DNA of 64,000 nucleotides from Candidatus Marinacidobacterales bacterium (GTDB lineage: Bacteria > Acidobacteriota > Vicinamibacteria > Marinacidobacterales > DATDRI01). The notes below the pieces were generated by a model, which saw nothing but the letters and a program-made list of their open reading frames with translations, made no database searches and had not been told where the DNA came from. The position numbers were made by a program, and so were the translations under genes. Positions 1 through 64,000 of this stretch are shown in pieces. The stretch's first letter is position 1. Every line of letters begins with the position of its first letter. The DNA is taken from positions 4,128,001 to 4,192,000 of the forward strand of contig CBDCNP010000002.1 of NCBI GenBank assembly GCA_965219415.1. The letters run 5' to 3'.

Positions 1-20
1 GCAGATCAAGAGAGCGCAGA

Positions 21-260
21 ATGGCTAAGGGGAAGACGCCGTCGTTGATCGGCTCGGCTCTTGGGCGGCCCAGCAAGAAGACCTGCGGCCGAGAGACACC
101 GTGCAGCCGGTGTGCGGAAGGCATCGCCAAGGGCAAGGATTGCTACGACATTCCGCAGCCGAAGAAGCCGCACTCATCGACACGGCGATTCTGCGCGGAC
201 TGTTTCGAGGACGTGCTCGGACAGACCAAACGCGATCTTGAGAGGTTGAAGGCGCTGTGA
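21..260 (+). CDS. small hypothetical protein, possible zinc binder
   Basis: 79-aa ORF with ATG start and two CxxC motifs (CSRC, CADC). Confidence 0.55.
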   Translation: MAKGKTPSLIGSALGRPSKKTCGRETPCSRCAEGIAKGKDCYDIPQPKKPHSSTRRFCADCFEDVLGQTKRDLERLKAL

Positions 261-368
261 CGAGAACAGACGCAGCGCACTGTCCCTTCCATTTAATCGA
301 TCAGAATGGATTTAGAGCCTGACCTTCTACTGTCGGAGGGACACCAATAAAAGCCAGCTCAGTCTAGC

Positions 369-449
369 TGTGCTCCGCAAAAAGTCGATCCGGCGTTGAT
401 TGCGCGGTTTTAGACCTGCCGCAATCGGCTGCTTCGTACCGGTCGACCC
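369..449 (+). repeat. end D (left end of an rve/IS481-like element)
   Basis: tgtgctccgcaaaaagtcgatccggcgttgattg recurs at 25344, 25561, 27423 and ~30000. Confidence 0.75.
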
Positions 450-1650
450 CGTCCTGGTGCCAAAACTCAGCCCTTTTGAAATAGGCCATAAATCAGCAGC
501 TTAGTGTCTGTGTTTGCGCCGGGGCCAAGGGCCGTAGGCTTTACAATCGTCTGGCCCGAGGGTGTTATCTTCAGCTCCATGATGACGTACCACGTGCAAT
601 TCCTACTGCTCGTTCTAGCTGGCTGGGTCAACCGCCAGCAGCAGGATGTGATCGACTACCAGCAAGAGGAGAACCGTGTGCTCCGAGCCGGGCTTCGGGG
701 CAAGCGTCTCAGTCTCTCGGACGACGACCGGCGCAGGCTCGCGGTCAAGGCCCAGGCTTTGGGCCGCGAGGCGTTGGCCCAGATTGCGTCCGTTGCCACA
801 CCCGCTACGCTTGTGCGCTGGTACCGCCACCTCATCGCAGCCAGGTACGATGGCAGCAAGAACCGGAGCCCAGGCCGACCTCCGACGGCGAAGGACATCC
901 GTGAGCTCATTGTGCGCGTGGCGCAGGAGAACCCGACGTGGGGATATACGCGCCTGCGGGGTGCACTCAAGAACCTCGGACATGAACTCGGACGCAACAC
1001 CATCAAGAGGCTCCTCGCCGAGCACGGTATCGCGCCGGCTCCGGAGCGGGGCAAGAGCATGTCGTGGAGCACTTTCCTCAAGGCTCATTGGGGCGCTATC
1101 GCTGCGACAGACCTGTTCACCGTCGAGGTTGTGAACCCGTTCGGGCTCGTCCGCTACCATGTCCTGTTTGTCATCGATATCGCCACTCGCTGCGTGTGCA
1201 TCGGTGGGATGACCTCGGACCCAAACGGGGAGTGGATGAAGCAGGCGGCAAGAAACCTCACTGACCTGTGGGATGGTTTCCTCCTTGGCAAGCGGTACCT
1301 CATCCACGACCGGGAACCCGCTATTCACCGAGGCGGTACGTGGGCTCTTGAGAGATTCAGGTGTGAAGCCCCTCCGCCTTCCAGCGAACAGTCCGAATCT
1401 GAACGCATACGCGGAAAGATTCGTTCTCTCCATACGTCGAGAGTGTCTCGACCGCTTCGTACCTCTCAGTGAGCGACACCTGCGGACAGCGGTAACCGAA
1501 TACGTAGTGCACTATCACACAGAACGGAACCACCAAGGTCTCGGCAACGAGCTCCTCACACCTCTGCCGGCAAGCGCGAATGACACTGGCCCCATCGTGT
1601 CGCGAGAGCGACTTGGGGGCATTCTCAACTACTACTACCGTGCCGCGTAG
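450..1650 (+). mobile_element. element A: integrase-core (rve, IS481/IS3-like) transposase, frameshifted
   Basis: End A at 450; ORFs 504..1472 and 1273..1650 with [39 protein letters not shown]; right end not defined. Confidence 0.85.
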
Positions 1651-1777
1651 ATTGTCGCCGGCGACGGTAGCCCCTTGGTGGGCCCGCTCGGCGTAGCGTG
1701 AAAACAGCTTCAGGCACACGCTTCGATATTCGCTCTCGACTAGGTGGTTATCTGCATGGTGACGACCCGCCCGCCCA

Positions 1778-1879
1778 AGACGATTGTAAAGCCCACGGCC
1801 CTTGGCCCGGTCGCAAACACAGACACTAAGTTGCTGATTTATGGCCTATTTCAAAAGGGCCGAGTTTTGGCACAGGACG
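1778..1879 (-). repeat. end A copy
   Basis: Reverse complement of ~450-552, ending ttttggcacaggacg. Confidence 0.85.
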
Positions 1880-2037
1880 GGACGGTAGGACCGGTCCGGA
1901 TCATCCGAAGCCTCGACCGCGGCCTGGATCTCAAAGCGATCGAGGCGGTGAGACAGTGGAAGTTCAAGCCGGGCCTGTTTCAGAGCAAGCCGGTGGACGT
2001 CCTTGCCGTGATCACCGTCGACTTTACGCTGCTGTAA
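1880..2037 (+). pseudogene. TonB C-terminal domain fragment
   Basis: VRIIRSLDRGLDLKAIEAVRQWKFKPG...VDFTL; begins immediately after end A. Confidence 0.75.
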
Positions 2038-2044
2038 TAGGGTA

Positions 2045-2076
2045 CCCTCACCCTACCCTCTCCCAGAGGGAGAGGG
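2045..2076. repeat. REP-like hairpin between convergent genes
   Basis: ccctcacccta-ccctctccc-aga-gggagaggg. Confidence 0.6.
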
Positions 2077-2172
2077 ATAAAGGATGGAAGCCAACATCAA
2101 TTACCATCGTGCTGAGCAGCGGCGCCCGGACGAGTCTCACCGGCGCCGTCTGCTCCAGCACGATTTCCTTAG

Positions 2173-3738
2173 CTATTTGTAGCGCACACCCCCCTTTACC
2201 ACGACGAACACGCGCTTCATCGCGCTCATGTCGAGGAGCGGATTTCCAGCGACCACGATGACGTCGGCCAGTTTTCCGACCTCGAGCGTACCCAGCTGAT
2301 CGGTTAGTCCAAGAGCTTCTGCTCCGATGCGCGTGGAGGCTTCGATCATCCGCATGGGGCTCATACCCAGCTCGACCATGTACTGCATCTCATTAGCGTT
2401 CGGATCTTCTTGCTGAAAGTTCAGGTAGGCGGGGGTGTCGGTTCCCATCGAGAACTTCGCTCCCGCGCGGATGAAGCGGCGCATGTTCTCGCGCGAGGTC
2501 GATCGCCGCTTTATCATCTCGTTGTAGGACGGTCCGCGGAGACCAAACGCATCGTCGCCCGACTCATCGGACGGTCGAGCGCGACGCTCGTAGGTAGGAA
2601 GGCCGGACTGATCCGGGTGCCGCTGGTTGTAGACGAGCTTGTCCCGGTAGCGCATCAGGGTGCGGTACTCCTTGGGCTCCATCGACATGATGTAGAGCGT
2701 CTCGTCCCAGCGATGTGGATCCTCGGCCCGGTTCGCGCCCGCCACCATGACCTCGAGAAGGGTGTCGACGATGACTCCTTTCTTGACGTAGGCATCGATG
2801 ATGTCCTCTTCGATGAGCTCACTTCCATAAAAAGGGTGCTCGAGAGTATCGATATCGAACGCCGTCATGCGCCTCAAGCCCTCGTTGTGCCCACCGCAAT
2901 GGACGTCGATGATCTTCCCGTTCTTGTGCGCCTTGTCGATGATGAAGCGGAGCTGCTCGTCGGTGAAGTCGTTCTTGCCGTCATAGACCTCGCCGGACAT
3001 ATAAAGCTTCCAATAGTTGAAGTCCGGACCGAGGAACTTGTCGGTATCTTCTTCGAGGTCGTCGATGACGTTATAGGCGAACTCGTTGCGCATCCAATCG
3101 ATGGCATCGGCCGGCGTCTTGGCGATCTTGGTGTAATGTGCGAAGTGCTCCGGACTCGTGAACAAAGCTCCGCCGAGGAAGATTCGAGGTCCGGCCATCT
3201 CACCACGGTCGATGGCTTGCTTGATGGGCAGCAACCTTTTCCAGGGTCCGCTGGTTTGTCTTTGGCTGGTGATGCCTTGCATGAGGTAGACCCAGGCTCG
3301 AAACGGCATCCGCGCGAACGTTTCCTCCCACCTTGCCCGGATCTCGTCCATGGGGAGATCGGCAGTGGGGGCCGGATAAATAGGGTTCAATTGAATGTGC
3401 TGATTAGAATTGATGAGTCCCGGCATGATGGTCATGCCGGAGGCATCGATGACCTCGGCGCCTTCCGGAATCTGAACATCTTTCATGGGGCCCACCCACT
3501 TGATGTGCTCCCCTCCGATGACGATCGCATAGTCTTGCTTGGGCGGCGCGCCGGTGGCATCGATGAAAGTCCCTCCCTGAATGACAATGGACCGCTCCGG
3601 ACGAAACGGTGGCTCTTGCGGACCGAAGAAGACGGGGGTCTGCTGGGCACTGAGAATCATCGGCAGCAATAGACAACTCGCTATGAGCCAAAGCAGAGGC
3701 AACAAAGCGGTGATCGAATAAGAAGTTTTCTCCATCAT
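2173..3738 (-). CDS. secreted amidohydrolase family protein
   Basis: Signal peptide; IDASGMTIMPGLI, MGTD, GTLEVGKLADVIVV motifs. Confidence 0.85.
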   Translation of the reverse strand: MMEKTSYSITALLPLLWLIASCLLLPMILSAQQTPVFFGPQEPPFRPERSIVIQGGTFIDATGAPPKQDYAIVIGGEHIKWVGPMKDVQIPEGAEVIDASGMTIMPGLINSNQHIQLNPIYPAPTADLPMDEIRARWEETFARMPFRAWVYLMQGITSQRQTSGPWKRLLPIKQAIDRGEMAGPRIFLGGALFTSPEHFAHYTKIAKTPADAIDWMRNEFAYNVIDDLEEDTDKFLGPDFNYWKLYMSGEVYDGKNDFTDEQLRFIIDKAHKNGKIIDVHCGGHNEGLRRMTAFDIDTLEHPFYGSELIEEDIIDAYVKKGVIVDTLLEVMVAGANRAEDPHRWDETLYIMSMEPKEYRTLMRYRDKLVYNQRHPDQSGLPTYERRARPSDESGDDAFGLRGPSYNEMIKRRSTSRENMRRFIRAGAKFSMGTDTPAYLNFQQEDPNANEMQYMVELGMSPMRMIEASTRIGAEALGLTDQLGTLEVGKLADVIVVAGNPLLDMSAMKRVFVVVKGGVRYK

Positions 3739-4210
3739 CCTCCTCCTCGCGACATAGACAAACCGCCATGGACTATCTCAAAACTTGGCGGCTCGGGCAA
3801 CTCGAGAATTCGTGTGGTTGGATCCACATCCAACCGGTTGGATTAAAACCCCCCAATTGTATACCGAGGTTTCCGCCAGATGATGCGAAGCCGTTTGAAC
3901 GCAGCAGCTTATCCCGAGCCGGACTTCCGGGTTCTGCTGGCATTAGAATTGCTCTATGTCACGCGTGCGGGGTATGGGTGCCACGCAACCTCGGACAACC
4001 CGCCCCGCGAGCGACGCTTCTAGGGGCATTGAGCCGAGCCGAGAAACTGACAAGCCCCCAACTTTTTTGACTCCTAGGCCCATTCTGGGTCACAAAGGTC
4101 GCGGGAGTAAGTGTACACCGTGTACCATCCGTCATATCTAGTCACAAACGCAAGGTATTAGGAGGGTATGAGCCTTGATTAGTATTGCCCCGAACACAAG
4201 GAGGAAGATC

Positions 4211-7147
4211 ATGAGAGCTTTGTGGGTCTCTTCTCTAATGTTAGCTCTATTTTTGACACTTTTGGCGGTTCCCGCGTCGACGCAGGTCGGAGACACCGGT
4301 CTGACAGGAACCGTTTCCGACGGGACGGGGGCTGTCTTACCCGGAGTGACCGTCACCGCAACCCTCACCGCAATGAATATCGTTCGCACCGCGGTAACCG
4401 GTGCCGACGGGAGATACACCCTTAACCAGATTCCTGTGGGTACCTACGAGATCGTCTTCGAGCTCGACGGGTTCGATACCGCCAGGTTGGAGGGCCTAGA
4501 GCTGAACGTCGGTCAGAGACCTACGATCAACGTCACGATGCAGGTGGCTGGAGTCGCGGAGACGATTACCGTGCAAGCCGAGTCGCCGATCATCGAGACG
4601 ACTCGCTCCGAGCTTTCACACACGATCGAAGACATCCAGGTCGAGGAGCTCCCGCTCCTCGGCAGGAATTGGCTGGATCTCGCCGTTTTGGCGGCGGGCG
4701 TGAAATCCGATGGCGGCTCGGCCGACGACGCTCCCACGGCGGGCATCGGCGTCGGCCGCCAGGATAAGGTCCTCATCGATGGATCGGACGTCAACAACCG
4801 CTCCACCCACCGGACGGTCGACATCAAGCTTTCCAGAGAGTCCATCGCCGAGTTCGAGATCAAGACCAACCAGTTCGACGCCCAGCTCGGTCAAAGCGGT
4901 ACCTCGGTGACCCAGGCGGTCACCAAGTCGGGAACCGACACCTTCCATGGAAGCGGTTTTTACTACCGACGCGACGGTGACTGGGCAGCTGCGGACTTCT
5001 TCACCGGCACAAAGAACTCAGACTTCTCCAATACGCAGGTTGGTGGAACGATCGGTGGTCCCGTCATGCAGGGTAAAGCCTTCTTCTTCTTCAGCTACGA
5101 GTGGCAAAACACGCCGCAGACCTGTTCATCCAATATAGGAATCGCCGCCATCGACTCCCAACAAGTCGATTGCAGCGATAAGCGGAATCTCTGGTTCATC
5201 CGAGGCGACGCCACGATCAACCAGAACCATCGAACCGCGATTCGATACAATCGAACCACTCGCATACAACCACACGCACGCGTCGGCGGGAGCACGCCAC
5301 CGGGGGGGGGGGGCAATAACGACTTCTGGTTCAACCGCTTCAACTGGTCCTTGAACTCGGTCTTCGGAGACAGCGTGGTGAACCGGTTCATCTTCAACTA
5401 CCTCGACGCGAACCGCTTGTTCGGCAAGGTGGGTGAAGAAATTATCGGACCCTCGATCAGCCCGAGGTTGACGTCCGCCGGCCCGAGCTTCCAGTTTCCT
5501 AGCGCCATCCTGGGTGGCTCACGAGGCGGGGGCTTCGAGAACCCCGACTATTGGTCCATCCGCGATGATATCTCCACCTTCTTCGAGAAGGGCGGGGACC
5601 ACAACTTGAAGCTCGGCGGCTACCTAGAGCGGGCGCAGCTTCAGGGGTTCTTCCTCTTCCAGACCAACGGGGTCTTCTTCTTCGACCAGGACCCGGCGAA
5701 TATCCAGACCTGCTGCATCTCGGAAGACTTCCGGGAGTGGGACACGTCCCAGTTTCCCCCCGCCCTCCGGTACTCCCAAAACCTGGGTGTACCCGAGATC
5801 CTGACCCCTCAGAACGTCTACTCGGCCTATGTCCAGGACGATTGGTCAGTCAACGAAAAGCTCACGCTGAACCTGGGTTTGCGCTGGGACTTAGAGACCG
5901 GCTCTCTCTTCAATAATGAGGAGAACCTCACACGCCAAGAGCAGTTCGGTAACGACTTAAACAACTTCCAGCCGCGGCTGGGTTTCGCCTACGATATCAA
6001 GGGTGACGCCAAGACCATCATTCGGGGAGGCGCAGGACAGTTCTACTCCCAAGCCTTCTTGAACATTGCCCTGTTCGTCCAGCGCTCGAATAGAACTCAA
6101 GAGATCAACGTCACCGTCACTAACGATGACCTGGATCCCGGTTTCAACCAGGATCCGCTGGGCGGGCGCGGCTTCGACGACTTCAGTAATCTGATTGGTA
6201 CGGTTCCTTTCGACGTTTCCATTTTCGACCCGAGCGCGGTGATCCCGAGCCTCTGGACGTTCACCGGTGGCGTGGCACACCAGATTACGCCATCGATGGC
6301 TGTCGAAGTCGACTATATCTACCAGAGGACCGACAATCAGTACCGCTCGCGGGATACCAACCTCTTCTTCGACAGCGCCAATAACCGCCCCTTCCCGGTC
6401 AACGATGGATTCTTCCCCGAGCTCGGCGGTCAAGTGGTCGGCAGGGGACGGCCCGAATCGGCCTTCGCGGTAATCCGAAGTTTCGTGAACGAGGGCAGGG
6501 CCCGTTACAACGCCCTTTCGGTGGCTCTCCAGAAGAAATTCCAAAACAACTACTCCTTCGGCCTGACCTACCTGCTTTCCAAAAACGAAGACAGCTACAA
6601 CGACGTCTTCGACTACCCTAGCAACATGTTCGATCTCGAAGACGAATTCGGCACTTCGCAGCTCAGTCAGACACACCGCTTGACGGCGAACTGGGTGTGG
6701 GTCATGCCGCACGACTTCGTCTTCAGTGGACTACTCTACACGGCGTCGGGATTAGCGCGGCGGACGGTGGCCAATGGACAGGACCTCTTCGGCATCGCTC
6801 CCGAGCAGCGCGGCCTGAGCCCGCGGCCGATCTGCGGTCTCGACCCGCAATTCAACGCAGCCTGCGCCGCCCTCGGAATCGCCGATGGGACACGCATACC
6901 CCGCAATGCCTTCCAGACCGACAGCGTCTTCCGTCTCGACGTCCGCGTCGGGTGGCGTGGTTACGTCTCAGAGGAAATCTTCATCGAGCCGACCCTCGAG
7001 GTCTTCAACTTGTTCAACCGGCAGAACAACGACCCCCGGCGCTTCAACACGAACCTGGCGAGTGGCGGCTTTGGCGCACCCGGTCGCTCGACCAACCTGC
7101 CCTACCTGCCACGCACGCTTCAACTGGGTGTGCTCCTGCGTTTCTAG
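4211..7147 (+). CDS. TonB-dependent receptor (Oar-like, carboxypeptidase-regulatory N-domain)
   Basis: GTVSDGTGAVLPGVTVTA, LPLLGRN, YVQDDW, FQPRLGFAYD, C-terminal F; RBS before ATG 4211. Confidence 0.9.
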   Translation: MRALWVSSLMLALFLTLLAVPASTQVGDTGLTGTVSDGTGAVLPGVTVTATLTAMNIVRTAVTGADGRYTLNQIPVGTYEIVFELDGFDTARLEGLELNVGQRPTINVTMQVAGVAETITVQAESPIIETTRSELSHTIEDIQVEELPLLGRNWLDLAVLAAGVKSDGGSADDAPTAGIGVGRQDKVLIDGSDVNNRSTHRTVDIKLSRESIAEFEIKTNQFDAQLGQSGTSVTQAVTKSGTDTFHGSGFYYRRDGDWAAADFFTGTKNSDFSNTQVGGTIGGPVMQGKAFFFFSYEWQNTPQTCSSNIGIAAIDSQQVDCSDKRNLWFIRGDATINQNHRTAIRYNRTTRIQPHARVGGSTPPGGGGNNDFWFNRFNWSLNSVFGDSVVNRFIFNYLDANRLFGKVGEEIIGPSISPRLTSAGPSFQFPSAILGGSRGGGFENPDYWSIRDDISTFFEKGGDHNLKLGGYLERAQLQGFFLFQTNGVFFFDQDPANIQTCCISEDFREWDTSQFPPALRYSQNLGVPEILTPQNVYSAYVQDDWSVNEKLTLNLGLRWDLETGSLFNNEENLTRQEQFGNDLNNFQPRLGFAYDIKGDAKTIIRGGAGQFYSQAFLNIALFVQRSNRTQEINVTVTNDDLDPGFNQDPLGGRGFDDFSNLIGTVPFDVSIFDPSAVIPSLWTFTGGVAHQITPSMAVEVDYIYQRTDNQYRSRDTNLFFDSANNRPFPVNDGFFPELGGQVVGRGRPESAFAVIRSFVNEGRARYNALSVALQKKFQNNYSFGLTYLLSKNEDSYNDVFDYPSNMFDLEDEFGTSQLSQTHRLTANWVWVMPHDFVFSGLLYTASGLARRTVANGQDLFGIAPEQRGLSPRPICGLDPQFNAACAALGIADGTRIPRNAFQTDSVFRLDVRVGWRGYVSEEIFIEPTLEVFNLFNRQNNDPRRFNTNLASGGFGAPGRSTNLPYLPRTLQLGVLLRF

Positions 7148-7168
7148 GCCTCCGAATCCGCGCGAACC

Positions 7169-7203
7169 AAAGCCCCGGCCCTCACGGGCCGGGGCTTTTT
7201 TTT
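7169..7203 (+). terminator. rho-independent terminator
   Basis: gccccggccc-tcac-gggccggggc followed by a T run. Confidence 0.85.
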
Positions 7204-7514
7204 CCTACTTCTTGCTCAGATACTGAAAGCGCACGACCTGATCGTTGAAGTGGACGCGGCCGTGTACGTTCCGCTTGGCCGCGAGCTGACTCTCTTCGTG
7301 TGTCTGAATGAGCAGAGCCCGCCCGCAAGCCCGCGAGCACAGCACCAGCTTTCCCTCTCTGGCTCGACATGCTATTCTTTCGCTTCTAAAGGAGGGGAGA
7401 AAGCACCCACGGGGGGGTGAAAATGCACCGGTATCGGAGGGGCACCCGCCGTCAAAATCCCTATCCTTTTAGGAGAGTGTAGGCTCTGTTTGGCACTGCC
7501 CAACATTCAAGGAG

Positions 7515-8973
7515 GGGATGTCCCGCCGGATGTTGAATTTGGGGTAGCGGCGGCTCCTTGGCCGGCCTAAGAATAGGTCTGCCAATAAACCGTCTCCAGA
7601 GGGGGACAAGGAGCCACCAATGCCTAGGAAATCGAAGAAGCCAGTAAGAAAGCAAACGCACTCGCCTACGAGCAAGGTAGTTGGCCAAGTCGGTCAGATA
7701 CTGCTACCGATGATAGCTGGGATCGCGGCCACGAAGGCGGAACTGACGGAATGGGTGTACGAGCAAGGACTGACAGCTCTGCACCTACTGCTCAGAGAGG
7801 ACGCCGAGGAGATCGCGGGGCTCAAGGGCAAGCACGAGAAGGAGCGAACTCATAACCACTGGGGGAGCACGAACGGAGAGCTGAGCTTCGGTGGTCGTCG
7901 CATCCAAGTGTCGCGACCTCGAGTTCGCTCGAAGTCGGGCGAGGAGGCGTCGCTTCCACACTTCGAAGCCTTCTGCGAAGAAGACCCGCTTCCAGAGCGA
8001 GTGTTGAATCAGATCTTGGTGGGGGTATCGACCCGAAATTACGAATCGAGTCTGAACAAACCCGCGGCCAAGTTGAAGTCTCGTGGCACGAGTAAGAGTG
8101 CCGCCAGCCGTCACCTCGTGAGCCAGACGACTAAGAAGCTCGAGGAATACCTGTCTCGGCGGCTAGAGGAGTTCGAGCTTGCGGCACTGATGCTGGATGG
8201 CCTTGAGGTGGCCGGACAGACCGTCGTCGTAACTCTAGGTATCACAATAGATGGAACGAAGGTGCCCCTGGGTATATGGCTGGGCTCGACGGAGAACTCT
8301 CGGGTGTGCACCGCGATGTTGCAGGACCTTCTCGAGCGGGGCTTGCGCGTCGATGAGTCGATTCTCTGCGTAGTGGACGGAGGCAAAGGCATCCGCAAGG
8401 CACTCGTCGACGTTTTGGGGGACCTCGCGGTCATCCAAAGGTGCCAGATCCCATAAACTCCGAAATCTTCGCTCGTACCTTCCCAAGTCTCGTCACGCCT
8501 ACGTGCTCCAGACGATGAAGGAAGCCTACAAGTGCAAGAGTGCCGACAAGGCGCGCAAGCGACTTCAGGCATTGGTGTCGTGGCTCGAGCGAAACGGCTA
8601 CGACGAAGCTGCCGGAAGCCTTCGTGAAGGGATGGAAGAGACACTCACGGTCGTGAAGCTCGCGCTGCCCGCCTTACTTCGCCAGTCTCTTGCCACGACG
8701 AACGCCATTGAGAATCTCAACGGAACCATTCGCAGAGTATCGAGAAACCTCAAGCGTTGGAAGAGTCCTTCCATGGTTCGCCGATGGACCGCTCTTGGCG
8801 TCGTCACCGCGCAGAAAGAGTTCCGGCGTATCAAAGGCTATCGCCATATGGGCGCTCTCGTTCACGCGCTTAGAAGCAAACAGAAATCTCTTGACAGCGA
8901 TGAGTTTGCTGCCTAAGAGTATTCACAGGTGCCGTCGCTACCCGACCAAATTCAACAGCGGCCGGGACATCCC
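7515..8973 (+). mobile_element. IS256-family element, transposase frameshifted
   Basis: TIRs gggatgtcccg...cgggacatccc; ORFs 7620..8456 and 8503..8916 (GVSTR, VVDG, QRCQ, TTNAIENLN); no TSD seen. Confidence 0.85.
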
Positions 8974-8998
8974 CGGAATTACACTATTGATTTGCACC

Positions 8999-9088
8999 AG
9001 CCTACGACCTTTGGTCCGGTCGCAAACACAGGCACTGAGCTGCTGATTTGTGGTCTACTTCAAAAGGGCCGAGTTTTGGCACAGGACG
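8999..9088 (-). repeat. end A copy
   Basis: Ends caaaagggccgagttttggcacaggacg. Confidence 0.8.
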
Positions 9089-9106
9089 GGTGTCTCTTAG
9101 GTAGCG

Positions 9107-9340
9107 CTACTCGCGGTCGGGGCACTCGGACTCGGGCTCACGGTGCACCCACTCAGTACCGTTGGCGGTTAGGACGATGACGTCGACTGGTCCACCGACC
9201 TTGGTAGGCATGCGCTCCGCTTGGCGATCAATGATCGCTACAAGCACCGCGGCTATGTCCTGCCTAGACGGCCTCTCTAGGTCCCCCACAAGACGAGCTT
9301 CGCCAAGGCCAGCTGGTTTTCGCTTTTGGGAGTCCGCTCG
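9107..9340 (-). pseudogene. C-terminal fragment of an unknown protein
   Basis: KVGGPVDVIVLT..W; N-terminus replaced by the opposite-strand htrA fragment. Confidence 0.35.
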
Positions 9341-9341
9341 G

Positions 9342-10156
9342 ACTGACGCACCCATAAAACCCTGGCAATAGCGGGGGCCCGCTGGTGGATGCAAGCGGCC
9401 GGTTGATGGGCATCAATACCCTCATCTATTCCCAGTCCGGAGGGAGCGAGGGGTTGGGCTTCGCCGCTCCGAGCAACATCGTTCGCAACATCTACGAACA
9501 GATCCGGAAGTCGGGTCGAGTACGGAGAGGCGAGATCGGAGTGCTGGCCCAAACGATCACCCCCAATCTAGCTCGGGGTTTGAATCTACCGCGTGAGTGG
9601 GGAGTGATCCTGGGAGACGTCTACCCCGGTGGACCGGGCGCCGATGCCGGGCTCGAAATAGGGAGACGTCGTCCTAACTCTCGATGGCAAGGCGAGGGAG
9701 AACGGTCGCCAGTTCCAGGTCAACCTCTATCGACGGACCGTCGGAGAAAGGGTCACCCTTCGCGTGCAACGCGGCTCGGACATTACCAACTTCGAGGTCA
9801 GAGTCGTGGAGCGTCCCGACGATCCGGACCGATTCCGTGACATGGTTCACCCCGATCGAAACCTGGTCGACGAGCTTGGAATACTCGGAGTCGACTACGA
9901 ACGGGCGCTCGCCTCGAAGCTTCCTCGCCTGCGAAAGCGTTCGGGCGTCGTCGTAGCGGCCCGGTCCGTCGAGACGGTGTCCTTTCGGGACGGCGGCCTT
10001 TTGCCCGGCGACGTAATCCAAGCGGTAAACCGCCCATCGATTGCTACGCTGTCCGAGTTGCGGGCGACCCTCGCGAGGCTCCGTCCCGGCGATCCCCTCG
10101 TGCTTCAGACAGACCGACAAGGGCGCATCTTGTTCGTCGGCATGGTGGTGGAGTGA
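9342..10156 (+). pseudogene. HtrA/DegP protease C-terminal fragment (catalytic Ser + PDZ), frameshifted
   Basis: TDAPI(N)PGNSGGPL, GSEGLGFA, PDZ GLLPGDVI, spread over several frames. Confidence 0.8.
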
Positions 10157-10158
10157 TA

Positions 10159-11580
10159 TTAGTAGACCGCCAAATACCGGTCCAACTCCCACTCGTGGAC
10201 TTGGGCAATGTAGTCGCGCCACTCCGCCCGCTTGGCCTCGATAAAGTTAGCCAGGATGTGGGGAGTCAATGCTTCTTGGACGACCTTGTCCTTCTCGAGG
10301 GCGTCCACCGCCTCTCGGAGATCACCGGGCAGCTCGTAGATCTTCAACCGACGCCTCTCCCGTTGACTCATGTTGTAGATGTTCTTGTTCACTGGAGGGC
10401 CGGGCTCGATCCGGTTCTTGATCCCGTCCAGGCCCGCTTTCAACATCGCCGCCAACGCTAGATACGGATTCGCCGAAGGATCCGGCATGCGCACTTCGAT
10501 GCGGGTGCCCGAACCCCGTTTCTCTGGGACCCTCACCAGTGGGCTTCGGTTGCGCATGGACCACGCCACGTTTGTGGGTGCTTCGAAGCCCGGGACCAGC
10601 CGTTTGTAAGAATTGACCAAGGGATTGGTGATGGCGCAAAAGCCTCGCGCGTGACGAAGGATGCCGCCGATGTAGTGGAGTCCGGTGTCTGAAAGCTCGT
10701 GCTCCCCCCGTGGGTCATAGAAGGCGTTTTCCTCTCCGCGGAACAACGACTGGTGGGTATGCATGCCGGAGCCGTTGATTCCGAAAATCGGCTTCGGCAT
10801 GAACGTCGCGTGGAGCCCATGTTCGAGGGCCACATGTCTCACAATGAAGCGGAATGTGGCGACATTATCCGCAGTCGTAACCGCTTCCGCGTACTTGAAA
10901 TTAATCTCGTGCTGCGCGGGAGCCACCTCGTGATGGGCAGCCTCGACTTCGCAACCCATTGCTTCGAGAGCGTTCACGATGTCACGCCGCGCATCCTCGC
11001 CCCGATCCACAGGAGTGAGGTCGAAGTAGCTCCCCGCATCATGTGACTCGGTGGTGGGGCCATTCGCCCCTCTCTGAAAAAGGAAGAACTCGGCTTCCGG
11101 CCCAGCCATCATCGTAAAGCCCAAGGCCTTCGCCTCCTCGGTCATCCTTTGCAACGCCAGGCGGGGACAACCTTCGAACGGAGTGCCATCGGGGTGGTAG
11201 ATGTCGCAAATGAGTCGGGCCACCCGATTGCCAGACCCGTCCGATACATTGGCCAATACATCGACTCCATTCGAGGACCCGTTGGTGCCCGAAAAGGGAA
11301 GGATTCGGAAGGTCCCGAGATCGGGACGCAACACCATGTCCGACTCCTCGATGCGCACGAAGCCCTTGATCGACGAGCCGTCGAACGCGATCTCGCCATC
11401 GAGGGCCTTTTCGAATTGCTGAAAGGGGACCTCCACGTTCTTGTTCACGCCAAGCATGTCAATGAACTGGAGCCTCATGAAACGAACCCCCAACCCGCGG
11501 GTCGTGTCGAGAATCTCTTGCCTCGTCCAATCCGACTTGGGCTCGTACTCCACGGTTCCCGGCGGGGCGGAAGCTACCAT
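10159..11580 (-). CDS. glnA: type I glutamine synthetase
   Basis: FDGSSI.GF..IEESDM, HHEVAPAQHEI, FMPKP.FGINGSGMH, NSYKRLVPGFEAP, RIEVRMPDPSANPYL. Confidence 0.95.
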   Translation of the reverse strand: MVASAPPGTVEYEPKSDWTRQEILDTTRGLGVRFMRLQFIDMLGVNKNVEVPFQQFEKALDGEIAFDGSSIKGFVRIEESDMVLRPDLGTFRILPFSGTNGSSNGVDVLANVSDGSGNRVARLICDIYHPDGTPFEGCPRLALQRMTEEAKALGFTMMAGPEAEFFLFQRGANGPTTESHDAGSYFDLTPVDRGEDARRDIVNALEAMGCEVEAAHHEVAPAQHEINFKYAEAVTTADNVATFRFIVRHVALEHGLHATFMPKPIFGINGSGMHTHQSLFRGEENAFYDPRGEHELSDTGLHYIGGILRHARGFCAITNPLVNSYKRLVPGFEAPTNVAWSMRNRSPLVRVPEKRGSGTRIEVRMPDPSANPYLALAAMLKAGLDGIKNRIEPGPPVNKNIYNMSQRERRRLKIYELPGDLREAVDALEKDKVVQEALTPHILANFIEAKRAEWRDYIAQVHEWELDRYLAVY

Positions 11581-11639
11581 AATGTCCTGTCCTTTCGGTT
11601 TTGGGTTAAAAACGACGGGGTTTGCGTTCCCCAGCCGTG

Positions 11640-11700
11640 AGAGTACACAGATGATGTCTGTTTGTCAACCAAAAGCTACCTCAATGGCAATTGTTTGCCA
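11640..11700 (-). promoter_or_regulatory. putative sigma70 promoter of glnA with upstream palindrome
   Basis: Minus strand TTGACA-N17-TACTCT; TGGCAA-N4-TTGCCA at 11685-11700. Confidence 0.5.
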
Positions 11701-11740
11701 ATTTATTGTTGTTTCGCCTATCTAAATTGCAAAATTGTAT

Positions 11741-12212
11741 TGCCTTGGTGCACAACTCGCGATCTCGGTCCACAATTGTCCTGTACTCGCGGATACGAGG
11801 TTCCCCATGAGCATTTTCAAACCCACTCAGCGGAAGTATGTGAAGAAGGCCTATCGCGTGAGGAATTGGCGTGAATATGAGGCGGGTCTACGCAACCGCG
11901 GGAGCCTGACCGTCTGGATCTCGCTCACCGCCGGCAAGCTTGTGAACTGGGACGCGCCCCGGCCAAGGAGGAGGAAACCGGGCCGTCAACACAAGTACTC
12001 GAACCACGCCATCGAGACGGCTGTCACCCTGGGCATGGTGTTTCATCTGTCATCTAGGCAGAGCGAGGGATGGTAGTGGGGTCTTTTGAAATTTCAAAAG
12101 ACCCCACTACCCGAGGGATTGCTGCGGTCGTTGTTCGCTCTGATGAAGCTAGACAATGATGTGCCCGATCACACCACGATCTCGAGGCGCAAGCCGAAGC
12201 TGGGTAAGGTCC
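11741..12212 (+). mobile_element. IS5-family (IS903-like) 5' fragment
   Basis: YRVRNWREYEAGLRNRGSLTVW, VPDHTTISRR; cut by end B at 12213; terminus tgccttggtgcacaact also at 49861. Confidence 0.8.
12072..12111. mobile_element. 40-bp perfect palindromic micro-MITE with 8-bp TSD
   Basis: ggtagtggggtcttttgaaa|tttcaaaagaccccactacc flanked by cgagggat on both sides. Confidence 0.85.
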
Positions 12213-12616
12213 TGTGCCTTCTGTTTATTCATCCGCGCGCACCGAACTGGATTAGTCTCCGGTCTGCCGGCACCATGCCTACATGATTTCGTCGTTTGTT
12301 CGTGCTCTCATCTCTGCCTTCAAGGCTCGTCGCGAGCTGGCTCTCGAGAAAGTCGCTATTGGCAGCAGCTCTCTGGATCCGATTTCGAGGAACTCGATTC
12401 TCGGCCACAAGATACTCGTTGTGAGCAACTCCTCATCCATGGATCCTGAGATGTAGCTCAGTATGGTCTTCCAGCCATTGCGGCTCCTTCCGCTGAACTG
12501 GAATACGTATCCGACCGCCATGGCGGATTCAAGCAGCCTTTGGGAAGGTGCAAACTGCTGACCCGCTGGGCCTTCGAGTATTTTGACCAGACGCGTTCAA
12601 GTTTTTGGACACGACG
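12213..12616. repeat. linker: end B (with start of B transposase) plus outward-facing end F
   Basis: Starts tgtgccttctgtttattc, ends gtttttggacacgacg. Confidence 0.7.
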
Positions 12617-12741
12617 GCAACCCACGGCGCGGCTCGGACAGCACTCGAACGTATCTACTCAGGCAGCCGCACGATGGTAATAACGAAGTAGGCCGCCCGA
12701 GTCGCTCGCGGCACTCGACGCTGGGCCCATCCGCGTCCTGG

Positions 12742-12830
12742 GGTGCTTGCGCTGTTTACTGTTGGTGATGTGTACGCATCCCATTACAAACAAAGCGCTT
12801 ACGCTCCATTTAGCGCGCAGCGAAGTTCGT
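12742..12830 (+). mobile_element. partial IS1-derived MITE (family C1)
   Basis: ggtgcttgcgctgtttactgttggtgatgtgtacgc matches 21333 and 37922. Confidence 0.75.
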
Positions 12831-13157
12831 GAACCGCATCATCCACTCCTGGCAGCTTGCCGACTCCCGAACGGTCATGCGGGCGAGCCCTTCATCGGTA
12901 TGCCCATCCGTTACGTCGAGCAGATCCTTCTCCAATAGTCCGATTCCGAGTAGGAGTCGGTCAGCACGTCGGTGGGAGCGTCATGCATGCATCGCAGGTT
13001 ACGGGTGTGCCTGCTGTTACCGCCGCGAGAATGGCGAGGGGCGGCCTCGAGAACGAGAACGCTGGCGCCGGCCGGCGAGGCGTGCGCTGGGGGCGGCGCA
13101 AAGGGCCGCGTTGCCGCCACCTACGACTAGTACGTCATAGCTCCCGCCGGCCTCCAT
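12830..13157 (-). pseudogene. tcuA: FAD-dependent tricarballylate dehydrogenase TcuA-like, N-terminal fragment
   Basis: YDVLVVGGGNAALCAA, RGGNSRHTRNLRCMHDAP; frameshifted and truncated at the MITE. Confidence 0.75.
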
Positions 13158-13223
13158 CACCCAACGCTCCCCGTTTGTCTCCTCGCCACCAAAACAACTC
13201 AATCTGAAGGCTGTCCCCCCGAC

Positions 13224-13970
13224 TCAAGTCATGAACCGGCCACCGTTCACGTGCAAGGTTTGGCCGGTAACGTAGGTGTCCCGCGGATCCGCCAGAGGGA
13301 GCGCGGCCCGCGCCACATCCTCAAGAGTGCCCCGCGGGCGGTCCTTCTCGTCGCCGGCAAAGTGAGGTTCCGTCTGGCCGGGTGTTCGCGTCGTCTCGAT
13401 CACGCCCGGAACGAGACAGTTCGCTCGAATGTGACCGAGCCCCTCTTCGGCAAGTGCACGGGTGAGCCCAACCAGACCCGACTTGGCGGCGATGACGTGA
13501 GCTCGCTCCCTGGCGGGGCGATGAGCGCTCAGACCTCCGATGTTGACGATGGCGCCGCGCCGATCGGCGGGAAGCCGCCGGAACATCTCTCGGGAGGTGA
13601 GAAAGGCACCGGTGAGAATAACGTCGACCACTTGTGACCATTGCTGGCGTGTAATGCTGGTGAATGATTGGTGGATGCGGTGAGCGGCACCGTTGATCAG
13701 TATGGAAACTTTGCCCAGCTCGGACTCGACACGATCGAAGGCATCGATGACGGCTGTCTCGTCGGCCACCTGGGCCAGTATTCCCATCGCCTCGCTTCCA
13801 TTTGCGGCCAGGCGGTGGACGGCTTCATCGAGCGCGTTCTGATCGGAAACACCGATGACGCAGACGCGGGCCCCGGCGGCGCGCAACGCCTCGGCAATCG
13901 CCAGGCCGATGTTGCGGGTCCCGCCGGTAACCAGCGCCGTCTCCGCATGAAGGTCAACATTCCATTCCAT
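13224..13970 (-). CDS. SDR family oxidoreductase
   Basis: ALVTGGTRNIG, AAKSGLVGLTRALA, YVTGQTLHVNGG. Confidence 0.85.
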   Translation of the reverse strand: MEWNVDLHAETALVTGGTRNIGLAIAEALRAAGARVCVIGVSDQNALDEAVHRLAANGSEAMGILAQVADETAVIDAFDRVESELGKVSILINGAAHRIHQSFTSITRQQWSQVVDVILTGAFLTSREMFRRLPADRRGAIVNIGGLSAHRPARERAHVIAAKSGLVGLTRALAEEGLGHIRANCLVPGVIETTRTPGQTEPHFAGDEKDRPRGTLEDVARAALPLADPRDTYVTGQTLHVNGGRFMT

Positions 13971-13993
13971 AAGATCCCCTTGCTCGGCTACGG

Positions 13994-15436
13994 CTAATGC
14001 GACGTCAGAAGAGAGGTGAGCTCGCGCACTGAAGCGAGCGCCTCCAGTTTGCGAACCCTCTCGATAATCCGATCGGAGTGAGAGCCGTCCCAGCCCGCGA
14101 ACGAGGCGCACTCACGGAACTTGTCCGCCGCCTCGTCATAGCTCATGGGGTCGGACGGGCTGCCTTTTCCGAAATCCGAACGGCCCGAGATCGTACGGCC
14201 ATCGTTCAGGTGGATGTCGATGATGGTGGTCATCTTGTCATAGCCGGCCTCCTCCGCTTCGGGATGGACGCCGAAATGCACTTTGCCGATCATTTCCTGC
14301 ACATCGGCACGGTTGACGACTCCGTCCGTGAACTCCGGCAGGCCGCCCCGTCGCTCCAAGAGCAGGATGGCCATGCAAAACTCCATCGAGAACTTCGCCT
14401 GAAGCTCGTTGGTGGGGCGGTGGTGGATGAGAGCGTTGGGCATGTTGTGGTTCGTGCCCACCTCGACGCGGCTGACCTGATCCGATTTGATGTCGTGCTC
14501 GCGTATCAGCTCGAGCATCTTCGTCATGCCCGGATGCGTTAGGGATCCGGAGGGGTGCGGCTTAATGGATACGCCGGGATCGACGAAGGTCCAAGGGTTT
14601 CCCAGTTTACCCTGAATGGCCTCTAACTGGTAACCACCTCCGTGTGCCTGGAAGAAGCCGCGCGGCGATTCGAGGATTCGGTCGGTGGCGGTCCAGCCGC
14701 TGCGGGCGAACTCGGCGGCCACCAGACCCGATTCGGCGGCTCGGCCAGCGTGGAACGGCTTGGTCATGGTGCCGAAGTTCTCGCGTAGTCCAGCCGACTG
14801 GCTCGCCGCGATGGCGAGGGCTCGCAACGTTTTCTCCAAGTCGAGCTGATAAAGCTTCGCGGTTGCTGAAGCCGAGGCGAGCGTTCCGCAGGTGGCCGTG
14901 GAGTGGAATCCGTGCTGGTAGTGACGCGGCGACATGGCTTCCGAGATCTTGGTCTCGACCTCGACTCCTATGTGATAGGCAAGCATGAGTTCGCGACCAG
15001 AAAGATCTTGACACTCGGCGATCGCCAGCGCGGCCGGCAGACAAGGTGCGGTGGGATGGGTCAGCAAGCCGTACACCCGGTCCGACCCCACCGCGAGCTG
15101 CGTATCGTCGTAGTCGTCGGCATGCATGGCCACACCGTTCGCGAATGCCGCAAACCGCTCTCGGGCCTGGAAATTCGTACCGATGACGGTTGCCTGCCCA
15201 CCGAGTTTCTGCGATCGCAGGTACTCTTGAACGATACGCCCACTTTCCGCGACCGAACCCGATAAGGCGAGCCCCAAACCGTCCAAGATAGATTTCTTGC
15301 CGCGGTCGACCAGTTCGACTGGCAGAGCGTTATAGCCGGTCTGGACGATGAAAGAACCCACTTCTCGCGTCAGGCCTTCGCCACGACGCGAATCGATGTC
15401 GGGGGTAAAGCGCTCAAACCTTGGGTCGGCGGTCAT
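13994..15436 (-). CDS. MmgE/PrpD family protein
   Basis: HADDYDD, GFHSTATCG, NFGTMTKPFHAG. Confidence 0.9.
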   Translation of the reverse strand: MTADPRFERFTPDIDSRRGEGLTREVGSFIVQTGYNALPVELVDRGKKSILDGLGLALSGSVAESGRIVQEYLRSQKLGGQATVIGTNFQARERFAAFANGVAMHADDYDDTQLAVGSDRVYGLLTHPTAPCLPAALAIAECQDLSGRELMLAYHIGVEVETKISEAMSPRHYQHGFHSTATCGTLASASATAKLYQLDLEKTLRALAIAASQSAGLRENFGTMTKPFHAGRAAESGLVAAEFARSGWTATDRILESPRGFFQAHGGGYQLEAIQGKLGNPWTFVDPGVSIKPHPSGSLTHPGMTKMLELIREHDIKSDQVSRVEVGTNHNMPNALIHHRPTNELQAKFSMEFCMAILLLERRGGLPEFTDGVVNRADVQEMIGKVHFGVHPEAEEAGYDKMTTIIDIHLNDGRTISGRSDFGKGSPSDPMSYDEAADKFRECASFAGWDGSHSDRIIERVRKLEALASVRELTSLLTSH

Positions 15437-15448
15437 AGATGATTTTCC

Positions 15449-16954
15449 TCATCGGTCTGTAGCACGGAATCGTTTCAGCGACGCCTCGAGAAAAGCGCGC
15501 AGGGGAGAGTATAAGACGCTGGCCGCAGCGAATGCGAAGAACGTGAGCGCAACGGGTCGGCCTAGAAACCCGGTCCACTTCTGATCGAAGATGATCATGG
15601 ATTGAGCGAGCGATGTCTCGACTAGCCCACCGAGCACCAATCCCATGATGATGGGTGCGGGACCGAATCCGTGCCGTTTGAGGCCGAATCCCGCCAAGCC
15701 CGCTGCCAGCATGACCCAGACATCGACCATCGATTGTTTGAGACCATAGGAGCCTACGAAGCAGAGCACGAACACCGTGGGCCATAACAGAGTCTTGGGA
15801 ACGAGGCTGATGCGGGAGAAGATCTTGGCCCCAGCCAGCCCGACGAAGAGAAAAAGGAGGTTGGCTAGGAACATCGCGAAGAAAATGGAATACAGCAACG
15901 CGGGCTGTTCTTGAAAGAGATGAGGCCCGGGGTGCAGCCCGTGGACCTGCAGTCCCGCCAGGATCACCGCAGCGGTTGCACTACCGGGGATGCCGAGGGC
16001 GAGTGTGGGCACCATGGAACCGCCGGTGGCAGCGTTGTTCGCGGTCTCGGGACCGGCGATACCTTCGATGGCTCCATGACCGAACTCTTCCGGCGACTTG
16101 GACCAGCGTTTGGCTTCGCTGTATCCAATCATGGCCGCCATGGTGCTGCCTTCCACCGGCAGGATGCCGACGAACGTGCCGATCACGCACGAGCGCAGCA
16201 TGGTACCCCGCACTTTCCGGAAGTCTTCGCGAGAGGGAAGCTTGAGGGCGGAGAGACCGACGCTTTTGACCTCGAGTCCCAGCTTTTGCGCTTGTTCCAA
16301 CAACTCGGTCACGGCGAAGAGGCCGATGAGGACGGGGATGAAGTCGATGCCCTCGTAGAGCTCGGGGAAGCCGAAGGTGAACCGCTCCACACCGGTTGTG
16401 AGATCCACGCCCACCGTGGCGATCATCAATCCCAGGCAGCCGCCGATGAGGTTCTTGAGCGGAACCTCTCCGCTCAGGGAAGCGAGCATGGAGAGCCCAA
16501 AGATTGCCAGCGCGAAGTATTCAGGCGGTCCAAAGCTATAGGCGATGCGGGCCAGTGGGGGGGCAGCGACCAGAAGGACGAAAATGCTGAAGATACCGCC
16601 GACCACGGATGAAACCGCGGCCATACCCAGCGCTCGTCCGGCCTCACCCTTGACCGCCATCGGATACCCGTCGAACGCAGTGGCGGCAGCGGGAGGCGCT
16701 CCCGGCGCGTTGATCAAAATGGCCGTGATCGAGCCCCCGAACGTTCCGGCGCAGTACAGTGCCGAGAGCAATGCGATGGCGGGGACGGGGTCCAAGTACA
16801 GGGAGAACGGGAGAAGGAGGGCCACCGCCATCGACGAGGACAATCCGGGCAGCGCACCCACCAGGACGCCACCGATGGTTCCGGCGACGATCAGAAAGAT
16901 GACAAAAGGATCTGCCACCATCCGTAAAGCGATTTCTAGCCCGGACGCCTCCAT
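15449..16954 (-). CDS. tctA: tripartite tricarboxylate transporter permease
   Basis: GALPGLS, GGSITAILINAPG, PETANNA, LALGIPGS. Confidence 0.92.
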   Translation of the reverse strand: MEASGLEIALRMVADPFVIFLIVAGTIGGVLVGALPGLSSSMAVALLLPFSLYLDPVPAIALLSALYCAGTFGGSITAILINAPGAPPAAATAFDGYPMAVKGEAGRALGMAAVSSVVGGIFSIFVLLVAAPPLARIAYSFGPPEYFALAIFGLSMLASLSGEVPLKNLIGGCLGLMIATVGVDLTTGVERFTFGFPELYEGIDFIPVLIGLFAVTELLEQAQKLGLEVKSVGLSALKLPSREDFRKVRGTMLRSCVIGTFVGILPVEGSTMAAMIGYSEAKRWSKSPEEFGHGAIEGIAGPETANNAATGGSMVPTLALGIPGSATAAVILAGLQVHGLHPGPHLFQEQPALLYSIFFAMFLANLLFLFVGLAGAKIFSRISLVPKTLLWPTVFVLCFVGSYGLKQSMVDVWVMLAAGLAGFGLKRHGFGPAPIIMGLVLGGLVETSLAQSMIIFDQKWTGFLGRPVALTFFAFAAASVLYSPLRAFLEASLKRFRATDR

Positions 16955-16960
16955 CGTTTC

Positions 16961-17449
16961 TCAGGAGAACAACGCTGCTAGCACGCCGAGGGGAAAGCGT
17001 ATGCCCAGCGCCAGCGTGAAGATCGCATGAATGGCCAAGGGCAGTACGACCGCCAGGATGGCGATCCGGTGGAACCGCCTCTCGCCCCAAGACAGCGGCA
17101 TGAGGATCGCCAAAAGCGCAACGGTGAGCAGCATGCCGAGTGGTCGCACCAGGAGCACCGAAAGCGTGATGATGCCGGCGGTCAGAAAAACGGTTGGTCC
17201 TATTCTTTCTTTGGCGCGATGGGTCTTGGTTAGCCCCTTGGCGATGAGGCCCATGCTCAAGAGAGTGATGCACCCCAGGACCAGCCGTGGAAAGAACGTG
17301 GGAGGCACGTTCTGAGAAAGCATCGCGGGCACTTCGGGAAAACCCCTCGTTAGCCAGAACAGGACGCCGCAGATGGCCACCAATCCGACGCCGACGAGCG
17401 CGTCCGGGTACGCCGCCAGGACGTTCCACCTTCGAGTTGTGGGTGCCAC
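16961..17449 (-). CDS. tctB: tripartite tricarboxylate transporter small subunit
   Basis: Hydrophobic 162 aa, PTFFP, located between tctC and tctA. Confidence 0.8.
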   Translation of the reverse strand: MAPTTRRWNVLAAYPDALVGVGLVAICGVLFWLTRGFPEVPAMLSQNVPPTFFPRLVLGCITLLSMGLIAKGLTKTHRAKERIGPTVFLTAGIITLSVLLVRPLGMLLTVALLAILMPLSWGERRFHRIAILAVVLPLAIHAIFTLALGIRFPLGVLAALFS

Positions 17450-17465
17450 GATGCCCGACCGAGCC

Positions 17466-18449
17466 CTACTCTTTAATGATGCCCAGGTCGATCATCGCTT
17501 GGCGGGCGTCACGATACAGGCGCGCGATTTGCGCATTCCAGATCTCGCTGCCCGCAACGGATCGGATGTCGAGCCCCGAGCCTTTGAGGTAATTCTGATA
17601 ACGGGGGTGCCGCATCCCCTCAAGCAGGCCCTGTTCCAGGATGCGAATGCGATCCTCGGGTGTGCCTTTGAGGACGACGTATCCACGAACCGTCGAGAAC
17701 GTGACATCGTATCCGAGCTCCACGGTGGTTGGGACGTCCTGGATCGCATCCATTCGCTGTTCGGCCATGACGGCCAGGGCTCGGAAATCACCGCGTCGGA
17801 TTCGATCGAGCCCCTCGGTCAGATTGAGCCCCGCGGCATCGATGCTTCCGCCCATGAGGTTGGTGACCACCTCGCCGCCGCCGCCGAAGGGTACGACGCT
17901 TAACTGGGTATGGGCCACCCGAGCGAGCGTCGCCCCCGCCACGTGGTCAACGCCACCGATTTGCGTCGCGCCCCACTTGATGGGTCGCTGCTGGCCAAGG
18001 GCAATGAGATTGGCTAGCGTCTTGGTGTCGCTGGACGCGCGGACCATCACCACGATTGGGTCGTCCGCCGCGCGTGCGACTCCGACCAAGTCTTCGATGC
18101 GGAGCGGACCCTGGCTGCGAGCGAGCGCAAAAAGGTGGGTCGGTGTAATGCCCATCATGCTGTAGCCGTCTCGAGGCTGCGTGGCAAAGTAGCTCATGGA
18201 CACCATCCCCCCGCCGCCGACTTTTGGAACCACCGCCATGTCGACGCCGAATGCCAGCTCTGCACCTACCAACATAGCCCGCGCCGTGGTATCGGTTCCG
18301 CCTCCCGGAGACGCGTGGGTAATCACATCGATCGGTCGGGACGGGAAACTTTCCTGGCCCCCTGTGGCACATGAGGTGAAGCTAACCGCGGCGAGGACCC
18401 CGACGGCGGTCGAGCTTTTTAGGTATGGGTACGCGTGCGGAAGGAACAT
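17466..18449 (-). CDS. tctC: tripartite tricarboxylate transporter substrate-binding protein
   Basis: FPSRPI...SPGGGTDT.AR, DGY, VPFGGG, DVPT.VELGYD. Confidence 0.9.
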   Translation of the reverse strand: MFLPHAYPYLKSSTAVGVLAAVSFTSCATGGQESFPSRPIDVITHASPGGGTDTTARAMLVGAELAFGVDMAVVPKVGGGGMVSMSYFATQPRDGYSMMGITPTHLFALARSQGPLRIEDLVGVARAADDPIVVMVRASSDTKTLANLIALGQQRPIKWGATQIGGVDHVAGATLARVAHTQLSVVPFGGGGEVVTNLMGGSIDAAGLNLTEGLDRIRRGDFRALAVMAEQRMDAIQDVPTTVELGYDVTFSTVRGYVVLKGTPEDRIRILEQGLLEGMRHPRYQNYLKGSGLDIRSVAGSEIWNAQIARLYRDARQAMIDLGIIKE

Positions 18450-18637
18450 TCGATAACCTCACTATCCGCTACTATCCTAGCGGCATTCTACACTCCCACT
18501 GTGCCTTGACGACTAGGGATAACTGAAGGCATTGTGTTTTGCGCCTTTCTTGCCTCTCCACAATCGCTCATGATACGCTCCCATTCGTCTGAACGGGCAA
18601 CTACACAACCTTCGAGGCAGTCCGCCACACACGGCTC

Positions 18638-19852
18638 ATGAAATTTCCAATCGTTGGCCGGCGACAGGTCCTGAAGCTCTTCGGCGGGGTCGCAGTGAGC
18701 GCGCTTTCGGGGCTCCGTGTCCCGCAAAGGCGCCGCGATTGTATCGGCATCGTCGGAGGAGGGATTCTGGGGAGCTCCATCGCCTACCATCTCGCGAAGC
18801 GCGGCGCAGAAGTTACCCTCTTCGAAAAGATAGGTCCGGCAAGCGGCGCCACTGGAAATTCCTTCGCGTGGATCAATGCGGGGTTCTCGAAAAAACCCTA
18901 TTCGTACTACCAGCTCAATCGGCTCGGCGCCCTCGGCTATCGCCACTTGGAGCGCGAGCTCCACGGCGAGCTTCGTGTGAAGTGGGGCGGAAGCCTCGAG
19001 TGGTTCGGGGATGTCGAGAGGGCCCGAAAGCTTCGGGAGCAGGTGTCGCACCATCAAGCCTGGGGCTATCCCGTCCACCTCGTCGACGAGAAGGAATTTC
19101 GGTCTCTCGAGCCCGAGGTCGAGCCGGGGCCAGTCTTGGCGGCGGCTCACTCCCGAACACGAGGGGAGCATCGACCCGGTGGCGGCGACTCGAGCGCTTT
19201 GGAATAAGGCGCGCGAGCTCGGTGCCCGCATGGAGTCTCCCTGTCAGGTTCGTGAGCTCGACTTGCGTTGGGGTGAGCTGCGCGGCGTCAAGACCTCGAT
19301 CGGTAACTTCGAGCTCGACGTACTCGTCGTGGCGGCGGGGGTCGACACGCCGAAGGTAGCGGCGATGGCCGGGCTCCGCGTGCCGCTGAAAGATTCTCCC
19401 GGCCTCCTCGCCCACACGAAGCCCACCGCTGAGCTCATCGGCCGGGTCGTCTCGCTCCCGGCGCCCATATGAAGCAGAAACTCAACGGACGCGTCGTCAC
19501 CGGGAGCGGCTTCGGGGGCAGCCCTACTACGGATACCTCGAGAGAGCAGGGCGAGCGGATGCTCGAAGAGGCCGAGCAGTTCCTCCCCCGGCTTGGCGGA
19601 GCGGAGCTCAAGCGGGTCACCCTCGGATGGCGCCCACTTCCCGAGGATGATCGTCCGATCGTCGGCTTCAGCGACGGCGCTCCCGACGTCTACATCGTCG
19701 TCATGCACAGCGGGGTCACGCAAGCGCCAATCATGATGGGCCGGCTCGTCGCCATGGAGGTCCTGGACGACGTGCGTGTGGATTTACTGAAGGACTTCCG
19801 GCTCTCCCGTTTCGAGGGGAAACGAGAGACCGGCGTCTCCTTGCTCCGATGA
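18638..19852 (+). pseudogene. FAD-dependent oxidoreductase (DAO/glycine oxidase-like), two frameshifts
   Basis: GGGILGSSIAYHL, GATGNSFAWIN, GWRPLPEDD.P, MHSGVT across three frames. Confidence 0.8.
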
Positions 19853-19981
19853 ACTTCAGCCAGCCACCCGTTAGGGGATCTAATTGTGAGCAACCGGCGC
19901 ATCTGCGCCGCCCTAATCGGTTCGCCCTTTGTCACACAGCCCAGGGTGATTCAGAGATTTCTTCAGTCGATTCGCATCCCC

Positions 19982-20062
19982 CGTCCTGTGCCAAAACTCG
20001 GCCCTTTTGAAATAGACCGCAAATCAGCAGCTTAGACGCCCTTGGAATCCGCGCAGAATCCA
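19982..20062 (+). repeat. left part of an A-B' linker interrupted by IS3
   Basis: Matches 42774 onward up to gcagaatcca; resumes as gggtat after 21323. Confidence 0.85.
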
Positions 20063-21319
20063 TGGGCTTGATCCGGTTTCGTAGACGGTTTAGTTAAGCT
20101 GGCGAAGTCCTCATCCGTCGTTCAAACTCGGCCGGACTGACCTGGCCGAGGGTCGAGTGTCGTCGTCTCTGGTTGTAGAATACCTCGATGAAGTCGAAGA
20201 GGGCCATCTTGGCCTCGCCGCAACTGAGGAAATGCTCCCCAAGCTCGTGCTTGACCGTGGAGAACCAGCTCTCGATGACGGCGTTGTCGTAGCAGTTGCC
20301 CCGTCGGCTCATGCTCCCGGTCATGCCATGCGTCTCAAGGAGACGTTGGTAGTCTTTGCTGGCATACGGACTGCCCTGATCGGAGTGATGCAAGAGCCCC
20401 GCGGCCGGTTGGCGACGTTTCAGTGCCATCCGCAACGCCTTGATAACCAGGTGACGGTCGTTAATAGCACTTACGGCCCACCCAACGAGGAATCGCGAGT
20501 AGAGGTCGAGGAGCGCCGCGAGATAAAGCTTCCCGCCGCTGCCGATCACGAACTCGGTCGTGTCCCCGACCCACCGTTGGTTCGGCGCATCGGCGACGAA
20601 GTCTTGCCCGAGCACATTGGCCGCGACGGGCTGGCCATGACCGCTTACCGTCGTGCGCTTGAAGCGTTTGCGTACTCGAGCAATGAGGCCTTCTGCCTGT
20701 TTCAACCGAATCACCCGCTTCCGACTCACTCGATACCCCTGCTCGTGCAGGTCGTGATAAATCCGCGGACTCCCATAGGTGCGGCGACTCGCCTCATGGG
20801 AGGCACGAATCAACACGCGCAACTGGCGGTCCCGGCGCGCGTGGGCCGACGGCGGCCGACGTACCCAGGCATAAAAGCCACTCCGAGAGACGTTGAGAAT
20901 CTGACACAGGTGAACGACCGGTACGGTGGCCTTCTCCGCCTGGATGAACGCGAATCTTACTCGCTCTCCTTCGCGAAGAAGGCCGCGGCTTTTTTTAAAA
21001 CGTCGCGCTCCACCCGCAACCGCCGATTCTCTTTGCGGAGCCGCCGAAGCTCCTCGCGTTCCACGCCCGTCAAGCCCGTCCGGCCCTTCGTCCGATCGGC
21101 CCGGGCCTGACGGACCCAGTTGCGAAACGCCGATTCGGTGAGGTCAAGCTCCCGGGCCACCCGACCCACGCTCTGGCCCTCATCAAGCACCAGCCGGACC
21201 GCGCCTGCCTTAAACTCGTCATCAAACTCCCGGCGGGGTCGCCGGGGCTGCGTTGTCTTTGCCATTGTGGACATCGTATCCGCCTTTCAGAAAGTGTCCA
21301 CGAAACTGGATCAAGCCCA
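20063..21319 (-). mobile_element. IS3-family element, complete
   Basis: TG..CA TIRs; TSD tcca; orfA 20957..21274; orfB ending 20094 (HSDQGS, CYDNA..ES); A AAA AAG slippery site near 20990. Confidence 0.92.
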
Positions 21320-21332
21320 TCCAGGGTATGTC

Positions 21333-21498
21333 GGTGCTTGCGCTGTTTGCTGTTGGTGATGTGTACGTATCCCTTTGCAAAAGAGGCGCTTAAGCTCCAT
21401 TTAGCGCGCGGCGAAGGTCGTGAGCGCTATTTTGGCTGTAACTTAATGCAGCGTAAAGTCTTAGTGTCATCTCACCAACACTTAATGGCGGAAGCACC
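21333..21498. mobile_element. IS1-derived MITE C1 (~166 bp)
   Basis: ggtgctt...aagcacc termini; copies at 24403, 37922, 49227, 58724. Confidence 0.85.
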
Positions 21499-21540
21499 GA
21501 TGAATAAATAGAAGGCACAGCCGAGTTTTGGCACAGGACG
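21499..21540 (-). repeat. stacked remnants of end B and end A
   Basis: gatgaataaatagaaggcaca + gccgagttttggcacaggacg. Confidence 0.8.
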
Positions 21541-21695
21541 GGGACGGATCCGCCGTCAGCCCCGCCAACGTGTTGGATAAGGTTGGTATCGTGCTCGAAT
21601 GACGAGGACTGAGTTGGTGAGGAGCAATGGACGCCGTAGACGTGACGCTCGCCGGCTACCGTGGGGCCAGATAGGACGGACGAGGTAGCCTGCGG

Positions 21696-23570
21696 TCAAG
21701 GCGTGGCACGCCAACTCCGGTACATACCGTTGATTCCGTCCCGCCACTCGAAAAGCTCCTTACGCCAACTCTCCAGCTCCTCGCCCCGCCCTCCGGCCAG
21801 GTTTGTTTGCTCCTCCGGGTCGGTCGATAGGTCAAAGAGCTCGTCCGCCTGATTTTCATAATGATAGATGTATTTTTCGAAGTCCGTCAGTCTCACCAGA
21901 CAGGTGCGCTCTTCGAAACAGCTCATCATCAATGTTCTTTTACGGGGCAGCGCGAACATCGACGTCCCGGCCAACTGGCCATCGTCGATGGCGTACCCCA
22001 ACAAATCGGCGATCGAAGCTGGCAGATCCAGCAACGATACGGGCCCCTCGATGCGTGTGCCGTTCTGGAATCGCTGAGGATCATGGATGATTAGAGGAAC
22101 CTTCAAAACTTCCTCGTAAGGGACGGCGTCGTGGTGGTTGCGCCCGTGCTCCCCGAACGCCTCTCCGTGGTCTCCTAGAATCAGGAAGATAGAGTCTTCA
22201 TATACGCCGAGCCGTTTGTATTGATAAAAGACGTTCTTGATGAAAAAATCCACATAGCGCACGCTGTTCAAGTAATCATTGTGCCTTTCCTTGGGGTACA
22301 ACGAGTTGTGCGCGGCGCGGAACTCGATATAGCCGTACCGCCGTGGCGCTCCATACCAGTGGTGCGGGGTGTGGGTTAGGTAAACTGCGAAGAACGGCCC
22401 GTTCCTGTGGGACCTCACCCAGCGGCGGCTACTCTCGAGCACGATATTGTCTTCAAAGCCGAAATAGTTGACCTTTTCGAAGCCGTGGCTCGGCATTGTG
22501 TCGCCCGGATAGAAGTGCTCGAATCCGAAGTTTGTCACTAGGCCGCGCCGCGACTCGAAATGTTCCTTCGACGCTTGGAAGAACACCGTGCGGTACCCCT
22601 GTTCCTTCAGCAACTCTGGCAAGCAGCGACCGGGGATTCCGTTTGGCTCCGCCTCGGTGATCTCCATGACCAAGTGGGGCTCGATTCCGCACATGATAGG
22701 TACCAGTGCCTTCGATGTGTGGGGCACAACGGTGTAGACTCTCTCAACCAGTAGACTCCTTTTCTCCGCTAGCTCGGCTAGGTGAGGTGTGGTCGGCAAT
22801 CCCGGATTATATGGATTGACGACGTTGGCTCCCGTAGACTCAAGAATGATGAGCACCACGTTACGATCGGTGGTAAGCGGTGTTCTATCGAGCCTTGCAT
22901 TCGTGGCGGGCCGCGGCCGAGCACGAACGGGCTCGTTATGCCGCCAGCCGCCCACCGCCGTGGCAAGCAAGTTGACGAAAGGGTCTCTGGCGAACGGACG
23001 GCTGACACCCTCTCCTCTGGGGATGAGCGAGAGAAGGCCGAACCCCACCGCGGTAAGTCCTGCAAGGTACGTGAGCCGGTAATCCCGAACTTCGTGGCTC
23101 GGGCTCCTGCCATCTGGTGAACAAACCAACACCCGCGACAAGAGCCATGGCCCCATCGCAAAGTAGGCCAACACGACAAACCAGGAGGTGAAGCTTGCCT
23201 CACTTGCGATAATCGGTCGCACCTCGTCGAGTCCCGAGATGGAGAAAGCAAGGACCTGATAACTGAGGGCCACGCCGGTAACCGAGAAGTACTGGTGAGC
23301 AATGGTGGTGGTGAGGGCGAGGAGCGCAGAAACTGCTGGGAGCAACACGAGCAAAACTTTCCGCGCACCGGATCCTCTTCTTGTTAAAGCGAAGAGCCCT
23401 AGCCATAGCGAGATATAAGCGAGGGCGAAGGCAAGATCCGACCCAATGAGACGAAAGAAATCGATCAATCCCGGATCGACGTGGGAGAGGATCCGGGCCG
23501 TTTTGAGGGTGAGGTTGTAGCCGATCAGCGGACCAAGGACGCTGAGCAAGAAGACCCGTGGGTCCATCAT
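21696..23570 (-). CDS. membrane-anchored sulfatase-like / LTA synthase family protein
   Basis: N-terminal TMs; NVVLIILES, TPHH, GDHGEAFGEHG, ELFDL..DPEE..NL. Confidence 0.85.
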   Translation of the reverse strand: MMDPRVFLLSVLGPLIGYNLTLKTARILSHVDPGLIDFFRLIGSDLAFALAYISLWLGLFALTRRGSGARKVLLVLLPAVSALLALTTTIAHQYFSVTGVALSYQVLAFSISGLDEVRPIIASEASFTSWFVVLAYFAMGPWLLSRVLVCSPDGRSPSHEVRDYRLTYLAGLTAVGFGLLSLIPRGEGVSRPFARDPFVNLLATAVGGWRHNEPVRARPRPATNARLDRTPLTTDRNVVLIILESTGANVVNPYNPGLPTTPHLAELAEKRSLLVERVYTVVPHTSKALVPIMCGIEPHLVMEITEAEPNGIPGRCLPELLKEQGYRTVFFQASKEHFESRRGLVTNFGFEHFYPGDTMPSHGFEKVNYFGFEDNIVLESSRRWVRSHRNGPFFAVYLTHTPHHWYGAPRRYGYIEFRAAHNSLYPKERHNDYLNSVRYVDFFIKNVFYQYKRLGVYEDSIFLILGDHGEAFGEHGRNHHDAVPYEEVLKVPLIIHDPQRFQNGTRIEGPVSLLDLPASIADLLGYAIDDGQLAGTSMFALPRKRTLMMSCFEERTCLVRLTDFEKYIYHYENQADELFDLSTDPEEQTNLAGGRGEELESWRKELFEWRDGINGMYRSWRATP

Positions 23571-23879
23571 AGACGGACTCGTTCCGTGACGGATGGTAAT
23601 GGATACAAAAGTGCCTCGAGAAGCGACTCATAGTAATGCGTTCCGATATTTTCTAACATACGTCTGCCCTTGGAACTAAGGCAGCTTAGAGGCGCTGTTG
23701 CACGATTTAACCCCGGCGCGAGTAGAGCCGCTTCCCCAACCCCTCGTTCACGACACTGGCTAGGCCAAAGTTTTGTACCAGTCCTTGTGAGAGATATTAC
23801 ATCACAACTTGAAGCCATGAAACTGGGTTTCAGGCAGGTGTATAAGTCCCCCGGGGTGCTTCTGCCATCAAGTGTTGCT

Positions 23880-24004
23880 CGTCCTGTGCCAAAACTCGGC
23901 CCAGCCGGCATTGACGAAAGAACTGCGCCTCTCGAAATCAGGCTAAAACTCTAGCACGCGAACAGGTTACGCGGCGGCCGCCAACACTTGACTGCGGAAG
24001 CACC
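23880..24004. repeat. chimeric linker A + IS1/C2 end
   Basis: cgtcctgtgcc...cttgactgcggaagcacc; inverted copy at 53508-53631; preceded by a C end at 23855. Confidence 0.85.
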
Positions 24005-24402
24005 CATCGGTGCATCGGTTGCGTGACCTTCATCATTAATTGTGGTCGGCACCCTGAGCATCAGCGGGGGAACCGTCCAGCGCAGCGGGCTTCTGGTCAG
24101 GCTCCATCGTTGTCCTCCGCCGTGATTCGGCCACGGGTGCTCCGCGATAGGCGGGGCGGACACGGACTCTATGCAGTCGGACGCGAATGCCCGAACTCGT
24201 CTACTGGATGACCCGCCGCCAATAGCGCCTTCTGAATACTCCGCAGAAAATCGGGTGCTTTCAGCATTTTGCTACTAAAGTGAGGATCGGAGGGGAGCAC
24301 CAAGTCGCATACACGTCCATTTTTATCCAGTTTGTAGAATATGACAGTGGCTTGTCTATCGGGAGCCTTTCCTTCGTGAGCTGCTCCTTTTGCTTGTGGC
24401 CC

Positions 24403-24568
24403 GGTGCTTCCGCCATCAAGTGTTGGTGAGATGACGCTAAGACTTTACAGTGCATTAAGTTACAGTCAAAATAGCGCTTGTGACCTTCCGCGCGCGCTAA
24501 ATGGAGCGTAAGTGCCTCTTTTGCAAAGGGATGCGTACATATCACCAACAGTAAACAGCGGAAGCACC
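24403..24568. mobile_element. IS1-derived MITE C1
   Basis: Inverted copy of 21333-21498. Confidence 0.85.
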
Positions 24569-24880
24569 TCGCGTTCCAGAACCTAGCGCTTTACGCGCAG
24601 CGCCTCGGCAAACACCTGGTACAAGATGATCCGGGAGTGCGGGTGGAAGCGTCCCCGGAGGCACGTGCATCCGGCGAAGCCCAAGGAAGGCCTCAGAACA
24701 ACGCGCCCCAACGAGTATTGGCAAATCGACGCAACCGTGATCCGGCTGACAACCGGCATCCGAATCTACCTCCAAGCTGTCATCGACAATTTCAGCCGAA
24801 GGATTCTCGATCCTTCGACAGTACGGTGGCGGTGCGGCGTCTCGTCGCCTTCTACGTCGGTGAGTACAATGAAAAGATCC
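24569..24880 (+). pseudogene. rve transposase internal fragment
   Basis: RPNEYWQIDAT...YLQAVIDNFSRRIL. Confidence 0.65.
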
Positions 24881-25071
24881 CGCGCCCTGCGCCCCCACGA
24901 TGCGCGTCGGGAAAACGTTGCTGGTCGGCTTCGACGAAAGCTCTTACGCGGACGTTCTGGGATAGCTTCTAGGCACTTGATGTCTCGAAACTCGCGGGCT
25001 GCACGACTTCCAAGAATTCCAAATCCGGCGAGCGCATAGGGCGTCCGGCCGACCGCCTCTGCTCACCGCCC

Positions 25072-25343
25072 TTACGGATGCCGCGGGCGTGTGGTGACCT
25101 TCGCCCGCGGATACTTCGCCTTGATCTCCTTCGCGTAGGCTTCCCGCCTTCGGCGCTGAGCTTCAGGCCGATGGGCTTCGTACCAGCGGTGCGACCGCAC
25201 CATCTGAGAACAGCTCGACGAACAGTACCGCTGACGCCGCGTCTTTACGATTAGGCGTTGACACGCTGGCCGGAGACAACGGGCGAGCCGGTGGCCACTG
25301 TTCTCGAGGGTCTCGACCACCGTGAGCCAGAACGAGTCGGGCC
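25072..25343 (-). pseudogene. CGNR-like zinc finger C-terminal fragment
   Basis: RLARCLRPAC...RRQRYCSSSC; 5' end cut by a D MITE. Confidence 0.45.
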
Positions 25344-25437
25344 TGTGCCCCGCAAAAAATCGATCCGGCGTTGATTGCGCGTTTTAGACCTGCTATATTC
25401 GGCTGCTTCTGGCCGATCTTCTTTTTTGCGGATCACA
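25344..25437. mobile_element. D-type MITE (~94 bp)
   Basis: TIRs tgtgccccgcaaaaaa / ttttttgcggatcaca; second copy at 25561-25654. Confidence 0.75.
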
Positions 25438-25539
25438 GGAGTGGATTGAAACTCTGTAGGCACGAAGATACGCGGCGAGCTGTAGGGCGTCTCCCCTCGC
25501 TTCGGCGGGGGGAGTGGATTGAAACTCCGCTCAGGAGCT
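25438..25539 (+). CRISPR. CRISPR remnant: partial repeat, 36-nt spacer, full 37-nt repeat, partial spacer
   Basis: GTCTCCCCTCGCTTCGGCGGGGGGAGTGGATTGAAAC at 25489-25525; GGAGTGGATTGAAAC at 25438-25452; no cas genes. Confidence 0.75.
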
Positions 25540-25560
25540 GCGGATCACAGGCTCAACCGC

Positions 25561-25654
25561 TGTGCTCCGCAAGAAGTCGATCCGGCGTTGATTGCGCGGG
25601 TTAGACCTACCATAGTCGGCTGCTTCTGGCCGGTTTTCTTTTTTGCGGATCACG
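25561..25654. mobile_element. D-type MITE copy
   Basis: Diverged copy of 25344-25437. Confidence 0.75.
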
Positions 25655-25784
25655 GGCCTTCTTTCGCGAGCTGCGCCTTCGTTTGGTAGTACTCTTGTTT
25701 CGGCCTTACCCGGGTTCGCGCGGCGCGCGGAGCTCCGGCGCGTGTATGCCAGCCAGCCGCAGACGCTTGCCCCAGAGTTCCACG

Positions 25785-25935
25785 GTTTCACTGTCGATAA
25801 CACATGCGGTGCCAAAGTTGATTCAGGGCTTTCGTCCAACCCGTTCCACGGATGGTGCACGCTTGCCTGCTGTAAGCCAGCAATCGGCGGAAGGCTTGCC
25901 CAGGAAACTGGATCGTCGAGATCACTACAACTAAG
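25785..25935 (+). pseudogene. Nmad2-like (nucleotide modification associated domain 2) fragment
   Basis: DSGLSSNPFHGWCTLACCKPAI resembles the DxGFAPNPF.G.CTLA.CKP.I motif. Confidence 0.55.
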
Positions 25936-25989
25936 AGCAACACAAAATGGACGACGAAGAGATTAGGAGAGTGTCGGAAGGGCTGAAGC

Positions 25990-26267
25990 GGTCGTGCCGG
26001 TCGACCCGACGATGCCACCGGCGTCTTGGGAACGTGGAGAGGTTCGCTCGTGCGACTGTTTTCGAATATTCGATCTATTGTTCTGGACGCCATCGCGTTC
26101 GCTCGCAACCTATGCCGCTCGCGCAGCGCCCTCGCCGCAGAGAACCTTTTCCTTCGGAAGCAGCTTACGTTCTTCGTCGAGCGTAAGCAGCTATCGGTCG
26201 CAGGAAGGCTCGCTATAGATGGCGAGACTCAACTAAAACAGTCTCCGGGAAAACCCGGGGCGGTTCA
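25990..26267 (+). mobile_element. D-element 5' internal fragment joined to an IS3-type right end
   Basis: RSRSALAAENLFLRKQL; ends gtctccgggaaaacccggggcggttca. Confidence 0.6.
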
Positions 26268-26382
26268 CGCCATGGGAATCACTGTAACGCGAGTTACCTG
26301 CCTACCTCTTTCTGGTTCCCCGTGCGCCAGATACAATACTTAGGCGGTAGAACGTTAGAACGACCCGAAGTCTCAGCAAATC

Positions 26383-26694
26383 ATGAACCGACAGAAGATC
26401 GAATACGGCCAACCCATTGAAGTCGCCATTACACCACGGCAAAGGAGTCTCATACTGGAGCATGCGATGGTTGGGCCCGAGGTCACTGGCCTTCTACGGA
26501 TGGCGGTGGTCAAAGGTAAGAAACTCATCGTTAAGCTGACTCTGGATGATCTGGATGAGATAATTGGCTACATCGCGGCGGAAGCAAATCACACGGATGA
26601 CAAAAAGCTCCAAAAGGAATTCGACCATCTCTATGAGCGGCTAAAAACCACGATGGAGTCATATGACGACGGCATGTGGCAGGGGGCATTCTAA
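26383..26694 (+). CDS. hypothetical protein, putative integron gene cassette
   Basis: 103 aa; GTTAGAA at 26354 upstream, TTCTAAC overlapping the stop. Confidence 0.7.
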   Translation: MNRQKIEYGQPIEVAITPRQRSLILEHAMVGPEVTGLLRMAVVKGKKLIVKLTLDDLDEIIGYIAAEANHTDDKKLQKEFDHLYERLKTTMESYDDGMWQGAF

Positions 26695-26787
26695 CGCGCC
26701 ATTGAAGCTGACGGCCGGTCGCACTGCATTAGCTGTAGTCTGTGTCTTTTGCCCGGCCCCCGGCCGCAACTCCCCGGTTCGTTATTT
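26689..26787. other. degenerate attC-like site
   Basis: ttctaac..aagctgacggccgg ... ccggccgcaact..gttattt. Confidence 0.5.
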
Positions 26788-26874
26788 GGATGCTGTTCAT
26801 GCCAGTCGGAGCGCAAGAGGACGAATGAGGGGTCCGAGTCGGGAGCTCCGAGCGGCGACTGCGCGGTACATGGA

Positions 26875-27306
26875 ATGAGATGGATTAAGAAAGGTTTGAG
26901 ATTCGAGTGCCAACCAGACTGCGGTCACTGCTGCTCACAGTCAATGTTCGGCAAGGGTGACGTCGAGGGCGTCTTTTTGAGTAAGCGCGATGTGGGTCGG
27001 TTGCAGAAGGCTGGGGTTGCGTGGGCGATTGAGGAACGTGGCGACCATCGCGTTCTATCGGAGGCTTCGGGCACCTGCGTATTGCTGGATCCGAGAACGA
27101 AGGGCTGTGGGATCTACGACGTGCGGCCGACGCAGTGCCGGAACTTCCCCTTCACGCCGGGCAAAGACTCGCCAATCGCTACTCGTTCACAGTGGAACAC
27201 GGCGCGAGAGCACTGTCCTGGTATCGGTATCGGACGATACTACGACAAGCGACACATTCGAAAGTTAGTTCGGGGTCGCGCCCAGCATGGTAGCTTCCAA
27301 GTCTGA
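26875..27306 (+). CDS. YkgJ family cysteine-cluster protein
   Basis: FECQPDCGHCC, C.LLD....GCGIYDVRPTQCRNFPF, CPGIG. Confidence 0.8.
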   Translation: MRWIKKGLRFECQPDCGHCCSQSMFGKGDVEGVFLSKRDVGRLQKAGVAWAIEERGDHRVLSEASGTCVLLDPRTKGCGIYDVRPTQCRNFPFTPGKDSPIATRSQWNTAREHCPGIGIGRYYDKRHIRKLVRGRAQHGSFQV

Positions 27307-27314
27307 GGACCGTG

Positions 27315-27422
27315 GTAGGGTCGAGGGCTGGCGCGGTGCTCCGTAGGCGCGGCCTATCTGTTTCTCCCCGTTTCCTGTGGGAGTGGCTCACTAGCCACAC
27401 CGTAAGTCCGTTTCCAGCCCCC
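27315..27422 (-). mobile_element. group II intron 3' end (domain VI only)
   Basis: Minus strand ggggctggaaacgg...accgcgccagccctcgaccctac; copies at 34621 and 59887. Confidence 0.65.
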
Positions 27423-27588
27423 TGTGCTCCGCAAAAAGTCGATCCGGCGTTGATTGCGCGTTTTAGACCTGCCATGCTCGGCTGCTTCGTGCCGGTCGAC
27501 CTGACGACGCCACCGGCGTCTTAGGAACGTGGAGAGGCTCGCTCGTGTGACTGTTTTCGAATATCCGGTCTATTGTTCTGGACACGAC
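27423..27588. repeat. linker: end D plus F-like outward end
   Basis: tgtgctccgcaaaaag...ttctggacacgacg. Confidence 0.65.
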
Positions 27589-27919
27589 GAGGTTGGTCGG
27601 AATCTCGTCGACCCACTCGACGGCTTTCTGCGCGGCAAGCGATGGCTCATCCTGGACCGCGACCAGAAGTTCACCACGGAGTTTCGGAACTTGCTCGAGC
27701 ACGCCGAAACGGACGTCTTGCGGCTGCCGCACCGTTCGCCGAATCTGAACGCTTACGTCGAAAGGTTTGTTTTGTCGATCAAGAGCGAGTGCCTGGAACG
27801 GATGATCTTCTTCAGTGAGCCATCGCTGCGCCGTACCGTCGCTGAGTTCATCCATCATTATCACGGAGAGCGCAACCATCAAGGGAACGGGTTGCTCGAA
27901 GCGGAAGAATGCGGTCGGT
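27589..27919 (+). pseudogene. A-related rve transposase C-terminal fragment
   Basis: [34 protein letters not shown]. Confidence 0.75.
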
Positions 27920-29172
27920 TGTCCCTTCCATAAACTCGAGCTGTATAAGATTGGCGAACTTCCTGCAACCGGAATGCTTTGGTCGTCTTCATGTAGGACG
28001 TTTTAAGAGCCGGCGTCGGCTCTACTCAGGGGTAGAGGTGTAAGCTGGTGCGAAGTCCGGCAGCCGTTCCGAGCGGATCGGACTCAAGCAGCGCGTCGAG
28101 TGTAATAATGATGGAGACCACCGACCTTTGGAATGACTCTCACTTTGCCCATCGCCGGTGACTCTACCCGGCGAGGCTCAGGCGCGTCCTTCTCAAGCGA
28201 CAAATGAGTCCGGCACGAATGATAGTAGTCGACGTATTTGCGTAGGATTCGCTTCAGGTGCCGCTCATCAAGGACGATCACGTGGTCGAGACACTCACGT
28301 CGAATGGAGCCGATCATCCTTTCGACAAATGGATTCTGCCACGGGGAGCGCGGTGCGGTAAGGACCTGCTCCATCCCGAGACCGTCGACGCGAGTATCGA
28401 AGTACGCTCCGTAGGTCTGGTCTCGATCCCGTACCAGGTACCGAGGCGCCGTGTCCCATGGAAAAGCATCGACCATTTGCTGCGCCGTCCACTCGGCAGA
28501 AGGATGTTCGGTGACATTGAAATGAACGATACGGCGACGGTCGTGGCGAAGGACGATGAAGACGAACAGAACTCTGAAGGTTGCGGTCGGCAAAGTGAAA
28601 AAGTCGAGCGACACCAAGTCGTTTGCATGATTATCGAGAAAGCTCCGCCAAGTATGGGACGGTGGGGTGCGATGGCGAACCCTATACTTGGAGACGGCGG
28701 CCTGGGAAATGGAGATGCCTAGCTTCGCCAGCTCGCCATGCACGCGGGGAGCTCCCCAGAGAGGGTTGGCCCTGCTCATGTTCCGTATCAGCTCACATAT
28801 TTCGGGAGCGACGCCTGGTCGTCCAGGCCTACGCCGTCGGCTCTTCCAAGTCCAATATCGTCTGAACCCACAACGGTGCCAGTGGATGACCGTCTCAGGT
28901 TTCACGATGACGAGGACGCTCTCCCAGTCAGTCCAGATTCTGCGCAACAGCACCCAAAACCCGCGGTCGACATTCGAGAGCCGTGCCGTTTCACGGAACG
29001 GCGGAGGACGGCGAGCTGCTGCCGAAGAGCGACATTCTCGAGAGCCAGCTCGCGACGAGCCTTGAAGGCGGAGATGAGAGCGGGAACCAACGACGAAATC
29101 ATGCCGGCATGGTGCTGGCAGACCGGAGATTATTCAAGTTTGGTGCGCGCGGATAAATAAATAGAAGGCACA
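27920..29172 (-). mobile_element. element B: full-length rve/IS481-like IS, frameshifted
   Basis: Imperfect TIRs tgtgccttctattta / tgtcccttccataaa; ORFs 28902..29102 and 28084..28953 ([20 protein letters not shown]); no TSD. Confidence 0.85.
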
Positions 29173-29280
29173 AGACGATAGCCGCCTGTTGGTCACGGTG
29201 GCCCCAACACCAACCATGTCAAAGGCTGGATCGGCGTCCTCATGAGGACGGGCACGAAACCGGAATCTAGAGCGTTTCGG

Positions 29281-29739
29281 TCACTCGGAGCTTGCCTTCG
29301 GATAGATCTTCTCCCCGTCGTAGTCTCTCATCCCGCAGAAACCGATGACCTCGAACCCATTTTCTTTCAGCAAGGCCGCGGCACGCGCGGCTCGTCCTCC
29401 GCCGTTTCAGGCGGTGAGGATGGGTTTATCCTGTGGTAGCTCGTCGAGCCGATCGGCAAGTTGGCCGATGGGAATGTTAGTGTAGCCTTCGACCGTACCC
29501 AACTCCTCCAACTCTTCGGGGTTTCGTACATCGAGGAGAAAGACCTTCGCATCATTCAGCGCTGCCGCGAGCTCCTCGCCTTTGAGCTGTGGTGCTTCGT
29601 CGATCGCGTTGGTCGCTGATTCAGCCGGCTCAACCGGCGCCGATGAGGAAGCGGGCTCCTCTTGTCCCCCGCCGTCCCCACCACCGCAGGCGAACAGCGC
29701 CGCCGCGGCTGTCGCGGGGAGCCAATAGAGTCGTTTCAT
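29281..29739 (-). CDS. rhodanese-domain lipoprotein, probable selenoprotein (in-frame TGA at 29407-29409)
   Basis: Lipobox LFAC; LLDVRNPEE; DKPILTA-U-NGGGRAARAAALL continues in frame to the stop at 29281. Confidence 0.8.
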
Positions 29740-29870
29740 GGTCACCTCCACCGCAACCTATAGCACATCTAGGCGTTCGGCTGCCGCTGGCACCGCGGGC
29801 ACAGATACCGTGAGGAATAGACGCTTGAGATCCAGACCCGGATATTCGAAAACAGTCGCACGAGCGAGCC

Positions 29871-30065
29871 CGTCGTGTCCAAAAATACAAACGAACTCAA
29901 GCTTCGCGCACCGGGCTTTCGGTTACCACCCTTCTGAGGGTGTGCCTCCTATTTATTCATCCGCGCGCACCGAACTTGATTAGTCTCCGGTCTGCCGGCT
30001 GTGCTCCGCAAAAACTCGATCCGTCGTTGATTTTGCAGTTTAGACCTGCCAGGATTGGCCGTTTC
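29871..30065 (+). repeat. stacked ends F, B and D
   Basis: cgtcgtgtccaaaaa (29871), tgtgcctcctattta (29941), tgtgctccgcaaaaa (30000). Confidence 0.75.
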
Positions 30066-30225
30066 GCGGCGAACGGATGAAGTGACCCAATCGGTATGGT
30101 ATGGTCAAGTTATTGAAAACCTGGCTGACCGGCCCTCAAGATGATGGGCTTGAGTTCTGTCGTGAACCGGCCATGTTGGGGATCGGCCAGCCCGGTTCTG
30201 CTTAACTTTAACAATACCCCTGACT

Positions 30226-31452
30226 ATGCTCTGCCATATAGTCCTGCTGAGCCATTTGGCCCTTGTTCCTGCAGTATCCAGGACCCTCGAAGCCAACGAC
30301 GACTGGCCTCAATGGCGCGGTCGACAGCGCGACGGTCTTTCCCGTGATTCGAATCTACTCGACCAGTGGCCGGCCGGCGGACCGGAGCTCGTCTGGAAGG
30401 CCAGCGGGCTCGGCAATGGCTATTCGACTGTGTCGGTCGCGCGAGGCCGCATCTACACTCAGGGAGCCAGAGGTTCCCGCGAGTACGTGATCGCCCTGGA
30501 AGCGATCATGGGACGTGAGGTCTGGGCGAAGCCACATGGGCGGCGCTATCGCAACAGCCGAGGAGACGGACCGCGCGGTGCGCCGACGGTGGACGGCAAC
30601 CGGGTCTACGCACTCAGTGGAAGTGGCGATCTATCGTGCCTCGAAGCGGATACCGGAAAGATCGTCTGGTCGGTGAACCTTCTTGAGACCTTCCGCGGGC
30701 GCAATATCAACTGGGGCATCAGCGAGTCTCCCCTCGTTCTCGAGGACCGTGTCCTCGTCAACGCCGGAGCACGAAATGCCTCGATCGTGGCACTCGACAA
30801 GAGGGATGGCTCCCTACTCTGGAAAACGGCCAGCGACGAGGCAGGGTACTCCTCTGCGGTCCGAGCCAACATCAACGGTGTCGATCAGGCGGTTTTCTTC
30901 ACGGGCCAGCGTGGGGTGGGCGTTCGCATCAGTGATGGGCAAGTGCTCTGGTCATACCAACGCGTCTCCAACCGAACCGCCAACGTTGCCACACCGGTGG
31001 TGCGAGGCAACTACGTTTTCCTGTCTTCCGACTACGGTACGGGCTGTGCCCTGCTCGAGATCTCCGGGGGCGCGGAGCAAATAACAGCCCGTGAGGTCTA
31101 CTTCACCCGTGACATGCGCAACCACCACAGCAGCTCCGTTCTGGTCGGCGATACGCTCTATGGTTTCTCGAGCAGCCGTCTCCACGCTCTGAACTTTTGG
31201 ACGGGCGAGCTGGCGTGGCGTGACCGCAGCATCGGGAAGGGCTCTCTGGTCTTTGCGGACGGGCATTTGTACATCTTCAGCGAGAACGGAGTGGTGGGGC
31301 TCGTAGAGGCGACGCCGGTGGGGTACCGAGAGAAAGGTCGCTTCGAGATCCGAACCTCCAACAAGCCCACGTGGGCGCATCCGGTCGTGGCAAACGGCAC
31401 ACTCTACCTGCGCGACCAGGATACGCTTTACGCCTACGCCATCCGCAAGTGA
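30226..31452 (+). CDS. PQQ-binding-like beta-propeller protein
   Basis: DWPQWRG..RDG, GYSTVSV, TWAHPVVANGTLYLRD. Confidence 0.88.
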   Translation: MLCHIVLLSHLALVPAVSRTLEANDDWPQWRGRQRDGLSRDSNLLDQWPAGGPELVWKASGLGNGYSTVSVARGRIYTQGARGSREYVIALEAIMGREVWAKPHGRRYRNSRGDGPRGAPTVDGNRVYALSGSGDLSCLEADTGKIVWSVNLLETFRGRNINWGISESPLVLEDRVLVNAGARNASIVALDKRDGSLLWKTASDEAGYSSAVRANINGVDQAVFFTGQRGVGVRISDGQVLWSYQRVSNRTANVATPVVRGNYVFLSSDYGTGCALLEISGGAEQITAREVYFTRDMRNHHSSSVLVGDTLYGFSSSRLHALNFWTGELAWRDRSIGKGSLVFADGHLYIFSENGVVGLVEATPVGYREKGRFEIRTSNKPTWAHPVVANGTLYLRDQDTLYAYAIRK

Positions 31453-31475
31453 CTTGCTGGCACGGGTCGATATTC

Positions 31476-31688
31476 CTAAAGGTCGGTGGTCTCCATCATC
31501 ATCACACTCGACGCGCTGCTTGAGTCTGATCCGCTCGGAACGGCTGCGGGACTCCGCACCAGGTTACACCTCTGGCCCCTGAGTAGAGCCGACGCCGGCT
31601 CTTAAAACGTCCTACATGAAGACGACCAAAGCATCCTGGTTGCAGGCAGTTCGCCAATCTCATACAGATCGAGTTTATGGAAGGGACC
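31476..31688 (+). mobile_element. element B right-end fragment
   Basis: KVGGLHHHHTRRAA* followed by the 3' region to ttatggaagggac. Confidence 0.8.
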
Positions 31689-31837
31689 ATCGGTAATCGT
31701 GATGGAGTGCACCAGGGATCGGCCTCGAGGCAACGGTGCACTAGGCAGCGTTTTGGTCTACCCGGATCGTCTCCGATCACCCCGGGCTGCGGCGCCTCGG
31801 CCGCTGAGTTCACGGGGTGAGACAAGGAAGGCTAGCC

Positions 31838-32833
31838 ATGAAAATGGTTGTGACGGTATCTCTGTTGTTTCTTCTCGTTGCTGATGCGTTGATTGCCCAA
31901 GCTCAATCCAAAGGGGACGAGACGGACCCCTTCGTGGGGGCAACCATCATCGGTGAGAAGCAAGTGACCGCAGAGATCAGAGTTACCGACATTCCCGAGG
32001 ATCTCGCTCCGTTCAAGGAGGGTGGTTTTTCCAAGTACGTGAGTGTGTTCGGCGTGCACATCTTTGCCACGCCCGACGCACGAGACGAGAAGTTGCTACA
32101 TGCGGCCAAGGTCATGGCCGAGTACTTAGATAACGACTCCGACGGTGTGCCAGAAAACATGCTGGTGCTAAGCCATCTGGTAAGCCGCAACTCGTTCATC
32201 GTGTTTCCGAAAACGCCGGAAGAGCTGGAGAACATGGATCACGATGCCTGGCGGAGCGCGGGATTCAACGCCGGGCAGTTGCTTTGGGACGAAGAAACGC
32301 ACCCCGGATTCATGACCGACGGCGTGGTCAATCGGGAGGTCGAGCAGGACGCAGCCCTCGAAGAAATCTGGCACCTTCTTTGCGATGCCGGTTGGTCGCC
32401 GGCCTACCCTGAAGCTTTTGCTCCGGAACCTGGGAGCGCGCTCGCCAACTGCATGGACAAGGCGCGCGGTGGGCGCTTCATGGAAATACCTACCGGGGGA
32501 CCTAAGGCGGGATATCCCGAAGAGGCCTGGTATCACTACGACGACGAGACCTGTGATTACGGCTGTATGGCGGTCGAGTACATGTATTGGGGCACCACGT
32601 CCATCCTCGGAGCGCAGGAGTTCAACTCCGCCAACCGTCCCGAGAGCGGTGAAGGCCCGAGTCAAGAGTGGGGGGCCTATACGCCGGAGTTGATGCGCAC
32701 GGTGGACCCATGTCTCTACGGATTGCTCACCGATCCCAGGTACATGATCGCGACCAAGGCTCCCGAGGGGCGCTACACGCCGTCCGCGACGCCGACTATA
32801 ATCGTCCCGCTCATCGCGGTGGACGAACGATAG
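31838..32833 (+). CDS. secreted hypothetical protein, possible zincin-like peptidase
   Basis: Signal peptide, acidic, DAALEEIWHL, CDYGCM.VEY.YW. Confidence 0.65.
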   Translation: MKMVVTVSLLFLLVADALIAQAQSKGDETDPFVGATIIGEKQVTAEIRVTDIPEDLAPFKEGGFSKYVSVFGVHIFATPDARDEKLLHAAKVMAEYLDNDSDGVPENMLVLSHLVSRNSFIVFPKTPEELENMDHDAWRSAGFNAGQLLWDEETHPGFMTDGVVNREVEQDAALEEIWHLLCDAGWSPAYPEAFAPEPGSALANCMDKARGGRFMEIPTGGPKAGYPEEAWYHYDDETCDYGCMAVEYMYWGTTSILGAQEFNSANRPESGEGPSQEWGAYTPELMRTVDPCLYGLLTDPRYMIATKAPEGRYTPSATPTIIVPLIAVDER

Positions 32834-32847
32834 ATAGGGGAATCGAG

Positions 32848-34188
32848 ATGTACAAATCCATATGCGTTGTCTTGCTGTGCCTCGTAGCCTCCAGCTCGAG
32901 CCTGTCGTTGCTGGTCCGCGCATCGACGATCGACGATGCACGCTCGCTTTGGGAGATCTCATGCATGATCCGCAAGGATAAATTCGACTACGTGCTTCCC
33001 ACCGCCATGCGCCGCAACCGCATCGACATGTGGATCGTGCTGGATCGTGGTCGCGGCACCGAACCGATGGCGCGTGACTTCGGCATCGATACCGTCAACG
33101 GCCAAGGGATCTACATTTTCTTCGACCCAGGTGAAGGGCGTGTGGAGCGCATCCAGCTGGGACCGGAGACGGATATGGCGGAAGACTGTGGCGCGTACGA
33201 CTCGTTCGGGAGAAGCACGGAGCTTCGCTCCATCGTCGAAGAGCGCGATCCCAAAACGATCGCTTTGAACTTTCTCGCCGTGCCCAATACGCGTGAGGGT
33301 ATTCACGTTGCCGACGGACTGTCTCACACCGACTACCAGTTCCTTGAGAACGAGCTAGGCGAAAAGTACGCCTCCCGCTTCACCTCGGCACAGCATCTCA
33401 TCGCGGACTATCACGGGGAGCGCGTCGCGGGTGAGATCATCGAGTTCTCCAAGATTGGAGATCTCACCCGTAGGGGCATCGAGCGCGCGCTTAGTAATGA
33501 AGTGATCACGCCGGGGCAGACGACTCTACAGGACGTTTCCTTGTGGTTGGAGGAGCGGCGGGAGGAATGGGGGCTCCAAAGAGCTTGGTATCCGTCGGTC
33601 TGGCTTAGCCGCCCGGGCGGTTCGAGGGCGCGATCGGTGTACGAGGTTATTCGACGAGGCGATATCGTGCAGATCGATTGGGGAGGAGTGCGCAATAACT
33701 TCGGCACTGACATCAAGCGCTTTGCCTACGTCCTGAAAGAAGAGGAGAGCGAGGCGCCCCACGACGTCGTCGCCGCCTTCGAAGAAGCAAGAAAGGTAGC
33801 GGAGATCATTCGCAAGAACGTCCGGTCGGGACGCACCGGTAGAGAGCAGCTGGACGAGCTCAAGCAAATCATTCGGGACGCCGGTTATGTCTACACCGAG
33901 GTGGAGCGTCCCAGCGACGTGCCCGGTATCGAGGTCAACGTCGGTATGCATGCCGCAGGCAACATCGGCCATGATGTGTCGGCTGGTCTCTTCGAGATTT
34001 TCCCGGAGCGGACCAAATACGAAGTTCGCCCCAACACTATCATTTCGCTGGAATATCGGATCTTCCGGCCAGCCAAGGAATGGGGAGGAGCGAAGATAGG
34101 CGTCAATGTCGAGGAAAACGCACTCATCACCGAGCGCGGTATCGAATGGTTGTACCCGCCTCAGGAGAAAGTTCTCCTCATCCGTTGA
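32848..34188 (+). CDS. M24 family metallopeptidase
   Basis: IRRGDIVQIDWG..TDIKR, H..G..GH, ISLE, VEE..ITE.G. Confidence 0.82.
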   Translation: MYKSICVVLLCLVASSSSLSLLVRASTIDDARSLWEISCMIRKDKFDYVLPTAMRRNRIDMWIVLDRGRGTEPMARDFGIDTVNGQGIYIFFDPGEGRVERIQLGPETDMAEDCGAYDSFGRSTELRSIVEERDPKTIALNFLAVPNTREGIHVADGLSHTDYQFLENELGEKYASRFTSAQHLIADYHGERVAGEIIEFSKIGDLTRRGIERALSNEVITPGQTTLQDVSLWLEERREEWGLQRAWYPSVWLSRPGGSRARSVYEVIRRGDIVQIDWGGVRNNFGTDIKRFAYVLKEEESEAPHDVVAAFEEARKVAEIIRKNVRSGRTGREQLDELKQIIRDAGYVYTEVERPSDVPGIEVNVGMHAAGNIGHDVSAGLFEIFPERTKYEVRPNTIISLEYRIFRPAKEWGGAKIGVNVEENALITERGIEWLYPPQEKVLLIR

Positions 34189-34378
34189 CGGCGTACACCG
34201 GCATTGGATTCCGAGTTCAGCGATAAGCCGGGCAGTTAGCGATGCGCTCTTCGATCTCCGCTGCGATGTGCTGGTATTCCGAACCGCCGACACCTCCGAA
34301 GCGCTCGTGAAGCTCGGCTTCCGGGATACCTTCCGGTAGATCGGAGGCCCCCGGGAAGAAGTCGTCCACGCGGAAGCC

Positions 34379-34518
34379 CGTCGTGTCCGAAAACCCGAAC
34401 GGAGCCCGAAAGTTCGAATCCTAGAGGCGTTCTCGAAATTCGCAGAGACCAGCCGACGCGGCCCTTGGTCTGCGATAGGCGCTCTCGAGGGTGCTTCCGC
34501 CATCAAGTGTTGCTACGC
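34379..34518 (+). repeat. end F variant followed by an IS1 (C) end
   Basis: cgtcgtgtccgaaaa; ggtgcttccgccatcaagtgttgctacgc at 34490. Confidence 0.65.
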
Positions 34519-34620
34519 CGTCCTGTGCCAAAACTCGGCCCTTTTGAAAGACCATGGCTGTAATTTAATGCACTGTAAAGTCTTAGTGTCATTTTGCCAA
34601 CACTTAATGGCGGAAGCACC
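34519..34620. repeat. chimeric linker A + C1 end
   Basis: Inverted copy at 45695-45796 with the same junction ttgaaagaccatggctg. Confidence 0.88.
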
Positions 34621-34724
34621 GCTGGAAACGGACTTACGGTGCGGCTAGTGAGGCACTCCCATATGAAACGGGGAGAAACAGATAGGCCGCGCCTACGGAG
34701 CACCGCGCCAGCCCTCGACCCTAC
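34621..34724 (+). mobile_element. group II intron 3' end (domain VI only)
   Basis: gctggaaacgg...ccctcgaccctac. Confidence 0.65.
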
Positions 34725-34726
34725 CG

Positions 34727-34799
34727 CCGGTCGCAAACACAGACACTAAGCTGCTGATTTATGGCCTATTTCAAAAGGGCCGAGTTTTGGCACAGGACG
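34727..34799 (-). repeat. end A copy
   Basis: Ends ttttggcacaggacg. Confidence 0.85.
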
Positions 34800-34950
34800 C
34801 GACGCGCAACGCCCCTCTCATTCTGCCCGTCGCACGACCAAGAAGCCCCCACGAGACCAGCTCAGGGCTGGTGCCTAGAAGTCGATTAGGCGGGAACCTC
34901 GCCCGGCTCTGTATCCCCAAGGACAGTGAAAGAATCGGCCGTGATGGCAG

Positions 34951-37749
<2,799 letters not shown>

Positions 37750-37921
37750 GTGAAGAAGCTCCCTTTCGCTGAATTGACTGCTGTACTAATGGTCATGGGA
37801 ACTTCTAAAAGTGTACCAATTTTAGTGGCGTTGTTGCACCGCTCTTGGCTGAGAGCGAGGCAAGCCTGCGCTGATCGTCGTCAGAGAGCCTGAGTCGCTT
37901 GCCCCGAAGCCCGGCTCGGAG

Positions 37922-38087
37922 GGTGCTTGCGCTGTTTACTGTTGGTAATGTGTACGCATCCCTTTGCAAAAAAGGCGCTTACGCTCCATTTAGCTCGCAG
38001 CGAAGGTCACGAGCGCTATTTTAGCTGTAATTTGATGCACTGTAAAGTCTTAGCGTCATCTCACCAACACTTAATGGCGGAAGCACC
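37922..38087. mobile_element. IS1-derived MITE C1
   Basis: Copy of 21333-21498. Confidence 0.85.
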
Positions 38088-38389
38088 GCGCTTTCATCGC
38101 CTGGCACGGGGTAACGTGTGCCTGACGAAATCTCGAAGCGCAACAGCCAACCGGGACCAGTCTGGCTACAATGACGCCAACTTGACGGTACCGTTGCTTG
38201 GCATGTCCTTATCACCGTGCTGTCCCTACCACCCCGCCAGAGGGATGTGCCTCATCAGATAGTCTGGCTACACATCCTGTTGCCTTAATATATCTAATTC
38301 TGTAAGTTATTTACAATAATAGTTTTCTACTACATCGACATAATTTAAATTAGTCATCATCACAAGTCACAGGCCCTGACGACGCATCC

Positions 38390-38567
38390 CGTCCTGTGCC
38401 AAAACTCGGCCCTTTTGAAATAGCCCATAAATCAGCAACTTAGTGTCTGTGTTTGCGGCCGTGCCAAGGGCCGAGCGCGAACAAACGACGAGATCATGCA
38501 GGCATGGTCCCGGGAGACCGGAGACCGATCAAGTTCGGGGCGCGCGGATGAATAAATAGAAGGCACA
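38390..38567. repeat. chimeric linker A + B
   Basis: Second copy at 54359-54536 with the same junction gggccg|agcgcgaac. Confidence 0.88.
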
Positions 38568-39943
38568 GCGCCTTGTTTCGGAACGCCTTCGTCACCACTC
38601 CTCTGTGTTCGCCGTCGCGGGCGAGTTTCTTGACCGGACAATACGCCCGGGCACATGGCGTCTCGACAAACGCGAGCGCGCTCAGCCCACTCGTCGCTAC
38701 GTCCCCGAGTCTTCTTGAGAATGGAGGTTACGACACGGCCTTCATCGGGAAATGGCACATGGGAAACGACGATACGCCTAGACCGGGTTTCACGCATTGG
38801 GTGAGCTTCCGTGGACAGGGCTCGTACCGGGACCCCGAACTGAACATCAATGGCGAGCACGTGCCGACGCTGGGCTATTTGACGGACGTGCTCAACCATT
38901 ACGCAGTAGACTTCGTTCGCACTGCTGCGCGAGGGTTCCGGCCGTTTCTACTCTACCTTTCCCACAAGGCAGTCCACGGGCCGCTGGATCCACCCGACCG
39001 GCACACGGACCTGTACCGTGGCGCACCGGTTCCCTGCTCGCCCGGGTGCCAGGATACGCTAAAGGGCAAGCCAGCCCTGACGCTGACCAAGCCCCCGAGT
39101 CCCGGAGACGGACTCTCTGATGAAGCTATCCGCAAAAAATTGAGACTTCTGAAGTCGGTCGACGAGGGTGTGGGACGGATTCTCAGGACGCTGGCGCAGG
39201 AAGGAGTCCTAGACCAAACAGCCGTCATTCTCACGAGCGACAACGGGTTCTTCTTGCGGGAGCACGGTCTGCGTGACAAGCGCTGGGCATACGAGGAAGC
39301 GATCCGCATTCCACTCCTCGTGCGTTACCCTCCGCTCACACGTCCAGGGGCGAGAATCGACCAGATCGTCCTGAACGTGGACTTGGCCCCTACGCTGCTT
39401 GAACTTGGGGGTGTGCCCGTTCCTGCCGAGGTGCACGGTCGTTCGTTTTTGCCGCTCCTGAAAGGAAAGAAGGAAGGGTGGAGGGACATGTTCGCGGCCG
39501 AGTATTTCAGAGAGAGCCGTTTCCCACGCACCCCTACATGGGAAGCGCTCCGAACGGAGCGCTGGAAATACATTCGATACCCTGAGTTGGGTATGGAATA
39601 CGATGAACTCTACAATCTACGGAGCGATCCCTACGAACTCCGGAACGTGGTGAACGATATGAGATTGACAGACCTGCTGGAAAGACTTCGGAAAAGGCTG
39701 ACTCGGCTTCTAACATTTCCTCCGCGTGCTGCCTTCGACGATTCAGCCCTCAGCAGCAGCTCACCGGTGCTTCTGCTATCAAGTGTTGCACTGACGGCTT
39801 CGACTACTCTACTCGCTGAAAGTTCTGGCCATGGCCAAGACCGCTGTGAGGCCGTCTCCGGTTGTACTCTCGTGTCTCGAGTTGGTCGTGAGGTCAAAAT
39901 ATTCATGCGGCTTCCCGATGGTAGAAACGTAGCAACCCCGTGA
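38568..39943 (+). pseudogene. sulfatase, N-terminally truncated at end B
   Basis: LCSPSRASFLTG, GKWH, TSDNG, ELYNL.SDP.E; no N-terminal NI..DD motif; tail after ~39720 looks unrelated. Confidence 0.8.
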
Positions 39944-40026
39944 GGTATCAGCCCTTGTCAGCACCGAACGACTGAGATACAACGTGGTACTAACCATGGG
40001 GTCAGGTCACCTTTCACGGACAGGAG

Positions 40027-41226
40027 GGTGCTTCCGCCATCAAGTGTTGCTACGCGGCCGCGGGCAGTGGTACAGGTGCGGAAGAGAGCGGGTTGCGCGC
40101 CCCAGTGAGCACGAAAACCTCGATCCGCGACCACAAAGGAATCGTCGTCACCAAGAAGATGTCTCGAAAGGTGAGCCGTCGCGTGGTCAGACCGGCCTGC
40201 ATAGCCGGAGTTCGGATCTCACGTCCGAACTTCAGAGCTCCGTGCGGTCGGACGAAGTTGTAATAGCAACGGAGCAACTCCAGGTGCTCATTGAGCCTCT
40301 CCGTCGAGCGAGCGTGAGAAAGTATTCGTCTCGAAAGGTATGCCGAGCTTTGCCGGATGGTCAGATTCAACCGCTCGATGAACGACGTGTTCAATGTCGA
40401 GGAGTCCTCGGAGTTATTGAGCGCGTCTTCAAATCGCCACGCGGCTCCGTGCAGCGCTCTCCGTTCGACCTTGATGATGCGATCGTTCCTGCGCGTTTTT
40501 AGGACCTGGCCGTAGAGACACGCTGGACCGAAGAAGCGACGGATGACTTTCTGGTAGAATTCGAATCCATCCGTGACGATCAGGGGAAGACGTCCGAAAT
40601 TCATCCGTCTCGAAAGGTCGCAAAACAGAGCGTGAGTGTTCCGGTAGCTTCGCCTTCCCGTCACCGTCGATGGCCAGAGCCGAGACCAGACTTCGATTGT
40701 AACGAAGACCCAACTCGGTGTCTTCTTGTTGCCCGCGAACGTGCGAATCTCGTCGGCTTGAAGCTCTTCGGCAGCGAAGCCAGCGATCCTTCTGTGATTG
40801 AATCGACGACACACTTGGGCTGCCTTCTCGAGCCAGCGGGCGACGGTGTTCCAGGCAATCCCTTTGATCCGGGAAATCGAGGAAATGCTGACACCCTCGA
40901 CTCTGAGAGCGATGACCCCATCGAAAGTAGCTCTTCGATGTTGGAGACGGTAGTAGGGCTTGCCTTTCGTCGAAGAGAACGTCTTTCCGCACTCGCCGCA
41001 CCGGTATCGACGGCGTTTCCCGGACCTCGTTCTGTAGAATCCGTTGTGAATAATACTTCTGGAACCGACTTTTCCATACGACGGACATGCGGGATTGAGA
41101 CATCTGCGATTCTTCACTTCGGCTCGGCCCTGACGATGAGAGAACTGTGTCTTCAGAATTCTGGTTCAAACTCTAGCACGCGAACGGGTTACGCGGCAGC
41201 CACCAACACTTCATGGCGGAAGCACC
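40027..41226 (-). mobile_element. IS1-family element, complete single ORF (40050..41117)
   Basis: TIRs ggtgcttccgccat; zinc ribbon, HTH, DE..TF.G.KK, TDG, IERLNLTIR; no TSD. Confidence 0.88.
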
Positions 41227-41254
41227 AAGGAACGTCTTCATAAGTTGTTCTCCG

Positions 41255-41460
41255 CTATTGGTTGGCTGTTAGTTCAACGTACCGCGCAAGGCGAGATAGC
41301 TCCTGGTCGTCGACATACTTGCCGATCTCTCGCCGGAACTGCTCCATGCTGCGGTAAGGCCGGTACTCCATGAACTCGTGTAGCATGCGTTTTCCAACGC
41401 CTGGGATACTGAGGATGTCGTCTTCGGACGCTTTGTTGAGATCGATGGGGACGAACACGT
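41255..41460 (-). pseudogene. helix-hairpin-helix protein C-terminal fragment
   Basis: IDLNKAS..IL.IPGVG..EYRPY; cut by end B. Confidence 0.7.
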
Positions 41461-41579
41461 TGTGCCTTCTATTTATTCATCCGCCAGCCCCATGGGTCGG
41501 AAGTCAGCCCTGCGGCGCGAAATACCCTGGATTCTGCGCGGATTCCAAGGGCGTCTAAGCTGCTGATTTGTGGTCTATT
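41461..41579. repeat. A-B' linker, A side truncated by a MITE
   Basis: Matches 56683 onward. Confidence 0.8.
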
Positions 41580-41820
41580 GGTGCTTCCGCAATCAAGTGT
41601 TGCTACGCCGTGTTTGAATGCTAGTGTCAGCTGGCCTGCCTGTGTCGGCGAACGCCATTAATGATGTCGGCGCGCACACGAAGGTGTCCCTGAACGTCAG
41701 GCACCGTGTGGTCAGCCCAACCCGCATCGCCGAAAGAACTGCGTCTCTCGAAATCAGGCTTAAACTCTAGCACACGAGCGGGTTACGCGGCAGCCACCAA
41801 CACTTAATTGCGGAAACACC
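41580..41820. mobile_element. IS1-derived MITE C2 (~240 bp)
   Basis: Shares both ends with the IS1 at 40027; copies at 43973-45664 and 49878-50121. Confidence 0.85.
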
Positions 41821-42773
41821 AGCGCGGCAGTGTCGGGGACCGCCTTCAGCAAGGCCTGCATCAGCATGACGTCCACCATCGAGGTCTCGTCAACGACCAG
41901 CAGGCCGCAATCGAGAGGGTTGTTGCCGTTGCGCTTGAACCCACCGCCCTTGGGATCGACTTCGAGTAGCCGGTGGATCGTTTTCGCCTCGAACCCGGTG
42001 GCCTCGGTCATCCGCTTGGCGGCGCGGCCGGTTGGGGCGCAGAGCAGCAGGGTCACGCCCTTGGCGGCCAGGATGCGCAGGATGGCGTTGACGATGGTCG
42101 TTTTGCCCACGCCCGGCCCGCCGGTGATGACCAATGCCTTGGAGGTCAGGGCTAGGCGAACCGCCTCGGCCTGGCTTGCCGCCAGCGACAGACCGGTCTT
42201 CCCCTCGACCCAGGGTAGCGCCTCGCCGGCATCGATATCCGGCCAAGGAAGCTTGCCGCCCGTAATCCGGAGAACCCTCTCGGCGATCACCCGTTCGGCA
42301 CGGTAGAGGCCGCCAAGGAATATACAGGGAGTTCCGGCAACCGCCGCAGCGACGACGGTGCCTTCTGCCAGTTCGAGGTCCAGCGCGTCTTGAACCAACT
42401 CCTTTGACACTTCCAGCAATTCGACGGCGAGCGGTGAAAGCTTTTCGGCAGGAAGGCCGCAATGACCGTCATCCATCGCCTCGGTGAGCGCATGGGAAAT
42501 CCCCGCGCGAACCCGGATCATGGCTGTTTTCTCGATGCCGAGCTTCATGGCGATCGTGTCGGCGGTCTTGAACCCGATGCCGCGAATATCTCGTGCAAGG
42601 CGGTACGGGTTCTCGGTCATGACCTGAACGGCATCCACGCCGTAGGTCTTGTAGATCCACACCGCGCGCGCCGTGCCGATGCCATGGCTGTGCAGGAACA
42701 CCATGATCTCGCGAACGATCTTCTGTTCCGCCCAGGCGTCGGTGATGCGTTTGGCACGCACACGGCCGATGCC
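41821..42773 (-). pseudogene. recD2: RecD2-like helicase internal fragment
   Basis: NPYRLA.DI.GIGF, ITGGPGVGKT, APTGRAAKR, VVDETSM; both ends cut at linkers. Confidence 0.88.
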
Positions 42774-42921
42774 CGTCCTGTGCCAAAGCTCGGCCCTTTT
42801 GAAATAGACCACAAATCAGCAGCTTAGACGCCCTTGGAATCCGCGCAGAATCCAGGGTATTTCGCGCCGCAGGGCTGACTTCCGACCCATTGGGCTGGCG
42901 GATGAATAAATAGAAGGCACA
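42774..42921. repeat. chimeric linker A + B'
   Basis: Inverted full copy at 56683-56829. Confidence 0.88.
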
Positions 42922-43917
42922 ACTCCAAGACCGGCGCATATAATCGTAAATGTCTGGAGGAAACTGCTTCCGGAAGCGAGGGTGATCCAGAATCTCTGGA
43001 AAATCCAGGACACGGACGTAGGACTGGCGCATCTCCATCGTAGAGACGAAGTAGGGACCGCGGAGAATGTTCGACGAGGGACCCAGGGCCACCGGCTTCG
43101 CACCCCGTACGAGTAGCCTCATGTCCTCGTCGCTGTACTCGGATAATGGACTGGCTGCGAAGACAACGTGCAGTCTGTCAACACCGGCCCGAACCGCGGT
43201 GCGCATGGCGCTCACGTGCCGCGCCTCGGCGTCCACTCCAATGCCAGCCCGATGGGCGGCATCCACCAGCGCCTCCAACACCGGCAGTTTCCAAAATCCC
43301 CCGATTTGGATCTGATCGATGTTTGATGCGATGAGCTGTTCCGCGGCCTCGCGCGCCGCTTGTGGAGTCGTCAACCGATAGAAGTTCGAAACGCCGTCCG
43401 CGGCACGATCGCGTTCGGGGTGATTCTCGATGCTTCGCCCTGTCAGGTAGAGACGAGGACCGAGTCTCTTCCCCGATTCGATCGCCTCGCGAAGCTGCTT
43501 CTGTTCCTCGAGTGGACCGCTCGCATTCCGGAAGCTTGTGACACCGGCCATCAGATTGAGCTCCGCTACGATGGCCATGATCTCCGTCTTCCGATCCGCG
43601 AAGTGGGAAACGAACTCGCCAGGGTTCCCGGCTCCTATGTGAAGGAGATGACCGTGCGACTCCCAGAGTCCGGGCATGACCGTCATGCCATTGGTGTCGA
43701 TGACCCGCGCGCCAGAAGGAATGGCTATCGCTCCGACCCGACCGATTGCGTCGATTCGACTGCCCTTCACCAAGACGACGGCGTTGTCGAGAGGTGGACC
43801 TCCGTACCCGTCGACGAGCCTCCCCCCGGCTAGGGCAAGGGTTTCCGAGCGGGCATCTGCTGATGTGGTAAGCACACAAACGATAAGAACCGAGGCCGCC
43901 GATGTCGAGCGGATCAT
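42922..43917 (-). pseudogene. amidohydrolase, C-terminally truncated at end B
   Basis: Signal peptide, GMTVMPGLWESHGH; ORF reads through the linker. Confidence 0.78.
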
Positions 43918-43992
43918 CGGGTCACACTCGCTCCATTATCGTCACCACGCCCTGACCACCACCGATGCAGAGGGTGCTTCCGCCATCAAGTG

Positions 43993-45435
43993 ATGGAATG
44001 GACTCCTCCACTGACATAGACGGCATCGATGTGCCAAAGTCAGTCGAATACGCATCGAAAAGGAGGAGTCCAAATGAAAGATACGACAATCGCTGTGGAT
44101 CTTGCAAAGAACGTCTTCGAGATTGCCATCTCGGGAGAAGCGGGGAAGGTGTCCAAGCAACTCCGTGTGAGTCGACCCAAATTGGTGTCGTTCTTTGCCA
44201 AACAGAGCGCTGCCACCGTGCTTCTCGAAGCCTGCGGCTCGGCTCACTTCTGGGCAAGGACGTTCCGAAGGTTGGGACACGACGTCGTCCTGCTCCCACC
44301 TCACCTCGTGAGGCCGTATCGACGCGGGAGCAAGAACGACCGCGCCGACACGAAGGCGTTGCTCGAGGCCTACAGGAACGAGGAGCTTCTTCCCGTACCC
44401 ATCAAGTCCGTGCACCAGCACACCCTCGCTGCGCTCCATCGCCTGCGCTCAGGATGGCTCTCCACACGGACCGCACGCATCAATGCCGTACGCGGGCTCC
44501 TGCGCGAACTCGGATTCATCATCCCAAAGGGCGCTCACTTCGTCGTGCCCGCCCTCTTCGAACTCGTCGAAGACGCTGATTCTGATTTGCCCGACGTGCT
44601 CCGTTCGCATCTCCGTGATGCCTGCTCCGAGATTCGAGAACTCAAGGACAAGTGCGCTAGCATCGAGCACGAGCTCAAGGCGCTCACCAAGCAGCTTCCT
44701 GAAGTCCAACGACTTCTCGCCATTCCCGGCATCGGACTTCTGGCCGCGACCGCCATCGTGGGCTTCGTCGGCGATCTTCGCCGCTTCCCATCGGGGCGCC
44801 GCTTCTCGAGCTACCTCGGCCTAGTTCCCAAGGAAAACTCCAGTGGCGACATTCGCCGCCTCGGACGCATCACCAAGCGTGGCGACTCCTACCTCCGTAT
44901 GCTCCTCACCCAGGGCGGGCGCGCCGTGCTCCGCGCGGCGAACGTCAGCAAGAGCCCGCCCGACAAGCTCCGCGCCTGGGCTCGGAAGGTCCACCGCTCG
45001 CGGGGACACAACAAGGCCGTGATTGCTGTCGCCAACAAACTCGCCCGGATCGTCTGGGCCGTCTCCACCCGCGAGAGTGAATTCCAGTCGCCGGTGGCCG
45101 CTTAGATTTAGAGGCTCCACTTTCGTGTTTTCCTTTTTCCCTTCCAAAAGAGGCTGCGACGATACCCATCCAACTGATGGCGTACCGGTCGGACCGGCGC
45201 GGGGTCAAGCCAATAGCAACACTGGCCCTAAGAGGTCGTTCAAAGTGATTGGCTCCTCGCGCGCGGATTTTCCATCATGGCCCGGAGCACCCAAGACGCT
45301 CCTCACTGAGGCCGAAGATACGTTTGCAGTCTGACCCACTCGTCACGACGCGATGGATGCGCAGCTTCGATGGAAGATTTATTAAGAAAGGGGCGTGACT
45401 AGAAAGAAAGGGGCTTGACTAGAGGAGTCCAGATA
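43993..45435 (+). mobile_element. IS110-family IS1111-group element inserted in a MITE C2 TIR
   Basis: Tnp 44074..45105 (AVDLAK, LEAC, KNDRAD, SSG...GRITKRGD); subterminal IRs tggactcctc / gaggagtcca; TG core on both sides. Confidence 0.9.
45140..45335 (+). ncRNA. putative seekRNA/bridge RNA of the IS1111 element
   Basis: Downstream non-coding region carries a target match (tagcaacact) and a donor-junction match (ttccatcat); boundaries approximate. Confidence 0.7.
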
Positions 45436-45664
45436 TGTTGCTACGCCATGTTTGAATGCTAGTGTCAGCTGGCCTGCCTGTGTCGGCGAATGCCATTAAT
45501 TAAGGATGTCGGCGTGCACACCAAGGTGTCTCTGAACGTCAGGCACCGTGTGGTCAGCCCAGCCCGCATCGTCGAAAGAACTGCGTCTCTCGAAATCGGG
45601 CCCCCAAACTCTAGCACACGAGCAGGTTACGCGGCAGCCACCAACACTTAGTGGCGGAAGCACC
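45436..45664. mobile_element. remainder of MITE C2 (begins at 43973)
   Basis: tgttgctacgcc...gcggaagcacc. Confidence 0.85.
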
Positions 45665-45694
45665 CAAAATAGCGCTCATGACGCTGCTTCCGCC

Positions 45695-45796
45695 GGTGCT
45701 TCCGCCATTAAGTGTTGGTAAAATGACGCTAAGACTTTACGGTGCATTAAATTACAGCCATGGTCTTTCAAAAGGGCCGAGTTTTGGCACAGGACG
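45695..45796. repeat. chimeric linker C1 + A
   Basis: Inverted copy of 34519-34620. Confidence 0.88.
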
Positions 45797-45914
45797 GGGT
45801 ACCCCCGCCGTAGTCTCGCGGGTGCGCCGCGTGGAGATCGATCGCGAGTACCGCAAGAAGAAGGAAGGCCACACTGCGTCTGATCATGCACCGGTGTTCG
45901 CGGATCTGGATTGA
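45797..45914 (+). pseudogene. exodeoxyribonuclease III C-terminal fragment
   Basis: IDREYRK....ASDHAPVFADL. Confidence 0.65.
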
Positions 45915-46189
45915 CCAGAGTTTATGGCAATCGTTGGTCGAGGCCGGAAAGCGCCTTGCCTACGAGGGAAATATCAGCGAAGACGATGAAATTGTGGCTG
46001 GACAGAAGACGCTACGGGCGCTGACTGAATACCGAGATGACATTGCGCACTGGTGGACGGACACCTGTAGCCCGTCAGAGCATTTCGCACAGAATCCCCC
46101 GCTTCGCTAAGGTTCTCCCGACAGCCCCTATGCACCGGCTCTGGCAACCCAGAATCGCGGTCGCTCACTCGTGTTGACCATGTGCGATG

Positions 46190-46502
46190 CAAGCATGGGG
46201 CCGGCAGACCGGAGACTAATCAAGTTCGGGGCCCGCGGATGAATAAATAGAAGGCACAACCGTCGGAATCGGTCGCGATGCCAACGGGCCACGGTGTTCG
46301 CGTGGACGATGAGCAGGCGGCTCGCCCACACGGGCCACGAACCTCGAAGGGCAACCCAGAAAGCCCGTTCCGTGTCTTCGAGCGGTGGGCGTGGGCGCTC
46401 TTTCTTCAGCGCCGTCACTTGCTGCCGCAAAGCAACGTTCTCCAACACCAGGTCGGCGCGGCGCCGACACATCGCCCGAATGGCACGGACGACGCGGAAC
46501 AA
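46190..46502 (-). mobile_element. rve transposase N-terminal fragment cut by end B (46258)
   Basis: LVLENVALRQQ...RWHRDRFR; gaaggcaca at 46258. Confidence 0.7.
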
Positions 46503-46509
46503 ACCTATG

Positions 46510-47319
46510 CTATTGGGGTTTTCGACCTACGAATTCGCTCGTTGACGCGCTGATTCCCATAAATCGGGCTATGGCATCGAACCAGGAGGTCGGTAGTAGT
46601 CGGATCAAAGGGATGCTCTGAACCATGAGCGGGGTGTGAAGCTGGGCGCGATTCGTCTCGATCGCCCGGAGGATTTTGTCGACGACCTTCTGTTCTTTCA
46701 AGATCGGCAGCAAGAACGAGAATCGCGTCTTCACGCCTTCGAACATCCCAGTGTCGATGTAGTACGGGCACACGACGGTGGTGCGGATGGCCGAGCCCCG
46801 CTGTTTCAGCTCGACGCGGAGCGATTCGTCGAGCCCGACCGCGGCGAACTTGGTGGCGCAATAGTCGGTCAAACGGGGCACGCCGATGAGCCCCGCGGCC
46901 GATGCGATGGTGACGATGTGACCCCGGTTCCGCTCGATCATCGACGGAAGGAAGGCTTTGATCATCCAAAAGAGCGAGTGGGTATTGACCGTCAAGCTCT
47001 TTTCGATCTGCTCGTCGGGGATCTCGAGGAGGCTCTTACCGCTGACCACGCCGGCGTTATTAACGAGGATGTCGACGGGCTCGGGGATGGCCTTGGCGGC
47101 GGCGTAGACCGTGCTTCGGTCGGACACGTCGCACACGACGCTCAGGGCGCTCGCGCCAAGAGCTTCGACCTCGTCGACGACAATGTCGAGGCCGGCGCCA
47201 TCAATATCCCAAAGATACAGCGCCTCGCCGCCGCGCTTGGCGATACCCAACGCCATCAGGCGGCCGAGGCCGCTCGCGGCACCGGTTACCACCACGTGGG
47301 CGCCCCGAAGCTCGGTCAT
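46510..47319 (-). CDS. SDR family oxidoreductase (retinol dehydrogenase-like)
   Basis: TGAASGLG, NNAGV, DYCATK, CPYYIDTGMF. Confidence 0.9.
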   Translation of the reverse strand: MTELRGAHVVVTGAASGLGRLMALGIAKRGGEALYLWDIDGAGLDIVVDEVEALGASALSVVCDVSDRSTVYAAAKAIPEPVDILVNNAGVVSGKSLLEIPDEQIEKSLTVNTHSLFWMIKAFLPSMIERNRGHIVTIASAAGLIGVPRLTDYCATKFAAVGLDESLRVELKQRGSAIRTTVVCPYYIDTGMFEGVKTRFSFLLPILKEQKVVDKILRAIETNRAQLHTPLMVQSIPLIRLLPTSWFDAIARFMGISASTSEFVGRKPQ

Positions 47320-47395
47320 GGGGAGCGATTCTATCTTCCATACTGGCGCTTTTATACTGGCGCTTTGCCGATACGGGTTCTCCTGGCGAGTGATT

Positions 47396-47667
47396 GAGTT
47401 TTGGCACAGGACGCGGACGCAACACTATCAAGAGGGTCCTCGCCGAGCACGGTATCGCTGCTGCGCCGGAGCGGGGCAGGAGCATGTCGTGGAGCACCTT
47501 CATCAAGGCTCCGTAGGCGAGTGCGTTTGCTTTCTTACTGGCTTCTTTGATTTCCTAGGCATTGGTGGCTCCTTGTCCCCCTCTGGAGACGGTTTATTGG
47601 CAGACCTATTCTTAGGCCGGCCAAGGAGCCGCCGCTACCCCAAATTCAACATCCGGCGGGACATCCC
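47396..47667. mobile_element. end A remnant, A-transposase scrap and IS256 left end (47512-47667)
   Basis: 47512-47667 is the reverse complement of ~7515-7670. Confidence 0.8.
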
Positions 47668-47754
47668 CGTTGATTGCGGGCAAGCAGGCTGTCTTCCTTC
47701 ACGCCTTGACGATGGTTTGCCGGTCAACGGTCAAGTCACTCTAAATGGACGACA

Positions 47755-49167
47755 TCAAAGTTCGTCGTTCTCTTCCGGCATGAGGACGAACTCCGGATAC
47801 GCCTCTATCCCCAGCTCCGCGGCATCCTGACCCAACTGCTCGACTCGATCCGACACGCGGATGCCGAGCGTTATAGCCAAACCCTTCCAGAGCAGGCACG
47901 AAAGGATGAAGACGAACACCCCGATGGCCACGATGCCCAGCAACTGCACCCAGATGCTGCCGTCGCCGAAGATGCTGGCCGCCAGCGTGCCCCAGACGCC
48001 CGCAAACAGGTGCGCCGGGACGGCTCCGACCACGTCGTCCACCCGGAGTTTTTCCAGCAGCTTCATGGCGGCCGTGCAGAGGATGCCCCCGATTGCGCCG
48101 ATCAGGATCGCCCAGTGGTGCCCGACCAGTCCGGGGCCGGCCGTAATCGAGACCAAGCCCGCGATGGCACCGTTCAAGCCGACGAGCAGTTCGACCCGCC
48201 CCAGAAGTGGGCGCGACATGGCGATGGCTGCGATGACGCCGGCCGCGCCGGCTAGGTTCGTGTTGACCAGCACATGGCTCATCGCCACCACGTCGGCGGC
48301 GCTTCCCAGCGCTAGCTGCGAACCACCGTTGAAGCCGAACCAGCCGAACCAGAGAATGAACACTCCCAGGGTGACCATCGGAATGTTGGACGGCGGCGTC
48401 GGCTTCGTGGTTCCGTCTCTCCGGAACTTACCGCGACGCGGTCCGATCATCAGCGCGCCCGCCAGCGCCGCCCATCCGCCGGTGCCGTGCACGATGGTCG
48501 ACCCGGCGAAGTCCTGGAACCCCAGCTGGTGCAGCCATCCCCCGCCCCAGGTCCAGGCACCCACAATCGGATAGATGAACGCCGTCAGCACCAGCGTGAA
48601 GATGAAGAAAGACCAGATCTTGACGCGCTCGGCCAACGCCCCCGATACGATCGAGGCCGCGGTCGCCACGAAGACCATCTGGAAGAACCAGTCCGACATC
48701 ACCGCGTACCCGTTGGCGATCACCGCAGCCTGCGTATCCGCGTCCGCCTGTCCTCCCAGCAGCGCGGCCTCCTCGGGCGACGGGCCGTAGAAGAGGGTGA
48801 ACGACCCGATCCATCGCCCGACATCGACGTACATCAGGTTGTAGCCGATAACGTAGAACGCGATCCCGGCGATCGCATACAGGCCGATGTTCTTGAGGCA
48901 GATGACCGACGCGTTCTTCGTGCGCACCGATCCGGACTCGAGCATGGTGAATCCGGCGGCCATCCACATCACCAAACCGCCCCATATAAGAAAGGAAAGC
49001 GTATTGAAAATAAACCTGGTCTCGTCGGTTACCTGTGCGTATGTTGGAGTCGGGATCGCCAGCAGCACCAGCATCACAGTGAAACTCGAAGCAAAGATGG
49101 CCCTGCGCCGCAATCGGCCCGAACTTCTACGAGCCCTGGCAAGTCCTAGCATTTCTTCTCCTTCCAT
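47755..49167 (-). CDS. amtB: ammonium transporter
   Basis: FFQMVF.ATAASIVSGA.AER, DFAGSTIVH, LWFGWFGFNGGS, VDD.VGA.P.H; start codon uncertain. Confidence 0.93.
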   Translation of the reverse strand: MEGEEMLGLARARRSSGRLRRRAIFASSFTVMLVLLAIPTPTYAQVTDETRFIFNTLSFLIWGGLVMWMAAGFTMLESGSVRTKNASVICLKNIGLYAIAGIAFYVIGYNLMYVDVGRWIGSFTLFYGPSPEEAALLGGQADADTQAAVIANGYAVMSDWFFQMVFVATAASIVSGALAERVKIWSFFIFTLVLTAFIYPIVGAWTWGGGWLHQLGFQDFAGSTIVHGTGGWAALAGALMIGPRRGKFRRDGTTKPTPPSNIPMVTLGVFILWFGWFGFNGGSQLALGSAADVVAMSHVLVNTNLAGAAGVIAAIAMSRPLLGRVELLVGLNGAIAGLVSITAGPGLVGHHWAILIGAIGGILCTAAMKLLEKLRVDDVVGAVPAHLFAGVWGTLAASIFGDGSIWVQLLGIVAIGVFVFILSCLLWKGLAITLGIRVSDRVEQLGQDAAELGIEAYPEFVLMPEENDEL

Positions 49168-49226
49168 CCGATTCGGGTGTACGAACGCCTTCTAGGAAGT
49201 TGTACGGCCGGCCAACCTGCTGGAAA

Positions 49227-49404
49227 GGTGCTTCCTCCATTAAGTGTTGGTTAGATGACGCTAAGACTTTACGGTGCATTAAATTACAGCCAACATAGCG
49301 CTCACAACCTTCGCCGCGCGCTAAATGGAACGTAAGCGCCTTTTTTGCAAAGAGATGCGTACACATCACCAACAGCAAACAGCGCAAGCACTGGCGGAAG
49401 CACC
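49227..49404. mobile_element. IS1-derived MITE C1 plus an extra C-end remnant
   Basis: Inverted copy of 21333-21498. Confidence 0.8.
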
Positions 49405-49469
49405 ACCGGGAACACCGTTTGGAGCCACCTACCACCAACGCCCGCTCGTCCCTTCCCGTGCATGTCTGC

Positions 49470-49860
49470 GGGATGTGTCCCGAGGTCCGTGGAAAAAGAA
49501 CAGCGCCCTCCACTCCGTCATCAGAGTATCAGATCAGGCGGCAACCTGCGCGTGTTCGAGAACCTCGCTCAGATGTTGGTAGCCGTCGATGCGTCGTAGT
49601 TGAATCTGGCCAGAGGCGATAAGCCCAAATAGCAAAGCGACCGCGGACTCCTCGCTGGAGAACGACGCTTGGGTTTTCGTCCGGCGTCGAAACTCGCGGT
49701 TGAGATTCTCCAGAGCATTGGTCGTTCGAATCGATTTCCACATGGCACGAGGGAATTCGTAGAAGGTCAGCAGCTGATTACCGGCCCCCTCTAGGCTTCG
49801 GACGACGCGAGAGGCGTCCACTTGGCGACGAGCTCGCCATAGGCTTTGCGAGCGGCGACC
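49470..49860 (-). mobile_element. second IS256-family element, 3' fragment
   Basis: IRTTNALENLNREFRRRTK; end gggatgtgtc, also at 51171-51298. Confidence 0.8.
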
Positions 49861-49877
49861 TGCCTTGGTGCACAACT

Positions 49878-50121
49878 GGTGCTTCCGCCATCAAGTGTTG
49901 CTACGCCGTGTTTGAATGCTAGTGTCAGCTGGCCTGCCTGTGTCGGCGAACGCCATTGATAAGGATGTCGGCGTGCACACGAAGGCGTCCCTGAACGTCA
50001 GGCACCGTATGGTCAGCCCAGCCCGCATCGCCGAAAGAACTGCGTCTCTCGAAATCAGGCTCAAACTCTAGCACACGAGCGGGTTACGCGGCAGCCACCA
50101 ACACTTAATTGCGGAAGCACC
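49878..50121. mobile_element. IS1-derived MITE C2
   Basis: Copy of 41580-41820. Confidence 0.85.
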
Positions 50122-50214
50122 CAGTGGTCTGGGAAAGCCCCGGGCCGCTGCTCCACCCCTACCCGGGGGCGTCCACTGGGACAACCCCGGAAGGGGACGA
50201 ATACAATGCTTCCG

Positions 50215-50874
50215 CTACTTCGGTTGGGGAACGATCCGGATGTAGGGTAGCGGCGACTGCCAACCGGCAGGATACTTCTTCTTGGCCTCGTCGTCGGACA
50301 CGGCTGGAACAATGATCACGTCGTTGCCCTGTTTCCAATTGACCGGTGTTGCCACCTTGTGGGTCGCTGTGAGTTGGCAGGAGTCTAGGAGGCGGAGGAT
50401 CTCATCGAAGTTGCGGCCCGTGCTCATCGGGTAAGTCAAGGTCGCCTTGATCTTCTTATCGGGGCCGATGATAAACACGGACCGGGCCGTCGCGTTGTCC
50501 GCCGCCGTCCTTCCGGTGGAGGTGTCGCCCTCGTCCGCCGGCAGCATGTCGTAGAGCTTGACGACCTTCAGTTCTGGATCCCCGATCAGCGGATAGTTGA
50601 TCGCGTGTCCCTGGGATGCCTCGATTTCCTTCGACCACCTCTTGTGGTCGCTGACTCCATCGACGCTGATGCCGAGAACCTTGCAGTTGCGCTTTTCGAA
50701 CTCAGGCTTGAGCCCCGCCATATAGCCGAGTTCCGTCGTGCAGACCGGCGTGAAGTCCTTTGGATGCGAGAACAAGATGGCCCAACCTTCGCCAATCCAA
50801 TCATGAAAGTTGACCGTCCCTTCTGTCGTTTCTGCGTTAAAGTTCGGCGCTTCGTCATTGATTCTGAGCGTCAT
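50215..50874 (-). CDS. 1-Cys peroxiredoxin (Prx6 type)
   Basis: FSHPKDFTPVCTTELG, YPMSTGRNFDEILR, ATPVNW. Confidence 0.93.
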   Translation of the reverse strand: MTLRINDEAPNFNAETTEGTVNFHDWIGEGWAILFSHPKDFTPVCTTELGYMAGLKPEFEKRNCKVLGISVDGVSDHKRWSKEIEASQGHAINYPLIGDPELKVVKLYDMLPADEGDTSTGRTAADNATARSVFIIGPDKKIKATLTYPMSTGRNFDEILRLLDSCQLTATHKVATPVNWKQGNDVIIVPAVSDDEAKKKYPAGWQSPLPYIRIVPQPK

Positions 50875-51170
50875 AATTCCCTCCAGAGCATGTGAACGAC
50901 CCGTTAACCGGTTTGAATGTGAAAAATCTAAGGCGATGACCGTTGTTGAAATACTCGATTCAACTCGGCTCCCAAGACAGCCTCCTCCTGAAGACTCGAC
51001 AGACCTGGGTAGCCCGGAACTGCCAAGAGAGAGTTCGTCCCCAAGGTGCTTAGTCTCAGATCCCAAACGCTATGAAGTACGGTTGCACGCTTAAATGCTA
51101 CTCAGTTTCAACGGGTCGGACAAGTGCAATCGCGCGTCGGGTGCAGAAGGAGCACACTTTCTTAATTATT

Positions 51171-52247
51171 GGGATGTGTCCCGAGGTCCGTGGAAAAAGA
51201 ACGGCACCCTCCACTCCGTCATCAGAGTATCATATCAGGCGGCAACCTCCGCGTGTTCGAGAACCTCGCTCAGACGTTGGTAGCCGTCGATGCGTCGTCG
51301 TCCTGTGCCAAAACTCGGCCCTTTTGAAATAGGCCATAAATCAGCAGCTTAGTGTCTGTGTTTGCGACCGGGCCAAGGGCCGTGGGCTTTACAATCGTCT
51401 GGCCCGAGGGTGCTATCTTCAGATCCAGTACCATCCATTGACCACCAGCAGGGCCACCGGCAACCACCGCCGCACGCCGCTAGCGACCGCACTTCCTGGA
51501 TTAGCTGCCGGAAGAGAGAGCAAGCCGGTTTCCCGCATCGCCGAGCCATTCATCCAGTTTCGACCACCGCCGCCGTCCCGAGACATTGCGCACGGCGATG
51601 GCCACAGCCTTCTTCTGGCCGACCAACCCATTCGACGGCTTTCTGCGCGGCAAGCGATTCCTCATCCTGGAACCGCGACAAGAAGTTCACCACGGAGTTT
51701 CGCGATTTGCTCGAGCACGCCGGAACGGACGTCATTCGGCTGCCGCACCGTTCGCCGAATCTGAACGCTTATGTCGAAAGGTTTGTTTTGTCGATCAAGA
51801 GCGAGTGCTTGGATGCATCATGAACGGGCCACCCGGCCCCGGAGTGATTCCGGCAATGTGCACTTTTCGCGAAGACAGCTCGATGACGACGAGCACATAG
51901 TAGGTCACGAGCCTGCGAACTGTGGCGACCTCGACGGTGAAGAAGTCGGTCGCAGCAACGGTTTCCCAATGGGCGGCGAGAAACGTGCGCCATGGCGTTC
52001 GCTCACTTCGCTCCGGCGCGGGCTCGATGCCATGTTCTCGCAGAACATTGGCGATGGTGCTCCTGGCTACCGTATGGCCGAGATTCGAGAGGGCGCCGCG
52101 AATGCGTGTATACCCCCACCTCGGATTCGACTTCGCCATCCCTACGACAAGCTTGCTAATCTCGGCCATGACCCGGGGCCGTCCGGGCTGTTTCCGCCGC
52201 TCGCTGTAGTCCCACTTCCGCGCAATCAGCCTTCGGTGCCAAGCCAG
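51171..52247. mobile_element. IS256 end, end A (51299) and scrambled A-related transposase fragments on both strands
   Basis: [12 protein letters not shown] (+); [17 protein letters not shown] (-). Confidence 0.75.
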
Positions 52248-53505
52248 TGAAGTGACCCCGCTTTCGTGGACAGGTTAAGAGTTAGGGATCAAGCGTCGCG
52301 ATAGTACCTCCTTTCGAATTGGATAGGCGAGCAATAGTCGATGGCGGAGTGTCGTCGTCGCGGGTTGTACCAGCCTTCGATGAAATCGAAGGTCGCCATG
52401 CGCGCCTCAGCGTGGTAGCGAAACGACCGGCGCTCGATCAGCTCGCACTCGAGCGTCGCGAAGAAGCTCTCGCACATCGCATTGTCGTAACAGTCCCCGA
52501 CCGAACCCATCGACGGTCGCACCCCGGCCTCCCGGCATCGCTGGCCGAACGCTAGTGACGTGTACTGCGTGCCCTGGTCCGAGTGATGGATGACGTCGCC
52601 GGGCTTGCGTTGGAACAGCGCCATGTCGAGGGCGCTCAAGACGAGCGACGTCCGCAGGTGGGTAGCCATTGCCCATCCGACGATGCGTCGGCTGAAGGCG
52701 TCCAGCACGACGGCGAGGAACAAGAAGCCCGACCACGTGGGCACGTAGGTGATATCGGCGACCCACAGGCGGTCGGGCCGGTCCACCTCGAAATTCCTGT
52801 CGACGAGATCGGGGGCGGGACGGGCGTCGTCACAGCGAATCGTAGTGTGCGCCCTCTTGCGCCGGTGAACACCTTGAATGCCAGCCTCGCGCATCAGCCG
52901 CGCTACACGCTTGCGTGAGACGTGGAGCTCGTGTGTCTCTCGTAGCTCGTGGAGAATCCTCGGCGCGCCGTACGTGCTCCGCGACGCGGTGTGAATCGCC
53001 CGGATCTTCTCAAGCAACTCCGCATCCGACACCGCGCGGGCCGACGGGGCACGCTCAAGCCACGCATAGTAGCCGCTGGCGGAGACGTCCAGCAGTCGGC
53101 ACATCGTGGCAACCGGTAGTGAATCCTGGTTCGCCCTCACGAATCGGAAGGCTTCGGTGGTACCGACTCGGTCTCCCGAGCGAACCAGGCCGCGGCTTTT
53201 GAGAGGATCTCCCGCTCCAACCGTAGTTGACGGTTCTCCCGTCGCAGGCGGCGGAGCTCCGCACGCTCCTCACTCGTCAGACCGTCCTGCCTGCGACCCT
53301 CGTCGAGATCCGCCTGGTTCACCCAGTTCCGGATCGTCTGGCCCGAGGGCTCAAACTCTCGCGCCAGCTCTTCAGAGCCGCGGCCAGCTCGCACCAGCTC
53401 TACCATTTGGCGCCGGAACTCGGCCGCGTATCTGTTTCCCTGCTTTGACATCGTGGACTCCTGTCTCCCAAAGGATTAGGTGTCCACGAAAGCGGGTCAA
53501 GTCCA
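52248..53505 (-). mobile_element. IS3-family element, complete
   Basis: TG..CA TIRs; orfA 53137..53451, orfB 52289..53140 (WVADITY, HSDQG, DNAMCESFF); no TSD. Confidence 0.9.
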
Positions 53506-53507
53506 GC

Positions 53508-53631
53508 GGTGCTTCCGCAGTCAAGTGTTGGTGGCCGTTGCGTAACCTGTTCGCGTGCTAGAGTTTTGCCTGATTTCGAGAGGCACAGTTCTTTCGTCGA
53601 TGCCAGCTGGGCCGAGTTTTAGCGCAGGACG
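53508..53631. repeat. chimeric linker C2 end + A
   Basis: Inverted copy of 23880-24004. Confidence 0.85.
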
Positions 53632-53723
53632 AGATGCGGCGGCGGGTCCGTCGTTCACACCATCGATTCTCGAGCCCTAGGTCAGCGAACACGTGGCCGC
53701 TGCACCATGCGATCTGCATCGCT

Positions 53724-54020
53724 TCACACCGACGGATGCGGCTGGTATCGCTCGACGTTGATCCGATCTTCGTCCTTGCGCGCTTGGACGAGATCCCAAG
53801 TGGTCTGTCGGCGCAGCCAGAACTCGGCATTGGACCAGCCCGCCTTCTCAAGCCGAATGGCCATCTCCGGGGAGATGGCCGCGTGGCCGTTCAGAACCCG
53901 CGAGAGGGTGTGACGGGCGACACCCAGCACCTTCGCCGCTTCGGTCACGTTCAAACCGAGCGGGTCCAGGCAGTTCTTGCGGATGCTGCGTCCGGGATGC
54001 GGGGGATTGCTCATCGCCAT
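53724..54020 (-). CDS. higA: HigA family antitoxin
   Basis: [30 protein letters not shown]. Confidence 0.9.
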
Positions 54021-54034
54021 GTTGCTGCCTCCTG

Positions 54035-54313
54035 CTAGTGGTAGTCGATCAGGTCGACATCGTAGGCATCGCCATCTTCGAAGCGGAAGATCACCCGCCA
54101 GTTGCCGGAAATCGAGATGCTCCAGTACCCCTTCAGTCCGCCCTTCAGCGGGTGAAGCCGGTAGCCGGGCAGGTCGAGGTCCGAGGGCTTGCGGGCATCG
54201 TCAAGGTCCGTCAAGGCGAGCGCGACGCGGTCCGCGAGGTCGGGACCCACTCGGCTCGGATCGCCACGCTCGTACATGCGCTTCAGACCACGATGACGAA
54301 ACCTTCGGATCAT
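54035..54313 (-). CDS. higB: HigB/RelE-type toxin (plasmid maintenance killer)
   Basis: [33 protein letters not shown]. Confidence 0.9.
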
Positions 54314-54358
54314 GAGGGAGTGTACCGCATACCGGTACACATTTCAATTGGGGAATCC

Positions 54359-54536
54359 CGTCCTGTGCCAAAACTCGGCCCTTTTGAAATAGCCCATAAA
54401 TCAGCAACTTAGAGTCTGTGTTTGCGGCCGTGCCCAGGGCCGAGCGCGAACAAACGACGAAATCATGCAGGCATAGTCCCGGCAGATCGGAGACCGATCA
54501 GGTTCGGGGCGCGCGGATGAATAAATAGAAGGCACA
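54359..54536. repeat. chimeric linker A + B
   Basis: Copy of 38390-38567. Confidence 0.88.
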
Positions 54537-55678
54537 GGCCAGCGCTATTCGCGCTTGCCGGCAGAGGAGTGAGGAGCTCGTTGCCGAGACCTTGGTGGTT
54601 CCGTTCTGTGTGATAGTGCACTACGTATTCGGTTACCGCTGTGCGCAGGTGTCGCTCACTGAGAGGTACGAAGCGGTCGAGACACTCTCGACGTATGGAG
54701 AGAACGAATCTTTCCGCGTATGCGTTCAGATTCGGACTGTTCGCTGGAAGGCGGAGGGGCTTCACACCTGAATCTCTCAAGAGCCCACGTACCGCCTCGG
54801 TGAATAGCGGGTTCCCGGTCGTGGATGAGGTACCGCTTGCCAAGGAGGAAACCATCCCACAGGTCAGTGAGGTTTCTTGCCGCCTGCTTCATCCACTCCC
54901 CGTTTGGGTCCGAGGTCATCCCACCGATGCATACGCAGCGAGTGGCGATATCGATGACAAACAGGACATGGTAGCGGACGAGCCCGAACGGGTTCACCAC
55001 CTCGACGGTGAACAGGTCTGTCGCAGCGATGGCGCCCCAATGAGCCTTGAGGAAAGTGCTCCACGACATGCTCTTGCCCCGCTCCGGAGCCGGCGCGATA
55101 CCGTGCTCGGCGAGGAGCCTCTTGAATGGTGTTGCGTCCGAGTTCATGTCCGAGGTTCTTGAGTGCACCCCGCAGGCGCGTATATCCCCACGTCGGGTTC
55201 TCCTGCGCCACGCGCACAATGAGCTCACGGATGTCCTTCGCCGTCGGAGGTCGGCCTGGGCTCCGGTTCTTGCTGCCATCGTACTTGGCTGCGATGAGGC
55301 AGCGGTACCAGCGCAGGAGCGTAGCGGGTGTGGCAACCGACGCAATCTGGGCCAGCGCCTCGCGGCCTAAAGCTTGGGCCTTGACCGCGAGCCTGCGCCG
55401 GTCGTCGTCCGAGAGACTGAGACGCTTGCCCCGAAGCTCGGCTCGGAGCACACGGTTCTCCTCTTGCAGGTAGTCGATCACATCCTGCTGCTGGCGGTTG
55501 ACCCAGCCAGCCAGAACGAGCAGCAGGAATTGCACGTGGTAGGTCATCATGGGTCTGAAGATAACACCCTCGGGCCAGACGATTGTAAAGCCCACGGCCC
55601 TTGGCCCGGTCGCAAACACAGACACTAAGCTGCTGATTTATGGCCTATTTCAAAAGGGCTGAGTTTTGGCACAGGACG
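54537..55678 (-). mobile_element. element A second copy, 3'-truncated and frameshifted
   Basis: Near-identical to 450-1590; end A at 55678. Confidence 0.88.
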
Positions 55679-55848
55679 CGGGACCGACTAGGCGCTAGTA
55701 GCCGACTTCACGGCCGTGGTGACGTTGCGTTTACTTCGTCCTCGTCCGATAGAATGCTCTGCCAAATTGTTCACCGACCAGCTGGTCTCGGAACCAGTTT
55801 TCGGGGGGAGGTCCGCCGGATTTTCCTAAAGATTAAAGGTCGAGCGAT

Positions 55849-56400
55849 CTACGACGTAGTCTTCGCCGCCGGCGCGTGCTGCGCCATGCGCTCCTGCATC
55901 TGTCGGGTGAGATGCGGCACCAGACCGATCATGCGCTGAAGCAGCATGAGTTGACCGCGGTGGTGCATCTCGTGCTCCTTTGGTGACAGGAGCATCTCGA
56001 AACGCGTCTTGGTCGCAGGCTCCGCGCCGGGGGGCATCGCGACGGGTTCCGCAAGAAACTCATCCGACAGGCCCTCGAGGAACGACGCGAAAGCCTCTCC
56101 CTGTGATTTGAGGTAGGTGATCGTTTCTGCTTTGGTCCGCGGCTTGGCCTCTTCCGCGCTGAACTTCTGGAACAGCTCCATGAAGTTCACGTCCTTGAGG
56201 TCGGTGACCTTGTTGCGCTGGATATAGTCCTGAAACCCGGTGCTCACCGCGATGTGGGCCAGGGTGGCACCGATGCTGCGCGTGTCGGGACTCGCCTGGA
56301 ATCCGTACTTGTCCCCAGGAATGTCCTCGGCGGTCTGAATGGTGTTGCCGCGAACCTGGCGAAAGCTTCGTGCCAGGTCCTTGCCTCCGTAGTGCGTCAT
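55849..56400 (-). CDS. DinB family protein
   Basis: RSIG.TLAHI, EHEMHHRGQL....R.IG.VP. Confidence 0.88.
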   Translation of the reverse strand: MTHYGGKDLARSFRQVRGNTIQTAEDIPGDKYGFQASPDTRSIGATLAHIAVSTGFQDYIQRNKVTDLKDVNFMELFQKFSAEEAKPRTKAETITYLKSQGEAFASFLEGLSDEFLAEPVAMPPGAEPATKTRFEMLLSPKEHEMHHRGQLMLLQRMIGLVPHLTRQMQERMAQHAPAAKTTS

Positions 56401-56682
56401 TGCGATGTTTCCTCCGATTTCGATATCAGGATCTACTCAAGCTGGCTCGACAGCAGTCGCTGTCGGGTCAGCTCGATGTGCTGCTCCTCGTCGTGGCTGG
56501 CGACAATCACCAGCTCGGGCTCGGTGCGTGACAGCTCGTTCAACCGGGATTTCCATTTTGGCCGTCCTGGTCGGTACCGTTATACACCAAGCGACCTTCC
56601 GCGTGGGCCGGGTGTGTTCGTGGCCGTTTGGTCAAAATACTCGAACGCCAGCGGGTCAGCAGTTTGCATCTTTCCAAAGGCC

Positions 56683-56829
56683 TGTGCCTTCTATTTATTC
56701 ATCCGCCAGCCCATGGGTCGGAAGTCAGCCCTGCGGCGCGAAATACCCTAGATTCTGCGCGGATTCCAAGGGCGTCTAAGCTGCTGATTTGTGGTCTATT
56801 TCTAAAGGGCCGAGTTTTGGCACAGGACG
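56683..56829. repeat. chimeric linker B' + A
   Basis: Inverted copy of 42774-42921; followed by an IS3 scrap (PEHIRSDNGPEF) and a partial F end. Confidence 0.88.
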
Positions 56830-57046
56830 GGGTCCCGGAACATATTCGCTCCGATAACGGCCCGGAGTTTACGGCCGCGGCTGTCCAAGAACACAAACGA
56901 ACTCAAGCCCCGCGCGCCGGGATGTTTCGGATTAGAGTGGTCTAGGCTTGGTTTGGCAATGGAAGCTAGAATCCTCGGTCATGAGGACGCCGATCCAGCC
57001 CTGGACCCTTGCGCGCCTCGCGTCCTGACAGTACTCGCGAAACGTC

Positions 57047-58075
57047 TCACCTGTCGAACATACCGCCGATCCCGCCAAGCCCACCCAGCACGGAGCCCTC
57101 TCCCCTGCCGCCCGTGCCCGTCTGAGGAGCGGCTTCGTGAATGCGCCCCGCAAGTCGGCTGAACGGAAGTGACTGCAACCACACGGTGCCCGGCCCCGTC
57201 AGGCTGGCGAAGAAAAAGCCTTCACCGCCGAAGATGGCGGATTTGATGCCTCCGACAAATTCAATTTCATAACTTACGGTCGGCTCAAGGGCCACGAGAC
57301 ACCCGGTGTCGACCCTTAGGTTCTCTCCCGCCCCCAGCTGCTTTTCAGCGATCGTGCCGCCAGCATGGAGAAAGGCGAGGCCGTCACCTTCAAGGCTCTG
57401 CATGATGAAGCCTTCACCCCCGAAAAGCGCGACACCGATCTTCTTCTGGAAGGCGATGCTGATCGCAACGCCCTTCGCCGCGCACAAGAAGGCGTTCTTC
57501 TGGCAGATGAGGCGTCCTCCCATGCGATTGAGATCGGCGGGCAGGATCTTACCCGGATGGGGAGCGGCGAAGGCGACGTGTTGTTTTCCCAAACCATGGT
57601 TCACGAATTCAGTGATGAACAAGCTCTCACCGGTGAGCACTCGCTTGCCTGCGCCAAGGAGCCGATCCATGAGGCCTCCGCCAGAGGACGAGCCGTCGCC
57701 AAAGATAGTGCTCATCTGGATTCCCGACGTCATGTACATCATGGCCCCGGCTTCCGCGACTGCGCCTTCACCCGGGTCGAGTTCGATCTCGACAAACTGC
57801 ATCTCGGAGCCCACAATGTTGTAGTCCACCTCGTGTGCTCGCCGTCCTGACTCCGTAGGCAGCGCGGGTAGAGCTCCGGCTCCATCCCTACCCGAAAAGA
57901 TATCCGAGAGTTCGGTGATCTCGCTCGCCGCGACCCAGCCCGACATGCCTTGTTTGAAAACCAGCGTTTCCTGGTTGTACTCACCGGAGCGAAAGCCGCT
58001 GACGAGCTCGAGCTTCGTCATCGGGCCGATACTTTGGCCTCCGACGGCGACGTGCCACTCCTTCGCCTCTGTCAT
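57047..58075 (-). CDS. TIGR00266/AIM24 family protein with N-terminal GYF_2-like domain
   Basis: W.VA..GQ.IGP...GM.GW; AEAGAMMYM, FGGEGF, GPG.VWLQSLP. Confidence 0.85.
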   Translation of the reverse strand: MTEAKEWHVAVGGQSIGPMTKLELVSGFRSGEYNQETLVFKQGMSGWVAASEITELSDIFSGRDGAGALPALPTESGRRAHEVDYNIVGSEMQFVEIELDPGEGAVAEAGAMMYMTSGIQMSTIFGDGSSSGGGLMDRLLGAGKRVLTGESLFITEFVNHGLGKQHVAFAAPHPGKILPADLNRMGGRLICQKNAFLCAAKGVAISIAFQKKIGVALFGGEGFIMQSLEGDGLAFLHAGGTIAEKQLGAGENLRVDTGCLVALEPTVSYEIEFVGGIKSAIFGGEGFFFASLTGPGTVWLQSLPFSRLAGRIHEAAPQTGTGGRGEGSVLGGLGGIGGMFDR

Positions 58076-58723
58076 GTCATAGCTCCTGTCTTCTTGTACG
58101 TGCGAACGGCGAGTATAGCAGATGGTAGTGACGCGCTTGCCGCGGTGCTTCCACCATCACGTGTTGGCGGCCGCCGCATAACCCCGCTGCAACTAGTGGT
58201 GGTGCTTGCTCCGTTTACTGTTGCCGGCTCGTCCACATCGTCGTGTGAGGACGGCATTTATGCACAGTTTTGCGCAAGCTCAAGTCTGGTGACGTTAAAA
58301 TCTGATGTAACCTATTGCACTACAAAGTTTTCCCCTCATGCCCTCCCTCTTGCCGAGGCCGAAAAGAACGGGCGCTCTCGACCCTGCTGGCGGCGCACCC
58401 TGCGGCTTGAGCTCGTTTGTGTCTTTGGACACGACGGGCTCAGCAGTTCCATTGCGACACCTCCTCGTATTCCTCAAGGGTTCGAGTCTCGACCGTCACA
58501 CGCTCCCACAACCCTTGATGGTGTGCTGGGACGGTACTCCAGCCCTGCGAGACTTCCTTCAGGCGATGGGTCGCGACCTAGATCTACCATGAACGCCTGC
58601 TTCGCGCCGAGCGACCCGACGACGTCACCGGCGTCTTATGAACGTGGAAAGGCTCGCTCTTGGCGACGACCGTGTCCAGCGAGTGACCGTTCCCAAAGAG
58701 GGCATCCACGTTGCAGTACTTGT

Positions 58724-58926
58724 GGTGCTTCCGCCATTAAGTGTTGGTGAGATGACGCTAAGACTTTACGGTGCATTAAATTACAGCCAAAATAGCGTTC
58801 GTGACCTTTGCTTCGCGCTAAATGGAGCGTAAGCGCCTTTTTTGCAAAGGGATGCGTACACATCACCAACAGCAAACAGCGCAAGCACCGGCCTATTTCA
58901 AAAGGGCCGAGTTTTGGCACAGGACG
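58724..58926. mobile_element. MITE C1 (58724-58889) plus end A remnant
   Basis: ggtgctt...aagcacc, then ggcctatttc...caggacg. Confidence 0.85.
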
Positions 58927-59436
58927 GGATCGAGACCAGACCTACGGAGCGTACTTCGATACTCGCGTCGACGGCCTCGGGATAGAGCAGGTCCTTACCG
59001 CACCGCGCTCCCCGTGGCAGAATCCATTTGTCGAAAGGATGATCGGCTCCATTCGACGTGAGTGTCTCGACCACGTGATCGTCCTTGATGAGCAGCACCT
59101 GAGGCGAATCCTACGCGAATACGTCGACTACTATCATTCGTGCCGGACTCATTTGTCGCTTGAGAAGGACGCGCCTGAGCCTCGCCGGGTAGAGTCACCG
59201 GCGATGGGCAAAGTGAGAGCCATTCCAAAGGTCGGTGGTCTCCATCATCATTACACTCGACGCGCTGCTTGAGTCCGATCCGCTCGGAACGGCTGCCGGA
59301 CTTCGCACCAGCTTACACCTCTACCCCTGAGTAGAGCCGACGCCGGCTCTTAAAACGTCCTACATGAAGACGACCAAAGCATTCCGGTTGCAGGAAGTTC
59401 GCCAATCTCATACAGCTCGAGTTTATGGAAGGGACA
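58927..59436 (+). mobile_element. element B 3' half with right end
   Basis: Near-identical to the reverse complement of 27920-28430. Confidence 0.85.
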
Positions 59437-59864
59437 ACCGAGACAACAGCCGGGTCGGCTACAAACTCGACTTCTATCGGGCTGTGTTCGACCGGGCGCA
59501 GCAACTGCGGCGCCGATGTCCAGTGCTCGTGATCGGGGATTTCAACACCGCGCACCGCGAGATCGACCTCGCTCGCCCGAAATCCAATGTCAAGAACAGC
59601 GGGTTCCTCCCCGAGGAGCGGGTCGAGCTCGACCGCTGGCTCGAAGCGGGCTGGGTGGACACCTTTCGCGCCCTGCATCCCGACCAGCCGGACCATTACA
59701 CTTGGTGGCGGCAGTGGAGCGGCGCGCGCGAGCGGAACGTCGGGTGGCGGATCGACTACGTCCTCGCGTCGCCGAGCGCGATGGAACGGTTGAAGGACGC
59801 CTTCATCTGGCCCAACGAGCGGGGCTCCGACCACTGCCCAGTCGGTGTCGACATCGACCTCTAG
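59437..59864 (+). pseudogene. xth: exodeoxyribonuclease III C-terminal half
   Basis: GDFNTAH.EIDLA, GFLPEER, YTWW, NVGWRIDY, SDHCPV. Confidence 0.85.
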
Positions 59865-59886
59865 GAAGGCAGTACGGAGAAGCGCG

Positions 59887-59930
59887 GTAGGGTCGAGGGC
59901 TGGCGCGGTGCTCCGTAGGCGCGGCCTATC
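59887..59930 (-). mobile_element. group II intron 3'-end remnant
   Basis: gtagggtcgagggctggcgcggtgctccgtaggcgcggcctatc, identical to 27315 onward. Confidence 0.6.
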
Positions 59931-59931
59931 T

Positions 59932-60295
59932 CGTTGTGTCCAAAAACACAAACGAACTCAAGATCGGCGCGCCGGGGCCGTTTCGATCGTCATCAACCCG
60001 TGGCGAGCCCCAGATCTGGGGGTCGGAGACGATGTCGGCGATTCGAGTTCCCCGTACGCGCAGGAAACACCGTCCAGCAAGGGGATGCCACGCTCCCGAG
60101 CGGAAACTTGGGTCCAGGCCCGGGCCGCACCTGGACCAGAACGTGCTAGCCCGCTGCGCCGCGGTAGCCCCGGCCTCGATTCTAGGTCCTCTAGAGACGA
60201 GAGCGGGAACCAACGACGAAATCATGCCGGCATGGTGCCGGCAGACCGGAGACTAATCAAGTTCGGTGCGCGCGGATGAATAAATAGAAGGCACA
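59932..60295. repeat. linker: end F plus outward-facing end B
   Basis: cgttgtgtccaaaaac...atagaaggcaca. Confidence 0.7.
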
Positions 60296-60485
60296 GGTGT
60301 GCCTTCTTCACATTCGTCATTGTCCGAGCCTGATAATCGACGCTATGGCGCCGGGGTGAACCCGCAACGAATCCAGCTGCAGGCAGTGCTTGGAAAATTC
60401 ATCGATCCGGTTTCGTTCACACCGTATGACTGTGTCTCCGCCTTCCTCCGATAAGCCGCCGCACTGTGCAAGGATCGGGGTGCGG

Positions 60486-60824
60486 TCAGAACAAATTCAT
60501 GGAAGCCTTACGGGAGTTCTGGATCGGGATGAGCTGATCGAAGCCGCTGATCATGAAAACTTCATGGATGTGCTCATGCATGTCGCACAGGACGAGCTTC
60601 CCCTGGGTTGCGCTGAGCTTCTTGGCCGCGATGAGAAGCACCCTCAGGCCGGAACTACTGATGAAGTTCAGACGGCTGAAATCGACGATCAAGCGCTGTT
60701 CGCCTTTGCTGATGTGATCCATGACGATGGATTCGAATGCGCGTGCGTTCGTGCTATCGAGCCGGTCGACCGGCAACAGCACCAAGACGTCGTTGTCTCG
60801 TTCTTCAACAACTTCAATGTTCAT
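60486..60824 (-). CDS. STAS-domain anti-sigma factor antagonist
   Basis: RLDS, DFS.LNFISSSGLRVLL, EVF.ISG. Confidence 0.9.
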   Translation of the reverse strand: MNIEVVEERDNDVLVLLPVDRLDSTNARAFESIVMDHISKGEQRLIVDFSRLNFISSSGLRVLLIAAKKLSATQGKLVLCDMHEHIHEVFMISGFDQLIPIQNSRKASMNLF

Positions 60825-60872
60825 CGATACGCCTCTTCCTCGGGTCGGGAGCGATTCCCGACGGTGTTATTG

Positions 60873-61298
60873 CTATGCGGGCTTGAGATCGTGCTCCAAG
60901 GTCAAACGGTTCTTGCCCCCCACGAACTCGTAGGAGATGCGGCTGGCGAAGTTCTTGACCAGATGGAGGCCCAAGCCGCCCACGTTACGAGCTTCCAGCG
61001 GCGCCGCGGTGTCCGGGTCTGTGTTGAGGGTCGGGTCGAACGGACTCCCATTGTCCTCCATCGTTAGGATCAGGATATCGCACTTGACCTTCAAGTGGAT
61101 ATCGATCCTGGGATCGACCCCGGCCTCGAAGCTGCCGTGAGTCACGGTGTTCGTGATTAACTCGTCCAGTTCCAGGTTGATGGCGAAAACTTTCAGTGCG
61201 GGCACGTTATTGGCCTCTCCGAAATCTTCAACCATGGTCGCCAGATCGCGGAGCTCGGACAGCCGGACGGGTAGTGTGACACGTAATTCATCAGACAT
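60873..61298 (-). CDS. RsbW-like anti-sigma kinase (HATPase_c_2)
   Basis: LDELITN...H, EDNG.PFDP, GGLGLHLV. Confidence 0.9.
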   Translation of the reverse strand: MSDELRVTLPVRLSELRDLATMVEDFGEANNVPALKVFAINLELDELITNTVTHGSFEAGVDPRIDIHLKVKCDILILTMEDNGSPFDPTLNTDPDTAAPLEARNVGGLGLHLVKNFASRISYEFVGGKNRLTLEHDLKPA

Positions 61299-61395
61299 AG
61301 TGTTGGTTGCTCCTTGACGATTTAAGCCGTTCTAACCTCCACAGCATTCCGCGTGCGATCACGCAGGGAAACGAACCTTCACGATTCCGTGAAGC

Positions 61396-63412
61396 TCAGC
61401 GGCGCCGCAGGACGAGGCAGGTCATGTCGTCGTCGGCCGCGGTGCCGGCCGAGAAGTTTCCGATCCGGTCCCAGACATTGTTCACGATGTGCTCCGGCGA
61501 TTGCCGCGAAGAACCGTCCAGCGTTCCCTCCAGCCGCTCCTTGCCGAACAGCTCGCCGTTGCCGTTCGTGGCGTCGGTGAGGCCGTCGGTATACATGAAC
61601 AGTGTTTCTCCCGGCTGAAGGACCTCATGTCCGCTCAAGTAGTCAAAGTCCTCCAACAAACCCATCGCGAGTCCGCCGGTCAGGGCGAGCGCCCGCCTGG
61701 AGTCGTCGGCGCCTATCACAAATGGGGGCTCGTGCCCGGCGCAGACGTAGTCGACCGCGCCGTTTTCGAGGTTGACCATGGCGAGCATGCAGGTGACGAA
61801 CATACCCATCGGGTTCTGGCTGCACAGACGGCGGTTCGTGTCCTCGGCGATCGCGGCGACCTCGGCGGCAATCGTGGCGATATCGGCGCGCCCGAGGAAA
61901 GCGGACTTGACCGCCGACTGGGACGCCGCCATGAACAGGGCCGCGGCCACCCCCTTGCCCGAGACGTCGCCGATGGTGAAGAACAGCATCCCGTCCGACG
62001 GCCCCACGACATCGACGAAATCGCCACCCACTTGCTTCGCCGGAGTCATCCGCGCGTAGGCGGAGAAGGGGCCCAACTCGGCGCCCCCTTCCCGCACCAA
62101 AGCGTGCTGCACGAGCTTCGCCATCGTCAGATCCCTCTTCCATGGCTTCATGTGCCATGCGCAATTGATGGTTGCTATGTTGCAGCTCCCGGGTCCTTTC
62201 CGAAACCAGCGTCTCGAGCTGTTCCTCGCGGTTGAAGACCTGGACCGTCATGTCGCTGAAGACGCGCGCCAGGCTGCCGATCTCGTCGGATCTGCGCATC
62301 ACCGGTTCCATGACGCCGGAATCGGGTTGTTCTCCGGTTTCCACCTGCCGAGCGGCGTCGGCGATGATTTCGATCGGATGCGTCAGCAATCGCGAGCCGA
62401 AGAGCGCAGCCACGGCGGTGAGACCGAGCAGCGCGAACGCAATCAGGGTTGTGTTTCGCGCTTCGCCGCGCACCGCGAGCGCGATGTCGTCTAGACTGAC
62501 GGCAACGGCCAGGCCGCCGATCAGGATCCCACCGGTGTTGACGATCGGGGATGCGACCACGATGCCGCGGTCATCGGGTGAGAACAGACTCAGACTCGCC
62601 CTGCTGACCACGCTTTCCTGGGCCAGCGCATTTTCCATGATCCCTTCGCCGCGGCGCTCGAAGATCCCCGCCGTGTCGACGATCTCGTCACCGGTTTGCA
62701 TCTCGGCGCGCGGCGCAACCGCGGCCAGCTCACCCTCGAGATTGACGATCCAGAGCGCCTGGAGGTTTCGGGAACGGACCAGGATGTCGGCCTGCTGCTG
62801 GTAGACCGAGTAGAGCAGGTTGCCCGCACTGCTTTCGATGGGCACGCCGACCTGGATCAGGCGCGACGAGTCCCGGCTGGCCCTTGTGACGTACTTGTAG
62901 ACGGTGCCGTCGGAGGCGCGCGGCGATGTCGGGTGCTCGGCCACCGGCTCCAACCCGTCCAGCAGGGCGCCGAGGTCCTCGAAATGCGGCGTGTCGGCCA
63001 GAGACCGGTCCGCCCCGCCGGGAGGGAAATTGGAATAGATTGTGCCGCGCCTGGAGTCGACGATGCGAATCTCTCCGATGGTGGTGGTGTCGACGATGCG
63101 CCGCAGCCGGAGGTCGATCTCTTCGGTCGTCCACTCGGCCGCCTCCGCGGTGGAAATAAAGTAATCCAGAATCGTGGTCTGCACGGTCATGTGCTGGCCC
63201 AGGATACCTTCGATCACGGCCGAGACGTCAGGTCGCTGCGAGGCATAGACATTCCTCAGGAGCTCCTGATCGCCGAACACCAGAGCATCCCCGACTTGCA
63301 CGATCCTCGGCTGGTCGACGCCGCCGACGCCGACGTACTTGAAAACCTGTTGGTCGATCTCCCGCACCTGCGCCGGCTGCGTGATGAAGTCATCGCCGTC
63401 GAGGGGCGCCAT
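61396..63412 (-). pseudogene. SpoIIE/RsbU PP2C phosphatase with sensor and HAMP domains; frameshift near 62140, N-terminus missing
   Basis: RSDEIGSLA..F; VGGDF, IGDVSGKG, AGH, YTDG, DDMT. Confidence 0.82.
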
Positions 63413-63840
63413 TGCCGAGCGTGTAAGCTCCGGCCGGTTGATTCAGCGCAGTGATTCTCTCGGGCTTCGTGGTCATGTCGATCGACGAGGCAACTGAATC
63501 ACCGCAGGCATTAGTAGCTAATACGAGCGCGCACGTGCATCTCCCGGGCGTGATCGTCATGTCGAGGTTGTTCGTAGCGAACGTCCAATCGACGATCGCC
63601 TCGATATCGCCGGTGGCGCTGGTGTTGGAACTCGATGAACTCGACGAAATCGCACTGTACGCCAGTCTGAAAGGCCGTAAGCATGGTCCCGATCTGGAAG
63701 CTGCCTTCCGCAATAACGGTACTAACTCGGGCAGGCGGTCCCGTAGGACTTGAGCCGCTTGAACCGCCGTCCCCGCAGCCTACAAGCGGGAGCCATGCCA
63801 GGAATACCGCAATCACAGGAAGGGCTTTGCGGCGCGGCAT
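63413..63840 (-). pseudogene. putative lipoprotein, frameshifted or truncated
   Basis: MPRRK..LVGC lipobox with a Gly/Ser linker; continues in another frame. Confidence 0.4.
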
Positions 63841-64000
63841 ACTGAACCCCTTTTCTTCAGTCTTGGTGTCTCTACGGGAGCGTCTTTGCGAAGTCAATGA
63901 CATCGGGTTTTCCTTTCTGCAGAGCGGTAAGTAGCCCGGCTAGAACTTGATCCGGATACCGCCTCCTACCCGAAATCCACCAGCATCGACGGCGAGGATG

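Follow-up and report, generated by a model that had tools for sequence, protein, structure and literature searches.

Comparison with described systems

Expansion of insertion sequences (IS) in host-restricted or recently specialised bacteria is known from Shigella, Bordetella pertussis, Burkholderia mallei and Orientia, where it goes together with IS-mediated deletion, inversion and pseudogene formation. The window, that is, the whole stretch of 64,000 nucleotides analysed here from an Acidobacteriota chromosome, resembles these cases in the hundreds of IS copies of its genome, in genes cut at element termini, in the loss of synteny, and in copies that lack target duplications after recombination. 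Unlike them, the compartment to which it belongs is probably loaded with at least 17 IS and MITE families at once, with abundant MITEs and heavy nesting; the load lies in sharply bounded domains, and elements and mosaic pieces are 98-100% identical across genera.

Integrons, which rely on IntI, attI and attC, share with the window a run of short unrelated gene units and short repeated joints. However, the window has neither an integrase nor a single joint type, its joints being transposon ends or breaks, and it shows mixed orientation, many gene fragments and no discrete array. A third group of systems, MITE-flanked or one-ended mobilisation, includes integron mobilisation units, ISEcp1-type capture and plant Pack-MITEs. 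As in these, MITE1, MITE2, MITE3 and MITE-D are short, ORF-less and present in 14-149 full copies, and some single genes travel with a MITE or an IS scrap. In contrast, no target duplications are seen here, unit ends come from different families, MITE3 ends in two different IS types, and mobilisation is something that we infer. Finally, IS110/IS1111 elements such as IS4321/IS5075 insert into Tn21-type inverted repeats. All 30 IS110 copies found here likewise occupy one position inside the repeat of another element, but in this acidobacterial case an IS1-like element and its MITE provide the repeat that is hit.

The window is best placed, with fair confidence, in an IS- and MITE-saturated, horizontally exchanged accessory compartment of an uncultured host. 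Its mosaic is best read as a by-product of transposon load rather than as a dedicated capture device. A review of mobile-element-rich genomes in sponge-associated communities describes symbionts' enrichment in transposases and other gene-transfer systems (PMC4850255); public runs labelled as sponge metagenome contain only small shares of the window's words.

Insertion sequences and MITEs

The following insertion sequences and MITEs are found in the window:

448..1884 (+): ISa, complete IS481-like element; its ~55-bp inverted repeats are the 'B' ends
7514..8974 (+): IS256-family element with frameshifted transposase; this copy has no target duplication
19980..21543: nest of MITE3 hit by IS3_1 (20063-21319, TSD TCCA) and MITE1 (21333-21498), followed by a B scrap of 24 nt
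27920..29172 (+): ISc, IS481/IS3-like and complete; the 'C' end corresponds to its right inverted repeat
37922..38087 (-): complete MITE1
40027..41226 (+): ISb, IS1-like and complete; the 'A' ends correspond to its inverted repeats
41461..41820 (+): MITE3 interrupted at 119 nt, where a complete MITE2 (41580-41820) follows
42772..42921 (-): complete MITE3 with a B end and a C end, 150 bp
43973..45664 (+): MITE2 whose left inverted repeat contains an IS110-family element (43993-45446)
52248..53505 (+): IS3_2, complete IS3-family element

The two IS3 elements carry the transposase (NCBIfam NF033516, 338.6 and 347.5 bits, cut-off 160), the TG...CA ends and the 3-4 bp duplication of that family, the last in 15 of 19 copies of IS3_1 and 28 of 36 copies of IS3_2. 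The IS256 element has a Mutator-type transposase and an 8-bp target duplication (19 of 24 full copies); in the window its ORF is frameshifted, and the NF033543 match is split over two frames (119.6 + 82.8 bits), just below the cut-off. The IS110 element combines a DEDD transposase (NF033542, 302.6 bits against 140), the lack of inverted repeats and a site-specific target, all copies having the same flanks inside the A-type left repeat of ISb or MITE2. ISa and ISc are named only IS481/IS3-like, because they score 46.8 and 82.5 bits against the IS481 cut-off of 224 (NF033577), and the IS3 and IS630 models fit their transposases about as well. ISb similarly missed the IS1 cut-off (NF033558, 82.1 bits against 100).

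The MITEs are short, non-coding and numerous, and have inverted repeats in common with autonomous IS. In the genome, MITE1 (166 bp) is present in 148-156 full copies, MITE2 (241 bp) in 14-26, MITE3 (150 bp) in about 72 and MITE-D (97 bp) in 26-30. The copies sit in random flanks, and element boundaries are sharp in the consensus flanks of genomic copies. The ends of MITE1 and MITE2 match those of ISb, with agreement in 22 of the first 23 nt for MITE1, and the two ends of MITE3 match ISc and ISa; for MITE-D, no parent element was found. A repeat flanks at most 7 of 148 MITE1 copies (k=2), which is about chance. Scans of MITE1, MITE2, MITE-D and the 31 copies of ISb (k=2-10, offsets +/-8) returned no target duplication, only conserved internal bases.

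Elements have also jumped into one another, IS110 always into an ISb-type repeat and IS3_1 into MITE3 with a TSD. The old families are left mainly as one-ended scraps and the young ones are mostly whole: ISa and ISa2 together count 10 full copies, 278 one-ended copies and 85 internal pieces in the genome, and 24 of the 43 IS256 copies are full. Within the window, the scraps and scrap runs are the following:

368..435 (+): scrap of MITE-D (1-67 of 97), the repeat with which the IS-dense domain starts
8999..9090 (-): 92 nt of the B end of an ISa-type element, a one-ended scrap
11756..12818: run of IS5 1-409, C end, ISf 3' end and half a MITE1
23855..24568 (+): A-end scrap, repeated B-ended element (23880-24402) and complete MITE1 (24403-24568)
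34369..34804: nest of six scraps, namely IS481-like end, MITE2 1-32, B (35 nt), MITE1 half, repeat R34622 and B' (95 nt)
38387..38567 (-): B-end scrap (87 nt) joined to C-end scrap (95 nt); the same fusion recurs at 54356-54536
45695..46491: MITE1 half and 35-nt B scrap, 377-bp unique stretch, C-end scrap, ISe internal scrap
47411..47668 (-): ISa2 internal scrap and 157-nt IS256 left-end scrap
49227..50121 (+): MITE1, ISd 1-391 scrap and complete MITE2
51171..51427 (+): ISd 1-131, interrupted by 129 nt of a B end
54356..55678 (-): fused B/C scrap, then ISa without its last ~290 bp, an inverted copy of 448-1591
56624..57009: ISf end scrap, complete MITE3 (56683-56831) and IS481-like 'G' end scrap
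58724..59436: MITE1, B scrap of 40 nt and the left 513 nt of ISc, whose terminus points toward xth

Gene blocks and their edges

Named genes were checked with Pfam and NCBIfam, and 103 + 139 = 242 ORFs were scanned. The genome under study (G000, contigs C1, C2 and C3) was compared with the relatives G001-G003, of which G003 belongs to another genus. The blocks are:

1867..2034 (+): TonB C-terminal fragment from the ISa terminus, TonB_C model 24-79 of 79
2173..7147: amidohydrolase (-) with TonB-dependent receptor (+); a native locus at the end of contig C1 has its diverged second copy here
9358..11580: degP/htrA (+), truncated, beside an intact glnA (-); 2 kb of native synteny remain here
12834..19829 (-): SDR, PrpD-like and TctCBA transporter genes, 98% identical to G002
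21696..23570 (-): sulfatase, intact and unmatched in G001-G003
25343..25656 (+): CRISPR-array scrap between two complete MITE-D copies
26233..27320 (+): small ORF and CxxCxxCC-domain gene, 99% identical to G001
30077..34279 (+): PQQ-propeller and M24 peptidase genes with an unknown ORF and an ISc scrap (31472-31687)
34951..37749 (-): intact TonB-dependent receptor
38573..39943 (+): sulfatase without its N-terminus, cut at the 'C' terminus
41258..41476 (-): helix-hairpin-helix gene fragment
41821..42771 (-): recD2 internal fragment
42922..43917 (-): amidohydrolase N-terminal fragment
46510..47319 (-): SDR, intact and unmatched in 7 family genomes
47755..49167 (-): ammonium transporter of the marine subtype, intact
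50127..51170 (-): prx (1-Cys peroxiredoxin) block, 1044 bp
53727..54343 (-): higB-like toxin and HTH antitoxin pair
55852..56436 (-): DinB-family gene
57047..58075 (-): AIM24/GYF-domain gene, 70-73% homologues in three family genomes
59437..60295 (+): xth 3' half, downstream scraps and C end
60296..63412: anti-sigma-like kinase and HAMP sensor block

Masking of library repeats and of bases with at least 10 genomic copies left 29 low-copy blocks of at least 150 bp (43.2 kb) in the window, separated by 18.7 kb of repeats, in agreement with the earlier note, which had counted about 30 unrelated blocks. A terminus facing outward lies within 40 nt of 36 of the 58 block edges, and the IS tips are real breakpoints. 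As had been proposed, IS and MITE ends serve as joints of a mosaic made by transposition and recombination there. An internal break of a repeat adjoins 15 edges, and the other 7, including both window ends, have no annotated repeat. The B terminus (the IS481-like inverted repeat) has 16 matches in the window with at most 3 mismatches, the A terminus (the IS1-like and MITE inverted repeat) 21 and the C terminus 11, against none in 100 dinucleotide shuffles for each. The termini described earlier as a small vocabulary are real and far above chance. The 51 annotated edges draw on 16 library entries from at least 12 unrelated ordinary families (IS481-like, IS1-like, IS3, IS5, IS256 and IS110 besides four MITE families), and a repeat search of the window gave at least 60 direct-repeat families and 231 inverted pairs. 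These repeated ends are the inverted repeats of ordinary elements (IS481-like ISa/ISa2 and ISc, IS1-like ISb, IS3, IS5, IS256, ISd, ISe and ISf) and of MITEs derived from some of them.

Most of the genes said to stop at a terminus do so. The tonB fragment begins at the ISa end (1884), the sulfatase lacks model positions 1-34 at the C end (38567), the HHH fragment is cut at 41461 and the amidohydrolase at 42921. The recD2 fragment covers model positions 117-440 of 713 and is cut on both sides, and the Exo_endo_phos match of xth (132-225 of 225) begins at 59437, directly after the terminus at 59436. A second xth, at 45796, was not confirmed because the ORF there (45814-46107) has no family match. 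Full-length or near-full-length family matches were obtained for amtB, prx, higB with its HTH antitoxin, DinB, two TonB-dependent receptors, the PQQ propeller and the SDRs, in line with the intact single genes reported before; those measured lie 13-190 bp from the nearest repeat. Intact genes lie on both strands.

Native DNA and DNA nearly identical to that of relatives lie together in the window. The glnA-degP pair is 86-89% identical to G001 and G002 and its adjacency is kept in G001-G003, with its G001 neighbours mapping to 2.90 and 5.05 Mb of G000. The locus at 2173..7147 is 88%/70% identical to the C1 copy, which is collinear with G001. Near-identical blocks include the PQQ-propeller/M24 block (99% to G002 and G001, with a second copy at 0.763 Mb of C3), the kinase/HAMP block (99% to G002, with parts on contig C2 and at 5.65 Mb of C3) and the recD2 fragment (99.4% to G003, where the near-full gene is about 2.3 kb). 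The amidohydrolase fragment has a copy at 3.049 Mb of C3 (99.6% nt; protein aa 1-333, 99.4%). Only a 108-bp remnant of amtB, 100% identical, is found in G002. The SDR/PrpD-like/TctCBA block contains a frameshifted FAD oxidoreductase (DAO) pseudogene (18593-19849, + strand), and the CRISPR scrap consists of 13 nt of repeat, one spacer and one full 37-nt repeat (25489-25525).

Integron-like and other capture models

An integron-analogous capture array, as suggested in the earlier note, does not agree with the mixed joints, internal breaks and scraps of the window, nor with the megabase spread and the longer versions of its blocks elsewhere, and the integron analogy is not supported. An integron array proper was rejected for want of an integrase, a common attC-like joint and a shared gene orientation: among the scanned ORFs there were no integrase or recombinase families, only rve, DDE, Mutator and DEDD transposases. 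A single attC class at every boundary was rejected on the number of element families and the 15 internal breaks, and complete one-orientation cassettes on the use of both strands and on blocks that are a CRISPR scrap, a pseudogene or the inside of a gene. Trimmed blocks have longer versions elsewhere: recD2 in G003, degP next to glnA in three relatives, and the intact xth island at 2.377 Mb of C3, of which 59437..60295 is a truncated copy.

Composite transposons were also considered. The MITE3 copies around the recD2 fragment are inverted and 99% complementary; this candidate was rejected since only a truncated MITE3 stands on the left and the outer flanks form no direct repeat. The prx unit was rejected as a composite transposon since its ends come from different families. 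As regards one-ended capture of the ISEcp1 or IS91/ISCR kind, there are fixed left edges at MITE1 termini and one-sided common flanks; there is no transposase or duplication in the units and no IS91/HUH family in the ORF scans.

Extent in the genome

The same pattern spans 2.35 Mb of the chromosome, which does not fit a local array. On C3, 47 of 114 bins of 50 kb hold at least 10% library repeats, the load ranging from 0 to 37% per bin in sharply bounded domains, and the 29% of the window is typical of the dense bins. In 10 of 41 genomes of the order the B end reaches 93-506 copies, controls with the reversed pattern giving 0, and both scanned termini reach hundreds of copies in other genera of the order.

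Recurrent units and exchange with relatives

The idea that the blocks are movable captured units holds in part: the prx, xth and TonB-receptor blocks, among others, recur in new contexts, but many blocks are scraps. The prx block with MITE1 and the ISd scrap occurs as a 100% identical 1637-bp unit at two G003 loci, and a second G000 locus (4.47 Mb) is 98-99% identical. The unit starts exactly at the MITE1 terminus and ends at the junction of ISd and an IS481-like terminus, and its surroundings differ each time. Such edges are too sharp for random decay, and mobilisation led by IS ends could be active instead. The island of ISc scrap, xth and C end shows 98-99% identity among G000, G002 and G003. 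Together with the scraps on either side (34518-38473), the TonB-receptor block matches G002 at 98% and is also present elsewhere in G000; the ISa next to it measures 1033 bp in G002 against 87 nt in the window. Five MITE1 pairs have at least 478 bp of flank in common at 99% identity or more, on one side only and from the terminus outward. The earlier note had also allowed that all blocks might be syntenic with a relative; block order is in fact scrambled with respect to both G001 and G002.

These units would be expected if a transposase acting on one IS or MITE end and a surrogate or foreign second end moved genes as units, which we regard as unlikely but worth weighing. On this account, comparable to one-ended transposition or Pack-MITE transduction, the compartment would be in part an active gene shuttle, an extension to which we give similarly little credence. 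It is consistent with the identical edges of the prx unit (MITE1 + 1044 bp + ISd 1-397) in three contexts and two genera, with the xth island, with the one-sided MITE1 flanks and with the true termini at 36 of the 58 edges. However, the unit ends belong to different families and are not mutual inverted repeats, flanking target duplications are lacking, and many blocks are scraps without selectable function. The right edge of the prx unit lies in an ISd stretch that resembles an IS481-like terminus, so that independent insertion at a preferred site can explain it. Movement itself was not observed.

Somewhat less probable still is an origin as the remains of integrated plasmids or conjugative elements, foreign replicon DNA brought in by IS-mediated cointegration and decayed since. 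The same repeats make up 12.4% of contig C2 (284 kb), which also has a 2.2-kb block 99.6% common with the window, many blocks are 98-100% identical to other species against 83-89% for core genes, and the recD2-type helicase gives weak, sub-threshold matches to conjugative relaxase/helicase models. Against this, neither VirB4 nor a type IV coupling protein was found in G000, G001, G002 or G008, and stretches of native synteny (glnA-degP; 5.047-5.067 Mb) are embedded in the dense domain.

The absence of such transfer machinery from the scanned genomes also counts against the reading of horizontal exchange between genera, which it would have helped to explain.

Very improbable, lastly, is an assembly artefact in which a metagenomic long-read assembler fused unrelated molecules through common IS copies. 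In its favour, the genome comes in 3 contigs with a contamination score of 8.45% and exceeds its congeners in size (8.0 Mb, the others 4.7 and 6.3 Mb), its repeats are 95-100% common to other genomes and public-run contigs end at every repeat. Against it, a 3956-bp TonB-receptor mosaic of eight repeat pieces also occurs in G002, the prx unit and xth island recur in the relatives named above, the X15 and X16 contigs from two studies hold unique blocks with no or few differences and reach 25-37 nt into the same flanking termini (three junctions with at least 31 letters on both sides), and native and foreign blocks alternate on one contig.

Proposed origin of the mosaic

The mosaic, read as a by-product of transposon load, contains native DNA such as glnA-degP and DNA 98-100% common to other species and genera, both chopped into blocks of about 1 kb. 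Unselected DNA would be lost through deletions and duplications that have an element terminus as one of their breakpoints and that may arise by intramolecular or aberrant transposition and by recombination among hundreds of copies. What is left would be intact single genes tightly flanked by IS tips, together with unselected scraps. The window itself likely marks the left edge of a megabase-scale accessory compartment, and through a common pool of IS and MITEs the pieces of the mosaic may pass among co-occurring relatives.

Blocks joined at element termini

The genome under study (G000) comprises 8.05 Mb in three contigs (C1 to C3), each with 59% GC; the window occupies C3:4128001–4192000, and the named records related to its glnA come from uncultured Acidobacteriota. 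The window holds no tRNA and no Rfam family in scans for both. In a repeat search, direct families number 60 or more and inverted pairs 231, and the terminus motifs B, A, and C occur 16, 21, and 11 times, respectively, with up to three mismatches, against none in 100 shuffles. In a blastn comparison of the window with its own genome, the termini reach 100–400 copies and the IS bodies 20–50. For annotation, a repeat library was built from the window and its genomic copies; library repeats account for 18,706 bases of the window (29%), other repeats for 1,190, and 29 low-copy blocks with a length of 150 bp or more sum to 43,198 bases. Most of the 58 block edges (36) lie within 40 nt of an outward-facing element terminus, 15 are found at a break internal to a repeat, and seven have no annotated repeat nearby.

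The earlier note had described these blocks as joined at IS ends, an observation borne out by repeats and termini far in excess of the shuffles and by the share of edges at termini. Its cut genes are equally recognizable: a TonB_C fragment at 1884, an N-terminally cut sulfatase at 38567, a helix-hairpin-helix (HHH) fragment at 41461, recD2 cut on both sides, an amidohydrolase cut at 42921, and the 3' half of xth at 59437. The same is true of the genes it listed as intact, namely amtB, prx, higBA, DinB, the TonB-dependent receptors, the PQQ propeller, and the SDRs. A further xth that it placed at 45796 finds no family support, and tblastx does not link it to the intact xth. The intact higB-like toxin and its HTH antitoxin (53727–54343) form a single island between IS scraps.

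Public sequencing runs were compared as Logan contigs from four runs, where every contig stops at each repeat and so covers single blocks. The contigs of two runs, X15 and X16, match unique blocks with few differences or none and continue for 25–37 nt into the termini that flank these blocks in the window (records span, for example, 38543–39918, 46462–47443, and 56973–58000). Multi-junction mosaics are also present in the assemblies of the congener G002 and of G003, a member of another genus, which argues against a local artefact. Other runs, labelled as sponge or sediment metagenomes, contain small shares of the window's sequence, which do not amount to evidence of habitat. The bins with recD2 (42003–42669) and amtB (48006–48672) show a summed contig depth 10–60 times that of neighbouring unique bins in X15, X16, and a third run, X2; more abundant genomes in those samples may contain these sequences too, and the depth is not readable as copy number.

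Identity of the ends

Element boundaries were taken from the majority flanks of genomic copies in an all-against-all comparison, and are sharp; a k-mer walk for full elements succeeded only for IS5 and ISd. The ends can be assigned as follows.

Element families behind the terminus motifs
B end: inverted repeat of about 55 bp of the IS481-like ISa and ISa2 (1437–1438 bp)
A end: repeat of the IS1-like ISb (1200 bp), MITE1 (166 bp), and MITE2 (241 bp)
E motif: other end of MITE1
C end: right repeat of ISc (1253 bp, IS481/IS3-like) and one end of MITE3 (150 bp)
Other end of MITE3: B end
D end: MITE-D (97 bp)
Further families: IS256, three IS3 types, IS5, ISd, ISe, ISf, and an IS110-family element

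Transposases of IS3 and IS110 exceed the NCBIfam cut-offs; that of IS256, which is frameshifted, matches in two pieces, neither of which reaches its cut-off. Those of the IS481-like and IS1-like elements fall short of theirs, and these elements are therefore named by likeness only. Target duplications accompany 19 of the 24 full copies of IS256 (8 bp), as well as 15/19 of IS3_1 and 28/36 of IS3_2 (3–4 bp). No target duplication of any length or offset was found genome-wide for ISb, MITE1 (148–149 full copies), MITE2, or MITE-D, the search returning solely conserved internal bases (window copies, for example, at 24403–24568 and 40027–41226). MITE3, with about 72 copies (in the window at 42772–42921 and 56683–56831), combines the right end of ISc with an ISa end. 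It has multiplied nonetheless, and its flanks are random.

Nesting and decay

Several elements are nested. The IS110-family element has the same flanks inside an A-type repeat in all 30 genomic copies compared, and its window copy (43993–45446) sits in the left inverted repeat of a MITE2 (43973–45664); it is aimed at the end of another element, the left inverted repeat of ISb and MITE2. IS3_1 (20063–21319) lies inside a MITE3 with the target duplication TCCA, and its removal restores the MITE3 sequence. The window copy of IS256 lacks, on comparison of its flanks, the duplication that most copies carry, and an inverted IS256 end of 157 nt is found at 47512–47668.

Young families are mostly present genome-wide as full pieces (IS256 24/43, IS3_2 36/53, IS110 29/35), whereas ISa and ISa2 together count 10 full, 278 one-ended, and 85 internal pieces. 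Old elements being mostly one-ended and young ones mostly whole, the "orphan ends" of the earlier note are real. They are the expected remains of old elements split by later insertions and deletions and, in addition, complete MITEs, whose two ends lie within 100–250 bp. Insertion is still going on: an unclassified IS of 1438 bp with a 9-bp duplication interrupts the PQQ-propeller gene of G002 (G002:C18:134488–135925, within L024), and the window gene is the corresponding empty site.

A compartment rather than an array

The proposal that these joints build an integrase-independent analogue of an integron fails on each defining feature tested. No integrase was found in the 242 ORFs scanned. An integron has a single type of joint, whereas none is common to all joints here; gene orientation is mixed, and many units are fragments. 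Finally, an integron is a bounded array, and the window has no such bounds, the same texture filling 2.35 Mb of C3.

This texture is sharply partitioned along the genome, with a repeat cover of 12–37% in 2.35 Mb of C3. C1 and the opening 1.8 Mb of C3 are almost free of termini (close to 0 per 100 kb on C1 and along most of the C3 stretch); elsewhere, bounded domains carry 40–97 per 100 kb, and the largest of these spans 4.1–5.69 Mb of C3. Library repeats cover 11.1% of C3, 12.4% of C2, and 2.4% of C1. Among the 50-kb bins of C3, 47 of 114 (2.35 Mb) contain at least 10% library repeats, with a maximum of 37%. Since the 29% cover of the window is typical of these dense bins, the window is not a discrete array, but the left edge of a compartment. 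Directly to its left, a stretch of 2.6 kb (G000:C3:4124501–4127094) is 75% identical to an element of which the covered part of G002 contig C8 has three or more copies and the start of C1 in the genome under study has one; the stretch may represent another mobile element.

The ends are not private to this genome. Among 41 genomes sampled from the order, the B end has 93–506 copies in 10 and any match in 11, and the A end is present in 16. Reversed-pattern controls in the same scan gave no match, and the small-genome family f3 is without A and B ends.

Origin of the blocks

Some pieces are native. The glnA gene and a truncated degP form an adjacent pair in both congeners (G001 and G002) and in G003. 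In the genome under study, the DNA that neighbours this pair in G001 is found at 2.90 Mb and at 5.05 Mb, and the block at 5.05 Mb is also near glnA in G002; the backbone has been broken up. The block with a tonB fragment, an amidohydrolase, and a receptor (1885–7203) duplicates, in diverged form, a native three-gene locus located at the end of C1 (G000:C1:2059899–2065312); the C1 copy is the one collinear with G001. Divergence between the two copies is uneven, the amidohydrolases being 88% and the receptors 70% identical.

Other blocks exceed the core in similarity to other species, core orthologues being 83–89% identical to those of the two congeners.

Shared blocks of the window and their identity elsewhere
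Tct block: 98% to G002
34518–38473, TonB-receptor mosaic: 98% to G002
PQQ gene: 99% to G002
31039–34278: 99% to G001
26233–27320: 99% to G001
60296–63412: 99% to G002
recD2 piece: 99.4% to G003 (another genus)
prx block: 100% at two G003 loci

The sulfatase at 21561–23850 has no match in G001 to G003, nor does the SDR at 46492–47410 in seven genomes of the family. In G002, amtB is represented by a remnant of 108 bp, 100% identical. Searches of G002 were made in 20-kb pieces with 40 candidates scored each, so that the absence of a block there is uninformative; ten blocks were searched again singly, and the coverage of those at 24574–25339, 25657–25991, 38573–39881, 45810–46186, 53636–54351, and 55688–56620 is that of the 20-kb searches. 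A match to the prx block in an unpublished genome (G007) is excluded from all claims. Block GC (0.54–0.66, against 0.548–0.63 in 1-kb stretches of C1) is not decisive for origin, with few outliers such as the TonB-receptor block (0.655). A search of four genomes for VirB4 and coupling-protein families gave no match.

Probable trimming in place

How the genes came to end at termini bears on the idea of capture. The comparisons are evidence for genes having been trimmed where they lie, rather than captured as ready-trimmed cassettes. Thus, recD2 measures 957 bp in the window, and in G003 its frame runs on at both sides to about 2.3 kb in two overlapping frames; the 3' half of xth is a cut copy of the intact gene at 2.377 Mb of C3. 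The adjoining elements are shortened as well: ISa beside the TonB-receptor block retains 87 nt versus 1033 bp in G002, and ISd beside prx 131 nt versus 397–405 nt at three other loci. Between two MITE-D copies, a CRISPR scrap (25440–25525) consists of 13 nt of repeat, a spacer of 36 nt, and one complete repeat of 37 nt, about 600 kb from the main arrays (G000:C3:4746472–4757171, 114 repeats). The FAD-dependent oxidoreductase at 18593–19849 is a pseudogene in three reading frames.

The main CRISPR array is itself interrupted twice (81, 23, and 10 repeats), and a two-repeat scrap is found on C2. The 3' part of the oxidoreductase is duplicated at 3.455 Mb of C3, and a 317-bp piece of it is 100% identical in G003.

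Possible mobile units with foreign ends

Capture at IS tips retains some ground in that duplicated and shared segments terminate at element termini. Of the 149 full copies of MITE1, seven pairs share a common flank from the terminus onward; in five of them, it extends over at least 478 bp at 99% identity or more, on one side only. Together, these edges and one-sided flanks indicate that the termini are real breakpoints. Two units also recur in several contexts. The first joins MITE1, a 1044-bp prx block, and positions 1–397 of ISd.

Copies of the prx unit
50127–51170: prx block in the window
L128:3969–5605, L129:4324–5960, and L130:4089–5633: other loci

Two G003 loci have this unit in copies 100% identical across 1637 bp, with unrelated DNA outside both edges; a second locus of the genome under study, at 4.47 Mb, is 98.3% identical. 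The second unit, an xth island composed of an ISc scrap, xth, and a C end, is 98–99% identical in G000, G002, and G003.

It is conceivable, though rather unlikely, that these are mobile units circulating within and between genera, moved by a transposase acting on one end together with a foreign end or a look-alike site. The right edge of the prx unit is the terminus of different IS481-like elements at different loci, and lies where ISd itself resembles an IS481-like terminus, which a preferred insertion site can also explain. Target duplications and matching ends were not found at the flanks checked. If the units do move, IS-dense compartments would be communal pools from which genes are exchanged, as a bacterial parallel to Pack-MITE transduction. 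The breakpoints at termini and the recurring units leave some room for the earlier note's capture model; a dedicated integron-like array is not supported.

Significance

No literature on the IS load of this lineage was found at the level of titles and abstracts. Sponge-symbiont communities are described as rich in transposases in a review (PMC4850255). The locus is a new example of a known process, with undescribed element families, and reveals no new mechanism of capture; its unusual features are the sharp compartment structure and the mosaic pieces common to several genera. Such regions should not be read as gene arrays, and short-read bins of these taxa are not to be trusted. The region contributes undescribed IS and MITE families, among them an IS110 element that targets the repeat of another element, and offers a natural setting in which to ask whether host genes can be shuttled by MITE or IS ends. 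For the organism itself, it documents an uncultured Acidobacteriota chromosome divided into IS-free and IS/MITE-saturated compartments, the latter holding both a pool of mobile elements and ready-made mosaic pieces that are 98–100% identical across genera.

Follow-up and report, generated by a model that had tools for sequence, protein, structure and literature searches.

Hybrid-ended miniature elements that join the termini of different insertion sequences in a Candidatus Marinacidobacterales genome

We analysed a stretch of 64,000 nucleotides from a Candidatus Marinacidobacterales bacterium (GCA_965219415.1 CBDCNP010000002.1:4128001-4192000), referred to here as the window, in which four pairs of short linkers each join an end that we call A to a second, different end. 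The A+B copies lie in direct orientation at 38390–38567 (+; 178 bp, with the A tip CGTCC on the left and the B tip ...GGCACA on the right) and 54359–54536 (+), with 96% identity, and the first of them has a 100% identical twin with different flanks at C3:3018242. The other pairs are inverted. A+B' is found at 42774–42921 (+), between a truncated RecD2-like gene and a truncated amidohydrolase-like gene, and at 56683–56829 (−; A tip at 56829, B tip at 56683), the two being 97% identical. A+C1 is present in short forms at 34519–34620 (+) and 45695–45796 (−), again with 97% identity; the first stops exactly at the IS1-type tip, and its A tip adjoins a remnant of an IS1-type left inverted repeat (~34490–34516). 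A+C2 lies at 23880–24004 (+), preceded by a 25-nt IS1-type left inverted repeat (23855–23879) and followed by shared sequence (24005–24402), and at 53508–53631 (−), where its C tip is 2 nt from an IS3-family element; these two are 93% identical. There are also two broken A+B' copies, one at 19982–20064 (+; end approximate) that keeps only the A side, and one at 41461–41579 (−) that retains the B side up to the point where an IS1-type MITE (41580–41820) cuts it.

These positions agree with a preliminary description of the same DNA, in which both the four pairs and the broken copies had been reported; within each pair the likeness ends within a few bases of the ends given there and the flanks are unrelated. 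The recurrence of the linkers, with unrelated flanks and no direct repeats, is far beyond chance. The two C's that precede CGTCC belong to the flank and not to the element, varying in 12–18% of copies versus 1–2% for the tip, and an uninterrupted RecD2 allele in relatives shows that ...GATGCC comes from the gene itself. None of 40 selected open reading frames in the window (at least 150 aa; Pfam-scanned) lies inside any hybrid unit, and an Rfam scan of the whole window gave no family reaching its gathering score. Folded as single-stranded DNA, A+B' is no better than its shuffles (z +0.79), and we therefore assign it no structure.

The A end is the ~100-bp inverted repeat of IS-A, a 1426-bp rve-type insertion sequence with ten full copies in the genome and a tip that reads CGTCC and then TGTGCC; a truncated IS-A lies in the window at 54537–55678 (−; A tip at 55678), with the full 1426 bp present elsewhere (e.g. 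L007). The B end is the left end of IS-B, a related 1253-bp insertion sequence with five full copies, of which the one at 27920–29172 (−) has left end TGTGCCTTCTATTTATTC, right end TGTCCCTTCCATAAACTCGAGC and an intact 348-aa transposase with rve_3 and HTH_32 domains. IS-B scores below the curated NCBIfam cut-offs both for IS481 (83.3 bits versus 224) and for IS3 (83.9 bits versus 160). A third relative, IS-F, is abundant (44 full copies), and intact reading frames were found for all three; the tips are TGTGCC/TGTCCC in IS-B and TGTGCA/TGTCCA in IS-F. The transposases of IS-A and IS-B share 30% identity over 291 aa (E 1e-34) and are therefore homologous, so that A+B unites two relatives within a single family. 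By eye, the A tip matches the right end of IS-B at 13 of 20 positions versus 7 of 20 for the left end, B.

The C end is IS1-like. The corresponding insertion sequence, IS-C (40027–41226, −; 1200 bp), has a 355-aa open reading frame that matches the IS1 model below its cut-off (82.3 bits versus 100, E 4.3e-23, profile positions 5–168 of 199). The two C halves come from IS1-type MITEs that are also present in the window: the C2 half derives from the right 100 nt of a 244-bp element at 49878–50121 (+), and the C1 half from the end of a 166-bp element at 24403–24568 (+). The preliminary description held that each linker combines two families; this stands for A+C, in which an rve-type end meets an IS1-like one, and falls for A+B, given the homology of the two transposases.

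In the genome as a whole the linkers form multi-copy families, with 37 full-length copies of A+B, 69 of A+B', 21 of A+C1 and 40 of A+C2 (167 in total). The units are 102–178 bp long, with a third A+B form of 91 bp, and they are, as had been proposed, chimeras of ends from different insertion sequences with one fixed internal junction per family. The three independent A/B junction types (177, 146 and 91 bp) all retain the same two tips. Among short end pairs we count 121 A..B arrangements versus 7 A..A and 1 B-left..B-right, so that the A+B pairing is favoured. The B tip is placed after A position 24 in nine places, and IS1-type tips follow ...GAAATAGACC in three independent elements and lie within the A tip at four further sites. 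Variation in A+B is 0.020 and 0.009 at the tips versus 0.041–0.058 in the interior, and in A+C2 it is 0.011 and 0.019 versus 0.044, figures that are biased because the copies were picked by alignments required to reach both ends.

One reading of these families, possible if somewhat doubtful, is that the units are relics or junction pieces that arose once within a larger composite and hitchhiked within segmental duplications or larger A..A or C..C units before being trimmed, with each active tip acting as a breakpoint at which its own transposase or inter-copy recombination swaps the neighbouring DNA. Exchange at such breakpoints would produce both unrelated flanks and the lack of a duplication, and three A+B pairs do share one or both flanks. 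Apart from these, the A+B and A+B' copies have unrelated flanks on both sides, and the 37 and 69 copies respectively lose their likeness at the same two tips with flanks that are nearly always unique, which speaks against this reading. Also against it are six A+B' copies that are 100% identical and lie in six different contexts, none with a duplication, and the retention of one pair of tips by all three junction types. We found no larger carrier unit for A+B or A+B' in the genome, and no full-length insertion sequence in this genome whose own two ends are A and B. Three candidates for such an element (1.3–1.6 kb) proved to be nested composites.

The A+C units behave differently: 14 of the 21 A+C1 copies make up the left portion of a 320-bp element whose two ends are both A, and 17 of the 40 A+C2 copies continue past the C tip into common sequence. 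Both observations favour the relic interpretation, and they partly bear out what the preliminary description had named as refuting its own reading, namely larger shared segments, for these A+C1 copies and for the C side of these A+C2 copies; for A+B and A+B' such segments are absent save for the three pairs noted above, and a native A/B parent is absent from the genome. The other 23 A+C2 copies (of 40) stop precisely at the C tip, lack the shared continuation and mostly have different flanks, and for these hitchhiking alone is insufficient. No one known transposase can act on both the A and the IS1-type tip, and replicative or one-ended events, suggested at the outset, are a live option, chiefly for A+C.

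The same copies bear on an adaptor model, also put forward in the preliminary description, in which separate transposases cut and join the two sides of a linker (an rve type at A and, opposite it, either IS1 or a second rve type), so that movement would require two enzymes. A+C2 does have an rve-type and an IS1-type tip, both better conserved than the interior among the alignment-selected copies, its 23 tip-precise copies would fit, and the genome has intact copies of both types of transposase. We nonetheless regard this model as improbable. Both parents of A+B belong to one family and two enzymes are therefore unnecessary there, A+C1 lies mostly within an A..A element, and we know of no case in which two unrelated DDE transposases form one working complex on one element.

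We saw no flanking direct repeats, of 2–9 bp or of 5–44 bp, in any of the 167 full hybrid copies with boundary shifts of up to 4–6 nt, which extends the absence of target duplications noted for the window to the whole genome. A duplication masked by a misplaced boundary or by an odd length is ruled out for 2–44 bp with these shifts. The absence had been read as a mark of the chimeras, a reading that does not survive comparison with other elements: target duplications are likewise missing from all ten full copies of IS-A, from the IS-B copies, from IS-F (44 full copies examined, with none among the 12 copies listed) from 80 of 80 C..C elements and from all 12 distant relatives, where they do no better than a null. 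A resident IS3-family element, used as a control, has target duplications in 26 of 35 copies. The missing duplication is a family trait and is not peculiar to the hybrids.

Searching the genome for empty sites with joined 60-nt flanks gave none for ~250 A-, B-, C- and F-type copies with a repeated flank, whereas the IS3 control has them in 21 of 26 cases, so that simple insertion as a unit is only a candidate route. Ten apparent matches were one-sided alignments, and there is no true example within this genome of the empty-site alleles that the preliminary description proposed to look for; the absence of empty paralogues also counts in favour of the relic interpretation. Open reading frames that span the joined flanks do not discriminate, since random gaps give a background of 78 of 150. 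In public sequencing runs, whose contigs are short and break at repeats, a single joint skips 56650–56880; its shorter side has 21 letters and its depth is 6, which is too little support for an empty allele.

Hybrid units are present in 8 of 30 related genomes (G001, G002, G003, G014, G016, G018, G022 and G026), representing two families of the order, with exact boundaries and 88–99% identity. This bears on the concern that the linkers are artefacts of misassembly at repeats in a metagenome-assembled genome, to which a contamination score of 8.45% and the titling of the related genomes as MAGs lend some substance. We consider such an artefact highly improbable: the same units, internal junctions and boundaries recur in eight other assemblies, the IS3-family control in the same assembly has clean duplications and empty sites, and units of 100–180 bp should by our own reckoning fit within a single read from any platform now in use. 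IS-A and IS-B are both present in all eight carrier genomes and the pattern of presence therefore does not name the mobilising transposase. Among the matches listed, G001 has only partial IS-A and G014 only fragments of IS-B, which is suggestive but not decisive. When a 20-kb stretch was compared with five relatives for filled and empty alleles, IS-A copies dominated among the matches listed.

The A+B' copy at 42774–42921, studied in detail, unites two unrelated truncated genes, and the remainder of RecD2 is absent from the genome, which is what rearrangement rather than clean insertion would give. An orthologous A+B' copy in G003 has the same B-side flank and a different A-side flank, and identical flank breakpoints adjoin different elements in G018, G014 and G022; in G022 the gene on the left flank of the A+B copy at 54359 ends at the same base and is then followed by a 166-bp IS1-type MITE. 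The loss of intervening DNA at 42774 and these changes of partner at fixed flank ends are further points in favour of the relic interpretation.

Taken together, the linkers are real, high-copy mobile miniatures with ends from different insertion sequences, a variant of known mobile DNA and not a new system. As to how they arose and spread, the explanation we prefer, with moderate confidence, is nested insertion and deletion followed by mobilisation in trans, giving hybrid-ended MITE-like elements. One insertion sequence or MITE would insert within the terminus of another, after which deletion of the interior would leave only the two outer tips. The data show that IS-B-type and IS1-type ends repeatedly lie inside A-type termini at recurrent positions, and that each hybrid family has multiplied to many loci, here and in other genomes. 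A+B, A+B' and the 91-bp A+B form may have moved in trans as units by means of one IS481-like transposase (IS-B, IS-A or IS-F), their two tips probably rebuilding the left-end/right-end pair of that family, which appears to insert without target duplication and to favour ...CC beside the A-type tip. A+C1 would be chiefly an internal scar within an ordinary A..A element. Short forms of A+C1 and A+C2 could result from tip-adjacent rearrangement that swaps the DNA past the IS1-type tip, or alternatively from one-ended or replicative action of an IS1-type transposase.

A broader and rather unlikely proposition is that the IS-A/IS-B/IS-F lineage inserts in a non-canonical manner, making no duplication, favouring ...CC next to one tip and depositing copies at junctions instead of in contiguous DNA, perhaps by targeted-conservative or intramolecular replicative joining at existing tips. 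The hybrids would then be natural cross-mobilised products, with even an unrelated IS1-type tip usable as the second end.

Across a whole group of uncultured Acidobacteria these are the most successful miniature elements, and, with two unlike ends and no duplication, they would be missed by repeat finders that look for inverted repeats plus a duplication. If one transposase serves both ends, there is cross-mobilisation between transposases that are only 30% identical; if not, an unusual joining route operates in a widespread rve-type lineage. Either way, much of the truncation and rearrangement of genes in this region laden with insertion sequences is attributable to the hybrids.

Insertion sequences of the IS481 family have TGT...ACA ends and make target duplications of 4–15 bp. 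The parents described here resemble them in their single-ORF rve-type DDE transposase with an N-terminal HTH, in their length of 1.25–1.43 kb and in the TGT tips of IS-B and IS-F, and differ in the below-threshold score of IS-B, in the want of a duplication in any copy, and in the ~100-bp inverted repeats and CGT tip of IS-A. IS1 elements typically duplicate 8–9 bp of target, and are also known for intramolecular replicative transposition and adjacent deletions. The C end is like IS1 in its GGTG... inverted repeats and in a reading frame that matches the IS1 model, and the tip-precise C-end junctions with exchanged flanks may by analogy be likened to intramolecular replicative products; unlike IS1, IS-C falls below the model cut-off and none of 80 C..C elements has an 8–9 bp duplication.

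A textbook MITE has two matching ends and a target duplication. The hybrids are like MITEs in being short (91–178 bp), non-coding and multi-copy in many unrelated flanks, with ends from resident insertion sequences that have autonomous relatives in the same genome. Unlike MITEs, they have ends that are not inverted repeats of each other (7 of 20 matches by eye between the A and B tips, with the A and C tips also unlike), they have no target duplication even in their youngest copies (none of the six identical A+B' copies), and they form no hairpin fold. In the parts seen of a 2024 review of prokaryotic MITEs, terminal inverted repeats plus flanking direct repeats are given as the basic architecture, and a search of its text for the relevant terms gave no mention of chimeric or hybrid MITEs (PMC10969869); a full-text literature search returned no title or abstract describing bacterial MITEs with ends from two insertion sequences. 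A comparable case is the ISPsy17-derived chimeric transposable element of Pseudomonas syringae pv. phaseolicola, which, as cited in a later paper (PMC3189936), is composed of parts of different insertion sequences and is associated with large adjacent deletions. These deletions may be compared with the truncated genes at the A+B' copy at 42774. As reported there, the ISPsy17 chimera is single and plasmid-borne, whereas the hybrids form families of 20–70 miniature copies that are shared between genera.

The genome carrying these linkers comprises 8.05 Mb in three contigs (59% G+C), and within the window (contig C3, positions 4128001–4192000) 33,281 of the 64,000 bases lie in segments with at least three matches in the genome. 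The four hybrid-ended linker types, A+B, A+B', A+C1 and A+C2, had each been described as a pair of copies, and the pairs align as proposed, with A+B in direct and the other three in inverted orientation; similarity breaks off sharply at the linker ends, the flanks are unrelated, and the two broken copies of A+B' are also present. A BLAST search of each linker against the whole genome shows that every type is a multi-copy family extending beyond the pair, with full-length copies numbering 37 for A+B (90–100% identity to the window copy), 69 for A+B' (95–100%), 21 for A+C1 (95–100%) and 40 for A+C2 (88–100%). The hybrids are chimeras with one junction each, and they multiplied after they were formed. 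A genome scan for tip motifs located 525 A ends, 243 B ends and 489 C ends, nearly all on contigs C3 and C2; adjacent tips that face inward make up 121 short A..B pairs (modal sizes 146–147, 176–178 and 91 bp), 71 A..C, 48 C..C and 7 A..A pairs, and a single pairing of B-left with B-right. In contigs from four public runs, one labelled a sponge metagenome, the summed depth over the A end at 56753–56833 exceeds that of single-copy flanks by a factor of about 100 to 10,000, which makes A-type ends extremely abundant in those data. Several repeat-adjoining genes (38573–39943, 41760–42812 and elsewhere) are truncated, among them a RecD2-like helicase that stops behind its AAA_19 domain and a sulfatase without the initial ~37 profile positions; the region resembles an island in decay that is shared horizontally.

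The source of end A is IS-A, a 1426 bp rve-type (IS481-like) element whose inverted repeats of ~100 bp supply it; ten full copies were found, and several of them encode the 356-aa transposase intact. IS-B (27920–29172, minus strand; 1253 bp, five full copies) provides end B from its left terminus, and its right end, TGTCCCTTCCATAAACTCGAGC, is different. Both transposases contain rve_3 and HTH domains, score under the curated IS3 and IS481 cut-offs, and share 30% identity across 291 residues (E 1e-34). A further relative, IS-F (1285 bp, tips TGTGCA and TGTCCA; for example C3 4709363–4710647, outside the window), has 50 full copies at 96–100% identity and a transposase 49–50% identical to that of IS-B; no intact member of the lineage is more abundant, yet the tip scan found no short pairs (<450 bp) of F-left with F-right. 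A+B was initially taken as a joint between two families, which is not borne out: when the printed sequences are compared by eye, CGTCCTGTGCCAAAACTCGG, the A tip, agrees with the IS-B right end at 13/20 positions in the same register, against only 7/20 for the left end B, so that A+B restores the left-end/right-end pair of one family.

End C is the terminus of a 1200-bp IS1-like element (40027–41226; IS1 model E 4e-23 and 82 bits, under the cut-off of 100) and of 166-bp and 244-bp MITEs. The C1 half of A+C1 corresponds to the final 65 nt of the 166-bp type, and the 244-bp type supplies, with its final 100 nt, the C2 half of A+C2, which is linked to A via a common CTCGGCCC. Both B-type and IS1-type tips have landed repeatedly in A termini. 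An IS110-family RNA-guided transposase gene (44029–45105; NCBIfam 302 bits, cut-off 140) lies inside an IS1-type element (43973–45664), having entered the inverted repeat at a constant position, ...CATCAAGTG|ATGGAATGG...; the identical junction at other loci suggests an IS110 element that targets the IS1-type inverted repeat.

On the C side, 14 of 21 A+C1 and 17 of 40 A+C2 copies continue into shared sequence; among A+B and A+B', flank sharing is limited to three A+B pairs. The 14 A+C1 copies form the left third of a ~320-bp element closed by a second, inverted A tip, which is an ordinary A..A miniature element with an IS1-type scar; the other seven, including both window copies, end exactly at the C tip. 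The 17 A+C2 copies continue past the C tip into one common sequence for 30 to >520 bp, and the remaining 23 end within a few bases of the tip, lack that sequence and have mostly different flanks. A+C is a free-standing unit in part only. In the short forms at 23880 (A+C2) and 34519 (A+C1), a 25-nt IS1-type left repeat directly abuts the A tip. No larger carrier of A+B or A+B' was found in the genome, and three A..B intervals of 1.3–1.6 kb are hybrids with other ISs inserted.

The preliminary description recorded no target duplication at the linkers, and this holds, but it is no peculiarity of theirs, as duplications are also absent from the full-length parents and from distant IS-A relatives. 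Direct repeats of 2–9 or 5–44 bp, with boundary shifts allowed, were found around no hybrid copy, and the same search found none around any of 80 C..C elements or 10 IS-A copies; the printed flanks of IS-B and IS-F likewise contain none. In twelve IS-A relatives from other phyla (transposases 52–66% identical; inverted repeats of the kind CGTAGTGTGCCAAAACTCG), repeats in the flanks do not exceed a positional null. Six mutually identical A+B' copies have six different flanks and no duplication, so age is not the explanation. The absence of target duplication is a family trait, and the parent lineage leaves none. The method works, since a resident IS3-family element (52248–53505; 1258 bp, 35 full copies on all three contigs at 99.4–99.9% identity, one at 97.6%) shows a 3–4 bp duplication in 26 of 35 copies. 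This element is the youngest IS, apparently active at present, and is often inserted inside A-type ends.

The RecD2-like gene is uninterrupted in three related genomes (G022, G003 and G014) as ...GATGCC|GGTCACC..., where the window reads ...GATGCC|CGTCCTG, and the two C's ahead of CGTCC vary in 12–18% of copies against 1–2% for the tip. The start of the element is thus CGTCC, with ...CC as a flank preference; in a sequence logo the four positions immediately beyond the tip base C are A (66%), C/T (86%), C (88%) and C (78%), and for B tips the second position out is G/C in 97% of cases. The A-type repeat opens here with the five bases CGTCC and in distant relatives (loci L047–L089) with CGTAG or CGTAT; two of the relatives begin at once with TGTGCC or TGTGCG.

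Where a copy had a flank that recurs elsewhere, we sought a paralogous site with both flanks contiguous. The IS3 control gave one for 21/26 copies; none was found for A+B (0/34), A+B' (0/66, after setting aside three spurious matches), A+C1 (0/20), A+C2 (0/38, four removed), A..A elements (0/20), IS-F (0/41), C..C ISs (0/30) or C..C MITEs (0/40, three removed). These copies do not look like simple insertions. The copy A+B'_1 bridges the interiors of the RecD2-like gene and an amidohydrolase-like gene; the latter also has a longer copy, 100% identical, at C3:3048742, and the next 485 nt of RecD2 were not found in the genome. Three junctions could be compared between genomes, and in all three the partner on one side differs: A+B'_2 in G003 keeps its B-side flank with another A-side flank, the same flank end (...CAAAGGC) adjoins a different transposase-bearing element in G018 and G014, and the gene to the left of A+B_2 breaks off at an identical base (...AATCC) in G022 but is followed by a 166-bp IS1-type MITE. 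The main alternative is that no hybrid moves as a unit and that the tips are breakage hot spots, the region having been reshaped by insertion targeted to tips, by deletion and by recombination; we regard this as rather unlikely, if the strongest competitor. Flank breakpoints at 55854–56682 and 54356 are common to genomes of different families, with varying adjoining elements, and the 828-bp DinB-containing segment (55854–56682) is 98–99% identical in G003, G014, G018 and G026.

Eight of 30 relatives searched (G001, G002, G003, G014, G016, G018, G022 and G026), from two families of the order, carry A+B', A+B and A+C2 with unchanged boundaries at 88–99% identity, and near-identical IS-A and IS-B are found in the same eight. 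It is very improbable that the hybrids are assembly artefacts, given the same units in eight other assemblies. Single-copy segments between elements are also 98–99% identical across those genomes, which indicates that the whole region has been exchanged horizontally.

The reading that we prefer, to which we give roughly even weight, is that A+B-type units would be mobilised in trans by a single transposase of the IS-A/B/F lineage, and that A+C units may be scars riding in A..A elements that acquired new flanks at the IS1-type tip. The adaptor model, in which each side is processed by a different transposase, is improbable; it would apply to A+C2, where its one support is the conservation of both tips, by a measure biased by the choice of copies.

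The outer tags of the A-type ends are reminiscent of the CGTC and GTAG tags of REP elements (PMC3733652), possibly by coincidence. In the available text of a 2024 review of prokaryotic MITEs (PMC10969869), 'chimeric' has no match and 'hybrid' occurs solely as 'hybridization' in a reference title. A chimeric IS-derived element causing adjacent deletions is reported for Pseudomonas syringae (cited in PMC3189936). The hybrids differ from the textbook form of MITEs in having neither matching inverted ends nor a target duplication, but resemble them in size, copy number and origin.

Follow-up and report, generated by a model that had tools for sequence, protein, structure and literature searches.

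An insertion sequence of the IS1111 group in the genome of a Candidatus Marinacidobacterales bacterium is, with a probability of roughly 90%, an RNA-guided element aimed at the terminal inverted repeat (TIR) ends of an IS1-like family of transposable elements. We analysed a continuous stretch of 64,000 nt from this genome (the window), in which the interval 43973-45664 resolves into a 247-bp MITE (43973-43992 and 45438-45664, + strand) and, inside its left TIR, an IS1111-group (IS110-family) element of 1445 bp (43993..45437, + strand). The TIR is split at ...CATCAAGTG|TTGCTA..., so that its outer 20 bp (43973..43992), which form the left half of the target and end in AAG-TG, are followed by the insertion, and the remainder of the MITE (45438..45664) begins with the right target half and ends in the other TIR, which has a TTGG-type end (45645-45664). 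The left junction reads GGTGCTTCCGCCATCAAGTG|ATGGAATGG at 43992/43993 and the right junction CCAGATATG|TTGCTACGCC at 45437/45438; TG is common to both, and we assign it to the right end of the insertion sequence. An earlier note on this DNA, made from the sequence alone, had placed both junctions, the TG at each, and four putative guide strings in the downstream non-coding region, and we found all of them at the same positions.

The subterminal inverted repeats of the element, TGGACTCCTC (43999..44008, + strand) and GAGGAGTCCA (45422..45431, + strand), are perfect and 10 bp long, and the left one can also pair as 5′ arm with the ribosome-binding site (44061-44071) to form a hairpin; the lengths given for the IS110 family and IS1111 group are 11-13 bp in the available part of PMC11187229 and 7-17 bp in that of PMC11208160. 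Outside these repeats lie terminal extensions of 6 bp on the left (ATGGAA) and 4 bp on the right (GATA), which together with the shared TG make 12 bp, compared with 7 (or 6) bp at the left end and 3 bp at the right end, 10 in total, as described for IS1111 elements and their seekRNAs (PMC11187229, in the part available). The non-coding sequence amounts to 332 bp downstream of the transposase gene (45106-45437) versus 81 bp upstream (43993-44073), and a long non-coding region 3′ of the transposase gene is a trait of the IS1111 group.

The gene itself (44074..45105, + strand) is an open reading frame for a 343-aa transposase/recombinase with an N-terminal DEDD RuvC-like domain (PF01548, DEDD_Tnp_IS110, E 6.9e-12) and a C-terminal Transposase_20 domain (PF02371, E 3.2e-24), each passing its cut-off, and it matches the NCBIfam model NF033542, "IS110 family RNA-guided transposase", at 303 bits (cut-off 140). 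Residues 249-258, GLVPKENSSG, fit the C-terminal motif GL-P----S(t)G, and the length of the protein fits the 330-350 aa, reported for IS1111-group transposases (PMC11187229, in part). Candidate catalytic residues, chosen from the sequence, are the D in IAVDLAK (start 6), the E in LLEACGS (50), and the D..D in NDRAD (88). The closest named transposase is that of ISPa25, with 45.9% identity over 99% of the length, and the only relatives with solved structures are IS621 and ISCro4. The assignment to the IS1111 type in the earlier note is thus borne out by Pfam, by NCBIfam, and by the relation to ISPa25, and we consider it very probable that the window holds an autonomous element of the IS1111 group (IS110 family) with a DEDD/serine recombinase and a guide RNA.

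A BLAST search of the genome with the element returned 36 pieces, which include 33 left ends and 29 right ends that reach the last base. All 33 left junctions lie at one point of the TIR, in one orientation, after ...ATCAAGTG; this point is located 20 bp inside one of the two TIRs of the IS1-like element and its MITEs. The right ends are followed by TTGCTA in 28 instances and by TTGGCG in one. There is no target duplication at the insertions, whose junctions have only TG in common. The TIR is itself highly repeated: with as many as 3 mismatches allowed, its 20-nt sequence has 21 occurrences in the window, versus 0.01 expected. The genome can be read as a natural specificity experiment, in which about 480 TIR sites are nearly identical and vary at a few bases. 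TTGCTA-type ends are occupied in 28 of 104 cases, compared with 1 among the 373 TIR ends of other types (Fisher p 3e-19), and where the left half of the site is identical the corresponding figures are 27/102 and 1/44 (p 4e-4). The element therefore distinguishes TIR variants at the bases under the proposed guide, and the contrast between guide-matching and non-matching sites offers an assay-free view of the mismatch tolerance of an IS1111 guide. RNA-programmed targeting of the repeat end, as first suggested for the window copy, is in keeping with both the constant junction point and this discrimination. Empty sites had also been listed; those at 34490 (CATCAAGTG TTGCTA, 34490..34515, + strand), 40027, 41580, and 49878 are indeed intact (...CATCAAGTGTTGCTACGC), but the sequence at 23855 departs from them, having T at TIR position 9 and TTGCTC.

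The owner of the targeted TIR appears, from sequence comparison, to be a 1.2-kb insertion sequence with a distant IS1-family-like transposase, together with its MITEs. A full-length copy of 1200 bp occupies 40027..41226 (− strand) in the window, where its TTGCTA end at 40027 is one of the empty targets, and it encodes a 355-aa IS1-family-like transposase (40050-41117, − strand). The best NCBIfam match of this protein is NF033558 (E 4.3e-23), at 82 bits and under the cut-off of 100, and its match to Pfam DDE_Tnp_IS1, at 19 bits, is likewise below the cut-off; relatives recovered by tblastn share 27-30% identity over 86-94% of the length and are annotated as IS1 family transposases. Classical IS1 generates a target-site duplication of 8-9 bp, and its ends begin with GGnnnTG. 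Among 71 TIR-bounded elements here, none was flanked by direct repeats as long as 4 bp (62 had none and nine had 2-3 bp), and the TIR begins with GGTGCTT, which has the GG but lacks TG at the place expected for IS1. The label "IS1" in the earlier note thus stands for a transposase with a distant likeness to the IS1 family, scoring under the cut-off, in elements that lack flanking target duplications.

The downstream non-coding region holds a bridge/seekRNA-like RNA (45195..45332, + strand) with a target-binding and a donor-binding internal loop. The 5′ side of the target loop carries the right target guide tagcaacact (45214..45223, + strand), which is complementary to top-strand AG-TG-TTGCTA, and the 3′ side carries the left target guide (45239..45247, + strand), directly 5′ of the stem AUUGGC and including AAGTG (45243-45247), the top-strand left target plus core. 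In the donor loop, the right donor guide on the 5′ side (45266..45278, + strand) includes ttccatcat (45270-45278), complementary to A-TG-ATGGAA of the abutted ends, and the left donor guide on the 3′ side (45315..45324, + strand) includes AGATACG (45316-45322). The resemblance of the latter to the right end had been pointed out before and is a near match, although one core base differs, with C for T (AGAUACG versus AGATATG). In the 5′ to 3′ direction, the complement of the top strand precedes that of the bottom strand, with overlap between them in the target, which is the arrangement described for IS1111 seekRNAs (PMC11187229, in part). Of 2000 mononucleotide shuffles, 7 produced a 10-nt match between the non-coding region and the rebuilt target, 45 produced a 9-nt match to the abutted ends, and 1 produced both.

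Folding, which the earlier note had suggested as a check, places these strings in a structural context. The z-score of the minimum-energy fold is −3.3, and the four guide segments fall in its two internal loops. The fold is conserved: over 30 aligned matches, stem positions are paired in 94.0% of cells, compared with 82.5% in shuffles and about 40% after sliding of the partners, and 17 of 32 stem pairs are altered on both sides, a number of compensatory changes reached by 0 of 500 shuffles. Our model detected the RNA in 5 genomes out of 151 sampled from the phylum and in 28 out of 151 sampled from the class, with its own genome counted. A scan of 43500-46200 against Rfam at E values up to 10 gave only chance-level matches, the best (E 0.12) being a microRNA model inside the transposase gene, and none of the Rfam families fitted the guide RNA. 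Contigs from RNA libraries (X18 and X17) cover parts of the transposase gene and 45296-45334 at 90-99% likeness, which indicates that they come from relatives, and X19 spans 45009-45160; DNA carry-over is possible in such libraries, so this coverage is no proof of transcription.

In diverged homologues, the loops vary in step with each element's own flanks and ends. Compared with its own right flank, the 5′ side of the target loop had an average matching run of 5.9 in cognate and 3.2 in non-cognate combinations (0/20000 permutations, n=16), and the 3′ side had average runs of 3.7 and 2.7 against the left flank (2/20000 permutations, n=16). The donor loop behaves similarly, with average runs of 6.25 cognate and 4.89 non-cognate for the left donor guide and right end (0/20000 permutations, n=16), and of 4.71 and 4.14 for the right donor guide and left end (166/20000 permutations, n=17); the homologues are mutually related, so that all four permutation figures overstate independence. 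Of 28 aligned homologues in which the target loop is visible, 27 have CG or UG at the end of its 3′ side, and the core bases are accordingly uninformative. A homologue with a transposase of only 46% amino acid identity (L069) retains the same scaffold, with guides that fit its own flanks and ends. The comparison of homologous insertions that the earlier note had proposed thus bears out guide covariation. We rejected one constant register from the 5′ side of the target loop to the crossover, as 5, 6, or 7 right-target bases pair within the 8-nt loop, and we dropped two weak matches to the RNA model (L105 and L150) that had no usable right end or no match.

An alternative reading is that the recombinase recognises the IS1-like TIR through protein-DNA contacts, and that the matches in the non-coding region are leftover target and end sequence with no guiding role. 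The donor-loop strings do resemble the ends of the insertion sequence, which lie nearby in the same element, and several homologues fit their flanks poorly: the present flank is a poor fit to the guide in six (L102, L136, L138, L139, L140, and L150). Against this reading, the loops occupy constant positions in a fold whose stems show compensatory changes, and they vary between homologues in step with the flanks. One homologue (L047), with 90.6% nucleotide identity to the window element over the first 1411 nt, has both target guides changed, with AACAAUCG / UUUGCAGCG in place of AGCAACAC / UUCAAAGUG, and sits in a non-TIR site, CCAG-TG-ATTGTTAT, that matches the changed guides. Among 55 genomes from the order, a 19-nt pattern search recovered this variant once, as a single copy in one genome; two candidates for further copies (L155 and L156) were rejected as being of the ordinary type. 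In a lineage of 92-94% identity, 7 of 14 copies lie outside TIRs. Copies in unrelated targets had been named beforehand as grounds for giving up the RNA-guided reading, and these relatives answer to that in part, but all seven retain ...AGTG at the left junction, and the two of them with an ordinary right flank (L049 and L050) also retain TTGCT there; L047 has its own matching site, and in L044, L045, and L053 the right end adjoins internal insertion-sequence DNA. This pattern speaks for RNA pairing rather than for recognition of the TIR itself. Guided insertion has moreover been demonstrated experimentally for other IS1111 members (PMC11187229, in part), and we regard recognition by protein contacts as very unlikely.

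The number of occupied TIRs could also be due mainly to the copying of MITEs or IS1-like elements that already bore the insertion, by transposition or segmental duplication, rather than to about 30 separate insertions. The window copy and the copy at C3:3049816 have an identical 40-nt outer context, and three other copies adjoin the same further repeat; nevertheless, 32 distinct outer contexts are present among the 33 left junctions. The hosts are also of several kinds: among 30 occupied sites examined, 17 lack a transposase gene (11 of these being MITEs of 244-247 bp), 8 are partial and 5 full or near-full IS1-like elements, and the inner flanks fall into three or more sequence types. With 1.4 kb separating the parts of its TIR, a host would, in addition, be unlikely to transpose. 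Copying as the main source is therefore extremely improbable.

For the RNA-guided reading we propose the following mechanism. The two target-loop guides would together specify ...CAAG-TG-TTGCTA, the donor loop would pair likewise with the abutted ends of the insertion sequence (..AGATA-TG-ATGGAA..), and the recombinase, presumably binding an RNA made from the element, would exchange strands at the shared TG, where we infer the exact crossover to lie. Exchange at this dinucleotide would give a single orientation, no target duplication, and TG at both junctions. Insertion would probably disable that end of the host element, because the outer 20 bp of the TIR are cut off from the remainder; it is in this sense, as the inactivation of a host repeat, that the element may be the "hyperparasite" that the earlier note supposed.

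Transposition would presumably proceed through a circular intermediate with a promoter at its junction. Two tandem 20-nt units, AAGAAAGGGGCKTGACTAG, occupy 45384..45423 (+ strand), and the second holds TTGACT (45415-45420), which may serve as the −35 box of such a junction promoter: abutment of the ends would line up this hexamer, 18 nt, and TGGAAT (43994-43999) preceded by TGa. A promoter scan detected no sigma-70-like promoter in the integrated element, and no contig joined the right end to the left end in four sequencing runs (Logan contigs, from which rare forms can drop out). Loose contig ends at 45436 in X1 and X19 run into ...CCATCAAG or ...CACAATCAAG, which are intact TIRs elsewhere that are already visible in the genome. 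That the element is immobile, its copies relics and its RNA a decaying remnant, is hardly credible: the circle junction and promoter were not found, and fragments and partial tandem copies exist, but eight copies of full length show 100% identity and a further 16 have one base difference in 1445, the reading frame is open, and sister genomes carry their own bursts (up to 22 matches to the RNA in genome G276). As for the tandem partial 3′ copies, an origin from one internal pseudo-target is doubtful, as they begin at different points and one or more of their junctions have the look of microhomology.

IS1111 elements with bridge RNAs or seekRNAs are already known, as are IS1111 elements directed to the TIRs of transposons (IS4321/IS5075) or to MITEs (IS1111 in QMITE2). 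The target of IS4321/IS5075 is reportedly, from work by Partridge and Hall in 2003, the 38-bp TIR of Tn21-family (Tn3-type) transposons in Proteobacteria. Like the window element, these are of IS1111 type, have subterminal inverted repeats, and insert at a fixed point and orientation in the TIR of another transposon; the descriptions set them apart, since the target in the window is acidobacterial and is one TIR of a distant IS1-like element and its MITEs. In Coxiella burnetii, a MITE family is an insertion hot-spot for IS1111, with twenty insertions in copies of QMITE2, which the available part of PMC5896051 describes as a REP-like MITE with no known autonomous partner. Here, in contrast, the autonomous insertion sequence is present and is also hit, at 5 of the 30 occupied sites examined.

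The closest parallels to the RNA are the seekRNAs of ISEc11, ISKpn4, ISPst6, and ISPa11, which also derive from the non-coding region 3′ of the transposase gene and have the same overlapping guide order (PMC11187229, in part). Those elements were tested experimentally, whereas the window element is known from sequence only, and they insert at a linear site, at attC sites, and at REPs. The pair ISEc11 and ISXne4 provides an instance of natural retargeting between close relatives (same source), with which L047 may be compared. ISPa25 is likewise of IS1111 type and targets attC (PMC11187229, in part) rather than a TIR; its closeness to the window element is one of transposase sequence. The bridge RNA of IS621 resembles the RNA described here in having a target loop and a loop for the abutted ends, left and right guides in each, and a shared core dinucleotide, but it lies in the left end, its guide order is reversed, and its core is CT instead of TG (PMC11208160, in part); an rG:dT mismatch is tolerated in nature (same source). 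The IS621 protein is distantly related to the window transposase (E 9e-8 over the C-terminal domain). Among the papers listed by our literature searches on IS1111 guide RNAs and MITEs, none deals with an IS1111 element aimed at an IS1-like TIR; the supplementary tables of PMC11187229 and PMC11208160 might list a close relative.

The window element leaves knowledge of the mechanism unchanged. It extends bridge/seekRNA elements to the Acidobacteriota and adds a further case of one mobile element aimed at the ends of another, and homologues with different target loops on one scaffold are possible material for studying how IS1111-type guides are read. A wider role, in which the element acts across its acidobacterial order as an RNA-guided parasite restraining a second transposon family, while its 3′ module (guide RNA and right end) spreads alone as ssr9 does with ISPpu9, is doubtful in our estimation. 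Tandem arrays of RNA modules behind full copies would follow from such spreading of the 3′ module. In the present genome, about a quarter of the cognate ends are occupied, ends of autonomous copies among them.

The element, an insertion sequence (IS) of 1445 bp at 43993-45437, lies within the left repeat of a 247-bp host MITE (43973-45664 with the element inside) that is bounded by 20-nt terminal inverted repeats (TIRs; GGTGCTTCCGCCATCAAGTG and variants). Its left junction, at 43992/43993, reads ...CATCAAGTG|ATGGAATGG and its right junction, at 45437/45438, reads ...CCAGATATG|TTGCTACGCC; TG is the sole sequence common to both, and no target duplication was found at the element junctions in the window. 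Each of the strings listed in the earlier note as guide-like was present where it had been placed, and the joint occurrence of a 10-nt match between the non-coding region and the rebuilt target and a 9-nt match to the abutted ends (right IS end joined to left) was obtained in 1 of 2000 mononucleotide shuffles. Next to the MITE, a 482-aa ORF on the minus strand (42469-43917) has an amidohydrolase-like start followed by MITE-derived sequence (...FQKGRALAQDG...); the gene therefore seems to have been broken by a MITE. The outer flank of the window copy has a second copy at C3:3049816.

The transposase gene (tnp, 44074-45105) encodes 343 aa containing both the DEDD_Tnp_IS110 and Transposase_20 Pfam domains, and its product matches the NCBIfam model 'IS110 family RNA-guided transposase' with 303 bits (cut-off 140). 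Among plasmid records, the named element nearest to it is ISPa25 (45.9% identity); of its relatives, only ISCro4 and IS621 have solved structures, and both align across the C-terminal domain. The element bears the hallmarks of the IS1111 group set out by Siddiquee et al. (PMC11187229): perfect 10-bp subterminal inverted repeats (43999-44008 and 45422-45431), a long non-coding side downstream of tnp (332 bp versus 81 bp upstream), and a protein within the 330-350 aa range with the motif GLVPKENSSG. The terminal extensions differ slightly, being 6 + 4 bp plus TG here and 7(6)+3 bp in the group as described. The left subterminal repeat also pairs with GGAGGAGUCCA in an 11-bp hairpin (43999-44009 with 44061-44071, z -3.9). 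GGAGGAGUCCA contains the tnp ribosome-binding site and recurs upstream of the start codon in two homologous loci, L102 and L104, with GGAGGAGTC at its place in a third, L105; the hairpin could keep read-through transcripts from being translated.

Folded at minimum energy, 45106-45437 (z -3.3) contains two internal loops. An outer stem, GCGCGGGG/CCUCGCGC, encloses an inner stem, GCCAAU/AUUGGC, within which the first or target loop has the 5′ side AGCAACAC and the 3′ side UUCAAAGUG with a small hairpin between them; in the second or donor loop, the 5′ side UUUUCCAUCA and the 3′ side AAGAUACGU flank another hairpin. The 5′ side of the target loop is complementary to top-strand AG-TG-TTGCTA, and its 3′ side, AAGUG right before the stem, is the same as top-strand AAG-TG. 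In the donor loop, the 5′ side complements A-TG-ATGGAA of the abutted ends, and the 3′ side, AGAUACG, differs from the right end AGATA-TG by a single base, C for T. The guide that complements the top strand thus precedes the other, and their matches overlap within the target, an order reported for IS1111 seekRNAs and opposite to that in IS110-type RNAs (PMC11187229); the shared core dinucleotide falls within all four pairings, just as in IS621 (PMC11208160). Right-end guide RNAs of IS1111 elements have been tested experimentally (PMC11187229), and guide RNAs are predicted for 93% of these elements (PMC11208160).

With the genome of the window itself counted, a covariance model built from five input sequences detected the RNA in 5 of the 151 genomes sampled from the phylum and in 28 of the 151 sampled from the class. 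Across 30 aligned matches, 94.0% of cells pair, compared with 82.5% in shuffles and ~40% with partners slid, and two-sided changes occur in 17 of 32 pairs (0/500 shuffles as high); this alignment was fitted to the covariance model, which favours structure, and the compensatory changes of one diverged homologue (L069) are visible in a plain MAFFT alignment as well. Stems and donor-loop strings are conserved and the first loop is hypervariable on both sides, as expected if the first loop reads differing targets and the second reads conserved IS ends.

Specificity was counted in the 8.05-Mb, three-contig assembly that contains the window, where the element is represented by 36 BLAST pieces, including 8 identical full copies and 16 more with one base difference. 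All 33 left ends (33/33) follow ...ATCAAGTG of the TIR in a single orientation, and the outer 40-nt contexts are distinct in 32 of the 33. Where the right end is complete to its last base (29 cases), TTGCTA comes next in 28 and TTGGCG in 1. Host-family ends diverge just inside the TIR: one end carries TTGCTA, the opposite one TTGGTG, TTGGCG or TTGGTA. The genome has 481 TIR-like sites (at most 3 mismatches to the 20-nt repeat; 21 of them in the 64-kb window, between 21479 and 58743), and 28/104 TTGCTA-type ends are occupied versus 1/373 others (p 3e-19). The preference persists among sites with the identical left half CATCAAGTG (27/102 versus 1/44, p 4e-4), and the deciding bases, positions +4 to +6, fall beneath the proposed guide. 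Of the 30 occupied sites examined, 17 had a host lacking a transposase gene (in 11 cases a MITE of 244-247 bp), 8 lay in partial derivatives of the autonomous IS, and 5 in full or near-full copies of it.

A full copy of the TIR owner lies at 40027-41226 and encodes a 355-aa protein, its TTGCTA end being the one downstream of the transposase gene. The earlier note had called this owner IS1. The best NCBIfam match is indeed 'IS1 family transposase', at 82 bits and so below the cut-off of 100, the Pfam DDE_Tnp_IS1 match is weak, and relatives at 27-30% identity carry an IS1 family annotation. Classical IS1 produces 8-9-bp direct repeats; among the genome's 71 TIR-bounded elements, none has a flanking direct repeat of at least 4 bp. 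For these reasons we name the owner a distant IS1-family-like element rather than IS1. The family is very abundant: 25 of the 71 TIR-bounded elements are ~1200 bp and about 10 are ~240 bp.

Several 'Candidatus Marinacidobacterales' MAGs carry relatives whose proteins are 92-98% identical. In the 98% lineage, 16/16 examined left junctions lie in the same TIR; in the 92-94% lineage 7/14 do and 7/14 lie elsewhere. The refuting case named in the earlier note, copies in unrelated targets, thus holds in part for the latter lineage, yet all seven of these copies keep AGTG, with which the left junctions of both lineages end (30/30). Non-TIR sites with an ordinary right flank read TTTCAAG-TG-TTGCTT (L049) and TATCAAG-TG-TTGCTG (L050); three other loci (L044, L045, L053) give no right-flank evidence because the right end there adjoins internal IS sequence. 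As read from these sites, the kept feature is a short guide-covered string rather than the TIR as such.

Guide and target also change together. In the variant L047 (90.6% identity across the first 1411 nt; a single copy, in 1/55 genomes of the order), AACAAUCG and UUUGCAGCG replace AGCAACAC and UUCAAAGUG in an otherwise conserved scaffold; the site is CCAG-TG-ATTGTTAT and the 5′ guide has the reverse complement CGATTGTT, so that the mismatch is confined to the first core base, which forms a G:T pair. L069, from a Steroidobacteraceae MAG (46% protein identity), has the same scaffold and guides that fit its own junctions, GGTCTT-TG|ATGAGATGG and CCATACA-CG|ATCCTTGA. About 100 bp of the sequence lying to the left of this element is repeated inside its 3′ part, before the right end (3850-3960 and 2330-2413); the element apparently holds a copy of a repeat similar to that at its insertion site. 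Across 16 diverged elements with distinct guides, whose ends were placed by fuzzy consensus patterns, cognate pairs outdid non-cognate pairs in mean match run for all four guide segments. The guide covariation sought by the earlier note was seen for the 5′ target-loop side against the right flank (5.9 versus 3.2; 0/20000 permutations reached the observed value), the 3′ side against the left flank (3.7 versus 2.7; 2/20000), the left donor guide against the right end (6.25 versus 4.89; 0/20000), and the right donor guide against the left end (n=17; 4.71 versus 4.14; 166/20000); since these elements are themselves related, the permutations overstate independence. In six homologues the fit to the present flank is poor, and the register between the 5′ guide and the crossover varies.

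We consider the element a well-supported further case of guide-RNA IS1111 elements aimed at mobile-element repeats. IS4321 and IS5075 have reportedly been published as IS1111-type elements aimed at transposon TIRs. An IS1111 element aimed at a MITE, QMITE2, is described in PMC5896051. Such elements had not been pointed out in this phylum in the literature searched, and the value of the present one lies in the clean natural data it provides on how specific a guide is.

If it works as its tested relatives do, the element would excise as a circle with abutted ends, and the RNA-loaded recombinase would use the donor loop to pair with the junction and the target loop to pair with ..AAG-TG-TTGCTA, swapping strands at TG. 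The abutted ends would form a promoter in which an 18-nt spacer separates TTGACT (45415-45420) from TGGAAT (43994-43999), the latter with TGa before it. A scan found no promoter in the integrated element, and a promoter predicted in the circle and absent on integration agrees with the family report in PMC11187229 (section 4). The -35-like TTGACT is borne by a 20-nt unit, AAGAAAGGGGCKTGACTAG, present in two copies at 45384-45423, singly in 98% relatives and two own-genome copies, and in triplicate at C3:4789523-4790953. Insertion leaves just the outer 20 bp of the host TIR beside the flank and probably disables that end. Neither a circle junction nor a transcript could be demonstrated in assembled contigs of sequencing runs, in which RNA-library contigs match parts of relatives only. 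One such contig (run X18, record 22) aligns to 45184-45204 and 45308-45334, the stretch between them consisting of 99 other letters where the element has 103; it is a relative that shares the edges of the scaffold and differs in the middle, across both binding loops.

Full copies are trailed head-to-tail by 1-3 partial copies that retain the 3′ part only (guide RNA and right end), as at C3:3315125-3316853 in the own genome, at the homologous loci L031, L039, L040, L043-L046 and L056, and in a relative's genome (G276:C1:3051995-3053216); in one relative, arrays reach four RNA modules spaced 300-400 bp. These may reflect IS-into-IS insertion followed by deletion, or a self-moving RNA module, like ssr9 with ISPpu9 (PMC12288879). 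Their start points vary (element positions 624, 852, 950, 1028, 1086, 1117, 1159), several following an internal ..AG-TG.
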